Source: a bacterium (GTDB lineage Bacteria; UBP18; UBA7526). Taken from it: 62,354 nucleotides of DNA. The position numbers and the translations under genes were made by a program. The notes under the pieces are model-generated. The model did not search any database, was not told where the DNA came from, and worked only from the letters and a program-made list of their open reading frames with translations. The stretch covers positions 1-62,354 of the forward strand of contig JAUXAI010000003.1 in the NCBI GenBank assembly GCA_030619985.1, in the 5' to 3' direction. Shown piece after piece: positions 1 through 62,354 of this stretch (position 1 is its first letter; each line of letters opens with the position of its first letter).

Positions 1-560
1 AGCCCCTTTTCCGCCAAATGGCAGATGATATGGCCTATGGTAATATGTACTTCCTGAATCCGAGGAACATCGTCTGAGGGGACAACCAAGGGAAGATCTA
101 CTAAGTTCTTTAATTTCCCTCCCCCCTTTCCTATAAAGCCAATGGTTCTCATCCCAAGTTCTTTTGCCTTCTTCACCCCCTCCAGAATATTGGGTGAATT
201 CCCACTGGTTGAAATGGCGATGGCGACGTCTCCCTTCTTGGCCCAAGTCTCAATCTGCCGAGAAAAGATAGTCTCAAAGCCCTTATCATTCGCTTGGGCG
301 GTTACTAAGGATGAGTTGGTAGAGAGAGCTAAAGCAGGAAGAGCTTTTCTTTCTTTCTTAAATCTACAGACGAGTTCTGTGGCAATATGCTGGGCATCTG
401 CAGCAGAGCCTCCGTTGCCAAAGAGGAGAACTTTTCCTCCAGATCTGAAGGTCTCCATCACCCACTTGCTAGCCTCTGCTATTCTTTCTGCCAGTTCTTT
501 AGCAACTAATCTCTTTATTCTGGCACTCTCCTCCAATTCTCTTATCACTATTTCCCTCAT
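1..560 (-). CDS. gmhA: Phosphoheptose isomerase (3' end runs off the window; missing from the ORF track)
   Basis: Manual translation from ATG at 560 gives MREIVIRELEESARIKR...GNGGSAADAQH...STSGNSPN...IQEVHITIGHIICHLAEKG, the SIS-domain GmhA motifs. Confidence 0.93.
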   Translation of the reverse strand, partial: MREIVIRELEESARIKRLVAKELAERIAEASKWVMETFRSGGKVLLFGNGGSAADAQHIATELVCRFKKERKALPALALSTNSSLVTAQANDKGFETIFSRQIETWAKKGDVAIAISTSGNSPNILEGVKKAKELGMRTIGFIGKGGGKLKNLVDLPLVVPSDDVPRIQEVHITIGHIICHLAEKG

Positions 561-562
561 TC

Positions 563-594
563 CTTTCCCACTTTCCCACTTTCTCACTTTCTCA
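563..594. repeat. Tandem 8-mer CTTTCYCA x4 in the gmhA 5' region
   Basis: ctttccca ctttccca ctttctca ctttctca. Confidence 0.85.
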
Positions 595-617
595 CTCCCC
601 TACTTTTTACTGGAAAT

Positions 618-646
618 AGTATATCACACTTTTAGAATTTTTTCTA
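618..646 (-). promoter_or_regulatory. Putative sigma70 promoter for gmhA
   Basis: Minus strand TAGAAA-17 bp-TATACT with extended -10 TG. Confidence 0.55.
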
Positions 647-763
647 CCCCACACCTTTCTAATATTCACCCAGCACCTTTTACTTGGAAGTATCCTTCTG
701 TAACAGAAAGGTGCTGGGTTCATTTTTTACCTTACTACTTTGAATAGATAAAAGGTGCGGGGT
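646..763. mobile_element. Nested MITE-like elements with ACCC(C/A)GCACCTTT-type terminal inverted repeats
   Basis: Outer TIRs 646-658/751-763 (12/13 match); inner TIRs 668-680/707-719 (13/13) flanked by TC on both sides. Confidence 0.75.
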
Positions 764-1501
764 CCACTCTATCAAGACTGCCCGGGCAGAAAAGATCCCC
801 GCCCGGGAGACCTTGGCCAGAAGAAGAATCTTCTCTGTGGTAGAGAGCCAAGCAGTAGCCTGTCCCTTCCTCTTCGTTTCACCTTCAAGCGTCAGACTCT
901 GAGGAACGAGGATGAAGGCTTGATGATGACCATCCTTAGTATGAATACGCTCCTCTCCTTTAACTTTGAGAGTGAGAAGATAGTTATGCCTTCCACAGTT
1001 TATGGGAACCTGGATCACCTCATCAGTCTTAAGGTTTAGAGTGCGCAGGTAATAGTAAACCGATACTGAATCCTGGACCCTGGGAGGTATCTTTATCTCT
1101 TTCCCTTTGCGATAGGCAATATGCCTCTCCTGATTATAGATAATGACTTCATCCTTCCTATACTTCCCCTCCTCAAGGTGGGCTTCATACCGGTGAGGAT
1201 AGAACTCTTTTGTATCCAGATAGGTCTCCAGCCTATCGTTTATTCTATAGAAGAGGCTGAAAAAGGGAGTGGTCTGGGCAATAACCACTATGTGATATAC
1301 CTCATGCCCATCAAGATCTATTATTTCCTTTATCTCTAAAGTGACATAACCAGCAGTAACACCGAAGGCTTTTATGGCAAAGACCATCCTCTCCCCCACT
1401 TCAAAGGGAGGATTTGATTTGGTCGGTTCTGAAAAAAGATTTACTGGTTTTAATAAAGTAAGAAGTAAAATTAGAACGAATATAGTTTTCTTCTTATTCA
1501 T
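680..1501 (-). CDS. DUF3108-like exported protein
   Basis: Likely start MNKKKTIFVLILLL (signal peptide); PFxVGE motif and QDSVSVYYYLR resemble DUF3108. The longer ORF-track N-terminus is repeat-derived. Confidence 0.7.
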   Translation of the reverse strand: MNKKKTIFVLILLLTLLKPVNLFSEPTKSNPPFEVGERMVFAIKAFGVTAGYVTLEIKEIIDLDGHEVYHIVVIAQTTPFFSLFYRINDRLETYLDTKEFYPHRYEAHLEEGKYRKDEVIIYNQERHIAYRKGKEIKIPPRVQDSVSVYYYLRTLNLKTDEVIQVPINCGRHNYLLTLKVKGEERIHTKDGHHQAFILVPQSLTLEGETKRKGQATAWLSTTEKILLLAKVSRAGIFSARAVLIEWTPHLLSIQSSKVKNEPSTFLLQKDTSK

Positions 1502-1505
1502 CTTT

Positions 1506-1600
1506 ATTCGCGATGATTCGCGTTCCTCTTTATATTCGCGATAATTCGCGTTTTCTTTATTCGCGACTATTCGCATCTTCTCTATTCGCGATGATTCGCG
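1506..1600. repeat. ATTCGCG array, 8 copies in four 10-bp-spaced pairs
   Basis: Copies start at 1506/1516, 1534/1544, 1559/1569 (ATTCGCA), 1584/1594. Confidence 0.9.
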
Positions 1601-2579
1601 TCTTAACTGCAGAAAAAACCTCATCCACAGTTATTAACTTCATACAATCGAGCCTCTTACATTTATGTCTCCAGCATCCCCGACAGGGCAGATCCTTCTC
1701 AATAACTGTATGCCCTTCTCCATAGGGTCCGTTCCTCACAGAGTCTGTTGGCCCGATGAGAGCCACCGTAGGAATATTCAGGGCACAAGCAATATGCAGA
1801 GGTCCCGTTTCTCCCCCAATAAATAATCTACATTTGGAGATAAGGCAGGCAAGTTCTTTTAGGTTCGTCTTGCAAGAAATGATGGGTCTATTCTCTGTTA
1901 TCTTTGCTATTCTATCGATAGAATTTTTATCCCCGGCCCCCCAAAGAAGGATTGCTTTGACTTTTAACTCTTCTATTAGTCGATCCACTAATTCTGCCCA
2001 TCTCTCCTCTGGCCAGAGCTTGGAGGGCCAGCTGGCCCCCGGATGCAGGGCAATTAAGAGATCGCTTGAGGTAATTCCCTTCTCCCTTAAAAAATTAGTG
2101 ATATATTCTCTATTTTCGTGGGATACGGGAATGATAAATTCTTTCTTCTTAACCTCTATCCCTAAAGGGCGAAGGAGGCTTAGGTTCTTATCGATGACGT
2201 GTCTATCCTCTTCTCCTGGAGTAACTCTTTGGTTGAGGAATAGGCGGCTCAACTCTCGACTATTTGCTCTACTGAAGCCGAGCCTCACCTCAGCACCGCT
2301 TACGAAGGTCAAGAAGCCACTTCTAAAAAGACCCTGCAGATCGATAGCTAGATCAAAGTTTAATGAGCGTAGCTTTTTAGCTGTCTTTCTAGGCCCTTCA
2401 TAGCTAATGACCTCATCCAAATGGGGATGGTTGATAATGATATTGGCTATCTGCTTCTTCACTACCCAGGCAATGTAACTTTTAGGAAATTTCTTTCTTA
2501 GGGCACTTAAGACTGGTAGGGTATGAACTACATCCCCAATGGAACTAAGCTTAACAATTAAAATTCTCTTGAAATCCAT
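1557..2579 (-). CDS. waaC: LPS heptosyltransferase (GT9, WaaC-like)
   Basis: RILIVKLSSIGDVVHTLP, DLQGLFRS, HPGASWPSKLWP and ETGPLHIA motifs. Confidence 0.8.
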   Translation of the reverse strand: MDFKRILIVKLSSIGDVVHTLPVLSALRKKFPKSYIAWVVKKQIANIIINHPHLDEVISYEGPRKTAKKLRSLNFDLAIDLQGLFRSGFLTFVSGAEVRLGFSRANSRELSRLFLNQRVTPGEEDRHVIDKNLSLLRPLGIEVKKKEFIIPVSHENREYITNFLREKGITSSDLLIALHPGASWPSKLWPEERWAELVDRLIEELKVKAILLWGAGDKNSIDRIAKITENRPIISCKTNLKELACLISKCRLFIGGETGPLHIACALNIPTVALIGPTDSVRNGPYGEGHTVIEKDLPCRGCWRHKCKRLDCMKLITVDEVFSAVKTRIIANREDANSRE

Positions 2580-2589
2580 ATTTCAACCT

Positions 2590-2832
2590 CAGTAACCAGT
2601 AACCAGTGAACAGTAACTAGAAGAATTAAATTCTAAATCTGTAATAGCCGATAACCAAGAAACAAACATTAAACATTAAACATTAAACAATAACCAATAA
2701 TCAATCATCAATAATCAAACTATTTGGGTATTGAAATTTGGATACTGGGATTTGTTTGGTCATTGTATCTTGTATCTTGGTGTTTGATTATTAGAATTCA
2801 GGACTGTAAACTGTAAACTGGTTACTGTAAAC
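2590..2832. repeat. Long inverted heptamer-repeat element, copy 1 (inverted relative to copies at 33.3 and 57.8 kb)
   Basis: Outer AGTAACC/GGTTACT arms; inner A-rich heptamers (AAACATT, AATAACC) followed by T-rich complements (GTATCTT, GGTGTTT). Confidence 0.85.
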
Positions 2833-2837
2833 TTCTT

Positions 2838-3101
2838 TTACTTTCTATATTCTGGCAGGTTATACATCTTAAACTGCTTATAAACTTTTAATTTCTTCTT
2901 TCCAGAAAGAATATCCTTGAATAATTCATCAAGTTCTTTTACTAAGTCGTTTCTCTGCCTCTTTAATATCAAAAGTTTCTTTTTACATTCTTCGATATGC
3001 TTTTTAGAAACATCCTTTCTCTTCGTCTCTTCCTCCATATGGAAGCATTTCTGTTCAAAGATACTTATCTTATCCACTAAACTTCCGATGGTTTCAGCCA
3101 T
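2838..3101 (-). CDS. DUF4254-like protein, C-terminal half
   Basis: ETIGSLVDKISI...FHM...KVYKQFKMYN resembles the C-terminal part of DUF4254. Confidence 0.7.
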   Translation of the reverse strand: MAETIGSLVDKISIFEQKCFHMEEETKRKDVSKKHIEECKKKLLILKRQRNDLVKELDELFKDILSGKKKLKVYKQFKMYNLPEYRK

Positions 3102-3307
3102 TATTGCTTTCCCTTTTTACTCAAGGCAATAGCACATTCATCAATGGCTTCAATGAGATCGTTCCTTCTTTGATTCAATCTATCGATCCTCCTCTTTGCC
3201 TGAGCAACAACTTTGTCATCTTTACTTCTCGCCTTATCCTCCTCATGCCATAGAGCAATATTGACCTTAGCCAATTCATTCACTAACTGAGCAAATGTCT
3301 TCTTCAT
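3101..3307 (-). CDS. DUF4254-like protein, N-terminal half
   Basis: [12 protein letters not shown]...[19 protein letters not shown]; likely start MKKTF at 3307; TAATG overlap with the downstream ORF. Confidence 0.7.
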
Positions 3308-3309
3308 CT

Positions 3310-3879
3310 TTATCTCTCCTTCATCAAAACCCATTCTACTGCGTGATATAAATCTTCAGCAGTATGATCTGGATTTATTCCTTTATTTTTACTTCTCCTT
3401 CCATAGCCAGTTAAGACTAATATTCCCTTTACCCATACATTCTGGGCCAACCTTATATCATCTACCTTATCTCCAATAACATAGCACCTCTTCAAATCTA
3501 AATTAAATCTTCTCGCTGCTTTTAAGAGCATCCCGGGTTTGGGCTTCCGGCAATTACAGTTCTTCTTATATTGGGGAGAACCAAACTTGGGATGGTGGGG
3601 GCAGTAATAAATTTCATCCAGATGTGCCCCTTCTTTTTTAAGAAGCCTTTTTAATTTGCTATGTATTTTCTTAACTGCTTCTTCAGTAAAATAGCCTCGT
3701 GCCACTCCTGATTGATTAGAAATCACAATGGTCAGAATTCTTTTTTTGTTCAACAGTCTTATTGCTTCTCCAGAGTAAGAAATAAGCCTAAGTTTCTTGG
3801 CATCCTTCAGATAGCCCATCTCTTCTGTAATGGTGCCATCCCGATCCATAAAGACTGCTATTCTATTTCCCTTTGCCAA
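3310..3879 (-). CDS. gmhB: D,D-heptose 1,7-bisphosphate phosphatase
   Basis: DRDGT HAD motif, [14 protein letters not shown]...[15 protein letters not shown]. Confidence 0.93.
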
Positions 3880-4834
3880 TTAATTCTCCTAAAATCTTAA
3901 TCATCTTTTCCATAGAGTGACGCCAGGTATAATGGGCATAGACCCATTCCTGGCCCGCCCGGGCAATTCTCTCTCGCTCCTCTGGTTTATCCAGATAATA
4001 TTTAACGAGATCGATACACTCCTGATATCTATTGGACCAGGGATATTTCTTTCTTGTATTATACCAGACAAGATGCTTTCTGTTAGTAAACCATCTCTCT
4101 AACCGAGGAGTATAAGAAGTAATATGGAATCCCCGGCAGGCTAAGGTTAAAAAAGTTCGATCAGAAAAGTAGTCCGGAATAGTATTATTATCATTTAATC
4201 CTAAGACAATCTTAGCGCTGGAGCAGACCTTGGCGAACTCCTCAGGCTCTACCCATTCCTTCTGAACCGGAAAGCCTTTCGGCCAATCTCTTCCCCAGAT
4301 CTTCAAATTAAAACCAGCCTTCATAACCTTTTTTAAAAGATTTTCTCTTCCTGCTTTACCTACTCCAATAAAAGCTACTTCACATTGATACTCTGAAAAA
4401 TCTGAAGGAAGATATCTGTGAACCTCTGCATCACATCCCTCCCAGAGATGAAAGACATTCTTGACTCCTAAACGTTTATACTTTTTAATTAATCCTCCAG
4501 CGGTAAGGAAGAAGGAATCAGAAGCCTTTGCTAAGCGTACTATCCATCTCTTAATTGGAGAGTCCATATAACGAAAGGAAACATGACAGATTTTCTTAAT
4601 TTCCTCTAATGTCTCAGGGAAAATTCCATCCCCTTTCAACAATAAGAAAACATCCGGTTTCTTCTCTTTTGTTAGATTAATCATCTCTTCTTGTAACCTT
4701 TCATCGCCATATTTCTCCCGCTCCTTACGATAATCAAAGGGCACTATTTCTTGCCCTAATTTCTCCAAAGTCTTCTTCATAAAAGAGACGGTAGAAGAAG
4801 GTTTATCTAAAGGACCGGCCAAGATAATCTTCAT
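3863..4834 (-). CDS. CgeB-like glycosyltransferase
   Basis: EGCD...VAFIG...SAKIVLG...SDRTFLTLACRGF; likely start MKIILAG at 4834. Confidence 0.75.
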   Translation of the reverse strand: MKIILAGPLDKPSSTVSFMKKTLEKLGQEIVPFDYRKEREKYGDERLQEEMINLTKEKKPDVFLLLKGDGIFPETLEEIKKICHVSFRYMDSPIKRWIVRLAKASDSFFLTAGGLIKKYKRLGVKNVFHLWEGCDAEVHRYLPSDFSEYQCEVAFIGVGKAGRENLLKKVMKAGFNLKIWGRDWPKGFPVQKEWVEPEEFAKVCSSAKIVLGLNDNNTIPDYFSDRTFLTLACRGFHITSYTPRLERWFTNRKHLVWYNTRKKYPWSNRYQECIDLVKYYLDKPEERERIARAGQEWVYAHYTWRHSMEKMIKILGELIGKGK

Positions 4835-4893
4835 TTTACATTTTGCCTGTCTGCCGACGAGGCAGGCACTTTGCATTGATAATTTTGCATTGA
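4835..4893. repeat. TTTGCAT-type repeats interrupted by the REP-like palindrome TGCCTGTCTGCCGACGAGGCAGGCA (4844-4868)
   Basis: Read directly from the sequence. Confidence 0.7.
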
Positions 4894-6006
4894 CTATTTA
4901 TCATAGTATTCCCTGGTTACTTGTTCATAGACCTTCATAGTTTCATCAGCCATCTTCTTCCAACTAAACAGTTTTGCCCTTTCCAGACCTTTTTTAATAT
5001 ACTCTTCCCTTAGTTTATCATCTTCTAACATTTTGGCTATTTTCTCAAAGATATCATCTTCATCCTGAGGATCAAAGTATAATCCAGCATTCCCGACCAC
5101 TTCAGGAAAAGCACTAGTCTGAGAAGTAACCACTGGACAGCCACTGGCCATAGCCTCTAAATTAGGTAATCCGAATCCTCCCAATAAATCAGTACAGATA
5201 TAGATATCTGCCGCATTATAATAGAGGTTGAAGTAATCTTCTATAAATCCTACTCTCAGCACCTCATCATTCAGTCTTAACTCATCTATTAACTTAGTTA
5301 TAGAATCTGAGGTCAGTCCCACCCTGATAAGCATAAGGTCTTTGAATCTTTTCTGTAAGCGATGAAATACTCTGATTAACCTCTCTATATTCTTATTCTC
5401 GTTTTCCGTGCCCACGTTAAGTAAAATTTTTTTATCTAGTGGTAAATTTAAGGCTTTCCTTGCTTCTTCCTTATTTCTCCTTCTATATATTTCGTGATTA
5501 ACCCCAAGGTAAATGACTTTTATCTTTTCTGGATCAATATCTAATATCTCAATCAAATCCTTTCTTGTGCTCTGGGAGATAGCGATAATATGCTCTGCTT
5601 CCCTAAGGAATTGAAAAGACCTTCTTACTGTCTCAAGATGGGTACCAGAATAGAGACCGCCCTTTAAAGGAACAAGGTCTATGGCCGTCGCTATCGCTGG
5701 CCTTCTATATCTAATAAGGCTCAAGAAGACATGGCTTTGAAAATGAGAGAGGTCATATTTCGGTATCTTGCAAAGTAACTGTCTGTCCCTCAAGTGCTTG
5801 GTGCGATAGGTTATTATTCTTGTAGGAGGAATATCCCATCTGATCCTGCGGCTCTCCCTGAGCCGAATACACATCACCTCTTCTATATTATTCAAATTAT
5901 CCTTTAAATTCCAGAATAACTCCCGGGCAATAACTCCTCCAGGACATCCCGGAGGTCCATCCCTGATAATTCCAATCTTCAAGTCTCTCATTGATAGCGA
6001 GTCCAC
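4894..6006 (-). CDS. Glycosyltransferase family 4 (MtfB-like)
   Basis: IIAISQSTRKDL, GFGLPNLEAMASGCPVV. Confidence 0.88.
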   Translation of the reverse strand: MDSLSMRDLKIGIIRDGPPGCPGGVIARELFWNLKDNLNNIEEVMCIRLRESRRIRWDIPPTRIITYRTKHLRDRQLLCKIPKYDLSHFQSHVFLSLIRYRRPAIATAIDLVPLKGGLYSGTHLETVRRSFQFLREAEHIIAISQSTRKDLIEILDIDPEKIKVIYLGVNHEIYRRRNKEEARKALNLPLDKKILLNVGTENENKNIERLIRVFHRLQKRFKDLMLIRVGLTSDSITKLIDELRLNDEVLRVGFIEDYFNLYYNAADIYICTDLLGGFGLPNLEAMASGCPVVTSQTSAFPEVVGNAGLYFDPQDEDDIFEKIAKMLEDDKLREEYIKKGLERAKLFSWKKMADETMKVYEQVTREYYDK

Positions 6007-6064
6007 TCACCCACTCCTTTTGTTCTCAATTAGTCCTTTAACTTCTGTTAATTTTTGTCTATTG

Positions 6065-6667
6065 TTATCCTAATGCCTGTAATGTGCGGAAGATATGATG
6101 GGCTTCTGGAGAAATAGATATTATTCTTCCGCAAGCTTTACAACGCATCGAAATAGCGTTTTTCTTCTCTTGATGGAGAAATAGTTTTTGGCCACAGATA
6201 CAGATAAATCCCTTGAGCCGAGCCGGATTTCCCATCACTAATCCGTGAGCTGGAATATCTTCGGTGACTACCGCTCCTGCTCCTATCATGGCATACTCAT
6301 TAATAGTAACCCCGCAGACTATAGTTGCATTGGCCCCTATTGAAGCACCTCTTTTAACCGTGGTTCCCATAATCTCCCATTTTTCATTAAAGGCTCGAGG
6401 GAAGAGATCGTTGGTAAAGGTTGCATGGGGACCGACTAGGACATTACTCTTAATGACTACCCCTTTATAGACGGAGACCCCATTCTGAATTTTAACATTA
6501 TCGCCTATATGAACATCAACATCGATATAGACCGATTTGCCGATAGTACAGTTATGACCAATAACCGCTCCTTCTCTAATCTGTGCTTGATGCCAAATTT
6601 TAGTATTTTTACCAATCTTGGCCTGGTTCGAGACCTCAGCTGTGGGATGAATATAAATCTCACCCAT
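6065..6667 (-). CDS. Hexapeptide-repeat sugar N-acetyltransferase (WbpD/WlbB-like) with C-terminal Cys cluster
   Basis: IHPTAEV...KIWH...KIQNGVSVYKGV...FTND.PRA...GNPAR, followed by CICG/CKAC. Confidence 0.85.
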   Translation of the reverse strand: MGEIYIHPTAEVSNQAKIGKNTKIWHQAQIREGAVIGHNCTIGKSVYIDVDVHIGDNVKIQNGVSVYKGVVIKSNVLVGPHATFTNDLFPRAFNEKWEIMGTTVKRGASIGANATIVCGVTINEYAMIGAGAVVTEDIPAHGLVMGNPARLKGFICICGQKLFLHQEKKNAISMRCKACGRIISISPEAHHIFRTLQALG

Positions 6668-7754
6668 CTTTAAACACCTCCTTCATTAGAACATCCAGTA
6701 TTTTCTCTGTAGCGCCGCCTGAGAGCGGACAGGGAATAAAGCGAAGACGTTCTAATTCTGCCTTATCCCGCAATAACTCCTTTATCTTTGAGATTATAGA
6801 TCGATAACTTACCCCTATTAAAAGGTTCTTTCCCACATTTACCAGTTCTTTCCATTCCGTCTCCTTTCTCAATATAAGACAGGGAACATTAAGTAGGGCA
6901 CCCTCTGTCTGTATCCCCCCTGAATCGGTGAGGATGAAGTTCGCCTCACTCATAAGCTTGAGAAAATCTATATATCCTAAAGGAGCAATCAACTTTATTT
7001 GAGGAGCTAAAGAAATACCTACCTTCTTGAGGACGGCTTGGGTGCGGGGATGAATGGGAAAGACTATCGGGGTGAGAATTGAGAGATCGTTTATCGCCTG
7101 AAAAACGTCCTTCAAGATAACTACTTCATCTGTAGTCTCTGCCCGATGTAGGGTTAGTAGAAGATATTTTCCCGATAGCAAAGCTAATTTCTCCAAAATC
7201 CTTGATTTCTGCGCTAGCGCCTTATTGCGTAAGACGGCATCTAGAGAGGTATCACCAACCATCCTTATTCGCTGAGAATCTATTCCCTCCTGCAGCAGAT
7301 TCTCATATGTAATTTTATCAGGAGTAAACAATAGATCAGCACAATGGTCAACCAGAACCCGATTAATCTCCTCCGGGGCATGGCGATTGAAAGAACGGCA
7401 GCCAGACTCTATATGAATAAGTCTAACCCCTAATTTAGAGGCGGCCAGGGCGCCAGCTAAGGTAGAGTTGGTATCTCCTTGGACAATTACCACCTCACTG
7501 CCCGTTTTCCGGATAATCCTCTCAATGCCCATCATCATAGTTCCTGTCTGATAGGCATGGGTGCCAGAACCGACTTCCAAGAGATAATCCGGTTTTCTCA
7601 GATTCAGCTCCTTAAAAAAGACTTTATCCATTTGGAAAGAGTAGTGCTGTCCAGTATGAAGCAGCAAATGATCACATCTCTTATCCAGTAAGGGGACAAG
7701 AGAAGAAAGTTTAATTATCTCTGGCCGTGTCCCAAGAACAGTTAAAACCTTCAA
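6660..7754 (-). CDS. wecB: UDP-N-acetylglucosamine 2-epimerase (non-hydrolysing)
   Basis: GTRPEIIK, HTGQHY, QGDTNS, PEEINR, TDSGGIQ. Confidence 0.92.
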   Translation of the reverse strand: MKVLTVLGTRPEIIKLSSLVPLLDKRCDHLLLHTGQHYSFQMDKVFFKELNLRKPDYLLEVGSGTHAYQTGTMMMGIERIIRKTGSEVVIVQGDTNSTLAGALAASKLGVRLIHIESGCRSFNRHAPEEINRVLVDHCADLLFTPDKITYENLLQEGIDSQRIRMVGDTSLDAVLRNKALAQKSRILEKLALLSGKYLLLTLHRAETTDEVVILKDVFQAINDLSILTPIVFPIHPRTQAVLKKVGISLAPQIKLIAPLGYIDFLKLMSEANFILTDSGGIQTEGALLNVPCLILRKETEWKELVNVGKNLLIGVSYRSIISKIKELLRDKAELERLRFIPCPLSGGATEKILDVLMKEVFKDG

Positions 7755-8872
7755 TCTCTTTTGCTCCCGACTAATTCTGCCAACTTCTTCTCTAAGAATA
7801 GTGCCCTATTCGCCACAGTATCAATCTTTAATTTATGAGAAAGAATCTGTTGACGAGCAGATTCTACTTTAGACTTCACTACTCCCCAGTTATTAATAAG
7901 AAATTGAATCTTTTTTGCTAAAGCCTGAACATCGTTATTGGGTACATACTCCAGGGCATCCCCATAGAGTTCCCTCATATAGGGAACATCAAAGGTAATG
8001 CAGGGCTTTCCCATTAACAGTTCTTCTGCCGGAGGGATTCCAGACCAGATCTGCACTCCAAATATCGATTCCTGAATTACTCGGAATTTCTTCTCTCCGG
8101 CAAATTCTCCTAAGAATTTACATTGCACTTTCTTCTTCCTCGCTAATCTTTTTAGAAATCTCTTCTCTTTCCCCCCACCTATGATAACTAATAGTGGAGG
8201 ATTACTTAATAAACTTAAAGCCTCAATGGTCATATGAATTCTTTTATGAGGGGTAAGGCGGGCAATGGTTATTATCTGGTACCTTTCCTTCGCCTTTTCA
8301 TTGAATAATTTATTCGCTGTCTCTGTTTCCATGAAGGGATAGAAAAAATCGCATTCTACCCTAGTCCCAAGGAATTGTTCCAGGGGTTTCACAAATTCCC
8401 TCCCCGCCAGGGTCCTCATATCAGCCTGCAACCAAGCCTGAAAGATTCGTCTATAATATCTGCTCCATCCAACAGTATCGATCTTGACATTATTATGATA
8501 GCCCCATTCTTTAGAATCTTCTAACCCCACCCGAAAAGGTGGAACCCATTCCGCATGGGAAAGGAGTGGAACTTTAAAGCGCTCCCGAAACAACACTCCT
8601 GCTTCACACACCATCTCCCCAGCACTATAGATCACATCATAGGTATGGGAGGGAAAAGAAAAGACTATCTCTCTATTCACCTTTCCTGAACTCATTGGTA
8701 AACGGTAAATTTCTAATCCCGGCATGCGCTTTAGTTTTCTATACTCTCCATATTTCTCAATTCTAGTAACTACCAAGGTAATCCTATGGCCCAACTTAAG
8801 TAACTCTTCGACTAAGTGAAGGAAGGGTGGTTTAAAACCCACAATAGAATGGCCTAAAAAAAGTATTTTCAT
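7751..8872 (-). CDS. Glycosyltransferase family 4 (divergent)
   Basis: ITIARLTPHKRI...IIGGG...GIPPAEELLMGKPCI, GT-B C-terminal domain. Confidence 0.75.
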   Translation of the reverse strand: MKILFLGHSIVGFKPPFLHLVEELLKLGHRITLVVTRIEKYGEYRKLKRMPGLEIYRLPMSSGKVNREIVFSFPSHTYDVIYSAGEMVCEAGVLFRERFKVPLLSHAEWVPPFRVGLEDSKEWGYHNNVKIDTVGWSRYYRRIFQAWLQADMRTLAGREFVKPLEQFLGTRVECDFFYPFMETETANKLFNEKAKERYQIITIARLTPHKRIHMTIEALSLLSNPPLLVIIGGGKEKRFLKRLARKKKVQCKFLGEFAGEKKFRVIQESIFGVQIWSGIPPAEELLMGKPCITFDVPYMRELYGDALEYVPNNDVQALAKKIQFLINNWGVVKSKVESARQQILSHKLKIDTVANRALFLEKKLAELVGSKRD

Positions 8873-9537
8873 CTTACTTTTTCCTTGGTGTTAGTGGCAG
8901 CCACAATTAATCTATCGCCAAATTGGGGAAAAATATCGCATATTTTACGATTAACAAGATAGCCTTTGTGTCCAAAAAGTCTAATTGTCATTCCGGAAGA
9001 GGTTATTCTTTTGATTTTGAACCCGGGTTTAAGAAATATTTCTTTAATAAGATCGTGGATTTCATATACCCGAAGATGGGCACTGCCCGCAGTACCAGCA
9101 TAGAATGGTCTTCGTCCTCGTAAAAGTCTTAATCTATTTACCAGACTGGCAACATTTGGGGTGCTAAGAACTAATAAGCCATCCTTTTTGAGAACTCTCG
9201 TGCATTCTCCCATCACGAACTTCTCGTTCGTTATATGTTCTATCACCTCAGCCATAATCACAACATCAAACTCATTTGCTCTAAAGGGCCAATCCTCGGT
9301 GATATCCCCCATTACTACCTTAACACCTTTCCTACGGGCAATAGTGATACACTCCTCATCGAGTTCCATACCAATAACTTCAAAATCATTCTTTAATTCC
9401 TTTGCTATAATTCCCTTTCCTAACCCTACATCAAGCAACTTTCTTCCTTTCCCATGACATTTTACTAAATCAATGATTCTTGCCAGCCGACTATTCTCCT
9501 CAGCATGTTCTGTAGGGTCTAACTTTTCTTTCTCCAT
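8869..9537 (-). CDS. Class I SAM-dependent methyltransferase
   Basis: LLDVGLGKG, FDVVIMAEVIEH, LSTPN. Confidence 0.88.
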   Translation of the reverse strand: MEKEKLDPTEHAEENSRLARIIDLVKCHGKGRKLLDVGLGKGIIAKELKNDFEVIGMELDEECITIARRKGVKVVMGDITEDWPFRANEFDVVIMAEVIEHITNEKFVMGECTRVLKKDGLLVLSTPNVASLVNRLRLLRGRRPFYAGTAGSAHLRVYEIHDLIKEIFLKPGFKIKRITSSGMTIRLFGHKGYLVNRKICDIFPQFGDRLIVAATNTKEKVR

Positions 9538-9554
9538 AATAAATTTCCTTACAA

Positions 9555-10013
9555 TTATTTTTCTACCCGGGTAACAATAAATATTCTACACTTAAAGGTT
9601 TTGGAAAGAATCCTTTCTAAGCGATACCAGAAGTCAGGAAAAGTATTATACTTCAGCCCTTTCTCTTCAATAATGCTAAAGCCGCATTCTTTCAATTTCC
9701 TTTTAGGGATAGCGAAGGTATATTGTAGAATAGTCCTTTTCCTGGTATTTAGTTCATTCATCCACTTTTCTTGACTCTTGATTATTTTTTTGATCCTTTG
9801 GACTATCCTTTCCCAATTCAATTCCCTCTCTACTCTCTGCCTTCCCTGTCTCCCTAATTTTCGGGCAAGTTCAGGATTAGTAAGTAATTTAATGAGTGGC
9901 TCTGCGATTTGATTGATATCAAAGGAGTCTACCAGTAGACCAGTTTCTCCATCGATAATGGCATCAGAGGTTCCTTCAGTCTTTCCACCAATGACCAGTT
10001 TGCTACAAGCATT
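9555..10013 (-). pseudogene. Truncated GT4 C-terminus fused to a methyltransferase-like tail
   Basis: From 10013 the frame reads NACSKLVIGGKTEGTSDAIIDGETGLL...ELNWER, paralogous to 10690-10923; it is preceded by an in-frame TAA and lacks the N-terminal domain. Confidence 0.8.
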
Positions 10014-10031
10014 TTACACTTAAAGAAAGGT

Positions 10032-10553
10032 TTATTTTTGTGCTTTAATATGTAGGTTGCCAACGATATGTGAACAACTCTCAATCTTTAATCCACACTT
10101 TATAAGCAATTCCTTCATAGTCTGCATTGTAAATCCTGCATAATGAAAGTTTTCTGGATAATCCTGTCCACCATATAGTCGCTTAATGAATTCACGGTCA
10201 GGCAAATTCATTCTGGCTAACTCTCTTACATCCGGACATTCAAGTATTAAAATACCTCCTTTTCTTAGACACTTAATCCATCTTTTTAAAATCTCTTCTA
10301 CTTCACCTTGCGGAAAATGTTCAATCACATCTATCGCTAATATTTCATCCACATTTGAATAATTCAGGTTTCTAATATCTGTAACCACATCAACGCCGGA
10401 AAGGGACCTAATATCAATATTTACATAACCCTCACGAATATGTTTACTACAACCTATATTAAGTCTCAAGCCCTTACCAGAAATAACTTTCCTTTTTCTT
10501 GGTAACTTGAACTTCGAAAAAATATTTAACATAATATCTTCTTTTTCCACCAA
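10032..10553 (-). CDS. SAM-dependent methyltransferase (small, glycan-associated)
   Basis: LRLNIGC...GYVNIDI...EILAIDVIEH...ECPD; start may be 10532. Confidence 0.8.
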   Translation of the reverse strand: MVEKEDIMLNIFSKFKLPRKRKVISGKGLRLNIGCSKHIREGYVNIDIRSLSGVDVVTDIRNLNYSNVDEILAIDVIEHFPQGEVEEILKRWIKCLRKGGILILECPDVRELARMNLPDREFIKRLYGGQDYPENFHYAGFTMQTMKELLIKCGLKIESCSHIVGNLHIKAQK

Positions 10554-10681
10554 AATATATATTGTTTCGAAAAGTATAGCGAAATTTTATTACTTTTAGC
10601 AATAAGTAAAGTCTTTGTAGCTTCTTGTTTATTATCTTATGGTTAGCAGAAGAGAAGACACTATAGCAAGGTGACCTCTCT

Positions 10682-11761
10682 CTAACTTCTGATTATTTTT
10701 CTGATTCTCTGGGCTATCCTTTCCCAATTCAATTCCCTCTCTACCCTCCATCTTCCTTGCTTCCCTAATTTTCGGGCAAGTCCAGGATTGGTGAGCAATT
10801 TAATAAGCACCTCTGCGATTTGATTGATATCAAAGGAATCTATTAGCAGGCCAGTTTCTCCATCGATAATGGCATCAGAGGTTCCTCCAATTCTTCCCCC
10901 AATAACTGGCTTTCCGCAGGCATTGGCCTCTGAGTACACAATGCCAAATCCCTCCATACTACTAAGCATAATAAAAACATCACAAGCAGTATAATACAGG
11001 GGGAGTTCCTTCTCATTCACTTTTCCAGTAAAGATTACTTTCTCCTCCAATTTTAAATTCTTTACTATTTTCCTCAGCGTTTCTTTCTCTTCGCCTTCGC
11101 CAACGATCAGATAAACGAGGTTTGGTATTTTCTTTAAAACTTGAGGTAGGGTCTTTAGGACTTTATCGTGACCTTTGTGATTGTCTAAACGGGAAATGGT
11201 TAGAATAACCTTCTTATCCTCCAAATGATGTCTTTCCATGATCGGGAAAGGATCAAGACCAGGATTAAATTTGACTGGATTCACACCAGGATGGACAACC
11301 ACAATCTTTTCCTCTGAGATACCGATTTCAGCCAATTTTTCTTTTGCAAAGTGACAGGCAGTAATTATTCTGTCAGCTCTTTTAAAACTCTTTTGAATGA
11401 TTTTTCTTCTTTCTGGGGGAAGGATTTCCTCCAGATAAATAATGATATTATAAGGAATCTTAAAAAGAAGATTTGATAAGGAGGCCAAGCGAACATAATG
11501 TGACCCATGAGCAATCAGGACCTTTTCTATTTTCTCTCTTTTTAATATGGAGAAAAAAGCGAGGCGGGAGATGGCTATCTTTTTAGTTCGAACTATCTTA
11601 AAGTTCTGTTTCCGATCAAACTCTGAATCTCTTTCTACTCCCGGTGCTAAGACAGTTACTTCTTCACCTAAAGAAGTAAGGTTCTTTGTTAACTCATAAC
11701 AATAGGCTTGAATCCCACCTATCTCAGGTAAAAAACCATTGGTAGCTAATAGAATTCTCAC
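10682..11761 (-). CDS. Glycosyltransferase family 4 (PimB-like), paralog 1
   Basis: TNGFLPEIGGIQ, EGFGIVYSEANACGKPVI. Confidence 0.9.
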   Translation of the reverse strand: MRILLATNGFLPEIGGIQAYCYELTKNLTSLGEEVTVLAPGVERDSEFDRKQNFKIVRTKKIAISRLAFFSILKREKIEKVLIAHGSHYVRLASLSNLLFKIPYNIIIYLEEILPPERRKIIQKSFKRADRIITACHFAKEKLAEIGISEEKIVVVHPGVNPVKFNPGLDPFPIMERHHLEDKKVILTISRLDNHKGHDKVLKTLPQVLKKIPNLVYLIVGEGEEKETLRKIVKNLKLEEKVIFTGKVNEKELPLYYTACDVFIMLSSMEGFGIVYSEANACGKPVIGGRIGGTSDAIIDGETGLLIDSFDINQIAEVLIKLLTNPGLARKLGKQGRWRVERELNWERIAQRIRKIIRS

Positions 11762-11763
11762 GA

Positions 11764-12864
11764 CTATTCTCTAATTATTCCTCTAATCTTTTCTGCCATT
11801 TTCTGCCAGTTCAATTCCTTTTCTACTCTCCTCCTCCCCTCTTCTCCTAACTTTCGGGCAACTTCCGGATTGGTGAGCAATTTAATCAATGCTTGGGCAA
11901 TCTGGTTGATATTTAAGGGGTCTACAAGGAGGCCAGTCTCACCATCGATGACAGCATCTGGAACTCCTCCACTCCTTCCCCCAATGACCGGCTTCCCACA
12001 GGCGTTGGCCTCTAAATAGGTAATGCCAAAACCTTCCACATCGCCTTTTTCCTTTATTTCATAGCTGGGCATAATGAATAAGTCGCAGGCCATGTAGTAT
12101 AAAGGGATTTCTTTCTCTTTCACCTTTCCCGCGAAGATCACCCTTCCCTCTAATTTTAGATCTCTCACCATTTCCCTTAGCGCTTCCTCCTCTTTCCCCT
12201 TACCGACAATTAAATAGATCAGGTGGGGCACCTTTTCTAAAACTTGGGGAAGGGCTTTTAAGACATTATGATGGCCTTTTCGTTTGACCAAATGGGAAAC
12301 GGTCAGGATGACCTTTTTGCCTTCGAGATTATACTTCTTCTTAATGGAGGAAGGATCGCACCTGGGATTAAATTTGATTGGGTTCACCCCGGGATAAATG
12401 ACCAAGATCTTCTTTTCTGGGATGCCAATCTCAATCAATTTCTCCTTTGTGAAGTTACTTATCGTGATAACCTTCTTGGCCCTTTCGAAGTTCTTCTGGA
12501 TCGATCTCTTTCTCCCTGGGATAAGGATCTCTCCTCCATAGACAATGATGTCATAAGGGATTTTTAAAAGAAGGTTTACCCAAGAGGCTAAACGGGCATA
12601 ATTCGCCCGATGGGCAACCAAAATCTTCTCTATCTTCTCTCTTTTTAGAATGGAGAAGAAGGTAAAATAGAGGCTAATTTTCTTTTTTATCCTGACTATC
12701 TTGAAGTTCTGCCTTTTATCAAACTCTGAATCTCCTTCTACTCTGGGTGCTAAAACGACTATCTCCTCACCTAAGGAAGTAAGATTCTTAGCCAACTCAT
12801 AGCAATAGGTTTGGATCCCTCCCACCTTCGGTGGAAAGTCATTTGTAGCTAACAGGATTCTCAT
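11764..12864 (-). CDS. Glycosyltransferase family 4 (PimB-like), paralog 2
   Basis: TNDFPPKVGGIQ, EGFGITYLEANACGKPVIGG. Confidence 0.9.
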   Translation of the reverse strand: MRILLATNDFPPKVGGIQTYCYELAKNLTSLGEEIVVLAPRVEGDSEFDKRQNFKIVRIKKKISLYFTFFSILKREKIEKILVAHRANYARLASWVNLLLKIPYDIIVYGGEILIPGRKRSIQKNFERAKKVITISNFTKEKLIEIGIPEKKILVIYPGVNPIKFNPRCDPSSIKKKYNLEGKKVILTVSHLVKRKGHHNVLKALPQVLEKVPHLIYLIVGKGKEEEALREMVRDLKLEGRVIFAGKVKEKEIPLYYMACDLFIMPSYEIKEKGDVEGFGITYLEANACGKPVIGGRSGGVPDAVIDGETGLLVDPLNINQIAQALIKLLTNPEVARKLGEEGRRRVEKELNWQKMAEKIRGIIRE

Positions 12865-14081
12865 CTCTTGTAATGCCTGATCACTTTTCTCACGGCATCC
12901 ATAACATCATTAATATCTTCTTCAGTCAATTTAGTAGACAAGGACAGGGATATCGTTCTATCTGAGATATATTCTGCATTGGGAAAGTCCCCTCGCTTAT
13001 AACCAAACCTCTTCTTGTAATAGGAAGAAAGATGAAGAGCAAGAAAGTGGATGCCGATCCCGATATTCTCTGCCTGCAAAGCAACAGCAAACTGATTTCT
13101 ATCACACTTTAATCTTTCCAACTTTAATAAAATAGTATAGAGATGGCGGGCGTGACGGATATTCTTCTCTTCGATAGGAGTTTCTATCTCTGGAATCTTT
13201 GCGAAGGCCTGATTATAGAGTCTGAAATACTTCTCCCTCATCTTCAGATTCTCTTCCACCCTTTTCAATTGATGAATCCCTAATGCCGCCTGAATATCCA
13301 TCATATTGTACTTATATCCCGGATAGAGAATATCATAGGGAGTGAATCCTTCCTGAGAATATCTCTTCCAGGCATCCTTTGAAAGACCATGGAGCCGTAA
13401 AACCCTTAGTTTTTTAGCCCATTCATCATTATTAGTGGTAAGCATCCCCCCTTCACCAGTAACCACATTCTTTGTGGCATAGAAACTGAAGGCAGTGAGA
13501 TGGCCGATATTTCCAATCTTTTTATTCTTATAGCGGGCTTCTACTGCATGGGCGGCATCCTCAATGACAAAGAGACTATTTTCTTTGGCGATCTTCATAA
13601 TCTCATCCATTCTGCATGGCCTTCCATATAGATGAACAGGGATGATGGCTTTCAGCCGAGTTCGGAGTTCGGAGTTCGGAGTTCGGAGTTTAAGGTAGTC
13701 TTGAATCTTATTAGGGTCAATATTACCGGTCTCTTTCTCCACATCAATAAACACCGGGGTGGCTCCCTGGTGGATGATAACATTTGCTGTCGAAGCAAAG
13801 GTTAAAGGGGAAGTAATCACCTTATCCCCCTTCCCAATCCTAGCAATCTCCAAAGCAAGGTGCAATCCTGCGGTACAGGAGTTCAAGGTAATGGCGTATT
13901 TACATCCGATATAATTCTTGAAATCTTCCTCGAATCTTGCCACTCTGGGCCCAGTGGAGAGCCAACCAGATTTTAAAGTTTTTACTACCTCTTCTATCTC
14001 CTTTTCTCTAATATCTGGTGCTCCAAAGACTAAGAATTTTTTTCTCACCGGCTTTCCCCCGAAAAGGGCCAATTTCTCCAT
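12861..14081 (-). CDS. DegT/DnrJ/EryC1/StrS PLP-dependent sugar aminotransferase
   Basis: SGWLSTGP, IEDAAHA, FSFYATKN (PLP lysine), GYKYNM. Confidence 0.93.
   Translation of the reverse strand: MEKLALFGGKPVRKKFLVFGAPDIREKEIEEVVKTLKSGWLSTGPRVARFEEDFKNYIGCKYAITLNSCTAGLHLALEIARIGKGDKVITSPLTFASTANVIIHQGATPVFIDVEKETGNIDPNKIQDYLKLRTPNSELRTRLKAIIPVHLYGRPCRMDEIMKIAKENSLFVIEDAAHAVEARYKNKKIGNIGHLTAFSFYATKNVVTGEGGMLTTNNDEWAKKLRVLRLHGLSKDAWKRYSQEGFTPYDILYPGYKYNMMDIQAALGIHQLKRVEENLKMREKYFRLYNQAFAKIPEIETPIEEKNIRHARHLYTILLKLERLKCDRNQFAVALQAENIGIGIHFLALHLSSYYKKRFGYKRGDFPNAEYISDRTISLSLSTKLTEEDINDVMDAVRKVIRHYKR
13658..13691. repeat. In-frame heptamer repeat (GAGTTCG)x4 plus a partial copy inside the DegT gene
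   Basis: Encodes KLRTPNSELRT. Confidence 0.92.
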
Positions 14082-14082
14082 T

Positions 14083-15222
14083 TTATACTATCCTTTCATA
14101 GACCTTGATTAGTTGCTCTCCATAGTTTTCCCAAGTATAATTTTCTATTTCTTCTCTGGCATTTGTGCCCATCGCCTTGATTTCCTGGGGCCTTTCGTAG
14201 AAATATAATATCTTCTCTTTCAATGCCTCAACATCCCTGATAGGAACAAGAAAGCCATCCTCACCATCTCTTACTAAAGAGCCGGAATTAAAGGTGGTGA
14301 TAACTGGTAGACCACAGGCCATGGCGATGTAATTGACTAAAGCAGAGCCCTCCTCAATGGAGGGGAAAACAAAGACGGAAGATTGACGGCAGATACTCTC
14401 TAAGTCATCACTCCAAGGGATATGTTTTAATGCTATTCTCTTTCGGTATTCCTCAAAAATCTTCCTAAAATCCTTTCCTATTCCTCCCACTAAGAGGAGT
14501 TCACTATTCTTTAATTTAAGTTCCAAAAAAGCCTTCAGGAGATACTGCGCTCCCTTGCGTAGAGAGATCTGTCCCATAAATAAAACCCGAAAGATTTTGT
14601 CCTTTTTTTCTCCCGGCTGATATTTCTCGATGTCTATTCCTAAGGGAATGAGGATCAATTGCTTTCTATCAAAACCTCTCTTTATAAAACTATCATAGAC
14701 AAATCGGGAAGGAACGCTTATATAGTCTGCTATTTCGTATTCCTTAAGACAGCGCTCGATAACTATATTTAACTCTGGCTCCAGTTTAATACCATAAGTT
14801 CTATATTCCTCTTTGATTAACTCCATCTGGGTAAGAATATGAGAAGAAGACCGCTCAACAATGGTTACTATTCCTCTTTTTTTGGCTTCTTTTAATGAAT
14901 AAAGGCACTGACTATTCCATCCGTGAAAGATGTCACATCCCTCTTTCAAAAGATTTCTAACTCGTCGATCGAAGTATAGATTCCTTAGATAATACCACCT
15001 CTTGGCATCGAGATAGGGAAGTTTTACTCTCTTGGGATAGAAGATGTTTACTATCCTATCCTTGTGTAACTCTACTTTGCTTCTGCCGATGGTAATTACT
15101 TTTTTTAAATAATTATGTGTATCTATTGCCTTGACTGCTTGATAGGCTAAACTCCCTATTCCCCCTTTTGTTAGAGGAGCACCCACGGCATAAATTACTT
15201 CCACTTCCCTCTCCTTGGACAC
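14083..15222 (-). CDS. Glycosyltransferase family 4
   Basis: VFVFPSIEEGSALVNYIAMACGLPVI. Confidence 0.88.
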   Translation of the reverse strand: MSKEREVEVIYAVGAPLTKGGIGSLAYQAVKAIDTHNYLKKVITIGRSKVELHKDRIVNIFYPKRVKLPYLDAKRWYYLRNLYFDRRVRNLLKEGCDIFHGWNSQCLYSLKEAKKRGIVTIVERSSSHILTQMELIKEEYRTYGIKLEPELNIVIERCLKEYEIADYISVPSRFVYDSFIKRGFDRKQLILIPLGIDIEKYQPGEKKDKIFRVLFMGQISLRKGAQYLLKAFLELKLKNSELLLVGGIGKDFRKIFEEYRKRIALKHIPWSDDLESICRQSSVFVFPSIEEGSALVNYIAMACGLPVITTFNSGSLVRDGEDGFLVPIRDVEALKEKILYFYERPQEIKAMGTNAREEIENYTWENYGEQLIKVYERIV

Positions 15223-15343
15223 AGATTCTCACAGATTGTTTACAGATTCACACAGATCACAGATATTGGATGCTTGATCCTTATTCTTGATAGTTTGATC
15301 GCTCGATAGCTACTCTGTTCACCGATCACTGTTCACTGACCAC
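15220..15343. repeat. Composite repeat tract: CACAGAT x5, CTTGAT-like units and CTGTTCA-like heptamers
   Basis: CACAGAT-like copies at 15220, 15230, 15241, 15251, 15258; ctgttca ccgatca ctgttca ctgacca overlaps the stop of the upstream GT. Confidence 0.8.
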
Positions 15344-16468
15344 TTCCTGGTAAGCTTCCAGTGTTTTCTCTACATTCTTATCGACAGTAAAATTCTCAGC
15401 TAAAATCCGAGCATTCTTGGCTAATTTATCTCTAAATCTATCGTCAAAAGTGAGTCTTGTTTTTTGAGCAATCTCGGAAGGATTTTGGGGATTCTCTAAA
15501 AGAAGTCCGCTCTCCCCTTCTGTAATAATCTCTGCTGCCCCGCTTGCTTTACTCACAATAATGGGAAGTCCACTGGCCAGGGTCTCAAGACAGACATTGC
15601 CAAAGGGTTCATAGATAGTAGGAAGAACGAAAAAGTCGCTTGCTACATAGAACTTTCTTAAGTCTTTTCTTTCCCCAGCAAAGATTATTCTATTTTTCAC
15701 TCCCAGCTTTTTTGCTAATCTAAAGTATGGTCTCTTTTTGCCCTTTGCTACCACTAAGACCTTTAGTGGTTTCTCTTCTTTCAAGAGAGAAATAGCCTCG
15801 ATTAAGTATTTTAAGCCCTTCCTCCTATAGCCACTCCCCACGAAGAGAATGAGGAATTCTTCCTCGCTAACGTTGAATTCTTTTCTTATCTCCTCTCTAA
15901 ATAATGTCTTGTTTTTGGGATGAAACTCTTCCAGGTCCACTCCATTATAGATGACCACAATATCTTCTGGTCGAACCCCATAATATTTTATGATTTCTTC
16001 TTTCCCCTCCTTTGATATAGCGATTATTTTTTTATAATTATTTTCTTTAAAGATTCTCTTTTCCAGGAAAAGGAGGCTTAAATGTAGAGGGTTGAGAAGG
16101 ATGGAGAGTCTGGCTATAGGATTGGGAGTAATCTCCAATAGCCGCTTCCTCCACTCCCTATGAACTCCATCTCCGGCGCGATAGATATCCTGATAGAGAG
16201 TTCGGTCGAAGCTATTAACGATATCAAATCTCTCCTCTTCCAATAATTTTTTCACATTATAGGCGAAACTCAATGCTTTAAGAAAAGAAGGACCTTTCAG
16301 GGTAGAAACCCTATGAAAGATAATCCCTTTTGGGGCACTGGGATCCCACTTTCTGGCAAAGACATGAACCTCGTGCCCCCTCTTTAATAAACCCTCTGCC
16401 AGATAACTCACATACCTCTCTGCTCCCCCATATTTATGATAACTTTGACGAATTAAGGCGATCTTCAT
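15326..16468 (-). CDS. Glycosyltransferase family 4 (WaaG/WabG-like)
   Basis: YGGAERY, IYRAGDGVH, FVLPTIYEPFGNVCLE. Confidence 0.88.
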   Translation of the reverse strand: MKIALIRQSYHKYGGAERYVSYLAEGLLKRGHEVHVFARKWDPSAPKGIIFHRVSTLKGPSFLKALSFAYNVKKLLEEERFDIVNSFDRTLYQDIYRAGDGVHREWRKRLLEITPNPIARLSILLNPLHLSLLFLEKRIFKENNYKKIIAISKEGKEEIIKYYGVRPEDIVVIYNGVDLEEFHPKNKTLFREEIRKEFNVSEEEFLILFVGSGYRRKGLKYLIEAISLLKEEKPLKVLVVAKGKKRPYFRLAKKLGVKNRIIFAGERKDLRKFYVASDFFVLPTIYEPFGNVCLETLASGLPIIVSKASGAAEIITEGESGLLLENPQNPSEIAQKTRLTFDDRFRDKLAKNARILAENFTVDKNVEKTLEAYQEVVSEQ

Positions 16469-16488
16469 GCTCTATCCTTCCCAAAAGA

Positions 16489-16517
16489 TTGTCTTTCTTT
16501 TTTCTTTATGATATAAT
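16489..16517 (+). promoter_or_regulatory. Putative sigma70 promoter for the plus-strand methyltransferase
   Basis: TTGTCT-17 bp-TATAAT with extended -10 TG. Confidence 0.7.
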
Positions 16518-16558
16518 GAATTGACATTTGGGGCTCAAATATTTTTAAGGAAAAGACT

Positions 16559-17299
16559 ATGGCCTTAGTAAAATCGGACTTAGAAAAATTAAAACATATA
16601 CATCGGATAGTACTAAATCTTTTAAAGGAGAAAGAGCTCGGGATACTTTTGGATGCTCCAGCAGGAAATGGTGCCTTGGCTAATTGTCTATCTAAAATTG
16701 GGTTCCAGGTTCACTGCTGCGACCTCTATCCTGAAAACTTCCAAGTTCCTCATCTTACCTGCCAGAGGGTAGATTTAAACAGAAAACTTCCCTATCCTGA
16801 TGACTACTTCCGGTATATAATCTGTTTAGAATCTATTCAATATTTAGAAAATCTTTACCACCTAATTCGCGAGTTTTATCGGATTCTCAAAAAGGAAGGA
16901 ATGCTTATTATCGCTCTACCCAACGTGCTGAATATTCAGTCTCGATTTAGATTTCTTATCCGCGGTGATCGTCGCTTTTTTAAACCACGCAGTCAACTCC
17001 CTACTGCCGCTGCCGAGTGGGCCAAGGTTACTATTAATCCAGTCTCCTTTCGAGAAGTTGAACTTGCTTTAGAAAGATATAAATATTCCATCACTACCAT
17101 ACTAGCCACGAAAATTGAGCCTAAAATTTATCTCTACTTTCCCCTAATTTGGTTTATTAGAATATTTACCTGGATTGATAATTTCTTTAGCACAGACAAA
17201 AGAAAAAAGTTATTTTATCAAACCCTAATTTCGAAAGAAGTTTTATTGGGCGAAAAACTGATCATTGTTGCCCAAAAGATTTTCGGATCTTTCCCTTAG
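16559..17299 (+). CDS. Class I SAM-dependent methyltransferase (only convincing plus-strand gene)
   Basis: LLDAPAGNG, VDLNRKLPY, ICLESIQY, IALPN; own promoter and RBS. Confidence 0.85.
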   Translation: MALVKSDLEKLKHIHRIVLNLLKEKELGILLDAPAGNGALANCLSKIGFQVHCCDLYPENFQVPHLTCQRVDLNRKLPYPDDYFRYIICLESIQYLENLYHLIREFYRILKKEGMLIIALPNVLNIQSRFRFLIRGDRRFFKPRSQLPTAAAEWAKVTINPVSFREVELALERYKYSITTILATKIEPKIYLYFPLIWFIRIFTWIDNFFSTDKRKKLFYQTLISKEVLLGEKLIIVAQKIFGSFP

Positions 17300-18409
17300 C
17301 GAATAGTATATTTTTTCTATTTGGGCAGCTCTATCTTCTGGAGTGAATCTCTCCATTAGTTTTCTTCCCGCTTCTCCCATTTTTCTCATCAGCTCCCTAT
17401 CCTTAAGGATTCTTACGATCGCTTCAGCTAAGGAATCAATTGCGTCTGGATTATCAATGAGTATCCCTTCCCTCCCATTCTTCATTATCTCCGGAATAGG
17501 TCCTACTTTGGTAGAGACTACGGGCTTCTCCATAGATAGGGCCTCCAAGACAGCGCGACAGGAGCCATCGGAGCCAGGGATTAAGAAGACTTCCATATCC
17601 AGAGAGGCTAAGATCTGGGAATAATCTTCATCCCGATAACCAGTAAAGATGACAGAATCGGAGATTTTCAATCTTTCGATCTCCTCCTTTAAAACTTTCT
17701 GATAACTGCCAATGCTTCCGATGAGAAGAAACTTTACTTTGGGAAACTCCTTTCTCACCCGAGGAATGGTTCTTAAAAGAGGAAGGTGCTTTCTATAAGG
17801 CTGTAAGGGAGCAACCATACCCACTACAGGGATATTTTCATCTATTTTGAATTCCTTTCTTATCTTATCTCCCGAAAGTTGGGGATTAAATTTATTGCTA
17901 TCTATTGCCCCATAGATGGTACTTATCTTTTCTGGTTCGATTCCCAAATCCTGGATAACCTTTTCTTCAATTGCTTTAGAAATAGCAATGATGTGATCTG
18001 TCTTATGGCGCAACATAAACCTTTCCTGAAAGTTGACCTTATCCAGGTCTGCCCTGTGGAGGGTGTAAACTAAGGGAACTCTCTTTTTAACGAAAGAGGC
18101 TAAGATATGGTCATAGCGAAAATGGGTATGGATGATATCAATTTTTTCCTTTTTTAGAACTCGGGGTAAGGTTGCCAAATTCTTAAGATAATTCAAGGGA
18201 TGAGATTTTCTATCGAGATTAAGGCTCTCTATCACTGGGATGCCTGCCTCACGAACCCTAGGAAGGAGCCTTCCTCTTCTCTTTATAACCCCAGCGAAAA
18301 AGGCTCTATGTTCCTTTTTGTTCAGTTCTCTCAAAAGGTTCAAAACCGATTCAGCTGGGCCGGTCCAGTTCTCATCGCTATAGAGATGAAGAATATTCAA
18401 ACCATTCAA
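17243..18409 (-). CDS. Glycosyltransferase family 4
   Basis: WTGPAES, GSDGSCRAVLEALSMEKPVV. Confidence 0.85.
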   Translation of the reverse strand: MNGLNILHLYSDENWTGPAESVLNLLRELNKKEHRAFFAGVIKRRGRLLPRVREAGIPVIESLNLDRKSHPLNYLKNLATLPRVLKKEKIDIIHTHFRYDHILASFVKKRVPLVYTLHRADLDKVNFQERFMLRHKTDHIIAISKAIEEKVIQDLGIEPEKISTIYGAIDSNKFNPQLSGDKIRKEFKIDENIPVVGMVAPLQPYRKHLPLLRTIPRVRKEFPKVKFLLIGSIGSYQKVLKEEIERLKISDSVIFTGYRDEDYSQILASLDMEVFLIPGSDGSCRAVLEALSMEKPVVSTKVGPIPEIMKNGREGILIDNPDAIDSLAEAIVRILKDRELMRKMGEAGRKLMERFTPEDRAAQIEKIYYSLRERSENLLGNNDQFFAQ

Positions 18410-19248
18410 GAAGCTCTCCCCTTCTCGGCAAGCACCCTTACCCGATCTCCTTTGCCCAAAATACTGACAGCAGGAGAAGCCAGGTTTTTTAGTAACCTCA
18501 AGGGTTGTCGCTTTAAGAAAGGGGCCCCGCCCTTTTTCTTGGGAAATTCAAACCCCCGGGTCTTTTTCCAAACTATCTGAAATCCGATTTTTTTTAATGC
18601 TCTCTCAAGAGTTTTTACGGTAAAGAAGTAGAAGTGATCCTTGGGGAAAAATTTTTTGTATGCTGGAAATAACTTTAGAGTGAGGCTATCATAGTTTGGG
18701 GTGTGAATATAGACCGCTCCTTTTGGGCGTAGAAGTTGATGGATTTTGGAGAGTGCCCCTATGGGGTCCTCAAGGTGCTCAATGACCATGTTCATAATGA
18801 CCAAGTCAAAATATTCTCTGGGTAGATCTATTTCTAATAAAGAGCCAGCAATAATATCCAGATTATAACGGTCTCGTCCATATCGGGCTGCAGGCTCAAA
18901 GTATTCTATTCCTTTCGCTTGCCAACCACAATCTCGGGCAGCATAAAGAAAGCCTCCCGAGGCACAACCGATCTCCAATAAACGATTAGTCTCTCTATAT
19001 TCTTCGAATTTTTTGAGATATTTTTTGTAGTAGTTCTGCTTGTCTGGAGAATACCCCTTTCTGGTGAAATAATCGACACCGGTTTCCATAACAGCAGGGT
19101 TCAATTCTTCGATTGACTTCGGTCGAGGATTAAGATAGATTAGACCGCAATGCTGACAGCGTACCCAAGAAAAACCATAGATCTCTACTAAAGGATGTGT
19201 TTTATTCCTGTGACATAGATTACATTTGACATAGACAGGCTGGCCCAT
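18406..19248 (-). CDS. SAM-dependent methyltransferase with N-terminal CxxC pairs
   Basis: CNLC, CQHC, LLEIGCASG, VIEHLEDP, HTPN. Confidence 0.88.
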   Translation of the reverse strand: MGQPVYVKCNLCHRNKTHPLVEIYGFSWVRCQHCGLIYLNPRPKSIEELNPAVMETGVDYFTRKGYSPDKQNYYKKYLKKFEEYRETNRLLEIGCASGGFLYAARDCGWQAKGIEYFEPAARYGRDRYNLDIIAGSLLEIDLPREYFDLVIMNMVIEHLEDPIGALSKIHQLLRPKGAVYIHTPNYDSLTLKLFPAYKKFFPKDHFYFFTVKTLERALKKIGFQIVWKKTRGFEFPKKKGGAPFLKRQPLRLLKNLASPAVSILGKGDRVRVLAEKGRAS

Positions 19249-19297
19249 TTATCCTCACCTTTTCAAAAACAATTCTCTCATCCTACACGGTAATGCT

Positions 19298-20401
19298 TTA
19301 AAATAATCCTTTTATCTTGGGGTAAAATCGGGCAGTGAGATTATGGGAGTAAATGAAGAGCCTTTTCTTAAACCAGCCTAAATCCCCTTTCTTAACCTCG
19401 AACCTCTTGAGATACATAGGATCGGTATTAGAAATATTTGCTCCTGGCTGGGTGGTTACCGCCCCTAAATAACCACACTCTCTGGCCCATTTCACTAGTT
19501 CATCATCATATGCTCCGCCTGGCCAGGCGATGAATCTACATTTTCTATTTAGTCTCTTTTCTATGATATCCTTAGAGAGTAGTAGTTCTTTCTTAACTCT
19601 TTCCTTTCTCTTTTCTAAAGTTTCATAACTATCCTTTAATTTATTCCCTGCCCGATGATCGTCTACTATCCCGTCCAATTCTTTCTTCCAATCCTTCTTT
19701 TCAAAGAACCTCTCTCTCCCCTTTCGCGAAACATATTCTGCCAGTTTATCTCTTAAGTCCCGATCGTCAAAATATCTTCGCCCTGCCAGAGATGGCTTAT
19801 CCTCATATATGGGAAGGCCTAACTTCAGATCGCCCCCGGTGAGCCAGCCTGTACGCCACTTATTCCCTCGATAATAATCAACTATCTTATCGCTCACATA
19901 GCAGTAACTGTGAAGGTGACTGTGAGATTGAATATCTATTAGGCCACTCTGCGACATCTCTTTTGCTTCTTCCCATGTGATGTGGTCATCCGAGCCTTCA
20001 GAGTTCCTGACACATCTTAGGTTACTCTGGTAGTGATTAGAGATCCTGGGGAGCTTCTCCTTATCGACTTTTCCATTCCAGACATCCTCTAAGTTAGGGC
20101 GATAGGAACTGGACTTCTTCTTGATGCGCGAGGTTATGACGAAGATAGTTGCTTTCAAATTATACTTTTTCAGGATGGAATAGGCATAGACCCAGTTATC
20201 GAGATAACCGTCATCAAAGGTAATGGCTACCCTTCTTGTATTTTTTTCCTCTTTTAAAGAATCGTTTAACTCGTCCAGAAAAAGGGTCTGGCAATCTTTT
20301 CTTGCCAGATACTCCATCTGGTGATCAAAATAATCCGGAGAAATGGTAAACTTATCTTTTAACTCATTCACATGATGATACATCAGAACCGGGATGCTCA
20401 C
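19298..20401 (-). CDS. Polysaccharide deacetylase (CE4)
   Basis: PVLMYHHV, ITFDDGYLDN, QSHSHLH, AWPGG. Confidence 0.9.
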   Translation of the reverse strand: MSIPVLMYHHVNELKDKFTISPDYFDHQMEYLARKDCQTLFLDELNDSLKEEKNTRRVAITFDDGYLDNWVYAYSILKKYNLKATIFVITSRIKKKSSSYRPNLEDVWNGKVDKEKLPRISNHYQSNLRCVRNSEGSDDHITWEEAKEMSQSGLIDIQSHSHLHSYCYVSDKIVDYYRGNKWRTGWLTGGDLKLGLPIYEDKPSLAGRRYFDDRDLRDKLAEYVSRKGRERFFEKKDWKKELDGIVDDHRAGNKLKDSYETLEKRKERVKKELLLSKDIIEKRLNRKCRFIAWPGGAYDDELVKWARECGYLGAVTTQPGANISNTDPMYLKRFEVKKGDLGWFKKRLFIYSHNLTARFYPKIKGLF

Positions 20402-21099
20402 TTCCCTCTTATCCTCAAGAATAAGACCTGAATAACATTTCCCATTAGGGTTCTCAGGCCCAGCTTGGAAGCCCCATATTTTCTACTCTGAAAGGTAATG
20501 GGGACCTCTTTAATTCTGAAATTCTTCTTATGAATTCTGTAGAGTACTTCAGTAACGATGAAGGGATCCCTGGCCTTTAAACTGTCTAGACCTATCTCTT
20601 CCAGGACCTTTCTTCTGAAACATCTATAGCCTGAGGTAGGATCAGTGACTCGAAAACCCAATAAGGCTCTAATGTAAAGGCAAGCAAGCCTTGAGACCGT
20701 GCGCCTTAAAAAACCCCTTCCCATATCCCTTCCTCCGGGAAGAAAGCGAGAACCAATAACTACATCGCAATCCTTTATCTTTTTCAAGAACTTTGGAATA
20801 TATCTTGGATCGTGGGAAAGATCACCATCCATCTCAATGATATAATCTGCTTTATTCTCTAAGGTATACTTAAATCCTGCAATGCCGGCTAGGCCCCGGC
20901 CTCTCTCAGAGGTCCTTCTCAAGAGATGCACTCTGGAATTCTTCTTAGTATAATTCTTCACAATTTTCCAGGTGCCATCAGGAGAGTCATCATCTATCAC
21001 CAAAACCTCAAGATCTTCTTCAAGATTCATAATCTCATCAAGCAAGGGAGTAATGTTCTCCCTCTCATTATAGGTGGGAATCATGACCATGGTCTTCAT
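20398..21099 (-). CDS. GT2, polyprenol-phosphate mannose synthase (DPM1-like)
   Basis: IPTYNERENI, DDDSPDGT, EMDGDLSHDP, DPTSGYR. Confidence 0.9.
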   Translation of the reverse strand: MKTMVMIPTYNERENITPLLDEIMNLEEDLEVLVIDDDSPDGTWKIVKNYTKKNSRVHLLRRTSERGRGLAGIAGFKYTLENKADYIIEMDGDLSHDPRYIPKFLKKIKDCDVVIGSRFLPGGRDMGRGFLRRTVSRLACLYIRALLGFRVTDPTSGYRCFRRKVLEEIGLDSLKARDPFIVTEVLYRIHKKNFRIKEVPITFQSRKYGASKLGLRTLMGNVIQVLFLRIRGK

Positions 21100-22217
21100 T
21101 TTAATAGATCTTTAACTGCTTGAAAGACTATCTCAGGACTAATACTCTCCATGCAGTTAGGATGTTTGTCACAGGTTACTTTATAACAACAGAGGCAATC
21201 CATATCAGGAACGATCTTCTTCCCTCTCCCATAGAGTTCGACCTCAGAAGAAGAAGTAGGGCCGAATAGAACGACTACCTTTTTCTTCAAAGCAACCGCA
21301 GCATGCATCGCCAGGGTATCACCAGTTATCACTAAGTCACAGAGGTTTAATAGCGATAAAAATTCTCTTATGGTATTCTTATGGCCGGTATTGTTGAGGG
21401 GGGCTTTTGATCGCTCCATGATCTCTCTATTTCTCCTTATCTCTTCTCTTTCACCAAATAATAGTATCCTAGTATCCTTTATTTCTTTATCTATTTTCTT
21501 AATGAGTCTTAAATAGCCTTCTATGGTCCATTTCTTCAGTTCCCACCTTCCTCCTGCACCCGTGACCAATCCAATAATTTTCTTCCCACCCAGATTATGT
21601 TCCTTGGTAAACTTATTAGCAAAATCTGTCTCTCTTTCTCTCAGATTGATAACCGGTTCTTCTTTTTTAAATCTAAGTCCTGCTATTTTAAAGATGATTT
21701 CCTGATAGGTTTTCCTATTCTTTCTCTTTAAATCGTCATCTATCCCCATCCGGAACCATTCCTCTGCCTCTTTATTGAAAGGGAAAACAGACCCTCTTTT
21801 ATCGAGTCCAAACCCCAGTTTCTTCTTCCCTTTAGCCAGGGAGGCGAGGCAAGAACTCCTTGGTAAGGAATCAAGATTGATGACCAGATCGAATTCTTCA
21901 ACTAGTAAGTGAGATAGGGCCTCTGGGCCATAGGGAAGGATACCATCGAGATAGGGATTATTTACCAGTAATTCTTTTGACCCCTCATCCACAACCCAGG
22001 TAATCTGGCTTCTCTTATACCTCCTTTTCAAAGCCTCTAAGATAGGAGTAGTCCTTAAGACATCACCCATAGCCCCTAATTTTATAATGAGAATTCTCAT
22101 CTTTATCGGATCATAGTACTTACAGTCAGAGCACTTGACCCCTTCTTCCTTATGATATTTGCAAGGACGATCCCCGAGGAAGTAGCGGCAGTCCGATCTG
22201 ACCAATTCCTTAGTCAT
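21096..22217 (-). CDS. GT9 heptosyltransferase with Cys-rich N-terminus
   Basis: DCRYFLGDRPC, IKLGAMGDVLRTT, GDTLAMHAA, FGPT. Confidence 0.88.
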   Translation of the reverse strand: MTKELVRSDCRYFLGDRPCKYHKEEGVKCSDCKYYDPIKMRILIIKLGAMGDVLRTTPILEALKRRYKRSQITWVVDEGSKELLVNNPYLDGILPYGPEALSHLLVEEFDLVINLDSLPRSSCLASLAKGKKKLGFGLDKRGSVFPFNKEAEEWFRMGIDDDLKRKNRKTYQEIIFKIAGLRFKKEEPVINLRERETDFANKFTKEHNLGGKKIIGLVTGAGGRWELKKWTIEGYLRLIKKIDKEIKDTRILLFGEREEIRRNREIMERSKAPLNNTGHKNTIREFLSLLNLCDLVITGDTLAMHAAVALKKKVVVLFGPTSSSEVELYGRGKKIVPDMDCLCCYKVTCDKHPNCMESISPEIVFQAVKDLLK

Positions 22218-23655
22218 GGAATAAACCTCCCAGATAGTTACGACAGCGATAGATAGAGAAGGCCTTTATCTTCTCTCCTTTGCGGAAGATGGGAATATCC
22301 TTCTCTTTCTTTAGCGAGCTGAAGTGGGAGCTAACGAAGGTTAGTTCATCATAATCGCTATAGGTGACAAAGAGGGCATCCCTTCCTTTTAGAAAGTCGA
22401 TATTTCCCCAGTAATCCTTTCCATACTGGGAGTCCATTTCGTAGGTCTGGTATTTCTCATCTGTGTAAAAAGCAATCTCAGCTGCTAACTGATGTCGAGG
22501 AGCAAAGATAAAGCTCTCTTCCGACATCTCTTTCTTAAGCCTGCTCACCTCTCTCCCCAACTCTTTCCAGCCATAGAGCCAGTTAATGGGCTTTATCTTA
22601 GGAGGAAGGAGAGGGAAAGAATGGGCCAATATAGTAAACGAGAGGCTAGTAAGAAAGATTAAAAGAACTAATGCGATCTTTTTTCTCTTCTTCTCTATGG
22701 CAAAGAGAAAAACACTTAAGAGGACTATTGCTGAGAGATAACCCATGGCCGGCCAGTTGGCCTCTACCTTGGAGCGCAGACTGGTCAGAAGGAAGAAGAA
22801 GAAAATGGGCAGAGAGAAACAGGAGAGAAGCAAGAGGTTATCTCTTTTCTCTTTAGTCCTGAGATGGAAGCCTTTTATCATACTATAGAGAAGTCCAAAG
22901 AAGAGAAGGGGGGAGATAATCCCTGCCTGGGAACCGAGATAATCTCCTAAATTGCGCAGGGGAAACCCCCTTCTTCCCAGTCCATGGCTCAGTTGTTTAG
23001 CAAAAGAGACCCAACCATGGTTATAGTTCCAGATGATAACTGGAAGAAAGATAAGAAAAGCAATGACTAAAGCAAGATAGGGCTCCTTACACTTGAGCCA
23101 TTTCCTATTCTTCCCGGATAATAAGAGAAAGAGCAGGGCACAGGGAAAGAAGAGAACCATAGTATACTTGCTTAAAAGGCCCAGGCCAACTGCTACCCCC
23201 AAAGGATACCACCAGCCTCTATTCCCTCTTTCACTTGCCTTATAGAGAAAGCAGAGGGAAAGCATCCAGAAAAAGACCAGAGGAACGTCGGGAGTAATGA
23301 TGAGCGCCCCAATGGCAAAACCTAAAGTAATATTCAAAAGAAGAACAGAGAAAAAGGCGATCCTTTCGCTCTTAAAGATATCGCGGGCCAAAAGATAGAT
23401 TAGGATGCTTACTCCTAAAGCAAGCAGCACTGCTCCCAATCTCACCCAAAATTCACTATCTCTTCCTATCAGGGTAAAGATGCGAATGATGTAGGCTACC
23501 ATGGGAGGATGAGTGTAGTAAGAAAGGGAGGGATTCCTCGACCAATCCCAGTAATAGGCCTCATCCGGAGAGAGGTTAAAGCTTTTAATATAGAAGAGGC
23601 GAAATATGGTAAGCGATAAGAGTAGAACCAGAAAAAGGATACGATATTTCTTCAA
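22210..23655 (-). CDS. ArnT/PMT-like membrane glycosyltransferase (GT-C)
   Basis: DEAYYWDW, HPPMVAY, TPDVPL, GLLSKYT; multiple TM helices. Confidence 0.88.
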   Translation of the reverse strand: MKKYRILFLVLLLSLTIFRLFYIKSFNLSPDEAYYWDWSRNPSLSYYTHPPMVAYIIRIFTLIGRDSEFWVRLGAVLLALGVSILIYLLARDIFKSERIAFFSVLLLNITLGFAIGALIITPDVPLVFFWMLSLCFLYKASERGNRGWWYPLGVAVGLGLLSKYTMVLFFPCALLFLLLSGKNRKWLKCKEPYLALVIAFLIFLPVIIWNYNHGWVSFAKQLSHGLGRRGFPLRNLGDYLGSQAGIISPLLFFGLLYSMIKGFHLRTKEKRDNLLLLSCFSLPIFFFFLLTSLRSKVEANWPAMGYLSAIVLLSVFLFAIEKKRKKIALVLLIFLTSLSFTILAHSFPLLPPKIKPINWLYGWKELGREVSRLKKEMSEESFIFAPRHQLAAEIAFYTDEKYQTYEMDSQYGKDYWGNIDFLKGRDALFVTYSDYDELTFVSSHFSSLKKEKDIPIFRKGEKIKAFSIYRCRNYLGGLFHD

Positions 23656-24758
23656 ATCTCTTTTCTTCTCTTCTTTAGTAACTCTCGATAGAGGTTCTCT
23701 ATTCTTTCTATCATGGTCTCTTGGCTAAACTTCTCCTCTACCAGCCTTCGCCCATTCTTCCCCAATCTCTTTGCCTTCTCCCTATCCTCTAATAGCTCAA
23801 GTATTGCCCTTGCCAAAGCCTTGCTATCAGCAGGAGGAACTAATAGACCAGTCTGGTTATGAATAATTACCTCTGGAATACCTCCTACACGAGTAGCAAT
23901 TACTGGTTTCTTCATAGCCAAGGCCTCTAGAAGAGCCGTGCCTAAAGCTTCTCTTAAGGAGGGCATAGTAAAGATATCCAGAGCCGCTAAAACCTGTGGG
24001 ACATCAGGGCGGAAACCAGTCACGAGAATCTTTTTTTCCAACTTTAATTCCCGCACCCTACGAACAATGGTCTTCCCTTTCGGCTCTTGGCCCACAATGA
24101 GGAATCTAACTTTGGGGTGTACTTTTAATATTCTCTGTGCCGCTTCTATAAAATAAGGATGACCTTTTTCAGTTCTAATAACCCCAATCATTCCCACTAA
24201 GGGAACCTCAGGATCAATTCTTAATTTTTCCCTTACCTTTCTCCCACTCATCTTAAAATCAAACTTCTTTAGATTTATGGCAGTAGGAATAGAAATAATT
24301 TTCTCTGGTTTTATCCTGTTCTTTTGAATCATAGTTTCTCGAACATAATTACTCACCGTGATAATTCTGTGGGGCAGTTTATAAACGATATTAAAAGGAT
24401 GGTTTGATATGGGAATAGTGACATGACGGGTTCTGAGGAGAATTGGTCGGTGAGCCAAGCGGGCAGCAAAGGAAGCAATCCAGGAGTCCTTTGAGGAATG
24501 AGTATTAACAATGTCTACCTTTTCTCTTCTTATTAGAGAGAAGAGCCGGAAGAAAGCCCTTAAAATCTCCCTATTCCTCATCTCTATCTCTCTTACCTCA
24601 ATCCCTATCTCCTTAGCATGCTTCCCCAAAGCACTTCCCGGCTGAACGGCAAGGATTACTCGGTAGCCTCTCTTCTTAAATTCTCTTGCCTCAGCAAATG
24701 TCCTCCTCTCCTGGCCGCCCCATCTCTTGGCAGATTCGGTATGTAAAATAGTGAGCAT
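23652..24758 (-). CDS. Glycosyltransferase family 4
   Basis: ILHTES..WGGQE, THSSKDSW, PSLREALGTALLEA; likely start MLTIL at 24758. Confidence 0.88.
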   Translation of the reverse strand: MLTILHTESAKRWGGQERRTFAEAREFKKRGYRVILAVQPGSALGKHAKEIGIEVREIEMRNREILRAFFRLFSLIRREKVDIVNTHSSKDSWIASFAARLAHRPILLRTRHVTIPISNHPFNIVYKLPHRIITVSNYVRETMIQKNRIKPEKIISIPTAINLKKFDFKMSGRKVREKLRIDPEVPLVGMIGVIRTEKGHPYFIEAAQRILKVHPKVRFLIVGQEPKGKTIVRRVRELKLEKKILVTGFRPDVPQVLAALDIFTMPSLREALGTALLEALAMKKPVIATRVGGIPEVIIHNQTGLLVPPADSKALARAILELLEDREKAKRLGKNGRRLVEEKFSQETMIERIENLYRELLKKRRKEI

Positions 24759-24760
24759 AC

Positions 24761-25696
24761 TTACTCCAATCGCCTGCGGAACCAATCTACTGTTTTCTTT
24801 AGGCCTTCTTCGAAACCAACCCCTATCTTATAGCCAAGCGCTTCTTCTGCCTTGGAGATGTCTGCCTGAGAATGTCTGACATCTCCCGGCCGGGGATCAG
24901 TATATAGGGGTTGGGTATCCGTATTCATCAACTTATTTAAATTCTTCACTAGTTCATTCACTGTAATTTTCTTCCCGCAGGCGATGTTGAAGATTCTTCC
25001 TTTAACCTTTGAAGTAGTGGCCAATAGATTTGCACCTACCACATTTAAGACATAGGTAAAGTCCCGGGACTGCTCTCCATCCCCATAGATGGTGGGCCTT
25101 TTCCCTTTTAACATAGAAGAGATGAACTTGGGAATGACTGCTGCATACTGAGAGGTGGGATCCTGTCTGGGACCAAAGACATTGAAGTAGCGAAGGACTA
25201 TGGTCTCCAGTCCGTATAAAGAGGTAAAGAGCTTAGAATATTCTTCGCCTGCTAATTTGCTCAGGGCATAGGGAGAAAGGAGAGAAGCTCTGGCATCCTC
25301 TCTTTTAGGCAGCTGAGGAGTGTCTCCATATACTGAGGAGGAAGAGGCATAGACTAACTTCTTCACTCCCTCTTCTTTCGCTGCCATCAAGATATTCAAA
25401 GTGCCCAAGACATTTACTTCATTGGTAGTTATGGGGTCCTTAATAGATCTGGGAACAGAGGGGAGGGCAGCCTGATGCAAACAAAAGTCTGTTTCCTGCA
25501 TGGCTTTTTTGACTATCGTCAGATTCCTGATATCCCCTTCTATGAGTTCAATATCTTTTAAAAAGGGAGTGATATTTTCCTTCTTGCCTGTGGAGAAGTT
25601 GTCAAGGACTCTTACCTTCTCTTTTCTTCTGACCAATTCTTCCACGATGTGGGAGCCAATGAACCCCGCACCACCAGTTACCAAATAGAAAACCAT
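24761..25696 (-). CDS. NAD-dependent nucleotide-sugar 4-epimerase (SDR, WbpP-like)
   Basis: TGGAGFIGS, YALSK (YxxxK), RYFNVFGPRQDP. Confidence 0.9.
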   Translation of the reverse strand: MVFYLVTGGAGFIGSHIVEELVRRKEKVRVLDNFSTGKKENITPFLKDIELIEGDIRNLTIVKKAMQETDFCLHQAALPSVPRSIKDPITTNEVNVLGTLNILMAAKEEGVKKLVYASSSSVYGDTPQLPKREDARASLLSPYALSKLAGEEYSKLFTSLYGLETIVLRYFNVFGPRQDPTSQYAAVIPKFISSMLKGKRPTIYGDGEQSRDFTYVLNVVGANLLATTSKVKGRIFNIACGKKITVNELVKNLNKLMNTDTQPLYTDPRPGDVRHSQADISKAEEALGYKIGVGFEEGLKKTVDWFRRRLE

Positions 25697-26700
25697 CAGA
25701 TTAGCTTTTTAATCTCTTTTTCGATCTCTTGGGCTATTTTGGGATTCTTCTTTAAGAAGCTCCTCAGCCCTTCTCTTCCCTGACCGATCTTACTTTTCTT
25801 ATAGGAAAACCAAGCCCCGGCTCTCTTGATAATTCCCTTTTCTAAACCAAGATCGATGAGGCAGCCTTCCTTTGAAATTCCCTTGCCATAGATGATGTCA
25901 AATTCCGCTCTCCTAAAGGGAGGGGCAACCTTGTTCTTAGCGATCTTAACTACTGTTCGATTACCGATGATATTTGGTCCTTCCTTTATGGGACCGATCC
26001 TTCTAATATCCATCCTCACTGTGGAATAGAACTTAAGCGCCCTTCCTCCTGGAGTGGTCTCAGGAGAACCATACATCACCCCAATCTTCATCCTTATCTG
26101 ATTGATGAATATTACACAGGTCTTGGATTTTGAAATTACTGCCGTTAGCTTCCTTAGCGCCTGGGACATAAGTCTGGCTTGAAGTCCTATCTGGGCCTCG
26201 CCCATCTCCCCTTCGATCTCTGCCCGGGGAACTAGAGCGGCAACAGAATCGATGACAATGACATCTACTGCCCCACTGCGTACCAAGGACTCTGTAATCT
26301 CTAAAGCCTGTTCCCCAGAATCTGGCTGAGAAATTAAAAGATGATCTAGATCCACTCCCAAGATTTTGGCATAGGCAGGGTCCATAGCATGCTCCACATC
26401 TATGAAGGCTGCCTCCCCTCCCATCTTCTGGGCCTCAGCAATAACATGTAAAGAGAGGGTGGTCTTCCCTCCCCCCTCAGACCCGAAGAGTTCGATCACC
26501 CTTCCCCGGGGGACACCGCCGATTCCCAAAGCTATATCAAGGGGCAGGGCTCCAGTAGGAATGGCCTCTATCTTCTCTAGCGGTCTTTCCTTAGTGAGGC
26601 GCATTATAGCCCCCCTTCCATACTTTTTTTCAATCTGCTCCAGGGCTAAATCCAATGCCTTCTCCTTTGCCTTCTCAATCTTCTCTTCTTTCTTCACCAT
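25696..26700 (-). CDS. recA: Recombinase A
   Basis: [44 protein letters not shown]. Confidence 0.98.
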
Positions 26701-26713
26701 CTCTTCCTCCTTC

Positions 26714-28516
26714 TTATCTCATTCTTCTTACTGCTAATGTCTTTAAGTATCTCTCCCTTTTTCTCTTTTCCGCGACTATTGCTTTTGCTCTGGCTCCTTT
26801 TGTCCGGTTCATAATGCTTCTTGCCCGAGAAGCGATCTGGCTGTCTTCAGCCACTAAGCTAAGTGCTCTCTCTGCCTTAAGATAAGCAGTGCTTGCCAGG
26901 CCTCGGCGGTGATCGCCCTCTCCTTCTTCAAGGTATTGTCTTGCCAGAGTCTTCACCGTTTGTTCCTGAATCCCTTTCTCTTTATAGGCTAAAGCTAAGA
27001 TATAGTAGGCATCCTCACATAGAGGGTCTAACTCTATTGTCTTCTTGAGCTCAATCATTGCTTCATCATAGAGGCCATAAAGGCGATACCAGTTCCCAAG
27101 ACCCAGATGGGCCTGGCTGGACCTAGGATCTAATCTTATTGCCTCCTTAAATTCATACATTGCTTTCTGATCCTCTTTCACTTCCATATAAGTCAGCCCC
27201 AGACAGGTGTGAGCATCTACCAATTTCGAATCCAGATTTATTGCTCTCTTCAACTCCTCTATAGCAAAGGGGTATTGGCCATATTTATAATAGGTGATCC
27301 CATATTTAAGATAAGAAAAAGCATCGGGTGGTCTTCTCTTATAGCGCTTCAACTCTCTTTGGGCTTTAGCAACTAATTCTTCGATCTTTTTCTCTTCCCT
27401 TATCTCCAGTGCTTTTTTAAGTAGTTCCAGCGCCCCTTGATACTCCTCCTGCTGATAATAGGTTATTCCTCTATTGTGATAGAGGGTGAAAAGGGTGTCC
27501 TTTATCTTCTTCTCCTTTTTACTCTTAAAGGCTAAGGCCTCTTCATATTCAGTAATGGCCTCCTCTTCTCTACCAATGCTTAGATAATAGCTCCCCAATT
27601 GATAATGGGCCTCTGTAATTCTGGGATTTATTCTTATTACTTCCCGGAATTCTAAAGCAGCTAAGCCAGAGTAGCCCCTCTTCTGGTAGCGGAAGGCGAG
27701 CTCCCAATGGGCACGGATATCGTCTGGATTCTTCTCTACCTCCCTCTCTAATTCACTTATACTTTTCCCTAAAAATTGGGCCCCCGGGTAATCGGGAGTG
27801 ATTTCTATTACTTTCTTAAGCTCTTCTATTGCCTCCCCATATCTGCCCTTCTTATAATAAAGAACTCCTAAGTTATTATAAGCATCAGCATATCCCGGAT
27901 CTATCTTCAAGGCCTTCTGATAAGAGAAGAGAGCCTGGTCATAGGTAGCCACATGGTCATCATAATCGCAGGCCTTACTGAACCACTTATAGGCACTTAA
28001 CTTATCTGTCGGTCTTCTCATAATGCGCTTCTTTTCTTTAGTCTTTATCCTGATCTCCAGGGTATCTGCGGTAGCGAAAGTCAGCTGATCCTGCAACTTG
28101 AATATATCGCTCAGACTTCCTGTGACCATGGTAGATTTCAGGATCCTCCCCGTCTCCACTTCCACCATGCGTGCTGTTATCCTGATCTCTCCATCAGATA
28201 TCTGAAAAGCCCCCACTACCAGAAAATCAACATCCAATATCCGGGCAACCTTCTCATATAATCCAATCTCCATACGTATCTTTAATTGTCCTAAAACCTT
28301 CCTTAGCTCACCCTGCTCCACTACCTCTAATTTACCGATCTCCTTGAGCTTATGAGTAAGGGTCTCAGCGATACCGATGGAAAGCCAGTCAATCTCCCTT
28401 TCTCCGGTCAGATTTCTAAAATCCATAACCGCCACCCTCTTCTTGGCAGCAGAGGAAGAAGTAGCATTCATGATAAGAAGAACTGAGATTATTAGGATCG
28501 GTATAGATTTTTTCAT
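26714..28516 (-). CDS. Exported TPR protein with N-terminal CsgG/FlgO/TolB-N-like domain
   Basis: Signal peptide; [10 protein letters not shown]...[11 protein letters not shown]; multiple TPR repeats ([15 protein letters not shown]). Confidence 0.75.
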
Positions 28517-29085
28517 AGCTCTTGTAAGACTATTTCTTCTAATGTAGTATAGACGGGGCCTGGTGGTCTTAATTCGCTCTTCATAATGGATAGTTTAGTT
28601 ACTTTCATGTTTCCCAGATTAGAGGTCATGAGTTTAGCAAGGGCCTCTATTAATCTTTCTCTTCCTTTGAGCGACTTCATCCTTCCCAGTGTGAGGTGGG
28701 GACTAAAGGGTCTCTTCTCTTTGGTAAAACTGATCTTGGCCAGGTTCTCTTCTATACTAAAGGCTATTCTTTTTAATTCTTCCTTTCCTTCATCTATTCC
28801 CACCCAGATTACCCTGGGATACTCTATCCTGGGAAAGGCGCCCAGGCCAGAGACGCTTATTTCAAAGGGGGCAAAAGGTCTCAGGGCTTCTCTTGTAAAT
28901 GTCTTAACCTTCTCTAATTTTTCTAAAGTAATATGTCCCAAGAACTTTAGGGTGAGATGGATATTCTCTGGTTTCACCCATTTAACCTGAGCACTGGTTT
29001 TCTTTAATTCTTCTTGTAGCTTACTAATATTCGATAATATCTCTGGAGTCAGTTTTATAGCAATGAATGTCCTTATCTTCTCCAC
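28513..29085 (-). CDS. thpR: RNA 2',3'-cyclic phosphodiesterase
   Basis: Two HxT motifs (HLTLKFLG, PHLTLGR); RTFIAI N-terminus. Confidence 0.93.
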   Translation of the reverse strand: MEKIRTFIAIKLTPEILSNISKLQEELKKTSAQVKWVKPENIHLTLKFLGHITLEKLEKVKTFTREALRPFAPFEISVSGLGAFPRIEYPRVIWVGIDEGKEELKRIAFSIEENLAKISFTKEKRPFSPHLTLGRMKSLKGRERLIEALAKLMTSNLGNMKVTKLSIMKSELRPPGPVYTTLEEIVLQEL

Positions 29086-29111
29086 AACAAAGCTCCAAAA
29101 TGGAAGCTATT

Positions 29112-29145
29112 CGTTTACCGTTACCGTTCACCGTTAACCGTAAAC
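29112..29145. repeat. CCGTTAA-type short tandem repeat
   Basis: cgttta ccgtta ccgttca ccgttaa ccgtaaac. Confidence 0.75.
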
Positions 29146-29147
29146 TT

Positions 29148-30386
29148 TTATTTTAGGAGGTGTCTTCTTACCATATCCAAGGCAGCATTGGCTGCCTTGG
29201 CCTTGATTACCCCTCTTTCTCCCCGAAACTTGAACTCTCTTATCTCTACCTTGTCCTTATGGGCCAGAGCAATATAGACTAGACCAATGGGCTTATCCTT
29301 TGTTGCACCAGTGGGGCCAGCGATGCCGGTAATCCCTAATCCAAAGTCTGATCTGGCAACTCTTTTTACTCCCTTCGCCATCTCTCCTGCTACCTTCTCA
29401 CTTACTGCCCCATACTTCTCCAGAGTGGTCTTTTTCACTCCCAACCGATCTCTTTTCATCCTATTGCTATAGGCTACTACGCTTCCTAGAAAGTAGTCAG
29501 AGGAACCGGAAACATTGGTCAATCTATGAGAGATGAGCCCCCCGGTGCAGGACTCAGCAACGGCAATAGTCTTCTTGCGCATGTATAAGAAATATCCAAT
29601 GACCTCTTCCAGGGCCTGCTTCCCTGTTCCAAAGATGTAGTTTCCCAGTCGTTTGGTAATCTTCTTCCCCATCCCTTCATTCAGCTTCTCCCCTATCTTC
29701 TCATTCCCGGCCTTTGCTGTCAATCTAATATCGACAATATTCTCATGGGCCAGGAGGGAGATTTGAGGATTCTTACTCTTCTTCATGATATCCTTCAGTT
29801 TCTCTGCCACCTTTGATTCTGAAAGGCCGGTAGTACGCAGAATCAAAGATTTGATGACCTCTCTTACTTTGAACCTTTCCTCAAGATAGGGGATAACCTT
29901 TTCTTCAAACATGGGAACCAGCTCATTGTATGGACCGGGGAGAGCAACAATTATCCTGTTCCTGGTCTCTAAAATGAAGCCTGGAGCAATACCTATTCTG
30001 TTTTTCAGGGGATGAGAATCCTTGGGAAGGAAGGCCTGCTTTATATTATCCGAAGGCATAGACTTCCTCTCCTCTTTGAACTTCCCCTCAATCTCAGAAA
30101 GGATCTCCTCATTCAGAACTAGTTGCTCCTCTGCTGCTTTGGCGATTACTTTCTTAGTAATATCATCCGGCGTGGGGCCCAGTCCTCCAATAGTGATTAC
30201 CATCTTGACCCGCCTCAAAGCTTCTTCTAAGGAAGAGGCGATGTCTTTCTCGTCATCCCCGATGGTGATCTCTCTCTCAACCTCAATCCCCAAGGCAGTC
30301 AATCTTTGACAGAGATAAGGGGCATCGGTATTTAGTATCTCGCCTAGGAGATGCTCAGATCCAATAGAGATTATCTCAGCATTCAT
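29148..30386 (-). CDS. cinA: Competence/damage-inducible protein CinA
   Basis: GGLGPTPDD, AVAESCTGGL, TGIAGPTG. Confidence 0.95.
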   Translation of the reverse strand: MNAEIISIGSEHLLGEILNTDAPYLCQRLTALGIEVEREITIGDDEKDIASSLEEALRRVKMVITIGGLGPTPDDITKKVIAKAAEEQLVLNEEILSEIEGKFKEERKSMPSDNIKQAFLPKDSHPLKNRIGIAPGFILETRNRIIVALPGPYNELVPMFEEKVIPYLEERFKVREVIKSLILRTTGLSESKVAEKLKDIMKKSKNPQISLLAHENIVDIRLTAKAGNEKIGEKLNEGMGKKITKRLGNYIFGTGKQALEEVIGYFLYMRKKTIAVAESCTGGLISHRLTNVSGSSDYFLGSVVAYSNRMKRDRLGVKKTTLEKYGAVSEKVAGEMAKGVKRVARSDFGLGITGIAGPTGATKDKPIGLVYIALAHKDKVEIREFKFRGERGVIKAKAANAALDMVRRHLLK

Positions 30387-30398
30387 TCTTTACTCCTA

Positions 30399-30528
30399 AG
30401 TAACCAGTGAACAGCTTCGCTGTAGTTCGGTGTAACGGCCACCTCTGGTGGCCTTGAGTTCGGTGTTCGGTGAATTTATTTTTAACTCCGAATTCCGAAC
30501 TGTAAACTCCGAACCGTTAACTGTTAAC
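30399..30528. repeat. Inverted heptamer element (AGTTCGG...CCGAACT) with two small palindromic inserts
   Basis: Inserts acagc-ttc-gctgt (30411-30423) and ggccacc-tct-ggtggcc (30437-30453). Confidence 0.82.
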
Positions 30529-30973
30529 CCCATAGCCTAATGGCCTGTATGATTAGATTGGCATAGACCCCGGCTAAGAAGTCATCACACATCACTCCCC
30601 AACCACCAGGCAGCTTCTCCAATCTTCTTAAAGGGAAAGGTTTCAGGATATCGATTACCCGAAAGACAATGAAAGCCACGAGAATGAATTTAAACGTGAA
30701 GGGAATTAAAAACATAGCAATCAGGAAGCCGATGATCTCATCGATGACAATTTTCTTGCTATCCTTTTCTTTAAAGAAGTAGATGGTTGCCTTATTTGAG
30801 ATCCATATTCCGAAGAAGGCGAGGGCAATGAGAATCAAAAGATAAGGAAGCCAGGGAAGACGATGCATCCCGAGATAGATAATGACCCCGATGAGGCTCC
30901 CTGCGGTTCCTGGGGCAATGGGGGTATAGCCAGTGTAGAATCCAGTTGCCAGAAACTTAATCAGCCATCTCAT
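30524..30973 (-). CDS. pgpA: Phosphatidylglycerophosphatase A
   Basis: APGTAGS, IVIDEIIG, DILKPFP, DDFLAG. Confidence 0.93.
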   Translation of the reverse strand: MRWLIKFLATGFYTGYTPIAPGTAGSLIGVIIYLGMHRLPWLPYLLILIALAFFGIWISNKATIYFFKEKDSKKIVIDEIIGFLIAMFLIPFTFKFILVAFIVFRVIDILKPFPLRRLEKLPGGWGVMCDDFLAGVYANLIIQAIRLWG

Positions 30974-31010
30974 TTTCGTTATTTACTTCCTCCTTATTTT
31001 TTTCTCATTT

Positions 31011-31054
31011 ATTCGTGATAATTCGCGTTCTTTTTTAATTCGCGTTTATTCGCG
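31011..31054. repeat. ATTCGYG pairs (two 10-bp-spaced pairs)
   Basis: Copies at 31011/31021 and 31038/31048; overlaps the pgsA stop. Confidence 0.85.
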
Positions 31055-31630
31055 TTTAGTCAAGACCTCTCTGTGCTTTCCAATATAGAGGACACCAGAG
31101 ATAATGGTCATAATAACTGCCAAGCCCACTAAGGCATTTGGAGTACATTTTAATATCTGTGAGAGGAGAGAAGGAGCACTGATAGCGAAGGAGGCAAAGG
31201 TCGACTTTATGGCGATGACTACCAGGGTGACACTTACTGCGATCATCTGGGTGGCAGTCTTATGCTTCCCCCACCTTCCAGCCGGAATGATTATCCCTTT
31301 AGAAGCACCTATGAATCTCAAATGGGTGATCATAACCTCCCTGGCCAAGATAATAATTACCATCCAGGCCCAGACCTCTCCTAAGGCAACAAAGCAGATG
31401 AGGGCGCCTAGAACGATTATCTTATCCGCTAAGGGGTCCATGAATTTGCCAAAACTGGTTACCACTCCCCTTGCTCGGGCAATCCTTCCATCATAGAGGT
31501 CGGTTAGAGAAGCGAGAATAAAGAGCAGAAGGGCAGAATACTTTGTCCAGGCCCCATCCACTAAGAGTAGAATGATAAAGAGAGGAGCAATGATGATTCG
31601 GATGATGGTGAGCCTATTGGCCAGGTTCAT
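31046..31630 (-). CDS. pgsA: CDP-diacylglycerol--glycerol-3-phosphate 3-phosphatidyltransferase
   Basis: NLANRLTIIR, TDLYDGRIAR...GKFMDPLADK. Confidence 0.95.
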   Translation of the reverse strand: MNLANRLTIIRIIIAPLFIILLLVDGAWTKYSALLLFILASLTDLYDGRIARARGVVTSFGKFMDPLADKIIVLGALICFVALGEVWAWMVIIILAREVMITHLRFIGASKGIIIPAGRWGKHKTATQMIAVSVTLVVIAIKSTFASFAISAPSLLSQILKCTPNALVGLAVIMTIISGVLYIGKHREVLTKRE

Positions 31631-31645
31631 GATTATGCCTCACAG

Positions 31646-31718
31646 GGTTACCCAGTTAACCTGTTGGCCAGTTATCCAGTTAAAACCGGCAAACCGGCTC
31701 ACTGGCAACTGGCAAACT
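31646..31718. repeat. Inverted 8-mer element (CCAGTT arm / AACCGGC-AACTGGC arm)
   Basis: Left arm 31646-31681, right arm 31684-31718; same family as 36509-36552. Confidence 0.8.
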
Positions 31719-31739
31719 AAAGAAATTTGTCTTCTGTAT

Positions 31740-32645
31740 TTAAGTCTTTCTTAGACCAAGATAGAGGACCATGGTAGAAGCAATAGTGAAGAGAGTGAGA
31801 TAGATCTGAGCCCCACTCTGAACAAAATTTAAAAGGAAGCGAAGGGGTAAGAGAAAAATGAGCACCCCTGCTCCTATCCCTAGAATGGAGGCCGGAATCT
31901 TCAAAAGAAGGTCAAACGAGATAAAGACACCTATGACGCCTATGCCGATCAGGATGAGAAGGAAGAAGAGGCCCAGAACCAGACCGAGGTTTCTCCTGAT
32001 AAAAGAAAAAGCCTTCTTGACTGCTCTCTTTAGAATGGAATCCTCAACAACGATTACTATTCCAGAGTAGGAAAAGACAAGGCCCAGGGCAAGGCTAGCA
32101 AGGAGGAGTAAGAAGAAGCCCAAGATTCCCAGAAGAACCCCAAAGACCATCCCTGTCCCCTGACACTTCTGAATGAGAAGATAGATAGGAAGACCGAATA
32201 TTCCGCCCAGGGTTAGAAAGAGAACCTGGAAGGCCAAAAAGAAGAGAAGCCAGAGGAGAAATAGTCGTTTGAAGAAGTAACCTCCATAACGAAAGAATCT
32301 TTTCAAAGTAAACTTCTCCTTCTTTATCAAAGCATCCCTGAATATCCCCTTTATCCCACCCCTTAAGAAGATGCTCAATAGTATGGCCCCTATCCAGATG
32401 AGAAGGAAGAAAAGGCCACAGATTACGATTAATAAGGGATGGGCGCGGAGACCCTGCTGAAATAACTCAGGAGTAAACTTTCCCTTGGTCAACCCGGTAT
32501 AGAATCCCAAAGAGAAGATAATAAAGAGAACGGGAACAATAAATAAAAGTCCCAGAATTATCTGAACAACAAACTGAATCAAAATCAGGGGCCAGTTGCG
32601 ATAGGTGGTCTTGAATCCTTCTTTGATTGCTTCAGTAATGGTCAT
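31740..32645 (-). CDS. Integral membrane protein of unknown function
   Basis: About 7 hydrophobic segments; overlaps the rodZ stop (ATGA). Confidence 0.75.
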   Translation of the reverse strand: MTITEAIKEGFKTTYRNWPLILIQFVVQIILGLLFIVPVLFIIFSLGFYTGLTKGKFTPELFQQGLRAHPLLIVICGLFFLLIWIGAILLSIFLRGGIKGIFRDALIKKEKFTLKRFFRYGGYFFKRLFLLWLLFFLAFQVLFLTLGGIFGLPIYLLIQKCQGTGMVFGVLLGILGFFLLLLASLALGLVFSYSGIVIVVEDSILKRAVKKAFSFIRRNLGLVLGLFFLLILIGIGVIGVFISFDLLLKIPASILGIGAGVLIFLLPLRFLLNFVQSGAQIYLTLFTIASTMVLYLGLRKT

Positions 32646-33295
32646 TCTTCTTTTTCTCTTACAAAGGTTTTCGTTACTACCTGTCCCCTCTCGCCTGGGG
32701 ACCCAAGGGGTTCTCCATTCAACTCCAACTCTATTCCCCCGGCATTCCCTACTCTTATCTCGAGCTTATTCTCCGCTTCCCAGGTCTTTTCATCTCCAGC
32801 CTTCAATAGTTCTTGAATCTCTTCTCTTTCATCAACAGTAATACTCACCCAGACCTCCTCGAGTGCGATTGCCTTCAGGGTAAGGGGGGCTTTCTCCTCT
32901 TCTATAACCTCAACTACTGGTGGGGAAGAGGGGCGAAAGAAAAGAAACCACCCTCCCCAAACGATGAGAACTATTATACTTATTGCTACGGGAAGGATGG
33001 CTAGTCTTTTAGGCCTTATTCTTTTAGGGATTAACCTCTCTGCTACGGGAACTTTGGTGGTTGTCTCTAGATATTTCTTATACTCTCGAACTAATTCATC
33101 GCTATCTAGATTTAAGAAGTTGGCATAGCTGCGCAGGAAGCCCTGGGTATAGGCAGGGGCCGGAAAGACATCCCAGTCCTCTGCTTCTAGGGCTTTTAGA
33201 TATCTAATACTTATCTTTGTCTTCTTACTTATCGTCTTTAATTTTAATCGTCTCTTCTGCCTCGCCTGCTGCAGTGTAAGGCCAATGGGCTCCAC
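32642..33295 (-). CDS. rodZ: RodZ-like cytoskeleton protein (HTH + TM + DUF4115)
   Basis: IGLTLQQARQ...YLKALE...YTQGFLRSYA; VGNAGGIELELNGEPLG. Confidence 0.85.
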   Translation of the reverse strand: MEPIGLTLQQARQKRRLKLKTISKKTKISIRYLKALEAEDWDVFPAPAYTQGFLRSYANFLNLDSDELVREYKKYLETTTKVPVAERLIPKRIRPKRLAILPVAISIIVLIVWGGWFLFFRPSSPPVVEVIEEEKAPLTLKAIALEEVWVSITVDEREEIQELLKAGDEKTWEAENKLEIRVGNAGGIELELNGEPLGSPGERGQVVTKTFVREKEE

Positions 33296-33314
33296 GTTTC
33301 TGCCTCGCTTTAAT

Positions 33315-33706
33315 AGTTTACAGTAACCAGCGAACAGTAACCAGTAAAACTGTAGATTATTAGAACATCAGATTTGGTAAATTCGAAATTCTAATATTGA
33401 AATTAAGCAAAGCTAATAACCAAGATACAAAACACAGTAACCAAACAGATCCCAATATCCAAATTCAAATGCCCAATGCGCTTCGCTAGCATTGGAGAGA
33501 GCATAAATAATTAAGCATTGCCAAAACAGTTTGGTGATTGGTTATTGGTCATTGATTATTGTTTGTATCTTGTTTCTTGGTGTTTGGTTATTTGTATTCA
33601 TTTCGGATTTCGTGCTTCGGATTTTTGAAATTCTGATATCTGTCCTTCTCCATCTGATATACTGGTAATCTGGTACTCTTTTGCTGTTAACTGGTTACTG
33701 GTTACT
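33315..33706. repeat. Long inverted heptamer-repeat element, copy 2, with a 44-bp central insert
   Basis: Outer CAGTAAC/GTTACTG arms; core near-identical to 57840-58025; insert 33477-33520 flanked by CCAA. Confidence 0.9.
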
Positions 33707-35774
33707 CTTTTTTGAGGTAGCTTTCATCAGCCAGTACTTCCCTCACCTTGCTTCCCCTGTAAGGGCCTACTATCCCTTCCTCCTCCATCATATCAATCAA
33801 TCTTGCTGCCCGGGCATAGCCTACCTTTAATCTTCTCTGTAGCATGGAGACCGAGGCCCTTCTGGCCTGGATGACCACCCTCACCGCATCTTGATATAAT
33901 TCGTCCTCCTCCGGGGTGCTGGGTAAGGAAGGAGCAGCCCTTTCGAAGATATCCTCTACATAGACCGGCTCTGCCTGAGAACGGGTAAACTCTGCCATTT
34001 TCTCAATCTCAGGATCAGTAATGAGCGATCCTTGGATACGTATTGGTTTGGCCTTTGAAGGGTCGGAGAAGAGCATATCCCCTCTTCCCAGTAACTTCTC
34101 TGCCCCACTCATATCCAGAACGATGCGGGAATCAACCCTTGCCGCAACCTGAAAGGCGATCCTCACCGGGAAGTTGGCCTTAATGAGACCGGTAATGACA
34201 TCCACGGATGGCCTCTGGGTAGCAAGGACAACATGAATCCCTACTGCCCGAGCCATCTGGGCCAGCCGGGTGATAGTATGCTCACAGTCCACAGGGGCCA
34301 CGAGCATCAGATCGGCTAACTCGTCAATGATCACGATGATATAGGGTATCTTTTCCACCGAGGTTTTGGCATTATAGCTTCCGATATCCCTAGCCCCGGC
34401 CTCAGAGAATAACTTGAACCTCTCTTCTACTTCCCCCACCGCCCACTTCAGAGCAAAAGTTGCCTTCTTGGGGTCAGTGATTACCGGGGTGATGAGATAG
34501 GGAATGTCATTATAGACCTTCAGTTCTACCCTCTTGGGATCGATTAAGAGGAACTTCACCTCATCTGGGGTTGCTTGAAACAGAATGCTATTTATGATGC
34601 AGTTTATACAGACACTCTTCCCGCTTCCTGTGGTTCCGGCAATCAATAAATGGGGCATGGTAGCCAGATCAGCGATTACTGGTCTACCGGCTATATCCTT
34701 TCCCAATGCCAGGGTAAGTTTTGATGGTGACTCATAGAACTCCCTGGTACTCAGAATCTCTGAGAGATAGACAAAGAAAGGCCTCTTATTGGGAACCTCA
34801 ATCCCCAAGGCCGCCTTTCCCGGAATGGGAGCTTCGATACGGATACTGGGGGCAGCCAATTTCAGAGCGATGTCATTAGAACGAGAGGTGATGGAGGAGA
34901 CGGTCACCCCTTTTGCCGGCTGTACCTCAAACCTGGTAATGACCGGCCCCTGTAGAGCACCAATAACCTTGGCCGATATCCCAAACTCAGAGAGAGTCTC
35001 TTCTAGGAGAACGCCCTTTGCCTTAAGGTCCTCTTTCGCCTCCTCTACCTTTGGCTTAGCGAGAAGAGAGAGATCAGGCATAGTATAGGCCTTCTCCTCT
35101 TCTGGAACCTTCTTTGCTATCTTCTTCACTCTCTTAGGGGTAGGAGCAACCTTCTCCTCTTTAATCTCTGGCCTCTTAATTGCTATCGGCTTGGCTGGTC
35201 TCGGTTTCCGGGAAAATATCCCTATTATTCCCCGAAAGAAAGATAGAATCCCCTTTCCTAACAGAAGGAAGAATTTAGGATAGGAGACCTCGGCTGCTAA
35301 AGGTAAAGAGACGACTAATACCGTTACCGCAATGAGATAGGCACCCGAAGCCCCAAAGACCTGCTTCAGTCCATCAGAGAGGACGATTCCCAGATGTCCT
35401 CCCAATGCCAATCTTTTTTCTAAGATTAAAGAATATTTGGAAGAAAGTAATGTACAGGATGAAATAAGAAAGAGGATGACTCCTAAGATTCTGTAGGCCT
35501 TCTTGTGGAACTTCAGCCCCCGAAATCTTCTTATCCCCCAGACAAGAGTCACTAAAATTATAAGATAGGCGCCATAACCCATGACGAAGTTCAGTCCAAA
35601 GGCCAGATAAGCACCAGCCTTCCCCATCCAGTTCACTGCTGGGGTATTGGGTGGCTGCTGATAGTAGGCAATATCCGTTGGCTCATAAGATATGAGACTG
35701 AGAAGAATAAAAATAGTCAGAGCAAATAGGATAATCCCTTCTATCTCACTAATCCTCTTCTCTTTCATTGGCAT
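33702..35774 (-). CDS. ftsK: DNA translocase FtsK
   Basis: N-terminal TMs, PHLLIAGTTGSGKS, ATQRPSVDVITG, gamma domain LQRRLKVGYARAAR. Confidence 0.97.
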   Translation of the reverse strand: MPMKEKRISEIEGIILFALTIFILLSLISYEPTDIAYYQQPPNTPAVNWMGKAGAYLAFGLNFVMGYGAYLIILVTLVWGIRRFRGLKFHKKAYRILGVILFLISSCTLLSSKYSLILEKRLALGGHLGIVLSDGLKQVFGASGAYLIAVTVLVVSLPLAAEVSYPKFFLLLGKGILSFFRGIIGIFSRKPRPAKPIAIKRPEIKEEKVAPTPKRVKKIAKKVPEEEKAYTMPDLSLLAKPKVEEAKEDLKAKGVLLEETLSEFGISAKVIGALQGPVITRFEVQPAKGVTVSSITSRSNDIALKLAAPSIRIEAPIPGKAALGIEVPNKRPFFVYLSEILSTREFYESPSKLTLALGKDIAGRPVIADLATMPHLLIAGTTGSGKSVCINCIINSILFQATPDEVKFLLIDPKRVELKVYNDIPYLITPVITDPKKATFALKWAVGEVEERFKLFSEAGARDIGSYNAKTSVEKIPYIIVIIDELADLMLVAPVDCEHTITRLAQMARAVGIHVVLATQRPSVDVITGLIKANFPVRIAFQVAARVDSRIVLDMSGAEKLLGRGDMLFSDPSKAKPIRIQGSLITDPEIEKMAEFTRSQAEPVYVEDIFERAAPSLPSTPEEDELYQDAVRVVIQARRASVSMLQRRLKVGYARAARLIDMMEEEGIVGPYRGSKVREVLADESYLKKE

Positions 35775-35789
35775 CTTTTCACCTCAAAA

Positions 35790-35813
35790 CACGGATTGTC
35801 ACGGATTACAGAT
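35790..35813. repeat. CACGGAT/TACAGAT repeats upstream of ftsK
   Basis: Copies at 35790, 35800 and 35807. Confidence 0.7.
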
Positions 35814-35931
35814 AATTGATGGTCAATCTTAGAAAATTTTGCTTTATGTTCCAAGCTTTATGAAATGTCAAATGGATTTATGCGTGAGAAAACTGAACTG
35901 CAAACACGCTGTTATCAAATCAATCGCTCGA

Positions 35932-36393
35932 TTACTGGATAACTTCGATCTTCATCGGTTCAGATGGAACAACACCAGGCGTATCAGATAACACTCTTAG
36001 GCCATGCTGGCCTATACCTAGCTCCTTAGCATTAATAGTAAACATCAAGTTTATGGATAAACTTCGTTTTGGATTGCTTTTGTTGAAATGGCAGGGGTTA
36101 AGCATTAAGCCGGACTTCGCAATAAACTCTTGGCCATCAAATAACCTAATTTGCGTCCCGGAAACATTTGGTGGATAGTAGATGGAGCAGAAAATTGGAA
36201 TCGGCTCTTTAATCTGAAATGTTCTCTTTGAAGTCGCTATTGCCACCATCAATTGTTCAGAATTTGCAATCGAGTCTGCCCATGCTCCTATGTCTGAGGC
36301 AGACGGAGTCCTTTCTTTTGCAAGGATAAATGCAGTGGAGGCTAAAATTGCTGCTATCAACATGACCCAAAAAGTTTTTCTTAACATAACCAA
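35932..36393 (-). CDS. Hypothetical exported protein
   Basis: 153-aa ORF with signal-peptide-like N-terminus and AGGAG upstream; no recognised family. Confidence 0.6.
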   Translation of the reverse strand: MVMLRKTFWVMLIAAILASTAFILAKERTPSASDIGAWADSIANSEQLMVAIATSKRTFQIKEPIPIFCSIYYPPNVSGTQIRLFDGQEFIAKSGLMLNPCHFNKSNPKRSLSINLMFTINAKELGIGQHGLRVLSDTPGVVPSEPMKIEVIQ

Positions 36394-36422
36394 CTCCTTT
36401 TAATTGACAAGCCTTTGTTCCT

Positions 36423-36552
36423 TATTAACTTATCAACGTATCAACTTATCGAAGCGGAGCGGAGACCCCGACCCCTCTCTCTCCGCTTGTCGGGGTCAAC
36501 TTTCGATCAACTGGCTAACCGGTGAACCGGCTAACTGGCTAACGGGCTAACC
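36423..36552. repeat. TATCAACT and AACYGGCT 8-mer arrays around a GC-rich structured insert (36448-36507)
   Basis: aagcggag/ctccgctt and gaccccgac/gtcggggtc complementary pairs. Confidence 0.8.
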
Positions 36553-37362
36553 AATATATGACACTCCTAAACTAAGCAACCCAACAAACCACAGATAGTA
36601 AGCGAAAAGGGAGAATTTTCCCTTTTTAATTATGGATAGTAAAATCTTTAAGGCTAAGAGACCACTTAAGAAAGCAGCTATAGCTCCTATAATTAGGGGA
36701 TAGATATCCTCTTTTGGTATAGTAGAAAGATTTCTGAATTCTAATCCTGCCGCACCGATGATTGCTGGTATGGCCAATAAAAATGAGAACCTGTAGGCTG
36801 AGTCCCTGCTTAGTCCCCGAAATAATCCACAGGATATAGTTACTCCGCTCCTTGAGATGCCAGGAATAAGGCCTATTGCTTGAGCAAGACCGATTCCTAA
36901 AGCATCCTTTATATTTAATCTATGAATCTCTCTTCTTCCAATCTTGAGACGTTTCGTTGCCCAGAGGATGATTCCAGTGATGATGAGCATTAAAGAGACT
37001 ATTCTTGGACATTCAAATAATCTCCCGATCCCTTCTTTGAATAGGCCACCTATTAGAACAATAGGAATGGTTCCCAAGAGTAGAAAGCCTAATAAGCGAA
37101 GATAGGGGTCTTCTCTCTTCTTATGTGTTCCGGTCTTGAAAAGATGAATAAAACTAACTAAAATCTTTTTGATATCTTTTCTAAAAATACAGAAAACGGC
37201 AAAGAGCGTCCCAATATGAAGTGCAATTTCAAAAGTAATTCCTGGAGGATTATTTCTTAATAAAAAATTCTCTGCTAAGACTAAGTGGCCGCTTGAACTT
37301 ACAGGCAAGAATTCTGTCAGGCCCTGCAGGATTCCCAGAAGAAGAGCCTCATGCCAGGACAT
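36547..37362 (-). CDS. uppP: Undecaprenyl-diphosphate phosphatase
   Basis: QGLTEFLPVSSSGHL, PGISRSGVT. Confidence 0.96.
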   Translation of the reverse strand: MSWHEALLLGILQGLTEFLPVSSSGHLVLAENFLLRNNPPGITFEIALHIGTLFAVFCIFRKDIKKILVSFIHLFKTGTHKKREDPYLRLLGFLLLGTIPIVLIGGLFKEGIGRLFECPRIVSLMLIITGIILWATKRLKIGRREIHRLNIKDALGIGLAQAIGLIPGISRSGVTISCGLFRGLSRDSAYRFSFLLAIPAIIGAAGLEFRNLSTIPKEDIYPLIIGAIAAFLSGLLALKILLSIIKKGKFSLFAYYLWFVGLLSLGVSYIG

Positions 37363-37383
37363 GCTTACTCCTTCATAAGATTG

Positions 37384-37500
37384 GGTTAGGGTTAAGTAGT
37401 TAGTTTAGTTGTTGGGTTAGGTAGTTGGTCTTTTTAAAACACCTAACCCTTACCGAACTACTAAACCCACTACCTTACCCTAATCCAACTACGTAACCTG
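37384..37500. repeat. Hexamer-periodic inverted element (GGTTAG/GTAGTT...AACTAC/CTAACC), copy A
   Basis: Highly similar to 45878-45991. Confidence 0.88.
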
Positions 37501-37513
37501 TGGCTACTATTGA

Positions 37514-39616
37514 CTACTTATGTTTCCTGGGTCGTGTTTTTTCCCGTAGGGCTGCCTTTCGGGAGAGGTTAGTCCTTCCCTGGTCATCGATCTCAATGAC
37601 CTTTACCTCCACCTCCTGGCCTTCTTTTAAAACATCCTTCACATTCTTGACAAAGCCCTCTGCTAACTGGGAAACATGGACGAGGCCTTCCTTCCCGGGG
37701 AGGATCTCAACAAAGGCCCCAAAGTTCATGATTCTGGTCACCTTCCCTTTATAGATTTTTCCTACCTCAACCTCTTCTGTGAGATAGTTAATCATATCCA
37801 GGGCAGCCTGAGCCTTGGCCTTATCTGGGGAGGAGATGGATATCTTTCCATCATCATCGATATTCACCTCGGCACCAGTTTCCTCAATGATCCCCTTTAT
37901 CGTCTTACCTCTTGGGCCAATGATACCTCCAATCTTTTCTTGTTTCACATAAGTAACGATAATATGGGGAGCATAGACGGAGATTCCCTCTCTCGGCCGT
38001 GAAATGGCCTGGTTCATCTTATCCAGGATGAAAAGGCGGGTTTTCCTCGCCTGTTCCAAGGCCTCTTTTATCAAGGAAGTGGTGACTCCAGAGGTCTTGA
38101 TATCTAAGTGAAGAGCAGTAATCCCTTCTCTCGTTCCGGCGATCTTAAAGTCCATATCACCCAAGGCATCCTCCACCCCCAAGATATCGGTAAGGAGAGC
38201 ATACTTCTCCCCCTCCATTACTAATCCAATGGCTGCCCCGGCAACCGGGGCTTTAATGGGGGCTCCCGCATCCATTAAAGATAGGCTTGCCCCACAGACA
38301 CTGGCCATGGAAGAGGAGCCATTGGATTCCAGGATATCGGAGACCACCCTTATGGTATAGGGGAACTTATCACTGGGAGGGATGACAGGAAGAAGGGCTT
38401 TCTCTGCTAAAGCGCCGTGGCCAATCTCTCTCCTGCCTGGGCCCCTCAATGGCTTCGTTTCTCCCACACTAAAGGGCGGGAAATTATAGTGAAACATAAA
38501 GGTTTTTCGGAATTCCTTCTCCAGGGCATCAATACGTTGCTCATCCTCTGTAGTTCCCAAAGTAGTAGCCACCAGGGCCTGGGTCTGTCCTCTGGTAAAG
38601 AGGGCACTTCCATGGGCCCTGGGGAGGATTCCTACCTCGCAGGTAATGGGCCTGATCTCGTCCGCTCTTCTCCCATCTGCTCTACGATTCTCATCTAAAA
38701 TGGCCCGGCGCAGAATTTCTTTCACTATCTTGTCTACGACAAATTTGATGTCTTTCTCCTTTTCTGGAAATTCAGTGCTTAAGGCCTCCATAGCTTCATT
38801 CTCAATCTTGCTTAGCGCTTCATCCCTTTTGGTCTTTTCCTTTATCCTATAGGCCTCCTCTAATCTGGAAGTGGATAGTTCTCTCACCCTCTTCTCTATC
38901 TCCTCATCCGGAGCATAGAGGACGATTTCTCTCTTGGGTCTGCCACAGGATTTGATCAACCTTTCCTGAATCTCAACAAGCCTTCTGATGTGCTCTTTGG
39001 CCTTCTCTATCCCTTCTAAAATGGTCTCCTCTGGAACCTCATGGGCTTCAACCTCTATGGTTGCTATCGCACCCTTAGTCCCGACAACTACCATATCCAG
39101 CCTGCTTCTTTCCAATTCCTCATAGGTAGGATTGATGATAAACTCTTCCCCAATCCGTCCCAGGCGCACGGCGCCTACCGGACCACTAAACGGGATATCA
39201 GATATAGAAAGGGCAGCTGAGGCACCGATTATGGATAAGATATCCGGGTCATTCTCCCCATCTGCAGATAGCACGCTCACCGTAATCTGGACCGCATTCC
39301 TGATTCCTTTCGGGAAAAGAGGCCTTAAGGGTCGATCGACTAATCTTCCGGTCAGGATTTCCCAATCCCTTGGCCTCCCTTCTCTCTTAAAGAAGCCCCC
39401 GGGAATCTTCCCCGCAGAATAGGTCTTCTCCCTATAATCAACGGTCAAGGGAAAGAAATCAACATCCTCCCTGGCTTCTTTGGAGGCTACCACAGCCACC
39501 AGGACCACAGTATCCCCATAGCGTACGGTAACCGCACCATCCGCCTGCTTAGCCATCTTGCCAGTTTCAATAGTTAGTTTTCTTCTGGCGATTTCTAATT
39601 CTTCTTTTCTTACCAT
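37514..39616 (-). CDS. pnp: Polyribonucleotide nucleotidyltransferase
   Basis: FFPLTVDYRE, RREIGHGALA, ESNGSSSMAS, KH and S1 domains. Confidence 0.98.
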   Translation of the reverse strand: MVRKEELEIARRKLTIETGKMAKQADGAVTVRYGDTVVLVAVVASKEAREDVDFFPLTVDYREKTYSAGKIPGGFFKREGRPRDWEILTGRLVDRPLRPLFPKGIRNAVQITVSVLSADGENDPDILSIIGASAALSISDIPFSGPVGAVRLGRIGEEFIINPTYEELERSRLDMVVVGTKGAIATIEVEAHEVPEETILEGIEKAKEHIRRLVEIQERLIKSCGRPKREIVLYAPDEEIEKRVRELSTSRLEEAYRIKEKTKRDEALSKIENEAMEALSTEFPEKEKDIKFVVDKIVKEILRRAILDENRRADGRRADEIRPITCEVGILPRAHGSALFTRGQTQALVATTLGTTEDEQRIDALEKEFRKTFMFHYNFPPFSVGETKPLRGPGRREIGHGALAEKALLPVIPPSDKFPYTIRVVSDILESNGSSSMASVCGASLSLMDAGAPIKAPVAGAAIGLVMEGEKYALLTDILGVEDALGDMDFKIAGTREGITALHLDIKTSGVTTSLIKEALEQARKTRLFILDKMNQAISRPREGISVYAPHIIVTYVKQEKIGGIIGPRGKTIKGIIEETGAEVNIDDDGKISISSPDKAKAQAALDMINYLTEEVEVGKIYKGKVTRIMNFGAFVEILPGKEGLVHVSQLAEGFVKNVKDVLKEGQEVEVKVIEIDDQGRTNLSRKAALREKTRPRKHK

Positions 39617-39630
39617 TTCTTCTCCTTTTG

Positions 39631-39724
39631 TAACGCCAAAGCGCTAAACGCTAAAACACAAAAGTTCGCCAAAGCGCAAAAATGATTTGGCGTCTTTGTT
39701 TTAAACTTTGGCGACTTGGCGTTA
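39631..39724. repeat. Inverted CGCCAAAG/CTTTGGCG element between rpsO and pnp
   Basis: Perfect 9-bp ends taacgccaa/ttggcgtta with internal degenerate copies. Confidence 0.82.
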
Positions 39725-39725
39725 A

Positions 39726-39995
39726 TCATTTTCTCAAACCCAGTTCCTGGATAATCTTCTCGTATCTTTTCTTATCCTTATCCTTAAGGTAGCCCAACAG
39801 TCTTCTCCTCTGACCAACCATCTTCAGAAGCCCTCTTCGTGAGTGATGGTCCTTCTTATGAGTCTCAAGATGCTTGGTCAAGGAATTAATCCTCTCTGTG
39901 AGAAGGGCAATCTGCACCTCTGGTGAACCAGTATCCTTCTCGTTTAACCGATACTTAGTGGTAATCTCCTTCTTCTTTTCCTTCTCCAAGACCAT
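39726..39995 (-). CDS. rpsO: 30S ribosomal protein S15
   Basis: [27 protein letters not shown]; ATG at 39995 gives 89 aa with a GGGGG SD-like sequence. Confidence 0.97.
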
Positions 39996-40020
39996 TTTCA
40001 TTTCCCCCTTTCTTACTCGC

Positions 40021-40070
40021 TGCCAATCGCCGAGAGAATCGACGGGGAAGCGATTCTCCCAGCAACGGCA
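40021..40070 (-). promoter_or_regulatory. Structured 5' leader of rpsO (putative S15 autoregulatory RNA)
   Basis: mRNA stem TGCC-GTTGCTG-GGAGAATCG/CGATTCTCT-CGGCGAT-TGGCA between the promoter and RBS. Confidence 0.55.
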
Positions 40071-40083
40071 CTTCATTTAAATA

Positions 40084-40111
40084 ATTATATCACACATTAG
40101 GTAAAAGACAA
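40084..40111 (-). promoter_or_regulatory. Putative rpsO promoter
   Basis: TTGTCT-16 bp-TATAAT with extended -10 TG. Confidence 0.6.
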
Positions 40112-41032
40112 AATTTTTCTTGCTCTGGCAATATCCCTCTCTATCTGGGCCTTAAGGGCTTCTGGGTTTTTAAAAATGATTTCATCACGAATTTTTTCTA
40201 AGAAACCGACCTTTATATCTTGGCCATAGACTCTCCCATGGAAATCAAAGATATAGGCCTCAATAATTCTCGTCCCTCGCTTATGGAAGGTGGGTTGGGT
40301 TCCGATATTTAGAAGCCCATCCCAATCCCTTCCCCTCACTCTTATCCTCCCTAGATAGACCCCATCAGAGGGGATCATCTCATAGTGGGGCCTTATATTG
40401 GCTGTGGGGTAGCCCAACCCTTTCCCTCGGGATTCTCCACGAACTATCCGACCATAGAGGGTGTAGGGACGGCCCAGAAGTTTTGCCGCTTTCTTAACCG
40501 TCCCTCTTCTAATAAGTTCCCTTATTGCTGTGCTACTTATTGCCTTCTTGCCTATTTTTACCAGAGGAATGACCCTGACCTTGAAGCCATACTCTCTTGC
40601 TTTACTTCTCAAGAATGCTATATTGCCTATTGCTCCTTTTCCATAGGTGAAGTTCTTTCCCACGAATACTTCTCTTATGCTCAATTTACTGACCAGAATA
40701 TCTCTGATGAATTTCTCTGGTGAGAGGGAAGCAAATTTCCTATCAAAATTAGTCAGGACAAGGGTGTCTATTCCCAGATCTTGAATTAGATTTATCTTCT
40801 CCTCCTTTGGGGTAAGCAGGGGAGGGCACTTTGCTGGATCAATCGTTTTTAGCGGATGAATATCAAAGGTCAAAACAATTGATTTTTTCCTTAAGTCTTG
40901 GGCCCTTCTTTTTAGAGATTTGATTACCTTCTGATGGCCGAGATGGAGGCCATCAAATGTGCCCAGGGCAAGAATCCCTCTCTTATGCCTTTTCATTATC
41001 TTATCAATTCCAAGAACAAGTTCCATCCTCAA
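40097..41032 (-). CDS. ribF: Bifunctional riboflavin kinase/FAD synthetase
   Basis: GTFDGLHLGHQ, ISSTAIR, LGYPTAN. Confidence 0.96.
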   Translation of the reverse strand: MRMELVLGIDKIMKRHKRGILALGTFDGLHLGHQKVIKSLKRRAQDLRKKSIVLTFDIHPLKTIDPAKCPPLLTPKEEKINLIQDLGIDTLVLTNFDRKFASLSPEKFIRDILVSKLSIREVFVGKNFTYGKGAIGNIAFLRSKAREYGFKVRVIPLVKIGKKAISSTAIRELIRRGTVKKAAKLLGRPYTLYGRIVRGESRGKGLGYPTANIRPHYEMIPSDGVYLGRIRVRGRDWDGLLNIGTQPTFHKRGTRIIEAYIFDFHGRVYGQDIKVGFLEKIRDEIIFKNPEALKAQIERDIARARKILSFT

Positions 41033-41949
41033 CCGATAACCCTCATTGGTTTGAGGGATACAACCTCTTTTTCTATTCTTTTTAGATCTCCAATATCGAA
41101 TAGTGCTTTGGCGATTGCTAAGAGTGATTCTTTAGAATTATGGATCCTAACCAATTCTTTTCCTTTAATAGGTGAAGAAAGTTCCTGTATCCCAGAAGCC
41201 TCTATGGGCATCCCATTGAGAACAGATTCTCTTACCCTTTCTTTAACCTTCACTATCGGCAGATGCCCCAAGGCTTTATCCATACTCATTAGATATTTCT
41301 TTAAATTAGGTAGTTTCTTCAATTCTTCCAGGGTATGGCTTTCTTTCAAAGTAAAGATACCTGATTTAGTACGCACTAGATTTTTCAGGCAGGCCCCACA
41401 ACCTAGGGCTTTTCCCATATCATGACAGAGGGTCCTAATGTAGGTTCCTCTGGAGCAATTTATCTCAAAGATGATATCTGGCGGTTTATATTCTAAAAGA
41501 TTGAGATTATAAATTTTAACCTCTCTCTTTGGCCTTTCTACTTCCTTCCCTTTCCGGGCTAACTTATAAAGCCTCTCCCCCTTTACTTTCACTGCCGAGA
41601 CCATGGGTGGAATCTGCTCTATCTTTCCTAAAAAATTCTTGAGGACTTCCTTTATCCTTTTCTCTAGGACATTAATTTTTTCATTTTTAGCAATTATCTT
41701 GCCCGTTATATCCTGGGTATCGGTGGTGATCCCTAATCTCATGGTTGCCCGATATCCTTTTCCCTCTTCCAAAAACTGGATTATCTTGGTTGCCTTACCG
41801 ATGGCGATGGGAAGAACGCCAGTGGCCTCGGGATCCAGGGTTCCGGTATGACCCACCCTCTCCCCTAGAACTAATCTCCTTATCTCATCTACCACATCGT
41901 GAGAAGTCATGCCCTGCGGCTTATCGACATTTAGAAATCCATCCATCAT
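41029..41949 (-). CDS. truB: tRNA pseudouridine(55) synthase
   Basis: GHTGTLDPEATGVL, CSRGTYIRTL. Confidence 0.97.
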   Translation of the reverse strand: MMDGFLNVDKPQGMTSHDVVDEIRRLVLGERVGHTGTLDPEATGVLPIAIGKATKIIQFLEEGKGYRATMRLGITTDTQDITGKIIAKNEKINVLEKRIKEVLKNFLGKIEQIPPMVSAVKVKGERLYKLARKGKEVERPKREVKIYNLNLLEYKPPDIIFEINCSRGTYIRTLCHDMGKALGCGACLKNLVRTKSGIFTLKESHTLEELKKLPNLKKYLMSMDKALGHLPIVKVKERVRESVLNGMPIEASGIQELSSPIKGKELVRIHNSKESLLAIAKALFDIGDLKRIEKEVVSLKPMRVIG

Positions 41950-42911
41950 CTCAGCTGTTTCTCTACCTCAGCTAGCACCTTCTCCTTTACCTCCTCCAAA
42001 TCTCCCTTTATTGTGCAGGCAGAAGCACGAAGATGTCCTCCACCTCCAAATGTTTTGGCTATCCTATTAACATCGGCACTAGACTTGGAGCGGAAACTAA
42101 CTTTTACCTCATCCTTAGCAAGTTCAGTAAATAGAATGGCCACCTCACTCCCTTTCACAGAACGAACATAGTTGATGAAGTTCTCCGTCTCCGCTTTGGT
42201 AGTCCCGGTCTCCTTGAACATCTCATCGGTAATGGTCATCCAGGCTATTTGACCATCCTCGCTCCTTTCTAAGGTGTCTAAGGTCATGCTCAATAGCTTT
42301 ATGGCAGAGGGAAGCTGGGTCTCATATACCTGGTGGGTGATTTGAGCAGGCTTCAAATCCCCAATCTTCATAAGATCAGCAACGATCTCATGTGATCTCG
42401 ATGTGGTATTCGACTGCCGGAAGGAACCGGTATCTGTCAGGATGCCCACATAGAGGCATAGGGCAATCTCCCTATCTATCTTGAATCCTATCACTTTTGT
42501 CAGTTCATATATCTCTTCTCCCACGGCAGAAGCCTTAGTATTAACATAGTTATACTTTCCAAACTTTTTATTTCCCAGATGGTGATCGATATTTATGATG
42601 ACCTTTGCTTTCTTGATGGTCTCTTTAGTGCTCCCCAAACGAGAAAGTTCTGGACTATCCAGAACAAAGGCCACATCAAACTCTCTATTCTTGGGTAGTT
42701 CTTGCTTGATACTTTCTCTCCCGGAAAGAAAATCATAGGTTTTAGGGGCTGGATCATGGTTGGCGATGGTTACTTCCTTTCCTAATTTTTCCAGTATGCG
42801 CTTTAAGGCCAGTTGAGAGCCGATGGAATCCCCATCTGGCCTGATGTGAGAAGTAATGAAGAAACTCTCATTCTCTCTGATAACTTCGACAATCTTCTTT
42901 AGTTCATCCAT
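41946..42911 (-). CDS. nrnA: DHH-family oligoribonuclease/pAp phosphatase
   Basis: HIRPDGDSIGS, IDHH, TDTGSF, GGGGH. Confidence 0.92.
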   Translation of the reverse strand: MDELKKIVEVIRENESFFITSHIRPDGDSIGSQLALKRILEKLGKEVTIANHDPAPKTYDFLSGRESIKQELPKNREFDVAFVLDSPELSRLGSTKETIKKAKVIINIDHHLGNKKFGKYNYVNTKASAVGEEIYELTKVIGFKIDREIALCLYVGILTDTGSFRQSNTTSRSHEIVADLMKIGDLKPAQITHQVYETQLPSAIKLLSMTLDTLERSEDGQIAWMTITDEMFKETGTTKAETENFINYVRSVKGSEVAILFTELAKDEVKVSFRSKSSADVNRIAKTFGGGGHLRASACTIKGDLEEVKEKVLAEVEKQLR

Positions 42912-42931
42912 ACTTCTTCCACCTCATTAAA

Positions 42932-43078
42932 CGCGAATTTCTTTGGATTGCTTACTGTTTGGGTCTATAAACGCGAATTCTCGCGAATTTATTCGTGTAG
43001 ATTCGCGTCTTCTGTTATTCGTGTCTATTCGTGTTTGTTTATTGCGTCCTTGCTTTTCAGTTCGCGTTGATTCGTGTC
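42932..43078. repeat. Inverted CGCGAAT/ATTCGYG element overlapping the rbfA 3' end
   Basis: Pairs at 42972/42982, 42991/43001, 43017/43027, 43060/43070. Confidence 0.88.
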
Positions 43079-43414
43079 CCCTGCAATCTTTCTCAATACT
43101 TCCTCTATGTGTGTCCCATGCTCTATAGCTTCATCGAATCTAAACTCAATCTCTGGAGTGAACTTCATCTTTATTCTCTGTCCGATCTCCCTACGAATAA
43201 ATCCCTTGGCATGCTCCAGGCCTTCTAAGGTCTTCTCTTTGTTCTCTTTCTTTAAAACAGTAATAAATACCCTTGCGTAGCGCAGGTCATCAGTAACACT
43301 CACCCCAGTAACGGTAACAAATCCAATCCGAGGATCCTTTAATTCCCTCTGAATGATCTTTGAGATCTCTTCCTGAATGAGTCTTCCTGCCCGCTGGGCT
43401 CTTCTCCGCGTCAT
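43025..43414 (-). CDS. rbfA: Ribosome-binding factor A
   Basis: KDPRIGFVTVT, DLRYARVF, PEIEFRFD; ATG at 43414 after GGGAGG. Confidence 0.95.
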   Translation of the reverse strand: MTRRRAQRAGRLIQEEISKIIQRELKDPRIGFVTVTGVSVTDDLRYARVFITVLKKENKEKTLEGLEHAKGFIRREIGQRIKMKFTPEIEFRFDEAIEHGTHIEEVLRKIAGDTNQRELKSKDAINKHE

Positions 43415-43431
43415 ATCGCCTCCCAATTTCC

Positions 43432-43500
43432 CAGTAAGAAGTTAACAGTTTACAGTGTACAGTAAAAAAACTGGTTACTGTTCGCTGGTTACTGGTTACT
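43432..43500. repeat. Inverted CAGTAAC/GTTACTG heptamer element
   Basis: 43470-43494 is identical to 59061-59085 and the reverse complement of 33321-33345. Confidence 0.88.
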
Positions 43501-43782
43501 TTAGAAGATTTCTATCTCATAATCTGTAAGGGAGATATTTCTATTCTGCTCTATAAAATGGACTACCTTAGAAAGGATGCGATTTGCTTGGGCCTTATCA
43601 TTCGTCACACAGGCCAAGCCCAGAGTGGCTCTCTGCCAGAGATCCTGTTTTTCCACCTCAGCAATGGAGACGTTAAATCTATTCTTTACTCTCTCCTTTA
43701 TACTCTTGATGATCTGTCTCTTCCCTTTCAGGGAATTCACTCCCGGGATATGTAATTCAATTCGCGCTATGCCAATTATCAT
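43501..43782 (-). CDS. ylxP: DUF503 protein (YlxP-like)
   Basis: SLKGKRQIIKSIKERVKNRFNVSIAEV..QDLWQR; position between infB and rbfA. Confidence 0.88.
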   Translation of the reverse strand: MIIGIARIELHIPGVNSLKGKRQIIKSIKERVKNRFNVSIAEVEKQDLWQRATLGLACVTNDKAQANRILSKVVHFIEQNRNISLTDYEIEIF

Positions 43783-43786
43783 TAAT

Positions 43787-43839
43787 ATTCCCCTTCTTTC
43801 ATTCTCCCCTTCTCCCTATCTCCGTTTCCCCGTTTCCCT
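43787..43839. repeat. Pyrimidine-rich 8-mer tandem repeat (TTCTCCCC/GTTTCCCC-like)
   Basis: attctcccc ttctccct atctccg tttccccg tttccct. Confidence 0.65.
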
Positions 43840-45817
43840 ATTCACTGCGGGAAACCTCTTCCACCTTATAGGCCTCTATGATGTCTCCTTCTTTTATATC
43901 GTCAAAGTCTCCCAGACCGATGCCACACTCAAATCCTTCCTTCGCTTCCTTAACATCTTCCTTAAAACGCTTAAGGGAATTAATGTTTCCCTCATAGATT
44001 ACCTTCCCTTCCCTGATGAGTCTCACCTTGGCGTTCCTTATCATGTTCCCTTCTTTTACATAAGAGCCGGCAATCATTCCTTTAGGAATTTTGAATATCT
44101 GGCGTACCTCTGCCCTTCCCAAGATTATTTCTTTTAGCTTGGGGGCAAGCATTCCCTTCATGGCCTTCTTGACATCCTCTATTGCTTCATAGATGACGTC
44201 ATAGGTTCGGATGTCAACGTTCTCCCCGGAAGCCAGGCTTTGGGCACCAGGTGAACTTTCGACATGAAAACCGATAATCACAGCATCCGAGGCTGAGGCT
44301 AAGATAACATCCGATTCATTGATTGCCCCCACCCCCCTATGGATGACGTTTACCCTCACCTCTGCACTCGATAAAGATTCGAGGGAATCGCTCAGGGCTT
44401 CAATGGAACCCTGGACATCCCCCTTAATGACGAGAGAGAGTTCTTTCAATCTTCCTTCCTCTATCTGCCTATAGAGACCCTCCAGGCTAATGTGGGCTGG
44501 TTTGGCTAATTCTAAAGCCTTTGCTTTCTCCCGCCTCTTCTCTGCTATCTCACGCGCCTTAGTCTCGTCTTTCACCATCTCAAAGGTATCCCCTGCCTGG
44601 GGAACTTCAGAGAGACCAGAGACCTCAACTGGTATAGAAGGTCCGGCCTCTTCCACTTCTCTCCCTAGATCGTCGGCTAATGTTCTCACCTTCCCAGAAT
44701 AGTCTCCAACCGCCAGGATGTCCCCCACCCTCAGGGTTCCGCTCTGGACTAAAACTGTGGCCACCGGCCCCTTTCCTTTATCCAGTCGGGCTTCGATGAC
44801 CGTCCCTTTTGCGGGAAGGGTGGGATCGGCCTTCAATTCCAGCATCTCCGCTTCCAATAAGAGCATCTCCAATAATTCATCGATACCCTTCTTCTCCTTA
44901 GCAGAGACCTTAACCACAATGGTCTTCCCTCCCCATTCCTCAAACGTCAGATTATAATCCCTCAGCTGCCTCTTTACTCTTTCCGGATCAGCATTGGGTA
45001 GGTCGCACTTATTTATGGCAACTACTATGGGTACTTTTGCTGCCCGGGCATGGTCGATGGCCTCTACGGTTTGGGGCATGATCCCATCATCTGCAGCCAC
45101 CACCAGAACAACGATGTCCGTCACCTGTGCCCCCCTGGCTCGCATGGCAGTGAAGGCCTCGTGGCCCGGGGTATCTAAAAAGGTTACTTTACCCTTTTTC
45201 AATTCCACTTCATAGGCTCCGATATGCTGGGTGATTCCTCCCGCTTCCTGGGCAATGATGTTGCTCTCTCTTATGGCATCCAGAAGAAGGGTCTTTCTAT
45301 GGTCCACATGGCCCATGATGGTAACCACTGGTGGACGAGGAATTAATCTCTTTCCTTTCTCTATTTCTTTGGGGATGACCTTCTTCTTTGCTACCGGTAA
45401 GGCTTCAATAACGAATCCATACTCAAAGGCCACCCTATTGGCAGTGGCAACATCTAAAGATTGATTGATGGTCGCCATTATTCCGACACTCATTAATTTC
45501 TTTATTAGTTCGCTTACCTTTATTTTCATCTTTTGGGCTAATTCCCCAACCGTGATCGTCTCCTCAATCTTAATCACCTCTTTTGGTTTCTCCTCTACTG
45601 GTGGCTTCTCAATAATCTTCTCTACCTTCTCTGCTATTTCTGGGGCAGGCTTCTCCTTCTCCTCTATCTTGGCAATGACCTTCGCTATCTCTTCTTTAAT
45701 GAGAACGCTCATATGGCTCTTCACTTCAATCTCTAGTTCTTTCAATAGGGCAAGGAGTTCCTTACTGGTCATCCCTAACTCCCGAGCCAGTTCATATACC
45801 TTCATTCTCTCAACCAT
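43838..45817 (-). CDS. infB: Translation initiation factor IF-2
   Basis: [42 protein letters not shown]. Confidence 0.97.
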
Positions 45818-45836
45818 AGTATTCCTCCCTCAATTC

Positions 45837-45991
45837 AGTTGATAAGTTGACAAGTTAATAAGAAAACATCTGGTTACGGTTAGGGTTAAGTTGTTAGTTT
45901 GGTTGTTAGGTTAGGTAGTTGGTCTTTACACACCTTTCCCTTGCCTAACTACCAAACCCACTACCTTACTTTAACCTAACTACATAACCTG
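45837..45991. repeat. AGTTGATA 8-mers (45837-45860) plus hexamer-periodic inverted element copy B (45878-45991)
   Basis: Copy B aligns with 37384-37500; the 8-mers are the reverse complement of the family at 36423-36450. Confidence 0.88.
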
Positions 45992-46000
45992 CGTCGATTA

Positions 46001-47257
46001 TTAACTGCTGACTTTTTTCTCTTCTGTTTCCCCTATCAAATCCTTTGCTGCTTTTAGGATTTTTTCGGCAGTCTTCTTTCCAATTCCTTTAACCTTTGTC
46101 AAATCTTCCATTTTACTTTGGGCAATATCAACTACGTTCTTAAAACCTGCTTCCTCTAAAGCCTTAGCACTCTTTTCTCCTACGCCTGGTAGTTCAGTCA
46201 ACTTTATCTTTGCCTTCTCTTCCAAGGCCTTTTCTTCCGGGCTCTTGAGATCTATCTTCCATCCAGTCAGTTTTGCTGCCAGGCGAACGTTCTGTCCTTT
46301 TTTACCAATGGCCAGGGAGAGCTTATCCTTGGGAACGATGACCTCCATCCCCCCCTCTTCCTTGTGGACGATAACTTCCTGCACCTGGGCGGGCTTTAGG
46401 GCGCTTGAGACAAAGGCAACCGCATCCTCATTATAGGGGATGATGTCGACCTTCTCTCCTCTTAGTTCCTGGATGATGGAGTTCACCCTTGCTCCCCTGG
46501 TTCCCACACAGGAGCCCACAGCATCGACATTGGCATCCTTTGAGAAGACGGCGATTTTCGTCCTCCCTCCTGCCTCCCGGGCGATATTTTTTATCTCAAC
46601 AATCTTCTCATATACCTCAGGGACCTCTAATTCAAATAATCTCCTCACCAGTCCCGGATGGGTCCTGGAGAGTATGATCTGGGGTCCCCTCGGGGTTCTC
46701 TTTACATTCAGGATATAGGTCTTTATCCTATCCCCGTATCTATAATCCTCACCCCAGGTTTGCTCCCTTACGGGCAGGATGGCCTCTATTTTTCCTAAGG
46801 TCACGATTACTGTTTTATGTTCACTGCGCTGGACGATTCCCGTAATAATATCTCCCTCCCTCTCTTTAAACTCTTGGTATATCTTCTCCCTCTCCGCCTC
46901 CCTTATTCTCTGAGTAACCACCTGCTTTGCCGTCTGGACGGCAATCCTCCCAAACTCCTTGGGGGTGATCTCTACCTCTATCTCCTGATTCAACCTCACC
47001 TTCTTCTTTATTCTCTTGGCCTCTTCCTTCCCTATCTCTATCCTGGGATCCTCTATTTCCTTAACCACTCTTTTTTTGACCAGTACCCTCAGTCTTCCGG
47101 TATCTGGACTAATATCGATGGTTACATTCTCACTGGAACCGAAGTGCTTCTTATAGGCAGAAAGGAGAGCGGAGCGTAGGGCCTCAACAATGATCCCCAG
47201 CTCTATTTCCTTCTCCTTCCTTATCTCGTCCATTAATCCCTTCAACTCAACACTCAT
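46001..47257 (-). CDS. nusA: Transcription factor NusA with C-terminal helix-hairpin-helix domain
   Basis: FGRIAVQTAKQ, AREAGGRTKIAV, AIGKKGQNVRLA. Confidence 0.97.
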   Translation of the reverse strand: MSVELKGLMDEIRKEKEIELGIIVEALRSALLSAYKKHFGSSENVTIDISPDTGRLRVLVKKRVVKEIEDPRIEIGKEEAKRIKKKVRLNQEIEVEITPKEFGRIAVQTAKQVVTQRIREAEREKIYQEFKEREGDIITGIVQRSEHKTVIVTLGKIEAILPVREQTWGEDYRYGDRIKTYILNVKRTPRGPQIILSRTHPGLVRRLFELEVPEVYEKIVEIKNIAREAGGRTKIAVFSKDANVDAVGSCVGTRGARVNSIIQELRGEKVDIIPYNEDAVAFVSSALKPAQVQEVIVHKEEGGMEVIVPKDKLSLAIGKKGQNVRLAAKLTGWKIDLKSPEEKALEEKAKIKLTELPGVGEKSAKALEEAGFKNVVDIAQSKMEDLTKVKGIGKKTAEKILKAAKDLIGETEEKKVSS

Positions 47258-47273
47258 TCTCTCTTATTCTCCC

Positions 47274-47332
47274 TTCGTGTAGTTTCGTGTGTCATTTTAT
47301 TTATTCTTCTTTACCCTTCGTGTTTATTCGTG
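47274..47332. repeat. TTCGTG pairs (two 10-bp-spaced pairs) overlapping the rimP stop
   Basis: Copies at 47274/47284 and 47317/47327. Confidence 0.75.
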
Positions 47333-47776
47333 TAAATTGGCTTTGGCTATATTCTTTATCGGAATCTCTATAATCTTGCCTTCCTTTGTTTCCAAGGCAA
47401 CCCGTTCCTCTTTATAATCCTTCAGGGTTCCCACAAATCTCTTCTGATTATCGATGGGTGAGAAGGTCTTGACCTTAATTAATCTTCCTATAAACCTCTT
47501 AAAATCCTTTTCTCTCTTCAACGGTCTATCCAGGCCAGGAGAAGAGACCTCCAAGAGATAATGACCCCTTATAATATCAGTTCTATCTATGATAGGCTCT
47601 ATTCTTTGACTCAACCTTTCGCAGTCGTCTATCTTAATTCCACCAGGCTTATCAATGTAGAGGCGTAGTATACCCCTACCCTTTCCCATTTTGTACTCAA
47701 TATCTACCAACTCCATCCCCTCTTCTTCTAGAATAGGGAGAACCAGCCTCTCCACTTCCTCTCTCACTTTTCCCAT
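47324..47776 (-). CDS. rimP: Ribosome maturation factor RimP
   Basis: LRLYIDKPGGI.IDDC, LEVSSPGLDRPL; ATG at 47776 after GGAGGA. Confidence 0.95.
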   Translation of the reverse strand: MGKVREEVERLVLPILEEEGMELVDIEYKMGKGRGILRLYIDKPGGIKIDDCERLSQRIEPIIDRTDIIRGHYLLEVSSPGLDRPLKREKDFKRFIGRLIKVKTFSPIDNQKRFVGTLKDYKEERVALETKEGKIIEIPIKNIAKANLHE

Positions 47777-47791
47777 CGCCATTCCTCCAAA

Positions 47792-47840
47792 TTTCTGTTT
47801 TCCTCTGTGTTCTCTATTATTTCTCTGTGACCTTTGTGGT
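47792..47840. repeat. CTCTGTG-type repeats in the rimP 5' UTR
   Basis: ctctgtgtt...ctctgtgac ctttgtggt. Confidence 0.6.
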
Positions 47841-47870
47841 AAAAGAAAGGAGTGGGTTAAGCCCACTCCT
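47841..47870 (-). terminator. rimP leader terminator-like hairpin
   Basis: Minus strand AGGAGTGGG-CTTAA-CCCACTCCT-TTCTTTT downstream of the promoter. Confidence 0.75.
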
Positions 47871-47895
47871 AAGAAGCAAATCCTAAGGTTATAAT

Positions 47896-47924
47896 ACTAT
47901 AGCACAGATACATCTAAAATGCAA
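47896..47924 (-). promoter_or_regulatory. Putative promoter of the rimP-nusA-infB operon
   Basis: TTGCAT-17 bp-TATAGT with extended -10 TG. Confidence 0.65.
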
Positions 47925-47932
47925 GAAAAATT

Positions 47933-49642
47933 TTACATCTCACGTAAAGACCTGATTTTAGGAATGAGGTCTTTTTTATCGATTTCGTGGACTTTGTTGT
48001 TCTTGCGGATTTTTATTTCGATTTTATTTCCTTTTATTGCCTTGTTGCCGATGGTGATTCTAAGGGGGATACCCATTAAGTCAGCGTCCTTGAACTTCGC
48101 TCCAGCCCTCAAGTCTCTATCATCGAGAAGGATTTCTATCCCCTCTTTCTCTAAAGAATTATAGACCTTTTCTGCTATTTTGATTTGTCTCTTATCCTGG
48201 TTATTTACGATTAAAACTAAAACCTGATAAGGGGCAATTGAAAGCGGCCAGATGATTCCATTTTCATCATGATTCTGTTCTATGCTAGCAGCCATTATCC
48301 TATCCAGACCGATGCCGTAGCAGCCCATGATCATGGGTTTCTCTTTTCCTTTCTCATCCAAGAAGGTAGCCTTCAAAACCTGGGAATATTTGGTTCCCAG
48401 TTTGAAGACATGGCCCACCTCAATCCCTCGGGAGAAGGTAAGTTTTGTCTTACACTTAGGGCAGAGATCTTCGGGAATGACACTCCTTATATCCAAGATC
48501 CTATCTACCTTGAAGTCCCGGTCGATATTGATATTGATCAAGTGGTAATCCTTCTCATTGGCCCCACTAATCATATTCTTCATACTGGCTACATCAGAAT
48601 CAGCAATAATCTTAATCTTCAGTCCCACCGGGCCACTAAATCCTAAAGAAGCACTGGTTACTTTCTCAATGGTCTTTTCATCTGCTAAGAGAATTTCCTT
48701 CGCTTTCAGTAACTTCTCCAATCTTCTCTCGTTTACCCCATGGTCTCCTCTAATTAGAATGGCAATTGGCTTTCCATCTACCTTATAGATCAGGGTCTTC
48801 ACCAGATCCTTCGGCTTGCACTTCAAGAATCCAGTCACCTCTTCTACGCTCTTCATCCCCGGTGTCTTCACCTTCTTTAATGGTTTTTCTTTTACCGATG
48901 ACTGGTGACCGGTGACCGGTGACCGGTGATATTCTGCCCGATTAACATTCGCCGCATAGCCACACTTCTTGCAGTAGACTATTTGGTCCTCTCCTGTCTT
49001 GGCTAAGACCATGAACTCATGGGAGACATCCCCACCGATAGGGCCAGTATCTGCTTCCACCGCCTTATACTTCAGTCCGCACCTATCGAAGATATTTTGA
49101 TATGTCTGATACATTTTCTTATAATTCTTCTCCAGGTCCTTTTCATTCCTATCGAAGGAATAGGCGTCCTTCATATGGAACTCCCGGGCCCTCATCATCC
49201 CGAAACGAGGCCTTATCTCATCCCGGAACTTGGTCTGGATCTGATAGAGAGTAAGAGGAAGCTGTCTATAGGATTTTACCTCCCTTCTTGCCAAATCAGT
49301 GATTACCTCTTCATGGGTCGGTCCCAAACCGAATAATCTATTATGCCTATCCTTTATTCTCATAAGTTCCGGACCATAGACCTCCCATCTTCCGCTCTCT
49401 TCCCATAATTCCTGAGGGCTCAATGTGGGAAGGAGGACCTCTTGGGCTCCCGTCTTATTCATCTCTTCCCGTATGATATTTTCTATCTTTCTTATCACTC
49501 TATAGCCCAGAGGGAGATAGGTATATATTCCAGAGGCCAATTTTCTCATCAGCCCTGCCCGGATCATAAGTTTATGGCTTACAATCTTCGCCTCTTTCGG
49601 TGCTTCCTTCAATGTAGGAAACAACCCTTTTGACATTCTCAT
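47933..49642 (-). CDS. proS: Proline--tRNA ligase (bacterial type with INS editing domain)
   Basis: LGPTHEE, QTKFRDEIRPRFG, IEVGHVFKLG, MGCYGIG. Confidence 0.98.
   Translation of the reverse strand: MRMSKGLFPTLKEAPKEAKIVSHKLMIRAGLMRKLASGIYTYLPLGYRVIRKIENIIREEMNKTGAQEVLLPTLSPQELWEESGRWEVYGPELMRIKDRHNRLFGLGPTHEEVITDLARREVKSYRQLPLTLYQIQTKFRDEIRPRFGMMRAREFHMKDAYSFDRNEKDLEKNYKKMYQTYQNIFDRCGLKYKAVEADTGPIGGDVSHEFMVLAKTGEDQIVYCKKCGYAANVNRAEYHRSPVTGHQSSVKEKPLKKVKTPGMKSVEEVTGFLKCKPKDLVKTLIYKVDGKPIAILIRGDHGVNERRLEKLLKAKEILLADEKTIEKVTSASLGFSGPVGLKIKIIADSDVASMKNMISGANEKDYHLININIDRDFKVDRILDIRSVIPEDLCPKCKTKLTFSRGIEVGHVFKLGTKYSQVLKATFLDEKGKEKPMIMGCYGIGLDRIMAASIEQNHDENGIIWPLSIAPYQVLVLIVNNQDKRQIKIAEKVYNSLEKEGIEILLDDRDLRAGAKFKDADLMGIPLRITIGNKAIKGNKIEIKIRKNNKVHEIDKKDLIPKIRSLREM
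48894..48928. repeat. In-frame heptamer repeat (ACCGGTG-like x5) inside proS
   Basis: accgatg actggtg accggtg accggtg accggtg; encodes HRSPVTGHQSSV. Confidence 0.9.
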
Positions 49643-49668
49643 AATAATCTCCCAATAGTCTCTTTTTC

Positions 49669-49712
49669 GTTGATCAGTTGAGTCAGTTAAGCCCGTTTGG
49701 ACAGTTTGGCCC
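49669..49712. repeat. 3' repeat arm of the four-helix-bundle element (GTCAGTT-like on +)
   Basis: gttgatca gttgagtca gttaagccc gtttggaca gtttggccc. Confidence 0.75.
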
Positions 49713-50064
49713 GTAGATAACGGGTGAGGCCATCTATCAACTTTCTTGTCTTCTCTGCCTGCTGATATACCTTCTCAAATTGTTCTTTGCTAATGTAATT
49801 CTGATCTAAGGCAATGTATAAACAAGATTGAACCTCTCCAGTCGATCTTCTAGCATAGTTTAAAAACCTTATGAATTCTCTATTCGACTGACTAGTGAAT
49901 CCTTCTGCGATATTATTCATTGTTGAAATGGCTGCTCCAGTAGTTTGGCCCTGAAGTCGATAATCCTTAGAAAATAGTTTCTGCTTAACTAGATCGTAAA
50001 CCATCTTTGTTAAAATCCTTGCTTCCTGCCAACACTGTAGATCTTCAAATCTCTTAATCTTCAT
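49687..50064 (-). CDS. Four helix bundle protein (23S rRNA intervening-sequence protein family, Avd-like fold)
   Basis: RFEDLQCWQEA, DYRLQGQ, STMNNIAEG, EFIRFLNYARRSTGEVQSCLYIALDQNYI are characteristic family motifs. Confidence 0.92.
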   Translation of the reverse strand: MKIKRFEDLQCWQEARILTKMVYDLVKQKLFSKDYRLQGQTTGAAISTMNNIAEGFTSQSNREFIRFLNYARRSTGEVQSCLYIALDQNYISKEQFEKVYQQAEKTRKLIDGLTRYLRAKLSKRA

Positions 50065-50077
50065 CCCATCACTTTCT

Positions 50078-50116
50078 TAACTAGCTAAACTGACAAACTG
50101 ACTAAACTGACAAAAC
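50078..50116. repeat. 5' repeat arm of the four-helix-bundle element (AAACTGAC on +)
   Basis: taactagct aaactgac aaactgact aaactgac aaaac; contains the ispG stop. Confidence 0.85.
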
Positions 50117-51166
50117 GTTTTTTATTTCTTTCAAGAGTGTAGAGACTAAATCTTTCTCTTTTACCTTCTTTATTACTCTGCCTTTTCTGAAGATTACCCC
50201 TATCTTCTCTCCTCCCGCAATGCCGATGTCTGCTTCCCTTGCCTCTCCTGGGCCATTCACCACACAACCCATTATGGCCACTTTTAAGGATATTGAACAT
50301 TGAACATTGAACATTGAATAATTTAATCTTCTTTCTACTTCTTTTGCTATTTTAATCAAGTCTATCTCGCAGCGGCCACAGGTGGGACAGGCGATGATCT
50401 CAATCCCTTTCCGTAATCCTAAAGCTCTCAATATCTCATGGCCCACCCTTACCTCTTCCTGGGGTGGACCAGTGAGAGAGACCCTGATAGTATCCCCTAT
50501 TCCTTCAAGCAGTAGGCTTCCGATTCCCAGGGCAGACTTAATTATTCCCGAGGGAGGAAGGCCAGTAGCCGTTATCCCCAGATGAAGGGGGTAGTTACAT
50601 CTCTTAGCCATCAAGCGATAGGCCTCTATGGTAGTTAAAACATCGCTTGCTTTTAGAGAGACAATGATCTCGTAGAATTTCTCTTTTTCAAATATCTTTA
50701 TAGAGTCTTGGGCACTTCTTACCATGGCTTGGGCTAAAGGACCTTTATATCTCTTTCTATCGAGGGAACCGGAGTTTACCCCGATCCTTATGGGAATTCC
50801 CTTCTCTTTTGCTTTCCTTATAATCTGAATAATCTTCTCTTTGTCTCTGATATTCCCGGGGTTTATCCTTATGCCATCTGCTCCATTTTCCAGGGCTTCC
50901 AGGGCCAACCGATAATCGAAGTGAATATCGGCAATTAAGGGAATCTTAATTTTCTTCTTTATCTTAGAGATTACCCTCGCTGCCTCCCGATCTGGAATGG
51001 CAACCCTTATGATCTCACACCCCTCTTTTTCTAACTCTTTAATCTGTTTAACTGTTGCTTTTATATCTCTGGTGTCTGTCTTGGTCATGGACTGAACAGA
51101 GACTGGTGCTCCACCACCAACAGCTACTTTGCCTATCTTGACTCTTCTACTTCGCCTTCTCTTCAT
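50102..51166 (-). CDS. ispG: (E)-4-hydroxy-3-methylbut-2-enyl-diphosphate synthase
   Basis: VSVQSMT, IADIHFDY, RINPGN, CPTCGR, MGCVVNGPGE. Confidence 0.97.
   Translation of the reverse strand: MKRRRSRRVKIGKVAVGGGAPVSVQSMTKTDTRDIKATVKQIKELEKEGCEIIRVAIPDREAARVISKIKKKIKIPLIADIHFDYRLALEALENGADGIRINPGNIRDKEKIIQIIRKAKEKGIPIRIGVNSGSLDRKRYKGPLAQAMVRSAQDSIKIFEKEKFYEIIVSLKASDVLTTIEAYRLMAKRCNYPLHLGITATGLPPSGIIKSALGIGSLLLEGIGDTIRVSLTGPPQEEVRVGHEILRALGLRKGIEIIACPTCGRCEIDLIKIAKEVERRLNYSMFNVQCSISLKVAIMGCVVNGPGEAREADIGIAGGEKIGVIFRKGRVIKKVKEKDLVSTLLKEIKNVLSV
50292..50319. repeat. In-frame heptamer repeat (ATTGAAC x4) inside ispG
   Basis: Encodes YSMFNVQCSI. Confidence 0.9.
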
Positions 51167-52265
51167 GAGGAAGAACTCTCTCTATAATAGACTTTTCTTT
51201 TTCTATTTTCTTTAACTGAACCCATCTGTTGATATCGTTAGAGAAAACAAGGGCTGCCAGCATAGCGACAATGAATATTCCTATTTTCTGAGCAATCTCT
51301 CTTCCCCTGTCATTTAAGGGGGAACCCTTGATCTTCTCAATGCCTAAAAGGAGGACATGACCGCCATCCAGAAGGGGAATGGGAAGAAGGTTGATTATTC
51401 CCACATTAATATTTAAGAAGGCGAAGAAGAGAAGGAAGGATGATGGGCCCAGGCGGGCAGCCTCTCCTGCCATATGGGGAATCCATAGGGGGCCGGCTAG
51501 ATTTCTAACCGATATCTTAAGAGTGATAAGTTTCCAGAAGGTGATGAGGATTAAAAGAGTTACATTGATTGTCTGTCTTACCCCTCTTTCTATTGCCTGA
51601 AAAATATTGTATTTTTTAACTCCTATCTCTTTTTCTGGGAAGGGTGTTATGGCTATTCCAATCTCTCCTTTACCTGTCTTGGGATTGAGCCTGGGTATAA
51701 CTTCTTTAGTTATTTCTTTCCCTTCATGAATAATGGATAATATTATCTTTTCTCCTGGATGCTCAGTAATGAGAGTGCGTAATTCGGAGAAATCTTTTTT
51801 TACCACTCCATTTATCTTGAAAATTCTATCGCCTGGTTGTAGCCCTATTTCCTGGGCAGGGGATGCCTTTAAGACTTCCTGGATGTTCAAAGACACAAGA
51901 TAATCAGGAACGCCTGAAAGGAATATCGCAGTAAACACTAGAAAGGCTAAAAGCCAATGCATCAGAGGACCAGATACTAAGACAGATAGTCTCTGAAGAA
52001 TAGATTTGGAGTTGAACTCCCAGGGAGCACCAGTTATCTCACTAGGATCCATGCCCGCTAATTTAACATATCCTCCTATTAATGGGAACCAGGGAATAAT
52101 ATACTCCGTTTCTCCCTTTTTAAAACCAAAGAGCTTGCGGCCATAGCCCAGGGCAAAGGTTTTTACTCGAATACCGGCCTTCTTGGCCAGAAGAAAATGG
52201 CCCAATTCATGGAAGAATATGGTGGGGCCGAGAAGAATAAGGGTGGCAATAATGGTGGTCAACAT
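51147..52265 (-). CDS. rseP: Site-2 protease RseP (M50 family, PDZ domain)
   Basis: HELGH, NLLPIPLLDGGH, PDZ region. Confidence 0.93.
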   Translation of the reverse strand: MLTTIIATLILLGPTIFFHELGHFLLAKKAGIRVKTFALGYGRKLFGFKKGETEYIIPWFPLIGGYVKLAGMDPSEITGAPWEFNSKSILQRLSVLVSGPLMHWLLAFLVFTAIFLSGVPDYLVSLNIQEVLKASPAQEIGLQPGDRIFKINGVVKKDFSELRTLITEHPGEKIILSIIHEGKEITKEVIPRLNPKTGKGEIGIAITPFPEKEIGVKKYNIFQAIERGVRQTINVTLLILITFWKLITLKISVRNLAGPLWIPHMAGEAARLGPSSFLLFFAFLNINVGIINLLPIPLLDGGHVLLLGIEKIKGSPLNDRGREIAQKIGIFIVAMLAALVFSNDINRWVQLKKIEKEKSIIERVLPHEEKAK

Positions 52266-53401
52266 CTTAAGGCTTCCTCCCTTGCCCAGGCATCTGCCTT
52301 CAAAATTTCACTCAGGGTGGGGTTCTTGATTGGCTTATGCCCATTCAATACCTTCTTAATCATTCTCGGAATTTCCATGAACCCAATCTTTTTCTTCAGG
52401 AATAGGGAGACTGCTATCTCATTGGTAGCATTCAGAACCGCTGGTGCCGTTCCCCCAATTCTGGCTGCTTCATAGGCTAACTTTAGACAAGGAAACTTTC
52501 TGGTATCTGGCTTCTGGAAGGTGAGTCTTCTAATTTTAGTAAGATCCAGTTTCTCTAGGGGGGTGGGAAGCCTCTCTGGATAGGTCAAAGCGTACTGAAT
52601 GGGAAGGCGCATATCAGGGGTTCCCAGGTGGGCAAGCATCGCTCCATCGACAAACTCCACCAAGGAATGGACGATTGCCTCTCGATGGATAACTACCTCT
52701 ATCCTATCGATATCGATTCCGAACAGATGATGGGCCTCAATCACCTCCAAACCCTTATTCATCAATGTAGCCGAGTCAATAGTAATCTTCTTTCCCATCT
52801 CCCAGGCAGGATGCTTGAGGGCCTCTTGGGGAGTAACTAATTTTAATCTCTTCAAACTAAAATTAAGGAATGGGCCGCCAGAGGCGGTGAGGATGATGCG
52901 CGAGACATCCTCTTTTCTCTCCCCCTTCAAGCACTGGAAGATGGCGGAGTGTTCACTGTCCACGGGAAGAATTCCCACTCCCCTCTTATGGATCTCTTGC
53001 ATCACGATCTCCCCAGCCATGACCAGGGCCTCCTTATTAGCCAAGGCAAGTGTCTTTTTGGCTTTAATAGCTTCCAAGGTAGGGATGAGGCCACTAGCGC
53101 CAACAATGGCCGAGACGACCAGATCTGCTTCCTTTAATCGGGCGACTTCGATTACTCCCTCCTGGCCGCTCAGTATCCTTATACTTTTAAAGCGCCCGTA
53201 AAGTTCTTGGGCGCTTTTTTTATCTGCTAAGGCCACTATCTTAGGATGAAACTTCTTTATCTGCTTCTCTAAGAGATTGATATTCTTCCTTGCTGTCAGG
53301 CCAATGATTTGAAACCTATCCCCTAAACTCTCAACGACCCTTAGGGTATTTATTCCCACTGAGCCGGTGGAGCCCAGCACAACAATTTTTCTCTTAACCA
53401 T
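52259..53401 (-). CDS. dxr: 1-deoxy-D-xylulose 5-phosphate reductoisomerase
   Basis: LGSTGSVG, LANKEALV, PVDSEHSAIFQ, KITIDSATLMNKGLEVIEA. Confidence 0.98.
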   Translation of the reverse strand: MVKRKIVVLGSTGSVGINTLRVVESLGDRFQIIGLTARKNINLLEKQIKKFHPKIVALADKKSAQELYGRFKSIRILSGQEGVIEVARLKEADLVVSAIVGASGLIPTLEAIKAKKTLALANKEALVMAGEIVMQEIHKRGVGILPVDSEHSAIFQCLKGERKEDVSRIILTASGGPFLNFSLKRLKLVTPQEALKHPAWEMGKKITIDSATLMNKGLEVIEAHHLFGIDIDRIEVVIHREAIVHSLVEFVDGAMLAHLGTPDMRLPIQYALTYPERLPTPLEKLDLTKIRRLTFQKPDTRKFPCLKLAYEAARIGGTAPAVLNATNEIAVSLFLKKKIGFMEIPRMIKKVLNGHKPIKNPTLSEILKADAWAREEALRC

Positions 53402-53655
53402 TCGTGACCATTCCCCGTAAAGTCGCGGAGTTTATCCCGCGAAAAGCGGGGCTCCTACGGGGCAGGCGCGTCTTTTCTTTTTGCGTCTTTTCAGTTAAAT
53501 TTAGCGTTTTTGCGGTTGCATTATTCGTGTCTATTCGTGTCTTAATTGCTTCCATTTTTGCTTTACAGTTCGCGTTAACCCCGTTAGAAGTAAGACGCCT
53601 AAGGCGTCTGCCTCCGATAAACATCGGAGGATTTCTAACGGGGTGAATTCGTGTC
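53400..53655. repeat. ATTCGYG-family element interrupted by two hairpin insertions
   Basis: 53521-53540 is identical to 43015-43034; inserts at 53413-53466 and 53578-53644. Confidence 0.85.
53578..53644. mobile_element. 67-bp MITE-like element with perfect 12-bp TIR ACCCCGTTAGAA and two internal hairpins
   Basis: TIRs 53578-53589/53633-53644; inner agacgcc-taa-ggcgtct and cctccgat-aaac-atcggagg. Confidence 0.82.
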
Positions 53656-53656
53656 T

Positions 53657-54511
53657 TCAAAAGAACCTCAGTCTTCCCACCACATGAATTATGTAATAAT
53701 ACATTACGGGAGAGGTAAATAAGAGGCTATCCATAACATCCAGGAGGCCACCATGACCGGGAATGATTCCACCGGCATCCTTAATCTCCGCTCCCCGCTT
53801 CAATAAGGATTCGCAGAGGTCACCGAACTGACCGACAACCCCCAAGATTAACCCCAGAATGAAGTAATGAACCAGAGAGAGGCCAGGGCTTGAGAGCCAC
53901 CTCCCCAGAAAGGGGCTCTTCTCAAGAAGGAGATAGGCCAAGAGGCCACTCGCTATGCTGAAGAGAAGACCACCTATCGCTCCCTCTATGCTCTTATTGG
54001 GGCTCACCCGAGGAATGAGCTTATGCTTCCCTAAGGTAGTGCCAAAGGTATAGGCTCCAATATCACCGAGCCAGGTAATCCAGAATAAAAGCAGAATATA
54101 TTCCCCACCAAAGACGGCCCTTCTGAGGAGTAACTGATGGGAGAGGAGCCAGCCCACATAGATTAGGCCCAGGATGGTATAGGAGAGGTTGGTAATAGTC
54201 TCTAAGGGCCTCTTCCCGAATAACTGCATGGCCAGAAGCAAGAGAATAGAGGCAGTTAAGAGTATACTAAGGTAGTAGACATTCCCCCAATAGGCACAGA
54301 GGGCTAGAAGAACGCTGCAGACCATACCCGTAATGCGCAGGATCCTCAATCCCTTGACCTTAGGCATATTGTAGAGCTCGAAGAGGCACAGGAGGATTCC
54401 AGCGCTGATTAGAATTAGAAAGGGCCAGGAGCCGTACCAGATGAGCCAGGCCAGGATGGGTGCAGCAACTAAGGTGCTTAAGATTCTTGTCCTTAACATA
54501 TCATTCCTCAA
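53657..54511 (-). CDS. cdsA: Phosphatidate cytidylyltransferase
   Basis: DIGAY, VSPNKSIEG, GDLCESLLKR..IKD.G.IIPGHGG.LD. Confidence 0.95.
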   Translation of the reverse strand: MRNDMLRTRILSTLVAAPILAWLIWYGSWPFLILISAGILLCLFELYNMPKVKGLRILRITGMVCSVLLALCAYWGNVYYLSILLTASILLLLAMQLFGKRPLETITNLSYTILGLIYVGWLLSHQLLLRRAVFGGEYILLLFWITWLGDIGAYTFGTTLGKHKLIPRVSPNKSIEGAIGGLLFSIASGLLAYLLLEKSPFLGRWLSSPGLSLVHYFILGLILGVVGQFGDLCESLLKRGAEIKDAGGIIPGHGGLLDVMDSLLFTSPVMYYYIIHVVGRLRFF

Positions 54512-55229
54512 TCCTTCCGAACCTTCTCTCCCTCTTCTGGTAGTCCAGAATGGCCTGGAGAAGATCCTCTCTTTTGAAGTCTGGCCAGAGAATAGGAGTT
54601 ACATAAATTTCAGTATAGGCCAGTTGCCAGAGGAGGAAGTTGGAGATCCTCATCTCTCCGCTAGTTCTGATTAAGAGATCGGGGTCCGGCTGGCCAGAGG
54701 TGTAGAGATATTTAGAAAAAGTTTCCTCATCTATTTTCTTTGGCCGATTGGCAATTATTTTCTTTACTGCATCCACAATATCGCTTCTTCCTCCATAATT
54801 GAGGGCCAGGTTGAGGATGATTCCTTTGTTATTTCTGGTGATTCTTTCCACCCGAGATAGCTCTCTCTGTAAAGAAGAAGGGAGCCTCTCCAATCTGCCG
54901 ATGGGATGTAAGTAGGTGTCATTCTTCATTAATTCCCCTACCTCATCTTTAAGGTATCTCTCCAGTGTTTTGAAGAGACCCCTGATCTCTCTCTTTGGCC
55001 GGTTCCAGTTCTCGGTAGAGAAGGCGAAGAGGGTTAAGATTTTTATTCCATAATCCTTAGCCGCCGGAACAATTTTCCTTAACCTCGCTATTCCTCTACG
55101 ATGGCCGGCCATCCGAGGAAGACCCCTCCTCTTCGCCCAGCGGCCATTGCCATCCATGATGATGGCCACATGCTCCAGTATCCTGCTCTTATCTAACTTT
55201 GATAGTAATTCTTTCTCTCTTCTGGTCAT
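54501..55229 (-). CDS. uppS: Undecaprenyl diphosphate synthase (cis-prenyltransferase)
   Basis: HVAIIMDGNGRWA, AFSTENWNRP, RTSGEMRISNFLLWQ. Confidence 0.97.
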   Translation of the reverse strand: MTRREKELLSKLDKSRILEHVAIIMDGNGRWAKRRGLPRMAGHRRGIARLRKIVPAAKDYGIKILTLFAFSTENWNRPKREIRGLFKTLERYLKDEVGELMKNDTYLHPIGRLERLPSSLQRELSRVERITRNNKGIILNLALNYGGRSDIVDAVKKIIANRPKKIDEETFSKYLYTSGQPDPDLLIRTSGEMRISNFLLWQLAYTEIYVTPILWPDFKREDLLQAILDYQKRERRFGRIEE

Positions 55230-55244
55230 CGGACTCCGTTCTTA

Positions 55245-55415
55245 TTATTCTTCTATAATGGCCTCTACTGGGCAGGCCTCCTTACAGGCCCCACACTGGG
55301 TACAGGTCTCTTGGTCGATAGTATACTTTTCATCCACTTCCTTAATGGCTTCTACCGGGCACTCATCGACACATGTCCCACAGCCCACACAGTCCTCAGT
55401 GATTTTAAAAGCCAT
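55245..55415 (-). CDS. 2[4Fe-4S] clostridial-type ferredoxin, 56 aa (missing from the ORF track)
   Basis: Manual translation MAFKITEDCVGCGTCVDECPVEAIKEVDEKYTIDQETCTQCGACKEACPVEAIIEE; two CxxCxxCxxxCP motifs; GGAGG RBS. Confidence 0.95.
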   Translation of the reverse strand: MAFKITEDCVGCGTCVDECPVEAIKEVDEKYTIDQETCTQCGACKEACPVEAIIEE

Positions 55416-55430
55416 CTTCTCCACCTCCTA

Positions 55431-55557
55431 AACGCGAATCAACGCGAACCGTAATGCAAATAAACCTAAATGATACACGCGAATCAACGCGAATCAATTC
55501 GCGAATATTCGCGTCTTAATTATTATAACTATTTAGGTATTCGCGACTATTCGCGTC
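55431..55557. repeat. Inverted CGCGAAT/ATTCGCG element between frr and the ferredoxin gene
   Basis: Pairs at 55433/55443, 55478/55488, 55497/55507, 55539/55549. Confidence 0.9.
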
Positions 55558-55558
55558 C

Positions 55559-56116
55559 TCAGAGTTCGAGGATCTCCTTCTCCTTCTCTTTCAGAACCTG
55601 ATCGATCTTTTTAATATACTTATCAGTAAGTTCCTGAATTTTTTTCAATCCCTTATGATAGTCGTCCTCTGGAATCTCTTTTTTCTTCTCTTTGTTCTTT
55701 AATTCCTCATTCGCTCCCCTCCTTATTTCCCTAATGGATACTCTCCCCTCTTCTGCTCTCTTCTTAACTATCTTGACCAGCTCTTCTCTCCTCTCCTGAG
55801 TAAGGGGTGGGAGGGCAATGCGAATTATTCCCTCTGAAACCTGGGGGGTGAGGCCGAGATCTGAGGCCAGGATGGCCTTATTAACTACGGGGATAATTGA
55901 TTTATCCCAGGGCTGGATAACGATGAGGGTGGGCTGGGGAGTAGAGATAGTGGCCAGATGATTCAGGGGGGTAAGGGTTCCATAATAGTCCACTTTGACT
56001 CCTTCCAGGATACTGGTTGAGGCCCGGCCGGTGCGCATGGTCGCCAAATCCCCTTTAAAGGCCTCAATCGATTTCTTCATTCTCTCTTCCGCTTGACGAT
56101 AGATCTCCTCCATCAT
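55559..56116 (-). CDS. frr: Ribosome recycling factor
   Basis: RTGRAS, VDYYGT.TPL, PPLTQERREEL. Confidence 0.97.
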   Translation of the reverse strand: MMEEIYRQAEERMKKSIEAFKGDLATMRTGRASTSILEGVKVDYYGTLTPLNHLATISTPQPTLIVIQPWDKSIIPVVNKAILASDLGLTPQVSEGIIRIALPPLTQERREELVKIVKKRAEEGRVSIREIRRGANEELKNKEKKKEIPEDDYHKGLKKIQELTDKYIKKIDQVLKEKEKEILEL

Positions 56117-56117
56117 G

Positions 56118-56708
56118 TCACTCCTCCCCCAGCTTATACCTTACAAATCTTCTTACTACAATATTCTCTTTGAACTTGGCCATGACGGAATCCAGATATT
56201 CCCTAATCGTTATCTTCTCATCCTTTATGAAGGGCTGTTCTAAGAGGCAGACCTCTTTGTAAAACTTCTCCATCTTTCCCTTAACAATTTTATCAACTAC
56301 TTTTTTTGGCTTCCCCTTTGCCCCTCCCCTATAGATCTCTTCCTCCTTTCTGACTACCTCTTCTGGCACTTCTTCTCGAATAATGTAAGCAGGATTCAGG
56401 GCAGCGATCTGCATGGCGATATCCTTGGCCAGATCTTTGAACTCCTCCGTCCGGGCCACGAAATCTGTCTGAGAGTTTATCTCTAATAAGACCCCGATCT
56501 TGCCTCCAGCATGGATGTAGGAGTAGATGAGGCCCTCCTTCGTTTCCTTACCCGCCAATCCTTTGGCGTGAGCCAGACCCTTCTTGCGCAATAGCTCCTT
56601 CGCCTTTTTTAAATCTCCCTCTGTCTCCTGTAAGGCCGCCTTACAATCCATGATGGGAGCCAGGGTGGCCTCTCTTAGCTTCTTGACTTGGGCAGCATTA
56701 ATCTTCAC
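56118..56708 (-). CDS. tsf: Elongation factor Ts (short form)
   Basis: VKKLREAT.A.IMDCK, TDFVAR, LEQPFIKD; GTG start. Confidence 0.96.
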   Translation of the reverse strand: MKINAAQVKKLREATLAPIMDCKAALQETEGDLKKAKELLRKKGLAHAKGLAGKETKEGLIYSYIHAGGKIGVLLEINSQTDFVARTEEFKDLAKDIAMQIAALNPAYIIREEVPEEVVRKEEEIYRGGAKGKPKKVVDKIVKGKMEKFYKEVCLLEQPFIKDEKITIREYLDSVMAKFKENIVVRRFVRYKLGEE

Positions 56709-56811
56709 CCCGCCCCTCCTTTTATATTCAAGTAAATAATCTCCATAAAGAAAAAATCTATCATTTCAGGCGTTTTAATCTCGAGATTATTAATTTTACG
56801 AGGGGCGGGGT
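56707..56811. mobile_element. 105-bp MITE-like element with perfect 12-bp TIR ACCCCGCCCCTC and 2-bp TC duplication
   Basis: TIRs 56707-56718/56800-56811; TC at 56705-56706 and 56812-56813; internal palindrome taatctcgagatta (56776-56789). Confidence 0.82.
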
Positions 56812-57750
56812 TCACTTTTTAAAACCTTTCTCTTCATTACCCTGGGTCTTTTTCGACTTCTTCTCTTCTTTCTTTTTCTTTTTTGCGGGTTTCTCTGCGA
56901 CCTCTGCGGTTGCAGGCTTTCCCTCTTTGGGCTTCGCCTTTTTCGCAGGTTTAGCAACTTTCTCCTCAGGTTTGGGTATCTCTTCTACCTTTTTAGGAAT
57001 CTTCTCTAGTTGTTCGGGAATCTCTTCTTCTACTTTTGCAGGAATCTCTTCTTCTGCCTCTTTCAAAATTTCCGGCCTTCCCTCCAGGATAGCATCCGCC
57101 ATCTTGGTGCACACCAGAGTAATGGCCCGAATGGCATCATCATTCCCCGGGATGATGTAATCCACCCCCGTAGGGTCACAATTAGTATCTACTAAGGCAA
57201 CGACCGGTATCTTTAACTTGTTGGCTTCCTTAAGAGCGATTCTTTCCTTATAGACATCGATCAGGATTAGAGCGCCAGGGAGACCATCCATCCCCTTTAT
57301 TCCTCCCAGAGCACGCCCTAGCTTCTCCTTTTCTCTTAATTTCTTAAGGGTTTCCTTTTTGGTCAGGGAAGAGAACCCTCCTTCCTTCTCTTGAGCCTCT
57401 AATCTCTTCAGGTATTCGATATTCTTCTTTATGGTCTGAAAATTGGTGAGTGTCCCTCCCAGCCATCTCTCCGTGACATAGGGCATCCCGCAGCGCTTTG
57501 TCTGGCTAAGGATGGCATCCTTTGCCTGCCTCTTGGTCCCCACAAAGAGGAGGGTTCCCCCTTCCTTTGCCAATTCCTTAACGAACTTACAGGCCTCTTC
57601 TAACTTCCTCAGAGTCTTCTGAAGATCGATGATATGAATGCCATTCCTCGCCCCAAAGATATATTCCTTCATCCTGGGATTCCACCTCTTGGTCTGATGG
57701 CCAAAGTGCATCCCAGCCTCCAAGAGCTCTTTCATAGAGACAACTGCCAA
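56812..57750 (-). CDS. rpsB: 30S ribosomal protein S2 with Lys/Glu/Pro-rich tail
   Basis: [35 protein letters not shown]; TTG start. Confidence 0.98.
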
Positions 57751-57780
57751 ATTACACCCCCCTCTGCCGCCTTTGGCGGA

Positions 57781-58078
57781 GAAATTCCAAATACCAATAT
57801 CTAAACATCAAGATACAAGAGACAATAACCAAACAAATTCCAATATCCAAATTTAAATACCCAATGCGCTTCGCTAGCATTGGAGAGAGCATAAATAAAA
57901 TAATTAAGCATTGCCAAAACAGTTTGGTGATTGGTTATTGGTCATTGAGTATTGTTTGCCCATCCTCCGCAGTAGCAGTGCAACTGCTACGGAGGATGGA
58001 TATCTTGTTTCTTGGTGTTTGGTTATTAATCGTTTTTGGTTAGAGTTTCGGATTTCTTATTTGAAATTTGTGATTTAT
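57781..58078. repeat. Long inverted heptamer-repeat element, copy 3, in the rpsB 5' region, with two inserts
   Basis: Core shared with 33452-33590; inserts at 57865-57913 and 57959-58000. Confidence 0.9.
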
Positions 58079-58080
58079 TA

Positions 58081-58109
58081 AGTATACCATTTTCTCTTTT
58101 ATTTAGCAA
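58081..58109 (-). promoter_or_regulatory. Putative rpsB promoter
   Basis: TTGCTA-17 bp-TATACT with extended -10 TG. Confidence 0.65.
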
Positions 58110-58115
58110 AAAAAT

Positions 58116-59003
58116 TTAGGCTCTGGGATGAGCCTTATCATATACCCTCTTTAATCTCTCAGTTGTGAGATGGGTATAGACCTGGGTAGTGGATAGAGAG
58201 GCATGGCCCAGTAATTCCTGAATACTTCGCAAATCCGCCCCAGCATCGAGTAGGTGGGTGGCGAAGGAGTGCCTCAGGGTATGGGGGCTTATCTTCTGGG
58301 AGAGGGAGGCTTTCTTGATATACTTATCTAAAAGCCTCCTGATACTCCTTGCCGATATTCGTGCACCGGATTTATTTAAAAAGAGTCCCCTCTCCCCTTC
58401 TCCTGGATGAAGGGTCTCTCTTCTCCTTAAATAATTATGGAGGGCTTGGGTAGCCTCTGTGCCAAAGGGGGCCAGGCGCTCCTTCCCTCCCTTACCCCAT
58501 ATCTTGGTCACCCCTCCCAAGAGATCGACATCATTCACATTCAGTCCCACCAGTTCACTCACCCTCATTCCCGTAGCATAGAGGAGCTCTAAGATGGCCC
58601 GGTCGCGCAGGCCCAGGATGCCCTTCTCGTCTGGAGACTCGAGAAGGGCAAATACCTCTGAAAGCGCCAGGAATTTGGGAAGTTTTTTGGCGATTTTGGG
58701 GGTCCTCGTTCCCAGGGCAGGGTTGATCTCCAGATACTCCTCCCTACAGAGAAATCTAAAAAAGGAGCGCAGGGTGGCTAATTTCCTGGCCATGGTGGCG
58801 TGGGAAAGCCCCCTCCTCTGTAAGGAAGCTAAGAAGCGCCTAATAGTCAAGTGATCGATATATCTCACTTTAAGAGGTATTTTTTCTTTCTTCAAAAAAT
58901 TCAAGAAGTCATTGAGGTCAGCAGAGTAACTCTTCAGGGTATGAGGAGAGACGTTCTTCTCTCCTTTTAGATAATTGCTAAACTTGGCAATATATTCTTC
59001 CAT
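58116..59003 (-). CDS. xerC: Tyrosine recombinase XerC
   Basis: RDRAILELLYATGMRVSEL, SPHTLRHSFATHLL, LLGHASLSTTQVY; next to topA. Confidence 0.9.
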   Translation of the reverse strand: MEEYIAKFSNYLKGEKNVSPHTLKSYSADLNDFLNFLKKEKIPLKVRYIDHLTIRRFLASLQRRGLSHATMARKLATLRSFFRFLCREEYLEINPALGTRTPKIAKKLPKFLALSEVFALLESPDEKGILGLRDRAILELLYATGMRVSELVGLNVNDVDLLGGVTKIWGKGGKERLAPFGTEATQALHNYLRRRETLHPGEGERGLFLNKSGARISARSIRRLLDKYIKKASLSQKISPHTLRHSFATHLLDAGADLRSIQELLGHASLSTTQVYTHLTTERLKRVYDKAHPRA

Positions 59004-59025
59004 TTGCTCCTCACTTCGTTCGGAT

Positions 59026-59090
59026 AGTAACCAGTAACCAGGTTACAGTGAATAGAAAAGACTGGTTACTGTTCGCTGGTTACTGTAAAC
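59026..59090. repeat. Inverted CAGTAAC/GTTACTG heptamer element between topA and xerC
   Basis: 59061-59090 is the exact reverse complement of 33316-33345. Confidence 0.88.
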
Positions 59091-59107
59091 CTCTATTTCA
59101 CCGATCG

Positions 59108-61171
59108 CTATTCACTATAGGAACATTCTTTATTGGCACACTTAAGATATCTTCCTTTACTCTTACTATATTTTTCAACTAAAAAAGAGCCGCATTCCGG
59201 GCAACCTTTACCTGCTGGTCTATCCCAGGAAAAGAAGTTGCACTCTGGATAGTTACTGCAGCCATAGAAGGTCCTTCTCTTCTTGGTCCTCCTCTGGACT
59301 ACCTCTCCATCACAGTCCTTCCTAGGACATCTTATTTCCAGAGTGAGTGGTCGGGAATTCTTGCATTTAGGGAAGTTGGAACAGGCTAAGAATTTTCCAA
59401 AACGGCCATATTTTATGACCATGGGCGAGCCACATTTCTCACAGATCTTATCTGTCTTCTCTTCAAGTTCTTTCTTTACATATCTCATCTCCCTCTGGGC
59501 TCGGGAGAGGTCAGAGGCGAAGGGGCCATAGAAGGAGTGCAAGAGGTCTATCCAGTTCTCCTTTCCTTCCTCTACTTTATCTAACCTATCTTCCATCTGG
59601 GAGGTGAACCGGACATTTAAGATATCGGGAAAGCTCTTGACCAGTAGTTCAATAACCGTCTCCCCTAAGGGAGTGGGATGGAAGTTTCCCTTATGGCTCT
59701 CAACATAGTCCCGGCTCTTGATGGTCTCCATGATTGAGGCATAGGTTGAGGGGCGACCGATCCCTTCCTCCTCCAGGACCTTGATGAGGCTGGCCTCTGA
59801 GTAGCGGGGAGGAGGCTGAGTGAAGTGCTGCCTGGGAAGAACCTCTGATAACTTTAAGGTCTCCTTCTCTTCCAGAGCGGGCAGGAGCTTTTCCTTAAAA
59901 ATCCTATCTTCTGGATAGAGAGAAAGGAATCCTTTGAATCTCACCCGGGAATTAGAACAGAATAGAGAAAACTTTCCTGCCCTGATGTTAAAGGTCCTCT
60001 TCTCCAGTAGGGCCTCTCTCATCTGAGAGGCGAGAAATCTATTCCAGATTAGACCATAGAGCCTCTGCTGTTCAATAGTTAGATGCTCTCTCAATCTTTC
60101 TGGAGTGCGATAGCAAGAAGTAGGACGAATGGCCTCGTGGGCCTCCTGGGCCCCTTTCCTACTCCTATAATACCTCGGCTTAGGAGGAAGGCACTCCTGA
60201 TTAAACTCCTTCCTGATATACCCTCTCGCCTCTTGGATAGCACTCTGAGCCACTCTAAAGGAGTCGGTTCTCATATAAGTAATGAGGCCTACCATCTCCC
60301 CGCCCCCGATATCTAAGCCTTCATAGAGCTGTTGGGCAATCCTCATGGTCCTCTTCGCTGAAAAATGAACCCTCCTTGCTGCCTCCTGTTGAAGGGTGGA
60401 AGTGATAAACGGGGGGAAGGGAAACCTCTTCTTCTCTCTCTTAGCGATCTTCTCCAGAATAAACTCTTCTTTCGCTAATTGAGAAGATATCTCTTGGGCC
60501 TGAATCTGATCAGTAATTTTTACCTTCTTATCCGCAATTTTCTCTAAGTCTACTTCAAAGATTTCTTTACTCTTTCCCTGAAGTTTTGTATGAATTGACC
60601 AGTACTCCTCTGGCTTGAAGGACTTGATCTCTTTCTCCCTCTCACAAATGAGTCTTAAGGTCACAGACTGCACCCTCCCGGCGCTAAGCCCCCCTCTCAC
60701 CTTCCTCCAGAGCAGGGGGCTTATCTTATAGCCCACGATCCTATCTAAGATCCTCCTCGCCTGCTGGGCGTTGACTAACCTCTGGTCCACCTCCCGAGGA
60801 TGGGCCAAAGCATCCCTAATGGCCTCTCTGGTAATCTCGTGAAAGACGATCCTCTTTACATCATTAGTAGTTTTTTTCAATTCACTATAGAGGTGCCAGG
60901 AGATGGCTTCTCCCTCCCTATCCGGGTCAGGGGCGAGGTAAATCCTCTGCATCTTATCCGCTAATTCTTTCAACTTCTCTAAGGCCTTTGCTTTCTTGGG
61001 AATGATATGGTAGCGAGGCTGAAAGTCCTTATAGACATCTACTCCCAGCCCCTTCCTGGGCAGGTCTTTAATATGTCCCATAGAGGATTTAACCAGGTAT
61101 TCCTCTCCCAGGAACTTATTTATAGTCTTTGCCTTGGCTGGTGATTCAACGATGACTAAGGTCTTGGCCAT
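59108..61171 (-). CDS. topA: DNA topoisomerase I
   Basis: LVIVESPAKAKTI, DPDREGE, SAGRVQS, ITYMRTD, C-terminal zinc ribbons; start at 61171 (TGATG overlap). Confidence 0.97.
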   Translation of the reverse strand: MAKTLVIVESPAKAKTINKFLGEEYLVKSSMGHIKDLPRKGLGVDVYKDFQPRYHIIPKKAKALEKLKELADKMQRIYLAPDPDREGEAISWHLYSELKKTTNDVKRIVFHEITREAIRDALAHPREVDQRLVNAQQARRILDRIVGYKISPLLWRKVRGGLSAGRVQSVTLRLICEREKEIKSFKPEEYWSIHTKLQGKSKEIFEVDLEKIADKKVKITDQIQAQEISSQLAKEEFILEKIAKREKKRFPFPPFITSTLQQEAARRVHFSAKRTMRIAQQLYEGLDIGGGEMVGLITYMRTDSFRVAQSAIQEARGYIRKEFNQECLPPKPRYYRSRKGAQEAHEAIRPTSCYRTPERLREHLTIEQQRLYGLIWNRFLASQMREALLEKRTFNIRAGKFSLFCSNSRVRFKGFLSLYPEDRIFKEKLLPALEEKETLKLSEVLPRQHFTQPPPRYSEASLIKVLEEEGIGRPSTYASIMETIKSRDYVESHKGNFHPTPLGETVIELLVKSFPDILNVRFTSQMEDRLDKVEEGKENWIDLLHSFYGPFASDLSRAQREMRYVKKELEEKTDKICEKCGSPMVIKYGRFGKFLACSNFPKCKNSRPLTLEIRCPRKDCDGEVVQRRTKKRRTFYGCSNYPECNFFSWDRPAGKGCPECGSFLVEKYSKSKGRYLKCANKECSYSE

Positions 61172-61599
61172 CAATCCAAGTCTCCTTCCCACTTATGATA
61201 GGAGTTCCCAAAGACCACCTGGCCAGCGATCCTCTTTATCTCCTCTGGGCCCACCTCCTCACCAGAAGTTAAGGCCTGCTCTATGATCTCTTCTTGCTGA
61301 GTGGGGGTGATGAGCCCTGATTCCTGCATCTTGATAAGGAGTCCGTAGGCCTGGGAGGATAACTTCAGCCTCTCCAAATGATGGAGAATCCTCTTGGAGG
61401 TAGTGGGTTTGAGCTTCTTCTTGGCCATCCCCTTGGTAATCAAAGAGAATAGCCAATCAAAGGCAGAGTTAATCTCCTCCAGACTGTATCCTTGATCCAT
61501 TAGACTCTCCACGATCTCAGTCTCGGTCTCCAAGAGGTCCTTTCCATCCAAGACCTCTTTAATGATGAAACTTATGATATCCATTATTCGACTGCGCAT
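61171..61599 (-). CDS. smg: DUF494 / Smg-like protein
   Basis: LMDQGYSLEEINSAFDWL...RILHHLER.KLS; dprA-smg-topA synteny. Confidence 0.8.
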   Translation of the reverse strand: MRSRIMDIISFIIKEVLDGKDLLETETEIVESLMDQGYSLEEINSAFDWLFSLITKGMAKKKLKPTTSKRILHHLERLKLSSQAYGLLIKMQESGLITPTQQEEIIEQALTSGEEVGPEEIKRIAGQVVFGNSYHKWEGDLD

Positions 61600-61602
61600 G
61601 AC

Positions 61603-62354
61603 TTATTCCTTTCTAATAAAATTTTTTCCGGCGAGTTCCTTAATCAGGCCCTTTATCTGAAGATTGGTCAAAACGACCATTGTCTTCCGGGCAGGTAACT
61701 TACTCTCCTGGATGAGGAGATCGATATACCTCGGCTCCTGAGTTATCAGATTATAAATAATCTCTTCCTCCTTTGACAAGACAGGGCTGGGGAATCCTTT
61801 AGTCCCGTTCTCTTTTTTCTTGCGAATCTCAATTAAAGGTCTCAGTTCCTCTAAGATATCGTCGATATTTTCTACTAACTTTGCCCCTTCCTTTATCAGG
61901 TTATGGGTTCCCTTGCTATAGGGAGAGGTGGTGGAGCCGGGAACAGCAAAGACTTCCCTTCCCTGCTCCAGGGCGAGACGGGCAGTAATGAGTGCTCCCG
62001 ACCTCTGGGCGGCCTCAACGATTATTACTCCTATGGAGAGGCCGCTTATTATCCTATTTCTCTTAGGGAAGTTTCCAGCAAAGGGCCTGGTGGCAAAAGG
62101 AAATTCAGTAATTACTGCTCCAGATGAGGCAATTCTCTCCTCAAGCGCCCTATTCTCTGGTGGATAGACAACATCTATTCCACATCCTAGGACAGCGATG
62201 GTTCTCCCTCCTACGGCCAAGGCGCCCTTGTGAGCCTCAGAGTCAATTCCCCGGGCCATACCGCTTATTATGGTTATTCTCTGGGCCGCCAGTTGAGCGG
62301 AGAGCCTCTGGGCGGTTAACCGGCCATAAGTCGTGGCTCTTCTGGAGCCCACAA
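61603..62354 (-). CDS. dprA: DNA-processing protein DprA (5' end beyond the window)
   Basis: SGMARGIDSEAH, FPKRNRIISGLS, EAAQRSGALITA. Confidence 0.96.
   Translation of the reverse strand, partial: VGSRRATTYGRLTAQRLSAQLAAQRITIISGMARGIDSEAHKGALAVGGRTIAVLGCGIDVVYPPENRALEERIASSGAVITEFPFATRPFAGNFPKRNRIISGLSIGVIIVEAAQRSGALITARLALEQGREVFAVPGSTTSPYSKGTHNLIKEGAKLVENIDDILEELRPLIEIRKKKENGTKGFPSPVLSKEEEIIYNLITQEPRYIDLLIQESKLPARKTMVVLTNLQIKGLIKELAGKNFIRKE

Follow-up and report, generated by a model that had tools for sequence, protein, structure and literature searches.

Tandem-armed palindromic elements fill the intergenic spacers of a UBP18-related bacterium and behave as dispersed, rapidly exchanged units

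Introduction

REP and REPIN sequences are short, dispersed intergenic palindromes whose inverted doublets form hairpins and which are associated with RAYT transposases. Here we analysed a window, the whole 62,354-nucleotide stretch presented above, from a small uncultured sediment bacterium. Its genome measures about 1.5 Mb, and UBP18 is the label carried by its closest named relatives. Its intergenic elements share with REP/REPIN the short dispersed palindromes, the inverted doublets and the hairpins, but their arms are tandem arrays belonging to many unrelated families, and a RAYT (Y1) gene was not found in any of the six family genomes.

Heterocystous cyanobacteria reportedly (in work attributed to Mazel in 1990 and Elhai in 2008) have short, tandemly repeated intergenic heptamers in which small dispersed repeats are embedded. 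These share with our elements the many intergenic tandem copies and the small hairpin repeats nested inside arrays. On the other hand, our host is not a cyanobacterium, and it uses far more unit families, with octamers as common as heptamers.

In Xanthomonas, GGGAATC heptamer arrays occur in 70-75 cases per genome, with two convergent arrays and a possible stem-loop (PMC4692102). As here, these heptamer arrays are intergenic and vary in length and sequence among close relatives; in contrast, they consist of a single G-rich, quadruplex-forming unit at conserved positions, and neither a cargo gene nor nesting is reported for them. TAACTGA direct repeats are found in marine Beggiatoaceae, cyanobacteria and Bacteroidetes (PMC4679880). 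They resemble our arrays in that two to six heptamers make up an intergenic set, which related heptamers may interrupt, in lying inside ORFs in some cases, and in being patchy across phyla without a known mechanism of spread. Beggiatoaceae however use one unit, nearly always in direct orientation with a single inverted case, and their sets end just ahead of start codons; tandem TAACTGA dimers numbered zero in our genome.

The closest known kind is the intervening sequence (IVS) of 23S rRNA, whose anatomy matches that of our elements. IVSs are described (PMC4990558) as having a 28-bp terminal stem within which RNase III cuts, together with an S23p ORF and a run of three tandem heptamers that differs in copy number among strains; they replace helix tetraloops and, with the S23p ORF, occur for instance in Coxiella and Leptospira. 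On that account, both systems are stem-loops with complementary termini of about 28 bp, both can hold a PF05635/S23p four-helix-bundle ORF in the loop beside tandem heptamers of strain-variable copy number, both take the place of an existing helix loop (here a probable preference), and both are regarded as selfish and lack a known movement mechanism. Our elements differ in lying between protein-coding genes instead of in rRNA, in mostly lacking an ORF, in their number (hundreds per genome, about 200 units, periods 7-10) and in being nested in layers. RNase III excision, established for IVSs, is for our elements a prediction by analogy. Our hairpins look like free-living relatives of these stem-loop insertions of rRNA genes.

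Results

Tandem arrays in the window and the genome

TRF returned 80 rows in the window, chiefly of period 7-10, with coordinates that agree with an earlier, sequence-only reading of this DNA (the original prediction). That reading held that degenerate repeats fill most of the larger gaps as part of a window-wide system, and this is borne out. Tandem or closely spaced 7-10 nt units are present in 18 of the 24 non-ORF gaps of at least 60 nt, the repeat-free ones being those at 3102, 9822, 10554, 16469, 47867 and 56709. The first of these is actually a small conserved ORF. Across the genome, merged arrays of period 6-10 numbered 1033, 412 and 162 at TRF scores of at least 30, 40 and 50, against 158-176, 2-6 and 0 in three dinucleotide shuffles; 282 of the 412 lie mostly outside ORFs, though 90.4% of the DNA falls within our crude ORF set. 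Intergenic self-match peaks at lags 7 (0.314) and 8 (0.309), where the baseline is about 0.27, and coding DNA shows a period of 3 only. The array system is real and far above chance. The repertoire is broad, with 197 distinct consensus units among 420 arrays.

The elements occupy short spacers of co-directional genes (491 of 547 gaps are of this kind), starting a few bases past the stop codon and sparing the next ribosome-binding site: in 64 hairpins whose arms are periodic, the 5' arm begins a median of 7 nt past the stop and the 3' arm finishes a median of 28 nt ahead of the next start.

The window loci are given below with their folding z scores and their state in the congener G002 (proteins mostly 80-97% identical; 48 orthologous spacers compared). 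Strand is given where one is assigned.

1495..1610: ATTCGCG-type units with a 25-nt super-period, 4 copies, at the junction of two genes; z -1.02.
2580..2837: layered composite hairpin, outer arms of CAGTAAC-type heptamers, inner arms of other 7-nt units; 2590-2832 folds at z -4.74 (sense) and -6.86 (antisense); outer arms common with G002, inner part different.
13658..13690, minus strand: perfect heptamer array, 4.7 copies with 100% matches, within a PseC-like aminotransferase gene; compared with its G002 orthologue, the gene has 27 nt (9 residues) inserted in frame.
15223..15325: CACAGAT-type and GTGAACA-type arrays without a partner arm; z +1.41; copy number unlike G002.
29086..29147: lone CGTTWAC-type heptamer array beside a small hairpin; z -2.80; a different 130-nt hairpin in G002.
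30387..30523: TTCGGAG/ACCGAAC-type arms enclosing a small GC-rich inner hairpin, cinA-pgpA spacer; z -4.54; another two-layer element in G002.
30974..31045: ATTCGCG-type spaced direct repeats without a fold; z -0.33; in one related strain 102 letters replace 6 at 31024-31031.
31631..31739: octamer hairpin with GCCAGTT-type and AACTGG-type arms; z -4.27; replaced in G002 and in one related strain.
33296..33701: layered 406-nt element with the dispersed CAGTAAC element outermost, then at least three more arm layers inward and an apical hairpin; z -3.33/-6.81; 37 blastn partners among other gaps, the top count; outer layers common with G002, centre different.
36394..36546: AACYGGCT-type and TATCAACT-type octamer arrays around a GC-rich central hairpin; z -2.66.
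37363..37513: long hairpin of GGTTAG-like units with 44 predicted pairs, pnp-uppP spacer, paralogue of 45872-45995; z -4.34; 0.87 identity with G002, 140 other letters instead in one related strain.
39617..39725: hairpin with CGCCAAAG-type arms, rpsO-pnp spacer; z -3.97; 0.84 identity with G002; inner arms differ in L002, L010 is without the spacer, and one related strain has 86 nt in place of 98.
42912..43024: ATTCGCG-type units forming a partial hairpin, rbfA-nrnA spacer; z -2.00; unrelated sequence in G002.
43427..43500: dispersed CAGTAAC hairpin copy of about 65 nt, one of the 16 copies of a 24-mer; z -2.26 (sense) and -5.13 (antisense).
45818..46000: second long hairpin of GGTTAG type, accompanied by a TATCAACT-type octamer array, nusA-infB spacer; z -2.73; a different hairpin in G002.
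47258..47323: CTTCGTGT-type unit in three spaced direct copies without a fold; z +0.62; L003 and L010 have 29 repeat-free nt here, L058 a 262-nt hairpin.
55430..55558: hairpin with ACGCGAAT/ATTCGCG units in the spacer that separates frr from a small ferredoxin-like ORF; z -4.15; a hairpin built of another unit in G002.
57751..58115: layered 365-nt element with a small GC-rich hairpin (57959-57999) nested in it; z -6.51; its apical core, common to 33296-33701, occurs twice genome-wide, both times in the window; unrelated sequence in G002.
59004..59107: dispersed CAGTAAC hairpin copy, topA-xerC spacer; z -4.34; a GTAACAA-type hairpin instead in G002.

Arms pair and fold

The elements are stem-loops with each arm built of degenerate 7-10 nt units in tandem; an arm most often holds about four units and spans roughly 28-30 nt. 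The arms are oriented non-randomly: of 400 neighbouring array pairs no more than 400 nt apart, 72 were related as reverse complements and 28 directly, against 13 and 13 for random pairs. All ten loci originally named as an arm followed by its complement fold better than shuffles, with z between -2.26 and -6.51 for the gene strand and between -3.95 and -6.86 for the opposite one, the antisense strand folding as well or better at eight of them. This architecture does not extend to every array; the single-arm arrays at 15223, 30974, 35775 and 47258 gave z -0.3 to +1.4. The CGAACTC array at 13658-13690, listed among the loci of the original prediction, turned out to lie inside a gene. Three repeat-free control gaps gave z -0.16 to -1.06. 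The expectation of folding stronger than in shuffled controls also held beyond the window: the first 198 of 547 genome gaps had a mean z of -2.42 (55% below -2), compared with -0.19 (6.5% below -2) for 155 coding controls. Under a strict threshold, both arms were clearly periodic in 72 of 453 gap hairpins, one arm in 80 and neither in 301. Transition mismatches in the stems (sense-type G:U 82, A:C 124) track strand purine bias, not RNA pairing rules; G:U is not favoured, and no evidence emerged that selection acts on the sense RNA.

A four-helix-bundle gene at the apex

A minority of elements carry an apical PF05635 gene for an S23p/Avd-like four-helix-bundle protein, as in this cassette of the window, whose arms pair.

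49643..50101, minus strand: cassette with a PF05635/TIGR02436 four-helix-bundle gene between arms.
50065-50101, minus strand: upstream arm of GTCAGTTT-type units.
49687-50064, minus strand: the gene (TIGR02436 E 8e-29, PDB 2gsc E 3e-10).
49643-49686, minus strand: downstream arm.

In G002 and L058 the gene is missing from this spacer, which holds plain hairpins of other units. The suggested association of such genes with arms is upheld genome-wide, with 9-10 of the 10 PF05635 genes located at the apex of inverted tandem arms. Two cassettes found on different contigs match at 91% identity for exactly 450 nt, a stretch that starts and stops at the outer arm borders, and their proteins are 98% identical. 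Arm sequence was not predicted by PF05635 protein similarity (Spearman 0.08, p 0.11, 435 pairs).

The layout of a gene between tandem arms is also found in other phyla. Among 14 PF05635 genes examined there, the flanks pair at z < -2 in five (lowest -8.3) and at z -1.99 in two more, with 7-9 nt units visible. Array densities in the six family genomes (6.5, 6.4, 3.3, 2.8, 1.2 and 0.28 per 10 kb) stand beside 8, 9, 10, 10, 2 and 4 PF05635 matches, respectively. Three of the four matches in the lowest-density genome are broken or partial. PF05635-bearing genomes of other phyla (six sampled) had low densities of 0-0.83 per 10 kb, with one exception at 2.3 that comes from a biased sample.

Dispersed copies

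At least 24 nt of matching sequence connect 438 of 645 gaps to another gap. An imperfect 24-mer has 16 copies in the genome, each inside the same CAGTAAC hairpin of about 65 nt; in 12 of these hairpins the loop is short and variable, whereas the other four bear a long insert in its place, with the far arm 183-365 nt downstream in three of the four. Relative to genes, ten copies are sense and six antisense. At two mismatches or fewer, the 24-mer is multi-copy in all six family genomes (27, 4, 29, 9, 9 and 11 matches), and outside the family it has a single match each in two of 395 other genomes; the reversed 24-mer gave no match in the six family genomes. This points to constraint on the sequence of the arms. 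One family member, G003, has nine matches yet few arrays.

These copies bear on a local origin of the arrays, in which a polymerase slipping by 7-8 nt builds them in place, intrastrand template switching makes the inverted partner and keeps the arms alike, and nothing moves between loci. The perfect in-frame array within the aminotransferase gene and the unlike copy number of the same array in congeners (e.g. 15223-15325) indicate that local slippage does make arrays without element movement. The 197 distinct units, the stem mismatches that fit purine bias and the failure to find a transposase of the families searched would also suit such an origin. We nevertheless hold it to be unlikely as the general explanation, since unit variants follow one another in an identical imperfect order at 16 loci and in all six family genomes, an arms-plus-gene cassette was duplicated on another contig, two thirds or so of the gaps (438 of 645) have sequence in common with another gap, and orthologous spacers differ in whether they hold an entire hairpin.

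Turnover between relatives

A hairpin of at least 14 bp in at least one of the two congeners was found at 20 of the 48 spacers: in both at nine, in the window only at six and in G002 only at five. The hairpins were homologous at just two of those nine, and composite elements shared their outer layers with G002 while their inner layers were unlike. Contigs from other samples keep the flanks and swap the hairpin at 39627-39726, 37373-37548 and 31024-31031, and in some relatives the spacer measures 10-30 nt and lacks a hairpin. The gain, loss and replacement of copies by far outpace divergence of the flanking genes. Altogether, the hairpins behave as dispersed, nested palindromic elements that are swapped rapidly.

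The original prediction had also raised a role in polycistronic mRNA. Selected RNA elements, namely intercistronic RNase III sites or 3' exonuclease barriers that set relative cistron stability, would keep structure while sequence drifts. Consistent placement between co-directional genes, strong folding and the presence of RNase III and PNPase (pnp) genes agree with this proposal, as does the rpsO-pnp hairpin, retained in the window, L003 and L002 despite unlike inner arms. Yet G:U mismatches are fewer than A:C, the antisense strand usually folds equally well or better, the 24-mer element sits in both orientations, single hairpins are not kept between congeners (both have one at only nine of 20 hairpin spacers), some relatives do without, and G003 of the same family is almost devoid of arrays. 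We regard selection for an RNA function as an improbable origin of these hairpins.

Discussion

Considering the above results, we lean towards the view that the window reflects small palindromic elements, most likely mobile ones, that have expanded throughout the lineage. The original prediction had read the shared architecture as the product of a dedicated generating or spreading mechanism. Its second half is favoured over independent slippage because identical imperfect copies occur at many loci, a cassette was duplicated to its arm borders, inner layers of composites are unlike in congeners and whole hairpins are replaced in related strains; a dedicated generator is hypothetical, and local slippage occurs as well.

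What could move such elements? Searches detected neither Y1 transposase nor reverse transcriptase in the six family genomes, nor TnpB and DDE_Tnp_1 in this genome; the search covered these four families only, in assemblies 53-93% complete from which repeats often drop out. Target-site duplications were not seen among our elements, and no clean empty site was established. Mobility is also weakened by the low share of gap hairpins in which both arms are periodic (72 of 453) and by G003 with its few arrays, and a link to PF05635 by the low array densities in other phyla and by arm sequences that do not follow protein similarity. The elements might be ordinary miniature inverted-repeat elements or REPIN-like doublets whose conventional transposases failed to assemble or bin in the drafts. 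Their dispersed copies and terminal inverted arms fit this idea, and the drafts are without any insertion sequences, maybe an assembly artefact. We find it very unlikely, however, given that a search of six family genomes turned up no Y1/RAYT gene, that target duplications were not seen and that the cargo is consistently a four-helix-bundle gene rather than a transposase remnant. Dozens of unrelated arm sequences would moreover call for a large number of transposases within only about 1.5 Mb of genome, and 197 distinct units in 420 arrays are hard to reconcile with a single sequence-specific one.

Under the mobile-element reading, the elements would move as arm-to-arm units, with hairpin loops as probable preferred targets. 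Newer copies are found inside the apical loop of older ones and thereby produce the layered hairpins of up to 400 nt. Local replication slippage also adds units to arms or removes them. In the transcript, the stems may be cut by the host RNase III, by analogy with IVS stems, and operon transcripts of this bacterium would consequently be segmented at the elements.

Tandem repeats in the operon spacers

The window (contig C54) belongs to a 1.25-Mb draft genome (91 contigs, 44.6% G+C, 83.65% complete; chromosome size about 1.5 Mb), which, like every genome used here, was assembled from a metagenome. Besides LPS heptosyltransferases and a large glycosyltransferase cluster, it holds the core operons recA, pnp-rpsO-ribF-truB-nrnA-rbfA-infB-nusA-rimP, proS, ispG-rseP-dxr-cdsA-uppS-frr-tsf-rpsB and xerC-topA-dprA. 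The nearest InfB relatives (86-95% identical) are also metagenome-assembled, one of them labelled UBP18, and the next matches are at about 55%. The family compared below consists of this genome and five others of 0.8-1.4 Mb, with a protein identity between genera of only about 75-86%; the rest of our collection is related at domain level only. ORF co-orientation is extreme (61 of 63 ORFs on one strand in the window, 1049 of 1148 neighbouring pairs on the same strand in the genome), and GC and AT skew are both negative over the full 62 kb.

Tandem Repeats Finder (TRF) returned 80 rows in the window, chiefly of period 7-10 and at positions agreeing with those of the original prediction. Units of 7-10 nt, tandem or closely spaced, were found in 18 of the 24 non-ORF gaps of at least 60 nt; gap counts are approximate throughout, as ORFs were called by a simple greedy longest-ORF rule. 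The repeat system is real, since at a score of at least 40 the genome contains 412 arrays and its shuffled versions only a handful:

Merged arrays of period 6-10 in the genome and in three dinucleotide-preserving shuffles
TRF score at least 30: genome 1033; shuffles 158-176
TRF score at least 40: genome 412; shuffles 2-6
TRF score at least 50: genome 162; shuffles 0

Although the ORF set covers 90.4% of the DNA, 282 of the 412 arrays lie mostly outside ORFs. The most frequent periods genome-wide are 7 (371 rows) and 8 (315 rows). Intergenic DNA shows self-match maxima at lags 7 (0.314) and 8 (0.309), with harmonics, over a baseline of about 0.27, whereas coding DNA shows a period of 3 only. 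The median array length is 26 nt, and about four units per arm is commonest (111, 69, 131 and 36 period-7 arrays at 2, 3, 4 and 5 copies, respectively). We counted 197 distinct consensus units and detected no preferred 4-nt core common to them. The commonest 12-mer class, which contains GGTGCGGGG, has 55 copies spread over many contigs, and a 24-mer class of CGCAGAT-type decamers has about 10 copies.

Inverted arms fold into stem-loops between genes

Among 400 neighbouring array pairs, 72 were in reverse-complement and 28 in direct relation, as compared with 13 and 13 among random pairs. All ten loci for which an arm followed by its complement had been proposed fold far below 30-60 dinucleotide shuffles, with z-scores between -2.26 and -6.51 for the gene strand and between -3.95 and -6.86 for the opposite one. 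Single-arm arrays do not fold, and three repeat-free gaps gave z-scores of -0.16 to -1.06. The same holds beyond the window: the first 198 of the 547 gaps of 50-300 nt had a mean z of -2.42, with 55% below -2 and 27% below -4, against 6.5% and 1.3% of 155 length-matched coding controls.

In total, we found 453 hairpins of at least 14 pairs, in 368 of 639 gaps, with predicted stems of up to 44 pairs. At a strict periodicity threshold 72 of them had two periodic arms, 80 had one and 301 had none, so the arm-plus-inverted-arm picture is right for a core set of hairpins and applies more loosely to the remainder. Where both arms are periodic, the period is mostly identical in the two (62 of 72). 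The 64 hairpins with periodic arms examined for placement start at a median of 7 nt past the stop codon and end at a median of 28 nt ahead of the next start codon, and all elements in the window sit between protein genes.

Several features of the window accompany these elements:

3101-3307, minus strand: conserved 68-residue ORF occupying a repeat-free "gap"; in the same-genus congener G002 about 170 additional bases lie upstream, among them a short inverted pair
55245-55415, minus strand: uncalled 56-residue ORF with two CxxCxxCxxxCP motifs of the 2x[4Fe-4S] ferredoxin type, conserved in G002; repeat hairpins on both sides, of units that differ between the two genomes
56709-56811, rpsB-tsf: long-range hairpin closed by a 10-bp GC clamp (z -3.55), with no tandem units; by boundary estimate G002 has no spacer here
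57959-57999: small GC-rich hairpin of about 41 nt, nested in a layered element; it recurs in G002 in another element at another locus (the spacer downstream of recA) and represents a second, smaller class of dispersed hairpin

Dispersed copies point to spreading

The variety of units could in principle reflect slippage at each locus independently. Local slippage certainly contributes, because a perfect heptamer array of 4.7 copies lies in frame within a PseC-like aminotransferase gene (13658-13690), where it adds 9 residues relative to the G002 orthologue. A spreading process, as originally proposed, is supported by sequence shared among gaps and by dispersed copies of one hairpin. By blastn, 438 of 645 gaps match another gap over at least 24 nt (E <=1e-4), and 403 of them form one connected cluster. 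Furthermore, an imperfect 24-mer, composed of CAGTAAC-type heptamer variants in fixed order, occurs 16 times in the genome and always within the same hairpin of about 65 nt, whose arms are conserved but not identical and whose loop is variable (about 4-11 nt). Relative to the flanking genes, 10 copies are sense and 6 antisense. In four of the 16 a long insert takes the place of the loop, with the far arm 183-365 nt downstream in three of these; the 406-nt element at 33296-33701 in the window is one such copy.

Allowing up to two mismatches, we found multiple copies of the 24-mer in every one of the six family genomes (27, 4, 29, 9, 9 and 11 matches) and a single match in each of 2 of 395 other genomes, while the reversed control has none in the family. 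Given that family proteins are so divergent between genera, the exact preservation of so many copies suggests that copying is ongoing or that a conserved factor recognises the sequence. Exact matches to the 24-mer were found at 26 loci in public metagenome contigs; 21 of these match contigs of this genome at 74-99.9% nucleotide identity and five do not. Two of those five lie on contigs of 67% and 55% G+C (L148 and L158) that are dissimilar to this genome in nucleotide sequence. On both, the same two heptamers alternate in long arrays, after which comes the inverted arm; the repeat family of the 24-mer is therefore present in unrelated organisms.

Rapid turnover between congeners and natural strains

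G002 is syntenic over the entire window, with the majority of proteins 80-97% identical. In 48 orthologous spacers, a hairpin of at least 14 pairs was present in 20: in both genomes in 9, in the window only in 6 and in G002 only in 5. The shared spacers held homologous hairpins in only two of nine cases, at 39617-39725 (0.84 identity) and 37363-37513 (0.87). Between ispG and proS three genomes have three different units, while the final 30 nt ahead of proS are conserved; between topA and xerC the unit family differs, and several spacers measure 0-30 nt in one genome and 140-260 nt in another. The composite elements at 2580-2837 and 33296-33701 have their outer arm layers in common with G002 but not their inner ones, which is the expected outcome of apical insertion or replacement.

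Replacement was also seen in natural strains, represented by public metagenome contigs from four runs:

39627-39726: 98 nt replaced by 86 other letters, with 255 matching letters on the shorter side
37373-37548: 174 nt replaced by 140
31024-31031: 6 nt replaced by 102

We did not count an apparent empty site at 33344-33684 as an excision, since one of its sides comprises just 23 letters and the 11 letters that bridge it are identical to the loop of another copy. Comparison contigs from relatives also carry structures of other kinds. In the ribF-rpsO spacer, which is only 20 nt in the window, L003 (15705-15927) and L002 (5712-6187) have tandem units, two or three in number and about 75-95 nt long, that are not of the heptamer kind; each is followed by the same 9-nt AT-rich motif. 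At two of its spacers (7876-8112 and 13668-13867) L003 also has a dispersed structured element, about 120 nt long, in which outer arms of heptamers enclose GC-rich hairpins; in the window neither spacer contains it.

A four-helix-bundle gene lies between the arms

The association of the arms with small-gene cargo, also anticipated, was borne out for one family. The genome encodes ten four-helix-bundle proteins of PF05635 (TIGR02436), the S23p/Avd-like family, the one in the window resembling PDB 2gsc (E 3e-10). Nine or ten of the ten genes lie between inverted tandem-repeat arms, several within two or three layers, while most hairpins contain no ORF. One such gene with its arms is located at C69:33217. 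The window gene (49687-50064) is absent from the corresponding spacer in G002 and in comparison contig L058, which have plain hairpins instead.

With 27-60% identity, these ten proteins are old paralogues; a single pair, at 98%, is the exception. The DNA of this pair is 91% identical across exactly 450 nt, from outer arm edge to outer arm edge, and unrelated outside. That identity ends at the arm edges indicates that the unit copied comprises the arms plus the gene, and the mostly synonymous nucleotide changes within it indicate that the protein is under selection.

Each of the five remaining family genomes has PF05635 genes, as do 8 of 25 genomes from other families. In a survey of 24 PF05635 loci outside this genome, scored against mononucleotide shuffles, the flanks of five of the 14 genes from other phyla pair at z below -2 (-8.3, -7.3, -4.9, -4.5 and -2.2) and those of two further genes at z -1.99, with units of 7-9 nt clearly visible. 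The gene-between-arms layout is thus not peculiar to the UBP18-labelled lineage.

Among the family genomes, array density follows the count of intact PF05635 genes. Two genomes with 8 and 9 matches have 6.5 and 6.4 arrays per 10 kb, two with 10 matches each have 3.3 and 2.8, and one with 2 matches has 1.2; in G003, which has four matches, three of them broken or partial, the value is 0.28. We regard this trend as a hint only, because it comes from just six related genomes. Across phyla, 60-kb samples from 12 genomes revealed no link between PF05635 presence and array density, and a weak test of k-mer sharing found no relation between protein similarity and arm sequence (Spearman 0.08, p 0.11).

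Mobilising enzymes and a possible role in RNA

We searched for four enzyme families. Y1 transposase and reverse transcriptase (RVT_1) were not found in any of the six family genomes (drafts 53-93% complete), nor TnpB and DDE_Tnp_1 in this draft genome. The lack of a Y1 gene in these drafts led us to reject REP/REPIN elements mobilised by a RAYT, and the lack of RVT_1 a diversity-generating retroelement. As in miniature inverted-repeat elements, terminal inverted repeats are present; the sequences flanking the 16 copies of the 24-mer showed no recognisable target-site duplication.

The original prediction also suggested a role for the hairpins in the processing or stability of polycistronic mRNA. 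Intrinsic terminators can be set aside, as at least 5 T in the 8 nt after the stem occur in only 4 of 64 periodic-arm hairpins, and Rfam has no match in the window at gathering thresholds. Transition mismatches were counted in 70 stringent inverted repeats, defined at the DNA level and located between co-directional genes. Those that would form G:U pairs in the sense strand were fewer than those forming them only in the antisense strand (82 against 124, p 0.004), stem mismatches being generally purine-rich on the sense strand. Moreover, at 8 of the 10 named loci the fold of the antisense strand is as strong or stronger. Based on these two findings, the stems seem to decay under a strand compositional bias and not to be tuned for the messenger, and the mismatch test does not favour mRNA processing as the reason why the hairpins persist. 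Covariation in the GGTTAG-type hairpin is uninformative, with a double change in 1 of 44 pairs among three sequences. A look-up of sequencing runs containing the window listed no RNA run. An RNase III gene is present in the genome (C22:6768-7154), and by analogy with the excision of rRNA intervening sequences (IVSs) a processing role is plausible.

Relation to known repeat systems

One obvious analogue is the tandem heptamers (STRR) of heterocystous cyanobacteria, which use a few fixed units per genome and contain nested small dispersed repeats. The elements described here share with them intergenic tandem heptamers but differ in having 197 consensus units and a non-cyanobacterial host. A cyanobacterial host, which the heptamers might suggest, was rejected on gene content and on the UBP18-labelled nearest relatives.

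Other described repeat families are each built of a single unit, in contrast to the diversity found here. Xanthomonas has convergent GGGAATC arrays, with 70-75 inverted pairs per genome (PMC4692102). TAACTGA direct repeats, which are common to Beggiatoaceae, cyanobacteria and Bacteroidetes and spread by means not known (PMC4679880), end just before start codons, whereas here the arms are inverted and stop some distance short of them. Membership in the TAACTGA family was rejected, as this genome has no tandem dimer of the unit.

The closest likeness is to the IVSs of 23S rRNA. As described in PMC4990558, IVSs in general replace a helix tetraloop with an extended stem-loop, and that of Coxiella is a selfish element of 428 nt whose terminal inverted repeats pair to give a 28-bp stem cut by RNase III; it carries an S23p ORF with three tandem heptamers directly upstream, variable in number between strains. 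Every anatomical feature, including complementary termini with a long stem and a PF05635/S23p ORF in the loop, is common to both except location, which is a 23S rRNA helix in one case and protein-gene spacers in the other. They differ also in that RNase III excision is described for the IVS, while stem cutting here would follow by analogy. PF05635 is also the family of Avd, the accessory protein of diversity-generating retroelements (PMC10053308).

This assembly contains no 23S gene, and no IVS was found in the sole 23S gene recovered from the family (in G004), which has arrays outside only. Tandem arrays lie just beyond both ends of that gene (contig L066, 4600-4661 and 1336-1390), which is 3017 nt long against a 2925-position model. 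A literature search, conducted largely outside subscription journals, returned no account of repeats in UBP18, and none in which tandem-repeat arms enclose a four-helix-bundle gene at a site other than rRNA.

Implications

The elements are palindromic, dispersed, nested and bounded by their arms when duplicated, and they are rapidly gained, lost and replaced. We infer that they move as units running from arm to arm and that hairpin loops are their preferred targets; by analogy with the IVSs, their stems may be cut by RNase III in transcripts. We file the system as IVS-like, S23p-associated stem-loops with tandem-repeat arms, present in hundreds of copies in the operon spacers of a candidate phylum.

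A wider proposal, to which we give only a small chance of being correct, is that rRNA IVSs are the rRNA-resident tip of a larger, cross-phylum class of loop-targeting mobile elements with short-tandem-repeat arms. The pentameric S23p/Avd-like protein, as the sole recurrent gene, would then act in trans, binding the repeated arms and promoting their copying or insertion with no known transposase or reverse transcriptase involved, and gene-less derivatives would fill most operon spacers in the UBP18-labelled lineage.

These findings bear on the origin and movement of rRNA IVSs, on the role of the very widespread S23p/PF05635 proteins outside diversity-generating retroelements, and on the over-representation and patchy sharing of tandem heptamers among distant phyla. 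In practical terms, the elements break assemblies and can be mistaken for regulatory RNAs or CRISPR-like repeats. The genome offers a testable system: it has hundreds of elements, intact cassettes, derivatives lacking the gene and nested insertions, and it can be compared with several congeners and natural strains. If RNase III does cut the stems, this organism would transcribe most of its operons whole and then chop the transcripts at selfish insertions, an unusual organisation of gene expression.

What the first reader, a model, noticed from the sequence alone, without database searches (positions are those of the whole stretch)
49669..50116. Four-helix-bundle gene enclosed by inverted tandem-repeat arms inside a housekeeping operon
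Seen: a 125-aa four-helix-bundle gene sits between ispG and proS. On the mRNA it is preceded by GTCAGTTT repeats (50078-50116, containing the ispG stop) and followed by complementary AACTGAC-like repeats (49669-49712, containing its own stop). The transcript can therefore fold into a stem with the ORF in the loop. Established: this family was first found in 23S rRNA intervening sequences, where terminal inverted repeats form a processed stem around the ORF, and it shares a fold with the DGR accessory protein Avd. Inference: this is the gene-carrying member of an element family whose empty members are the inverted-repeat hairpins found across the window, i.e. an mRNA-level intervening-sequence-like or repeat-mobilised cassette. 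No rRNA, RT or transposase is nearby.
Basis: partly seen in the sequence, partly recalled or inferred. Interest (0 to 1): 0.85.

Follow-up and report, generated by a model that had tools for sequence, protein, structure and literature searches.

The report
Hairpin-flanked four-helix-bundle gene cassette
A small gene of the type first found inside ribosomal-RNA intervening sequences sits between two housekeeping genes as a separate 446-base insert with its own inverted repeat arms, and most relatives examined are packaged the same way, which suggests a selfish gene cassette that has not been described outside rRNA.

Summary
A 125-aa PF05635/TIGR02436 four-helix-bundle gene (49687-50064, minus strand) lies between ispG and proS. 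It is preceded by three GTCAGTT(T) units and followed, from its stop codon, by their complement. The predicted fold of the transcript closes these arms around the ORF.

Against a same-genus genome the arms plus ORF form one 446-nt indel. Another genus holds a decayed copy at the same site.

This packaging is typical of the family:
- all 10 paralogs in this genome (each at or above the 95th percentile of 1185 other ORFs)
- 40 of 58 loci in this genome and 11 others
- 37 of 71 metagenomic relatives

Cassettes of 445-468 nt (arms plus ORF) recur at unrelated loci. Their ORFs have dN/dS of 0.01-0.11. All 10 copies in this genome lie sense-oriented inside operons. No reverse transcriptase or Y1 transposase was found.

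Best reading: an intervening-sequence-type selfish cassette living in an operon spacer. Whether the arms work as an RNA stem or as DNA terminal repeats is unresolved. G:U versus A:C asymmetry was absent in this bacterial family, and no RNA data exist.

The claim that the genome's many empty hairpins belong to the same element family is only partly supported. I found no published description. I rate it a new variant of a known kind.

The parts
49672..50117 (-). Whole cassette: a 446-nt segment (5' arm, ribosome-binding stretch, ORF, 3' arm) that is absent from relatives
   Evidence: In blastn against same-genus G002 (L011/L031/L123), homology stops at window 50118 and resumes at 49671. G005 shows the same limits; in G001 homology also stops at 50118 but resumes further downstream, near 49643. 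Contigs of runs X2 and X5 join 49671 to 50132 with 157 other letters in between.
50078..50116 (-). 5' arm: three tandem GTCAGTT(T) units followed by AGCTAGTT; the ispG stop codon (50102-50104) lies inside it
   Evidence: The arm is paired with the 3' arm in the MFE and centroid folds.
50065..50077 (-). Purine-rich stretch (AAGAAAGTGATGGG) between the 5' arm and the ATG; a likely ribosome-binding site, partly paired in the predicted fold
   Evidence: Sequence and fold. The function is inferred.
49687..50064 (-). 125-aa four-helix-bundle protein gene (PF05635 / TIGR02436, the S23p / 23S-IVS protein family)
   Evidence: AlphaFold2 gives pLDDT 95.3 and four helices. Foldseek matches 2GSC at TM 0.84/0.91, 2RLD, and Avd 4DWL at TM 0.74/0.85. 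The 12 columns invariant across 37 subfamily sequences include the target's residues.
49669..49712 (-). 3' arm: AACTGAC / AACTGAT units that start at the ORF's TAA, plus the last codons of the ORF, which pair with the ribosome-binding stretch in the fold
50102..51166 (-). ispG, the upstream gene of the operon; its last codons and stop codon lie in the 5' arm
   Evidence: Its C-terminal residues differ from those of G002 from the cassette boundary onward.
47933..49642 (-). proS, the downstream gene; it starts 44 nt after the cassette ORF

Best explanation
Window 49672-50117 is a self-contained cassette of the intervening-sequence (IVS) type. [quoted passage not shown] It sits in sense orientation in the spacer between ispG and proS.

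Shown here:
- It is a discrete insertion/deletion relative to close relatives.
- The same packaging holds for most genes of the family that I examined.
- Arms plus ORF recur as one unit at unrelated loci.
- The ORFs are under strong purifying selection.
- The copies lie sense-oriented inside operons.

Inferred:
- The cassette has no promoter of its own and is transcribed with the host operon.
- In the transcript the arms pair, closing the ribosome-binding site and ORF into a loop, as the terminal repeats of 23S rRNA intervening sequences do.
- That stem is a target for double-strand RNA processing (the genome encodes RNase III), for binding by the encoded protein, or for both. Avd, a structural relative, grips RNA stem-loops as a pentamer.
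- This lets the insert be expressed and tolerated without harming ispG or proS.

How the cassette is copied to new sites is unknown.
For: - **Discrete insert.** Homology to same-genus G002 stops at 50118 and resumes at 49671, and G002 holds a different hairpin there. Genus g2 (G003) has the same gene at the same site with a TGA in a Trp codon and a roughly 113-nt internal deletion. Contigs of two other public runs bridge the site without the cassette.
- **Arms in this genome.** All 10 of 10 paralogs score at or above the 95th percentile of 1185 other ORFs (Mann-Whitney p 7e-8). Matched arms average 35.3 against 19.7 for mismatched pairs.
- **Arms elsewhere.** 40 of 58 loci from this genome and 11 others exceed the 95th percentile of mismatched pairs, including 15 of 25 from seven genomes of other families. 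So do 37 of 71 metagenomic relatives of this protein (p 3e-19).
- **Unit character.** Blocks of 445-468 nt (arms plus ORF) share 87-96% identity between genomes while their flanks are non-homologous. Two intergenic sites hold different cassettes in different genomes between conserved flanks.
- **Selection.** dN/dS is 0.01-0.11 in five pairs. For two copies with dS 0.54, the arms are 86-91% identical by my count on the alignment. My own Jukes-Cantor arithmetic gives about 62% for neutral sites.
- **Strand polarity.**
  - All 10 of 10 copies in this genome are co-oriented with both neighbours, mostly with gaps of 29-97 nt.
  - 26 of 38 metagenomic loci are co-oriented with both neighbours.
  - In this subfamily the 5' flank is GTT-periodic in 28 of 71 loci and AAC-periodic in 10. 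The 3' flank is AAC-periodic in 25 and GTT-periodic in 5.
- **RNA fold.** The arms pair in the MFE and centroid structures, z -2.36. An RNase III gene is present.
- **Precedent in print.** 23S IVSs carry this ORF between terminal repeats that form a 28-bp stem cut by RNase III (PMC4990558, passages read). The Avd pentamer binds RNA stem-loops, and the DGR RNA has a long-range duplex involving the avd 3' end (bioRxiv 10.1101/2023.10.23.563531, passages read).
Against: - The target's own arms are weak (15 nt at 93%, 23 nt at 78%). Its complementarity score ranks only 55th of 1195.
- An RNA stem should tolerate G:U but not A:C. The counts are 121 to 97 overall (p 0.12), 65 to 69 within this bacterial family, and 111 to 129 in the metagenomic set. 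Only the 15 loci from distant genomes lean the expected way, 56 to 28.
- Native arm pairs do not clearly outscore arm pairs swapped between orthologues.
- One orthologous pair shows two uncompensated changes in an 18-bp stem.
- No RNA reads exist to show processing.
- 18 of 58 and 34 of 71 loci do not exceed the control threshold.
- Before counting I left out 22 of the 80 over-cut-off matches: 15 short matches of G022 with a different arrangement, and 7 partial or contig-edge matches.
- RNAduplex energies over 100-nt flanks did not separate the family from other genes.
Confidence: 0.5

Rival explanations
1. The arms act on DNA, not RNA. They are terminal inverted repeats of a small non-autonomous mobile element (like a MITE that carries an ORF). 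It is moved either by an unknown enzyme supplied in trans or by the four-helix-bundle protein acting on DNA hairpins. RNA pairing would be a by-product.
For: - Units of arms plus ORF occur at non-homologous loci, and different cassettes occupy the same site.
- There is no G:U over A:C excess in this family or in the metagenomic set.
- Arms are imperfect, with about 11% transversions in the aligned arms.
- Arm sequence, not only complementarity, is conserved within a protein subfamily.
- Small nuclease genes lie in similar hairpin contexts: 3 of 4 PDDEXK_3 genes, and 1 of the 6 GIY-YIG matches I displayed (7 matches in all).
Against: - No reverse transcriptase or Y1/HUH transposase was found in the genome, which is 84% complete.
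- No target-site duplication is visible at the ends of three copies.
- The copies are old (dS 0.16-0.67) rather than near-identical.
- A strict sense orientation in operons (10 of 10) is not expected from a DNA transposon.
- DDE transposases were not searched for.
Confidence: 0.3
2. This is a host-serving regulatory device. The stem and the small protein modulate processing or translation of the ispG-proS operon, and the cassette is kept for the host's benefit rather than as a selfish element.
For: - The ORFs are under strong purifying selection.
- The ispG stop codon lies inside the 5' arm, and the ribosome-binding stretch is partly paired in the fold. Translation could therefore be coupled.
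- Tandem-repeat hairpins just upstream of ribosome-binding sites are common in this genome: 206 of 617 spacers exceed all 20 shuffles.
Against: - The cassette is missing at this site in G001, G002 and G005 and decayed in G003.
- The same kind of cassette sits between unrelated genes elsewhere.
- 10 of the 80 over-cut-off matches in relatives carry in-frame stops.
- One site can hold different cassettes in different genomes.
Confidence: 0.1
3. It is a coincidence. An ordinary small gene happens to lie between two of the short tandem repeats that fill the intergenic DNA of this genome.
For: - The window has 80 tandem-repeat rows.
- Many ordinary genes also score high, because complete hairpins of one family (CACAGAT/ATCTGTG) sit in both neighbouring spacers.
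- The heptamer is not enriched across the window.
Against: - All 10 of 10 paralogs have matched, mostly locus-specific arms.
- The arms here are one-sided arrays, not complete hairpins.
- The arms and the ORF are gained or lost together.
- The pattern holds in genomes with few tandem arrays, such as G009, G015 and G016.
Confidence: 0.04
4. It is a remnant of a diversity-generating retroelement: an avd gene left behind after the reverse transcriptase and template repeat were lost.
For: The fold resembles Avd: 4DWL at TM 0.74/0.85 and 8UB7 chain B at 0.77/0.79.
Against: - No PF00078 match anywhere in the genome.
- The closest structures are the non-DGR proteins 2GSC and 2RLD.
- There are 10 copies in operon spacers.
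Confidence: 0.02

Closest known systems
23S rRNA intervening sequences that carry the S23p ORF (Leptospira, Coxiella, Xanthomonas-type; Ralph & McClelland 1993 as cited in PMC4990558)
   Same: The ORF family is the same (PF05635). The size is similar: 446 nt here against 428-444 nt in Coxiella. Terminal inverted repeats can close a stem around the ORF. The insert lies in sense orientation within a host transcript. Distribution among relatives is sporadic. The paper already discusses the IVS as a selfish or formerly mobile element (passages read).
   Different: The host is an mRNA spacer between ispG and proS, not an rRNA helix tip. The arms are made of tandem 8-9-nt units and are weaker (15 nt at 93% against a 28-bp stem). 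RNase III processing is untested here. The genome has ten copies rather than one per rRNA operon.
Avd, the accessory protein of diversity-generating retroelements (PDB 4DWL, 8UB7)
   Same: It has the four-helix-bundle fold. It is a pentameric RNA-binding scaffold that grips stem-loops. The DGR RNA has a long-range duplex between the 3' end of avd and downstream RNA (passages read).
   Different: No reverse transcriptase and no template or variable repeats are present here. Sequence identity to Avd is about 9%. Pentamer formation by this protein was not tested.
REP/REPIN elements with their RAYT gene, and MITEs
   Same: A gene or short element is bracketed by inverted repeats. Copies are dispersed in intergenic DNA. 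At least one ORF-less version shares arms with an ORF-bearing one.
   Different: No Y1/HUH transposase was found. The arms differ from locus to locus instead of forming one family. The copies are diverged, and no target-site duplication is seen.
Intergenic TAACTGA heptamer direct repeats of Beggiatoaceae, Cyanobacteria and Bacteroidetes (MacGregor 2015, PMC4679880)
   Same: They are short tandem 7-nt units just upstream of start codons. Reverse copies lie in frame in variable loops of proteins, and indels come in unit steps (passages read). This genome shows all three features. The 3' arm here contains TTAACTGAC.
   Different: That paper reports direct repeats almost exclusively (169 sets against one indirect repeat) and makes no link to PF05635: its text has no hit for '23S', 'four helix' or 'S23'. 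Two or more exact TAACTGA copies occur in the flanks of only 1 of 71 relatives of this protein. The link is a lead, not a finding.
23S_rRNA_IVP genes reported inside cas operons (Zhang & Ye 2013, PMC3936711; listed among CRISPR-linked genes in PMC10910872)
   Same: Small PF05635 genes are wedged between genes of unrelated operons, for example between cmr3 and cmr2 (passage read).
   Different: Those papers read the position as a functional association. Neither passage mentions flanking repeats. The cassette reading offers a different explanation, which was not tested on those loci.

Membership tests
PF05635 / TIGR02436 four-helix-bundle protein (S23p, 23S rRNA IVS protein) | Match to the family profile above the curated cut-off | tested here: met
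   PF05635 scores 107.9 bits against a cut-off of 33.8. TIGR02436 scores 100 bits against a cut-off of 24.
PF05635 / TIGR02436 four-helix-bundle protein (S23p, 23S rRNA IVS protein) | Four-helix-bundle fold like XCC0516 (2GSC) and BT_0352 (2RLD) | tested here: met
   AlphaFold2 gives pLDDT 95.3 with helices 10-27, 35-57, 61-87 and 93-124. Foldseek matches 2GSC at TM 0.84/0.91 and 2RLD at 0.77/0.88. By sequence, phmmer gives 2GSC at E 3.3e-10.
PF05635 / TIGR02436 four-helix-bundle protein (S23p, 23S rRNA IVS protein) | Motif GxxRxxxSxxxNxxE, as noted by Zhang & Ye 2013 | tested here: inconclusive
   S47, N51 and E54 are present. The Arg position is Gly43 in the target, and Arg is only the majority residue (about half) in the 67-sequence subfamily alignment.
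PF05635 / TIGR02436 four-helix-bundle protein (S23p, 23S rRNA IVS protein) | Homopentameric ring | not tested
   No complex prediction was run. The pentamer is known for 2GSC and Avd from the literature.
23S rRNA intervening sequence (IVS) element | Located in a helix tip of 23S rRNA | tested here: not met
   It lies between ispG and proS. No LSU rRNA was found in this 84%-complete genome, and Rfam finds nothing in the window.
23S rRNA intervening sequence (IVS) element | Terminal inverted repeats that form a stem enclosing the ORF | tested here: met
   The stem is weaker than the 28-bp Coxiella stem described in PMC4990558.
23S rRNA intervening sequence (IVS) element | Excision from the transcript by RNase III | not testable with these tools
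   An RNase III gene is present. No RNA run holds this sequence.
23S rRNA intervening sequence (IVS) element | Sporadic presence among close relatives | tested here: met
   Intact in G000, decayed in G003, and absent from G001, G002 and G005. Absent from contigs of runs X2 and X5 and present in X3.
Diversity-generating retroelement (Avd component) | Adjacent reverse transcriptase with template and variable repeats | tested here: not met
   No PF00078 match in the genome. The neighbours are ispG and proS.
MITE / inverted-repeat transposon | Terminal inverted repeats bounding a unit that occurs at unrelated loci | tested here: met
MITE / inverted-repeat transposon | Target-site duplication and near-identical copies | tested here: not met
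   No duplication is seen at the ends of three copies. The copies differ by dS 0.16-0.67.
REP/RAYT (REPIN) system | Y1/HUH transposase gene flanked by the repeats | tested here: not met
   No PF01797 match in the genome.

The most novel reading that the evidence does not exclude
PF05635 four-helix-bundle genes are the cargo, and perhaps the specificity factor, of a widespread class of mobile cassettes that carry no transposase. The pentameric protein would recognise the 8-9-nt periodic units of its own arms, as RNA or as single-stranded DNA, and help the cassette persist in or spread to hairpin-like sites in any transcribed DNA. The classical 23S rRNA intervening sequences would then be the special case in which the site is an rRNA helix tip. 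The reported 'association' of these genes with cas operons and CRISPR arrays would be a by-product of cassette insertion and of their repeat arms.
Probability: 0.2. Interest if true: 0.85.

Novelty: new variant of a known kind. Interest (0 to 1): 0.68.

Why it matters
PF05635/TIGR02436 'four helix bundle protein' genes are very common, often occur in many copies per genome, and have no known function. The only context explained so far is the 23S rRNA intervening sequence.

This work shows that copies outside rRNA are usually packaged in the same way:
- They have inverted, periodic repeat arms that hug the ORF.
- They behave as discrete units gained, lost and replaced between conserved genes.
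- They are strongly constrained.

That gives the family a testable biology. The arms and the protein can be assayed together for binding, for RNase III cleavage, and for reporter insulation. It also warns against reading their position inside operons, such as cas loci, as a functional link.

It further identifies a small-genome lineage in which short tandem-repeat hairpins invade spacers and even coding regions. That lineage would be a good system for studying how such repeats arise.

Tried and rejected
- **RNAduplex energies.** Energies over 100-nt flanks did not separate the family from other genes: the median for all genes was -30.9 kcal/mol and the target ranked 607th of 1195. I replaced this measure with local complementarity alignment.
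- **Tandem-array density versus gene copy number.** I compared array density near ispG with PF05635 copy number in 25 distant genomes and found no relation (Spearman -0.12, p 0.55; Mann-Whitney p 0.44). Only about 20 kb per genome was sampled.
- **G:U versus A:C asymmetry.** The test for an RNA-level stem was inconclusive.
- **Native versus swapped arms.** The comparison between orthologous cassettes was inconclusive.
- **Link to TAACTGA repeats.** Two or more exact copies occur in only 1 of 71 loci.
- **Database scans.** Rfam at gathering threshold found nothing in the window. PADLOC had no match for the protein.
- **RNA evidence.** No RNA holder was listed for this sequence. Only contigs of DNA runs could be laid, so starts, ends and expression could not be read.
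- **Literature.** Seven searches found no paper that describes repeat arms around non-rRNA PF05635 genes. One search returned only unrelated mitochondrial papers. Supplementary tables could not be seen. Those of PMC4679880 list genes next to the repeats and may bear on the TAACTGA link.
- **Not analysed.** The 15 G022 matches fetched are short matches in divergent pairs, and their arrangement may differ.
- **Not run.** Complex prediction, the viral collections, the protein atlas and the large protein searches.
Full report
**The observation**

The window's minus strand carries the gene order dxr, rseP, ispG, a 125-aa ORF, proS, rimP, nusA. The ORF (49687..50064) matches PF05635 at E 3.7e-31 and TIGR02436 at E 8.2e-29.

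On the mRNA the ORF is preceded by GTCAGTTTAGTCAGTTTGTCAGTTTAG, and the ispG stop codon lies inside that stretch. It is followed, from its own TAA, by TTAACTGACTCAACTGATCAAC. Tandem Repeats Finder and the repeat finder report both arrays and their complementarity: 15 nt at 93% and 23 nt at 78%. The heptamer is not over-represented in the window as a whole (8 copies against 4.4 expected), but 4 of the 8 copies lie in these 446 bases. Folding 49655-50125 as RNA pairs the two arms in both the MFE and the centroid structure: -112.1 kcal/mol, z -2.36, and 1 of 100 shuffles folds as well. The arms are modest in strength.

**The protein**

An AlphaFold2 model built on 37 subfamily sequences has pLDDT 95.3 and four long helices. 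Foldseek ranks XCC0516 (2GSC, TM 0.84/0.91) first, then BT_0352 (2RLD), then the DGR protein Avd (4DWL, TM 0.74/0.85; 8UB7 chain B, 0.77/0.79). The target keeps all 12 columns that are invariant in the subfamily alignment.

**A discrete insert**

Against the same-genus genome G002 (ispG 88% identical), nucleotide homology stops at window 50118 and resumes at 49671. The 446 nt between these points are exactly the arms plus the ORF. G002 has 124 nt of a different hairpin there, with GTCAGTCC/GTCCATCC arms and a 9-nt loop. That hairpin family also occurs elsewhere in this genome, at contig C27.

G005 and G001 hold other repeat hairpins at the junction. G003, from another genus, has the same gene at the same site, but with a TGA in a Trp codon and an internal deletion of about 113 nt. 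Its shortened arms differ from the window's by a paired A>G / T>C change.

In public runs, contigs of X2 and X5 bridge 49671 to 50132 with 157 other letters in between. X3 holds the cassette unchanged. These contigs are about 90% like the window and may come from the same species as G002, so they are not independent of it.

**The rule for the family**

This genome has 10 PF05635 genes. I aligned 100 nt upstream of each against the reverse complement of 100 nt downstream. All 10 score at or above the 95th percentile of 1185 other ORFs, with ranks 3 to 78 of 1195 and Mann-Whitney p 7e-8.

The arms differ from locus to locus. Matched pairs average 35.3 and mismatched pairs 19.7. The true partner is the best partner in 7 of 10 rows and 9 of 10 columns, and the exceptions are paralogous cassettes.

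Ordinary genes that score high do so for a different reason. Complete hairpins of one genome-wide family (CACAGAT/ATCTGTG) sit in both neighbouring spacers.

Of the 80 over-cut-off matches found in this genome and 30 other genomes, I analysed 58. I left out 15 short matches of G022, which have a different layout, and 7 partial or contig-edge matches. Among the 58:
- 40 exceed the 95th percentile of mismatched pairs.
- 25 of 33 loci from this bacterial family do so; two of the 33 are cut by contig ends.
- 15 of 25 loci from seven genomes of other families do so.

A metagenome scan with the target protein gave 80 loci at 43-74% identity. Of the 71 with enough flank, 37 exceed the 95th percentile (p 3e-19). 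That threshold is conservative, because arms within this subfamily resemble one another.

**Arms and ORF travel together and are constrained**

Blocks of 445-468 nt (arms plus ORF) are 87-96% identical between genomes while everything outside them is unrelated. Examples are C46 against G005 (468 nt, 95.7%), C47 against G005 (465 nt, 87%), and C69:33256 and C9 against G001 (445 and 468 nt, 93.5% and 90%).

At two other intergenic sites the flanking genes are 82-87% identical between genomes, but the 483-nt and 536-nt segments between them hold different cassettes with no detectable homology.

dN/dS for five cassette pairs is 0.01-0.11. The two copies within this genome differ by dS 0.54 but dN 0.007. 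Their arms are 86-91% identical by my count on the alignment. My own Jukes-Cantor arithmetic from that dS gives about 62% for unconstrained sites. No target-site duplication is visible.

Ten of the 80 over-cut-off matches carry an in-frame stop.

Within the target's subfamily the arms are periodic at 8-9 nt: autocorrelation 0.378 and 0.354 against about 0.27 at other lags. They are also polar. The 5' flank is GTT-periodic in 28 of 71 loci and AAC-periodic in 10. The 3' flank is AAC-periodic in 25 and GTT-periodic in 5. Shuffles give 1 and 0. In the mixed-subfamily set the counts are 4 and 7 of 58. An AT-rich subfamily has CAAAT-type arms even in distant genomes.

**Orientation**

All 10 copies in this genome are co-oriented with both neighbours, mostly with gaps of 29-97 nt. 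Adjacent genes share a strand in 1035 of 1196 pairs. A randomly oriented insert would therefore agree with both neighbours at most about 43% of the time, or about 2e-4 for ten copies by my arithmetic. In the metagenomic loci, both neighbours are co-oriented in 26 of 38.

**RNA or DNA?**

Features that fit a role in the transcript:
- sense-only orientation
- polarity of the arms
- a 3' arm that begins at the stop codon
- a ribosome-binding stretch that lies inside the closed loop
- an RNase III gene in the genome

The direct test was whether mismatches in the arms are G:U rather than A:C on the sense strand. It is not met in this family (65 to 69) or in the metagenomic set (111 to 129). It is met only in the 15 loci from distant genomes (56 to 28; no formal test was run on this subset). 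Overall the counts are 121 to 97, p 0.12. Swapping arms between orthologues does not clearly lower the scores. No RNA reads exist.

No reverse transcriptase, Y1 transposase or 23S rRNA was found in the 84%-complete genome. So a DNA-level role for the arms as terminal repeats remains a serious rival, and the means of movement is unknown.

**The 'empty members' claim**

This genome is full of short tandem-repeat hairpins. 206 of 617 spacers of 50-450 nt exceed all 20 shuffles in self-complementarity, where about 29 are expected. Only 8 of 318 coding controls reach the same score.

One ORF-less spacer (33286-33711) carries the 5' arm (25 of 25 nt) and the 3' arm (20 of 22 nt) of the C46 cassette in the right order around a different interior. 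That is one example of an ORF-less relative.

Other evidence points the other way:
- The hairpins at the ispG-proS site of relatives belong to other families.
- Genomes rich in the gene (G009, G015, G022) have few tandem arrays in the sampled 20 kb.
- Across 25 distant genomes there is no correlation.

The arms therefore look like a property of the cassette. The general hairpin load looks like a separate property of this lineage.

Small PDDEXK_3 genes (3 of 4) and 1 of the 6 GIY-YIG matches I displayed (7 matches in all) lie in comparable hairpin contexts.

**Literature**

The rRNA precedent is well described. The Coxiella IVS is 428-444 nt long, lies in a helix tip and carries the S23p ORF. 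Its terminal repeats form a 28-bp stem cut by RNase III, and it is discussed as selfish or formerly mobile (PMC4990558, passages read).

Avd is a pentameric barrel 'similar to S23 ribosomal proteins' that binds RNA stem-loops. The DGR RNA has a long-range duplex involving the 3' end of avd (bioRxiv 10.1101/2023.10.23.563531, passages read).

PF05635 genes have been noted inside cas operons and rRNA insertions without mention of flanking repeats (PMC3936711, PMC11270868, PMC10910872, passages read).

MacGregor 2015 (PMC4679880, passages read) describes intergenic heptamer repeats with several of the properties seen in this genome. It makes no link to this gene family.

Seven full-text searches found no description of repeat arms around non-rRNA copies. 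Subscription journals and supplementary files were not covered.

**Verdict**

I commit to an IVS-type selfish cassette that lives in an operon spacer, with confidence 0.5 for the full statement including the RNA stem. That it is a discrete cassette whose arms belong with the ORF I hold at about 0.85. The main rival is a DNA-level role for the arms (0.3). I rate it a new variant of a known kind.

Noticed in passing
window 50292-50318 (inside ispG): A tandem heptamer (ATTGAAC x3.9 on the plus strand) lies in frame in ispG and encodes ..MFNVQCSIS... Relatives have other repeats at the same point. G002 has a GGTTTACGG-type array. G001 and G005 have an in-frame hairpin-like insert of about 85 nt, of the same family as the hairpin at G001's ispG-proS junction. 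Contigs of X2 and X5 replace 50284-50334 with 100 other letters.
   Followed up: partly
window 48894-48929 (inside proS): ACCGGTG x5.1 lies in frame in proS. G001 and G003 carry different tandem units at the same position of the protein. This is a second coding-region site where repeat units turn over.
   Followed up: partly
whole genome G000; in the window e.g. 2580-2837, 15223-15325, 43427-43500, 59004-59107: Intergenic spacers are filled with hairpins whose arms are tandem 7-8-nt units, in families such as CACAGAT/ATCTGTG, CGCGAAT and GTAACCAG. They often lie just upstream of the next gene's ribosome-binding site, and some are nested like onion layers. 206 of 617 spacers exceed all 20 shuffles.
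   Followed up: partly
window about 33465-33525 (-) and 57860-57925 (-); also G000 contigs C6, C8, C29, C47, C57, C79: A conserved non-coding core of about 55 nt sits at the tip of hairpins: 7 copies within 3 mismatches, plus one variant. It begins ..GCAATGCTTAATTATTTATGCTCTCT.. and ends in a small stem-loop. The two window copies share 150 nt at 91% identity. Rfam has no match.
   Followed up: partly
G000:C87:986-1363, C4:6912-7283, C33:7758-8102, C42:61648-61986; C69:30455-30802: Four small PDDEXK_3 (GxxExxY-type) nuclease genes and a small GIY-YIG gene were found. Three of the four PDDEXK_3 genes and the GIY-YIG gene are bracketed by inverted repeat arms or by duplicated hairpins, much like the four-helix-bundle genes.
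   Followed up: partly
G000:C69:22208-22975 (L003): One four-helix-bundle copy has no stop codon before its 3' arm. It reads through the arm (..SDSPIPPFSDS..) into the downstream pseudopilin-like gene (GFTLIEV). The orthologue in G002 has a TGA before the arm.
   Followed up: no
G000:C42:68390-68764 vs L078 (G005); G000:C86:24499-24927 vs L071 (G003): The same intergenic site, between flanks that are 82-87% identical, holds a different four-helix-bundle cassette in each genome, with a different protein subfamily and different arms.
   Followed up: yes
G000:C77 end and C23 start: A GIY-YIG ORF lies between a partial 5' half of a tRNA gene and a complete copy of that tRNA. It is split across two contig ends. 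It could be an insertion at a tRNA gene or an assembly effect.
   Followed up: no
G022 (loci L114-L121): A distant genome has 19 short PF05635 matches in frames of about 100 aa, arranged in divergent pairs. The layout differs from the cassettes described here and was not analysed.
   Followed up: no
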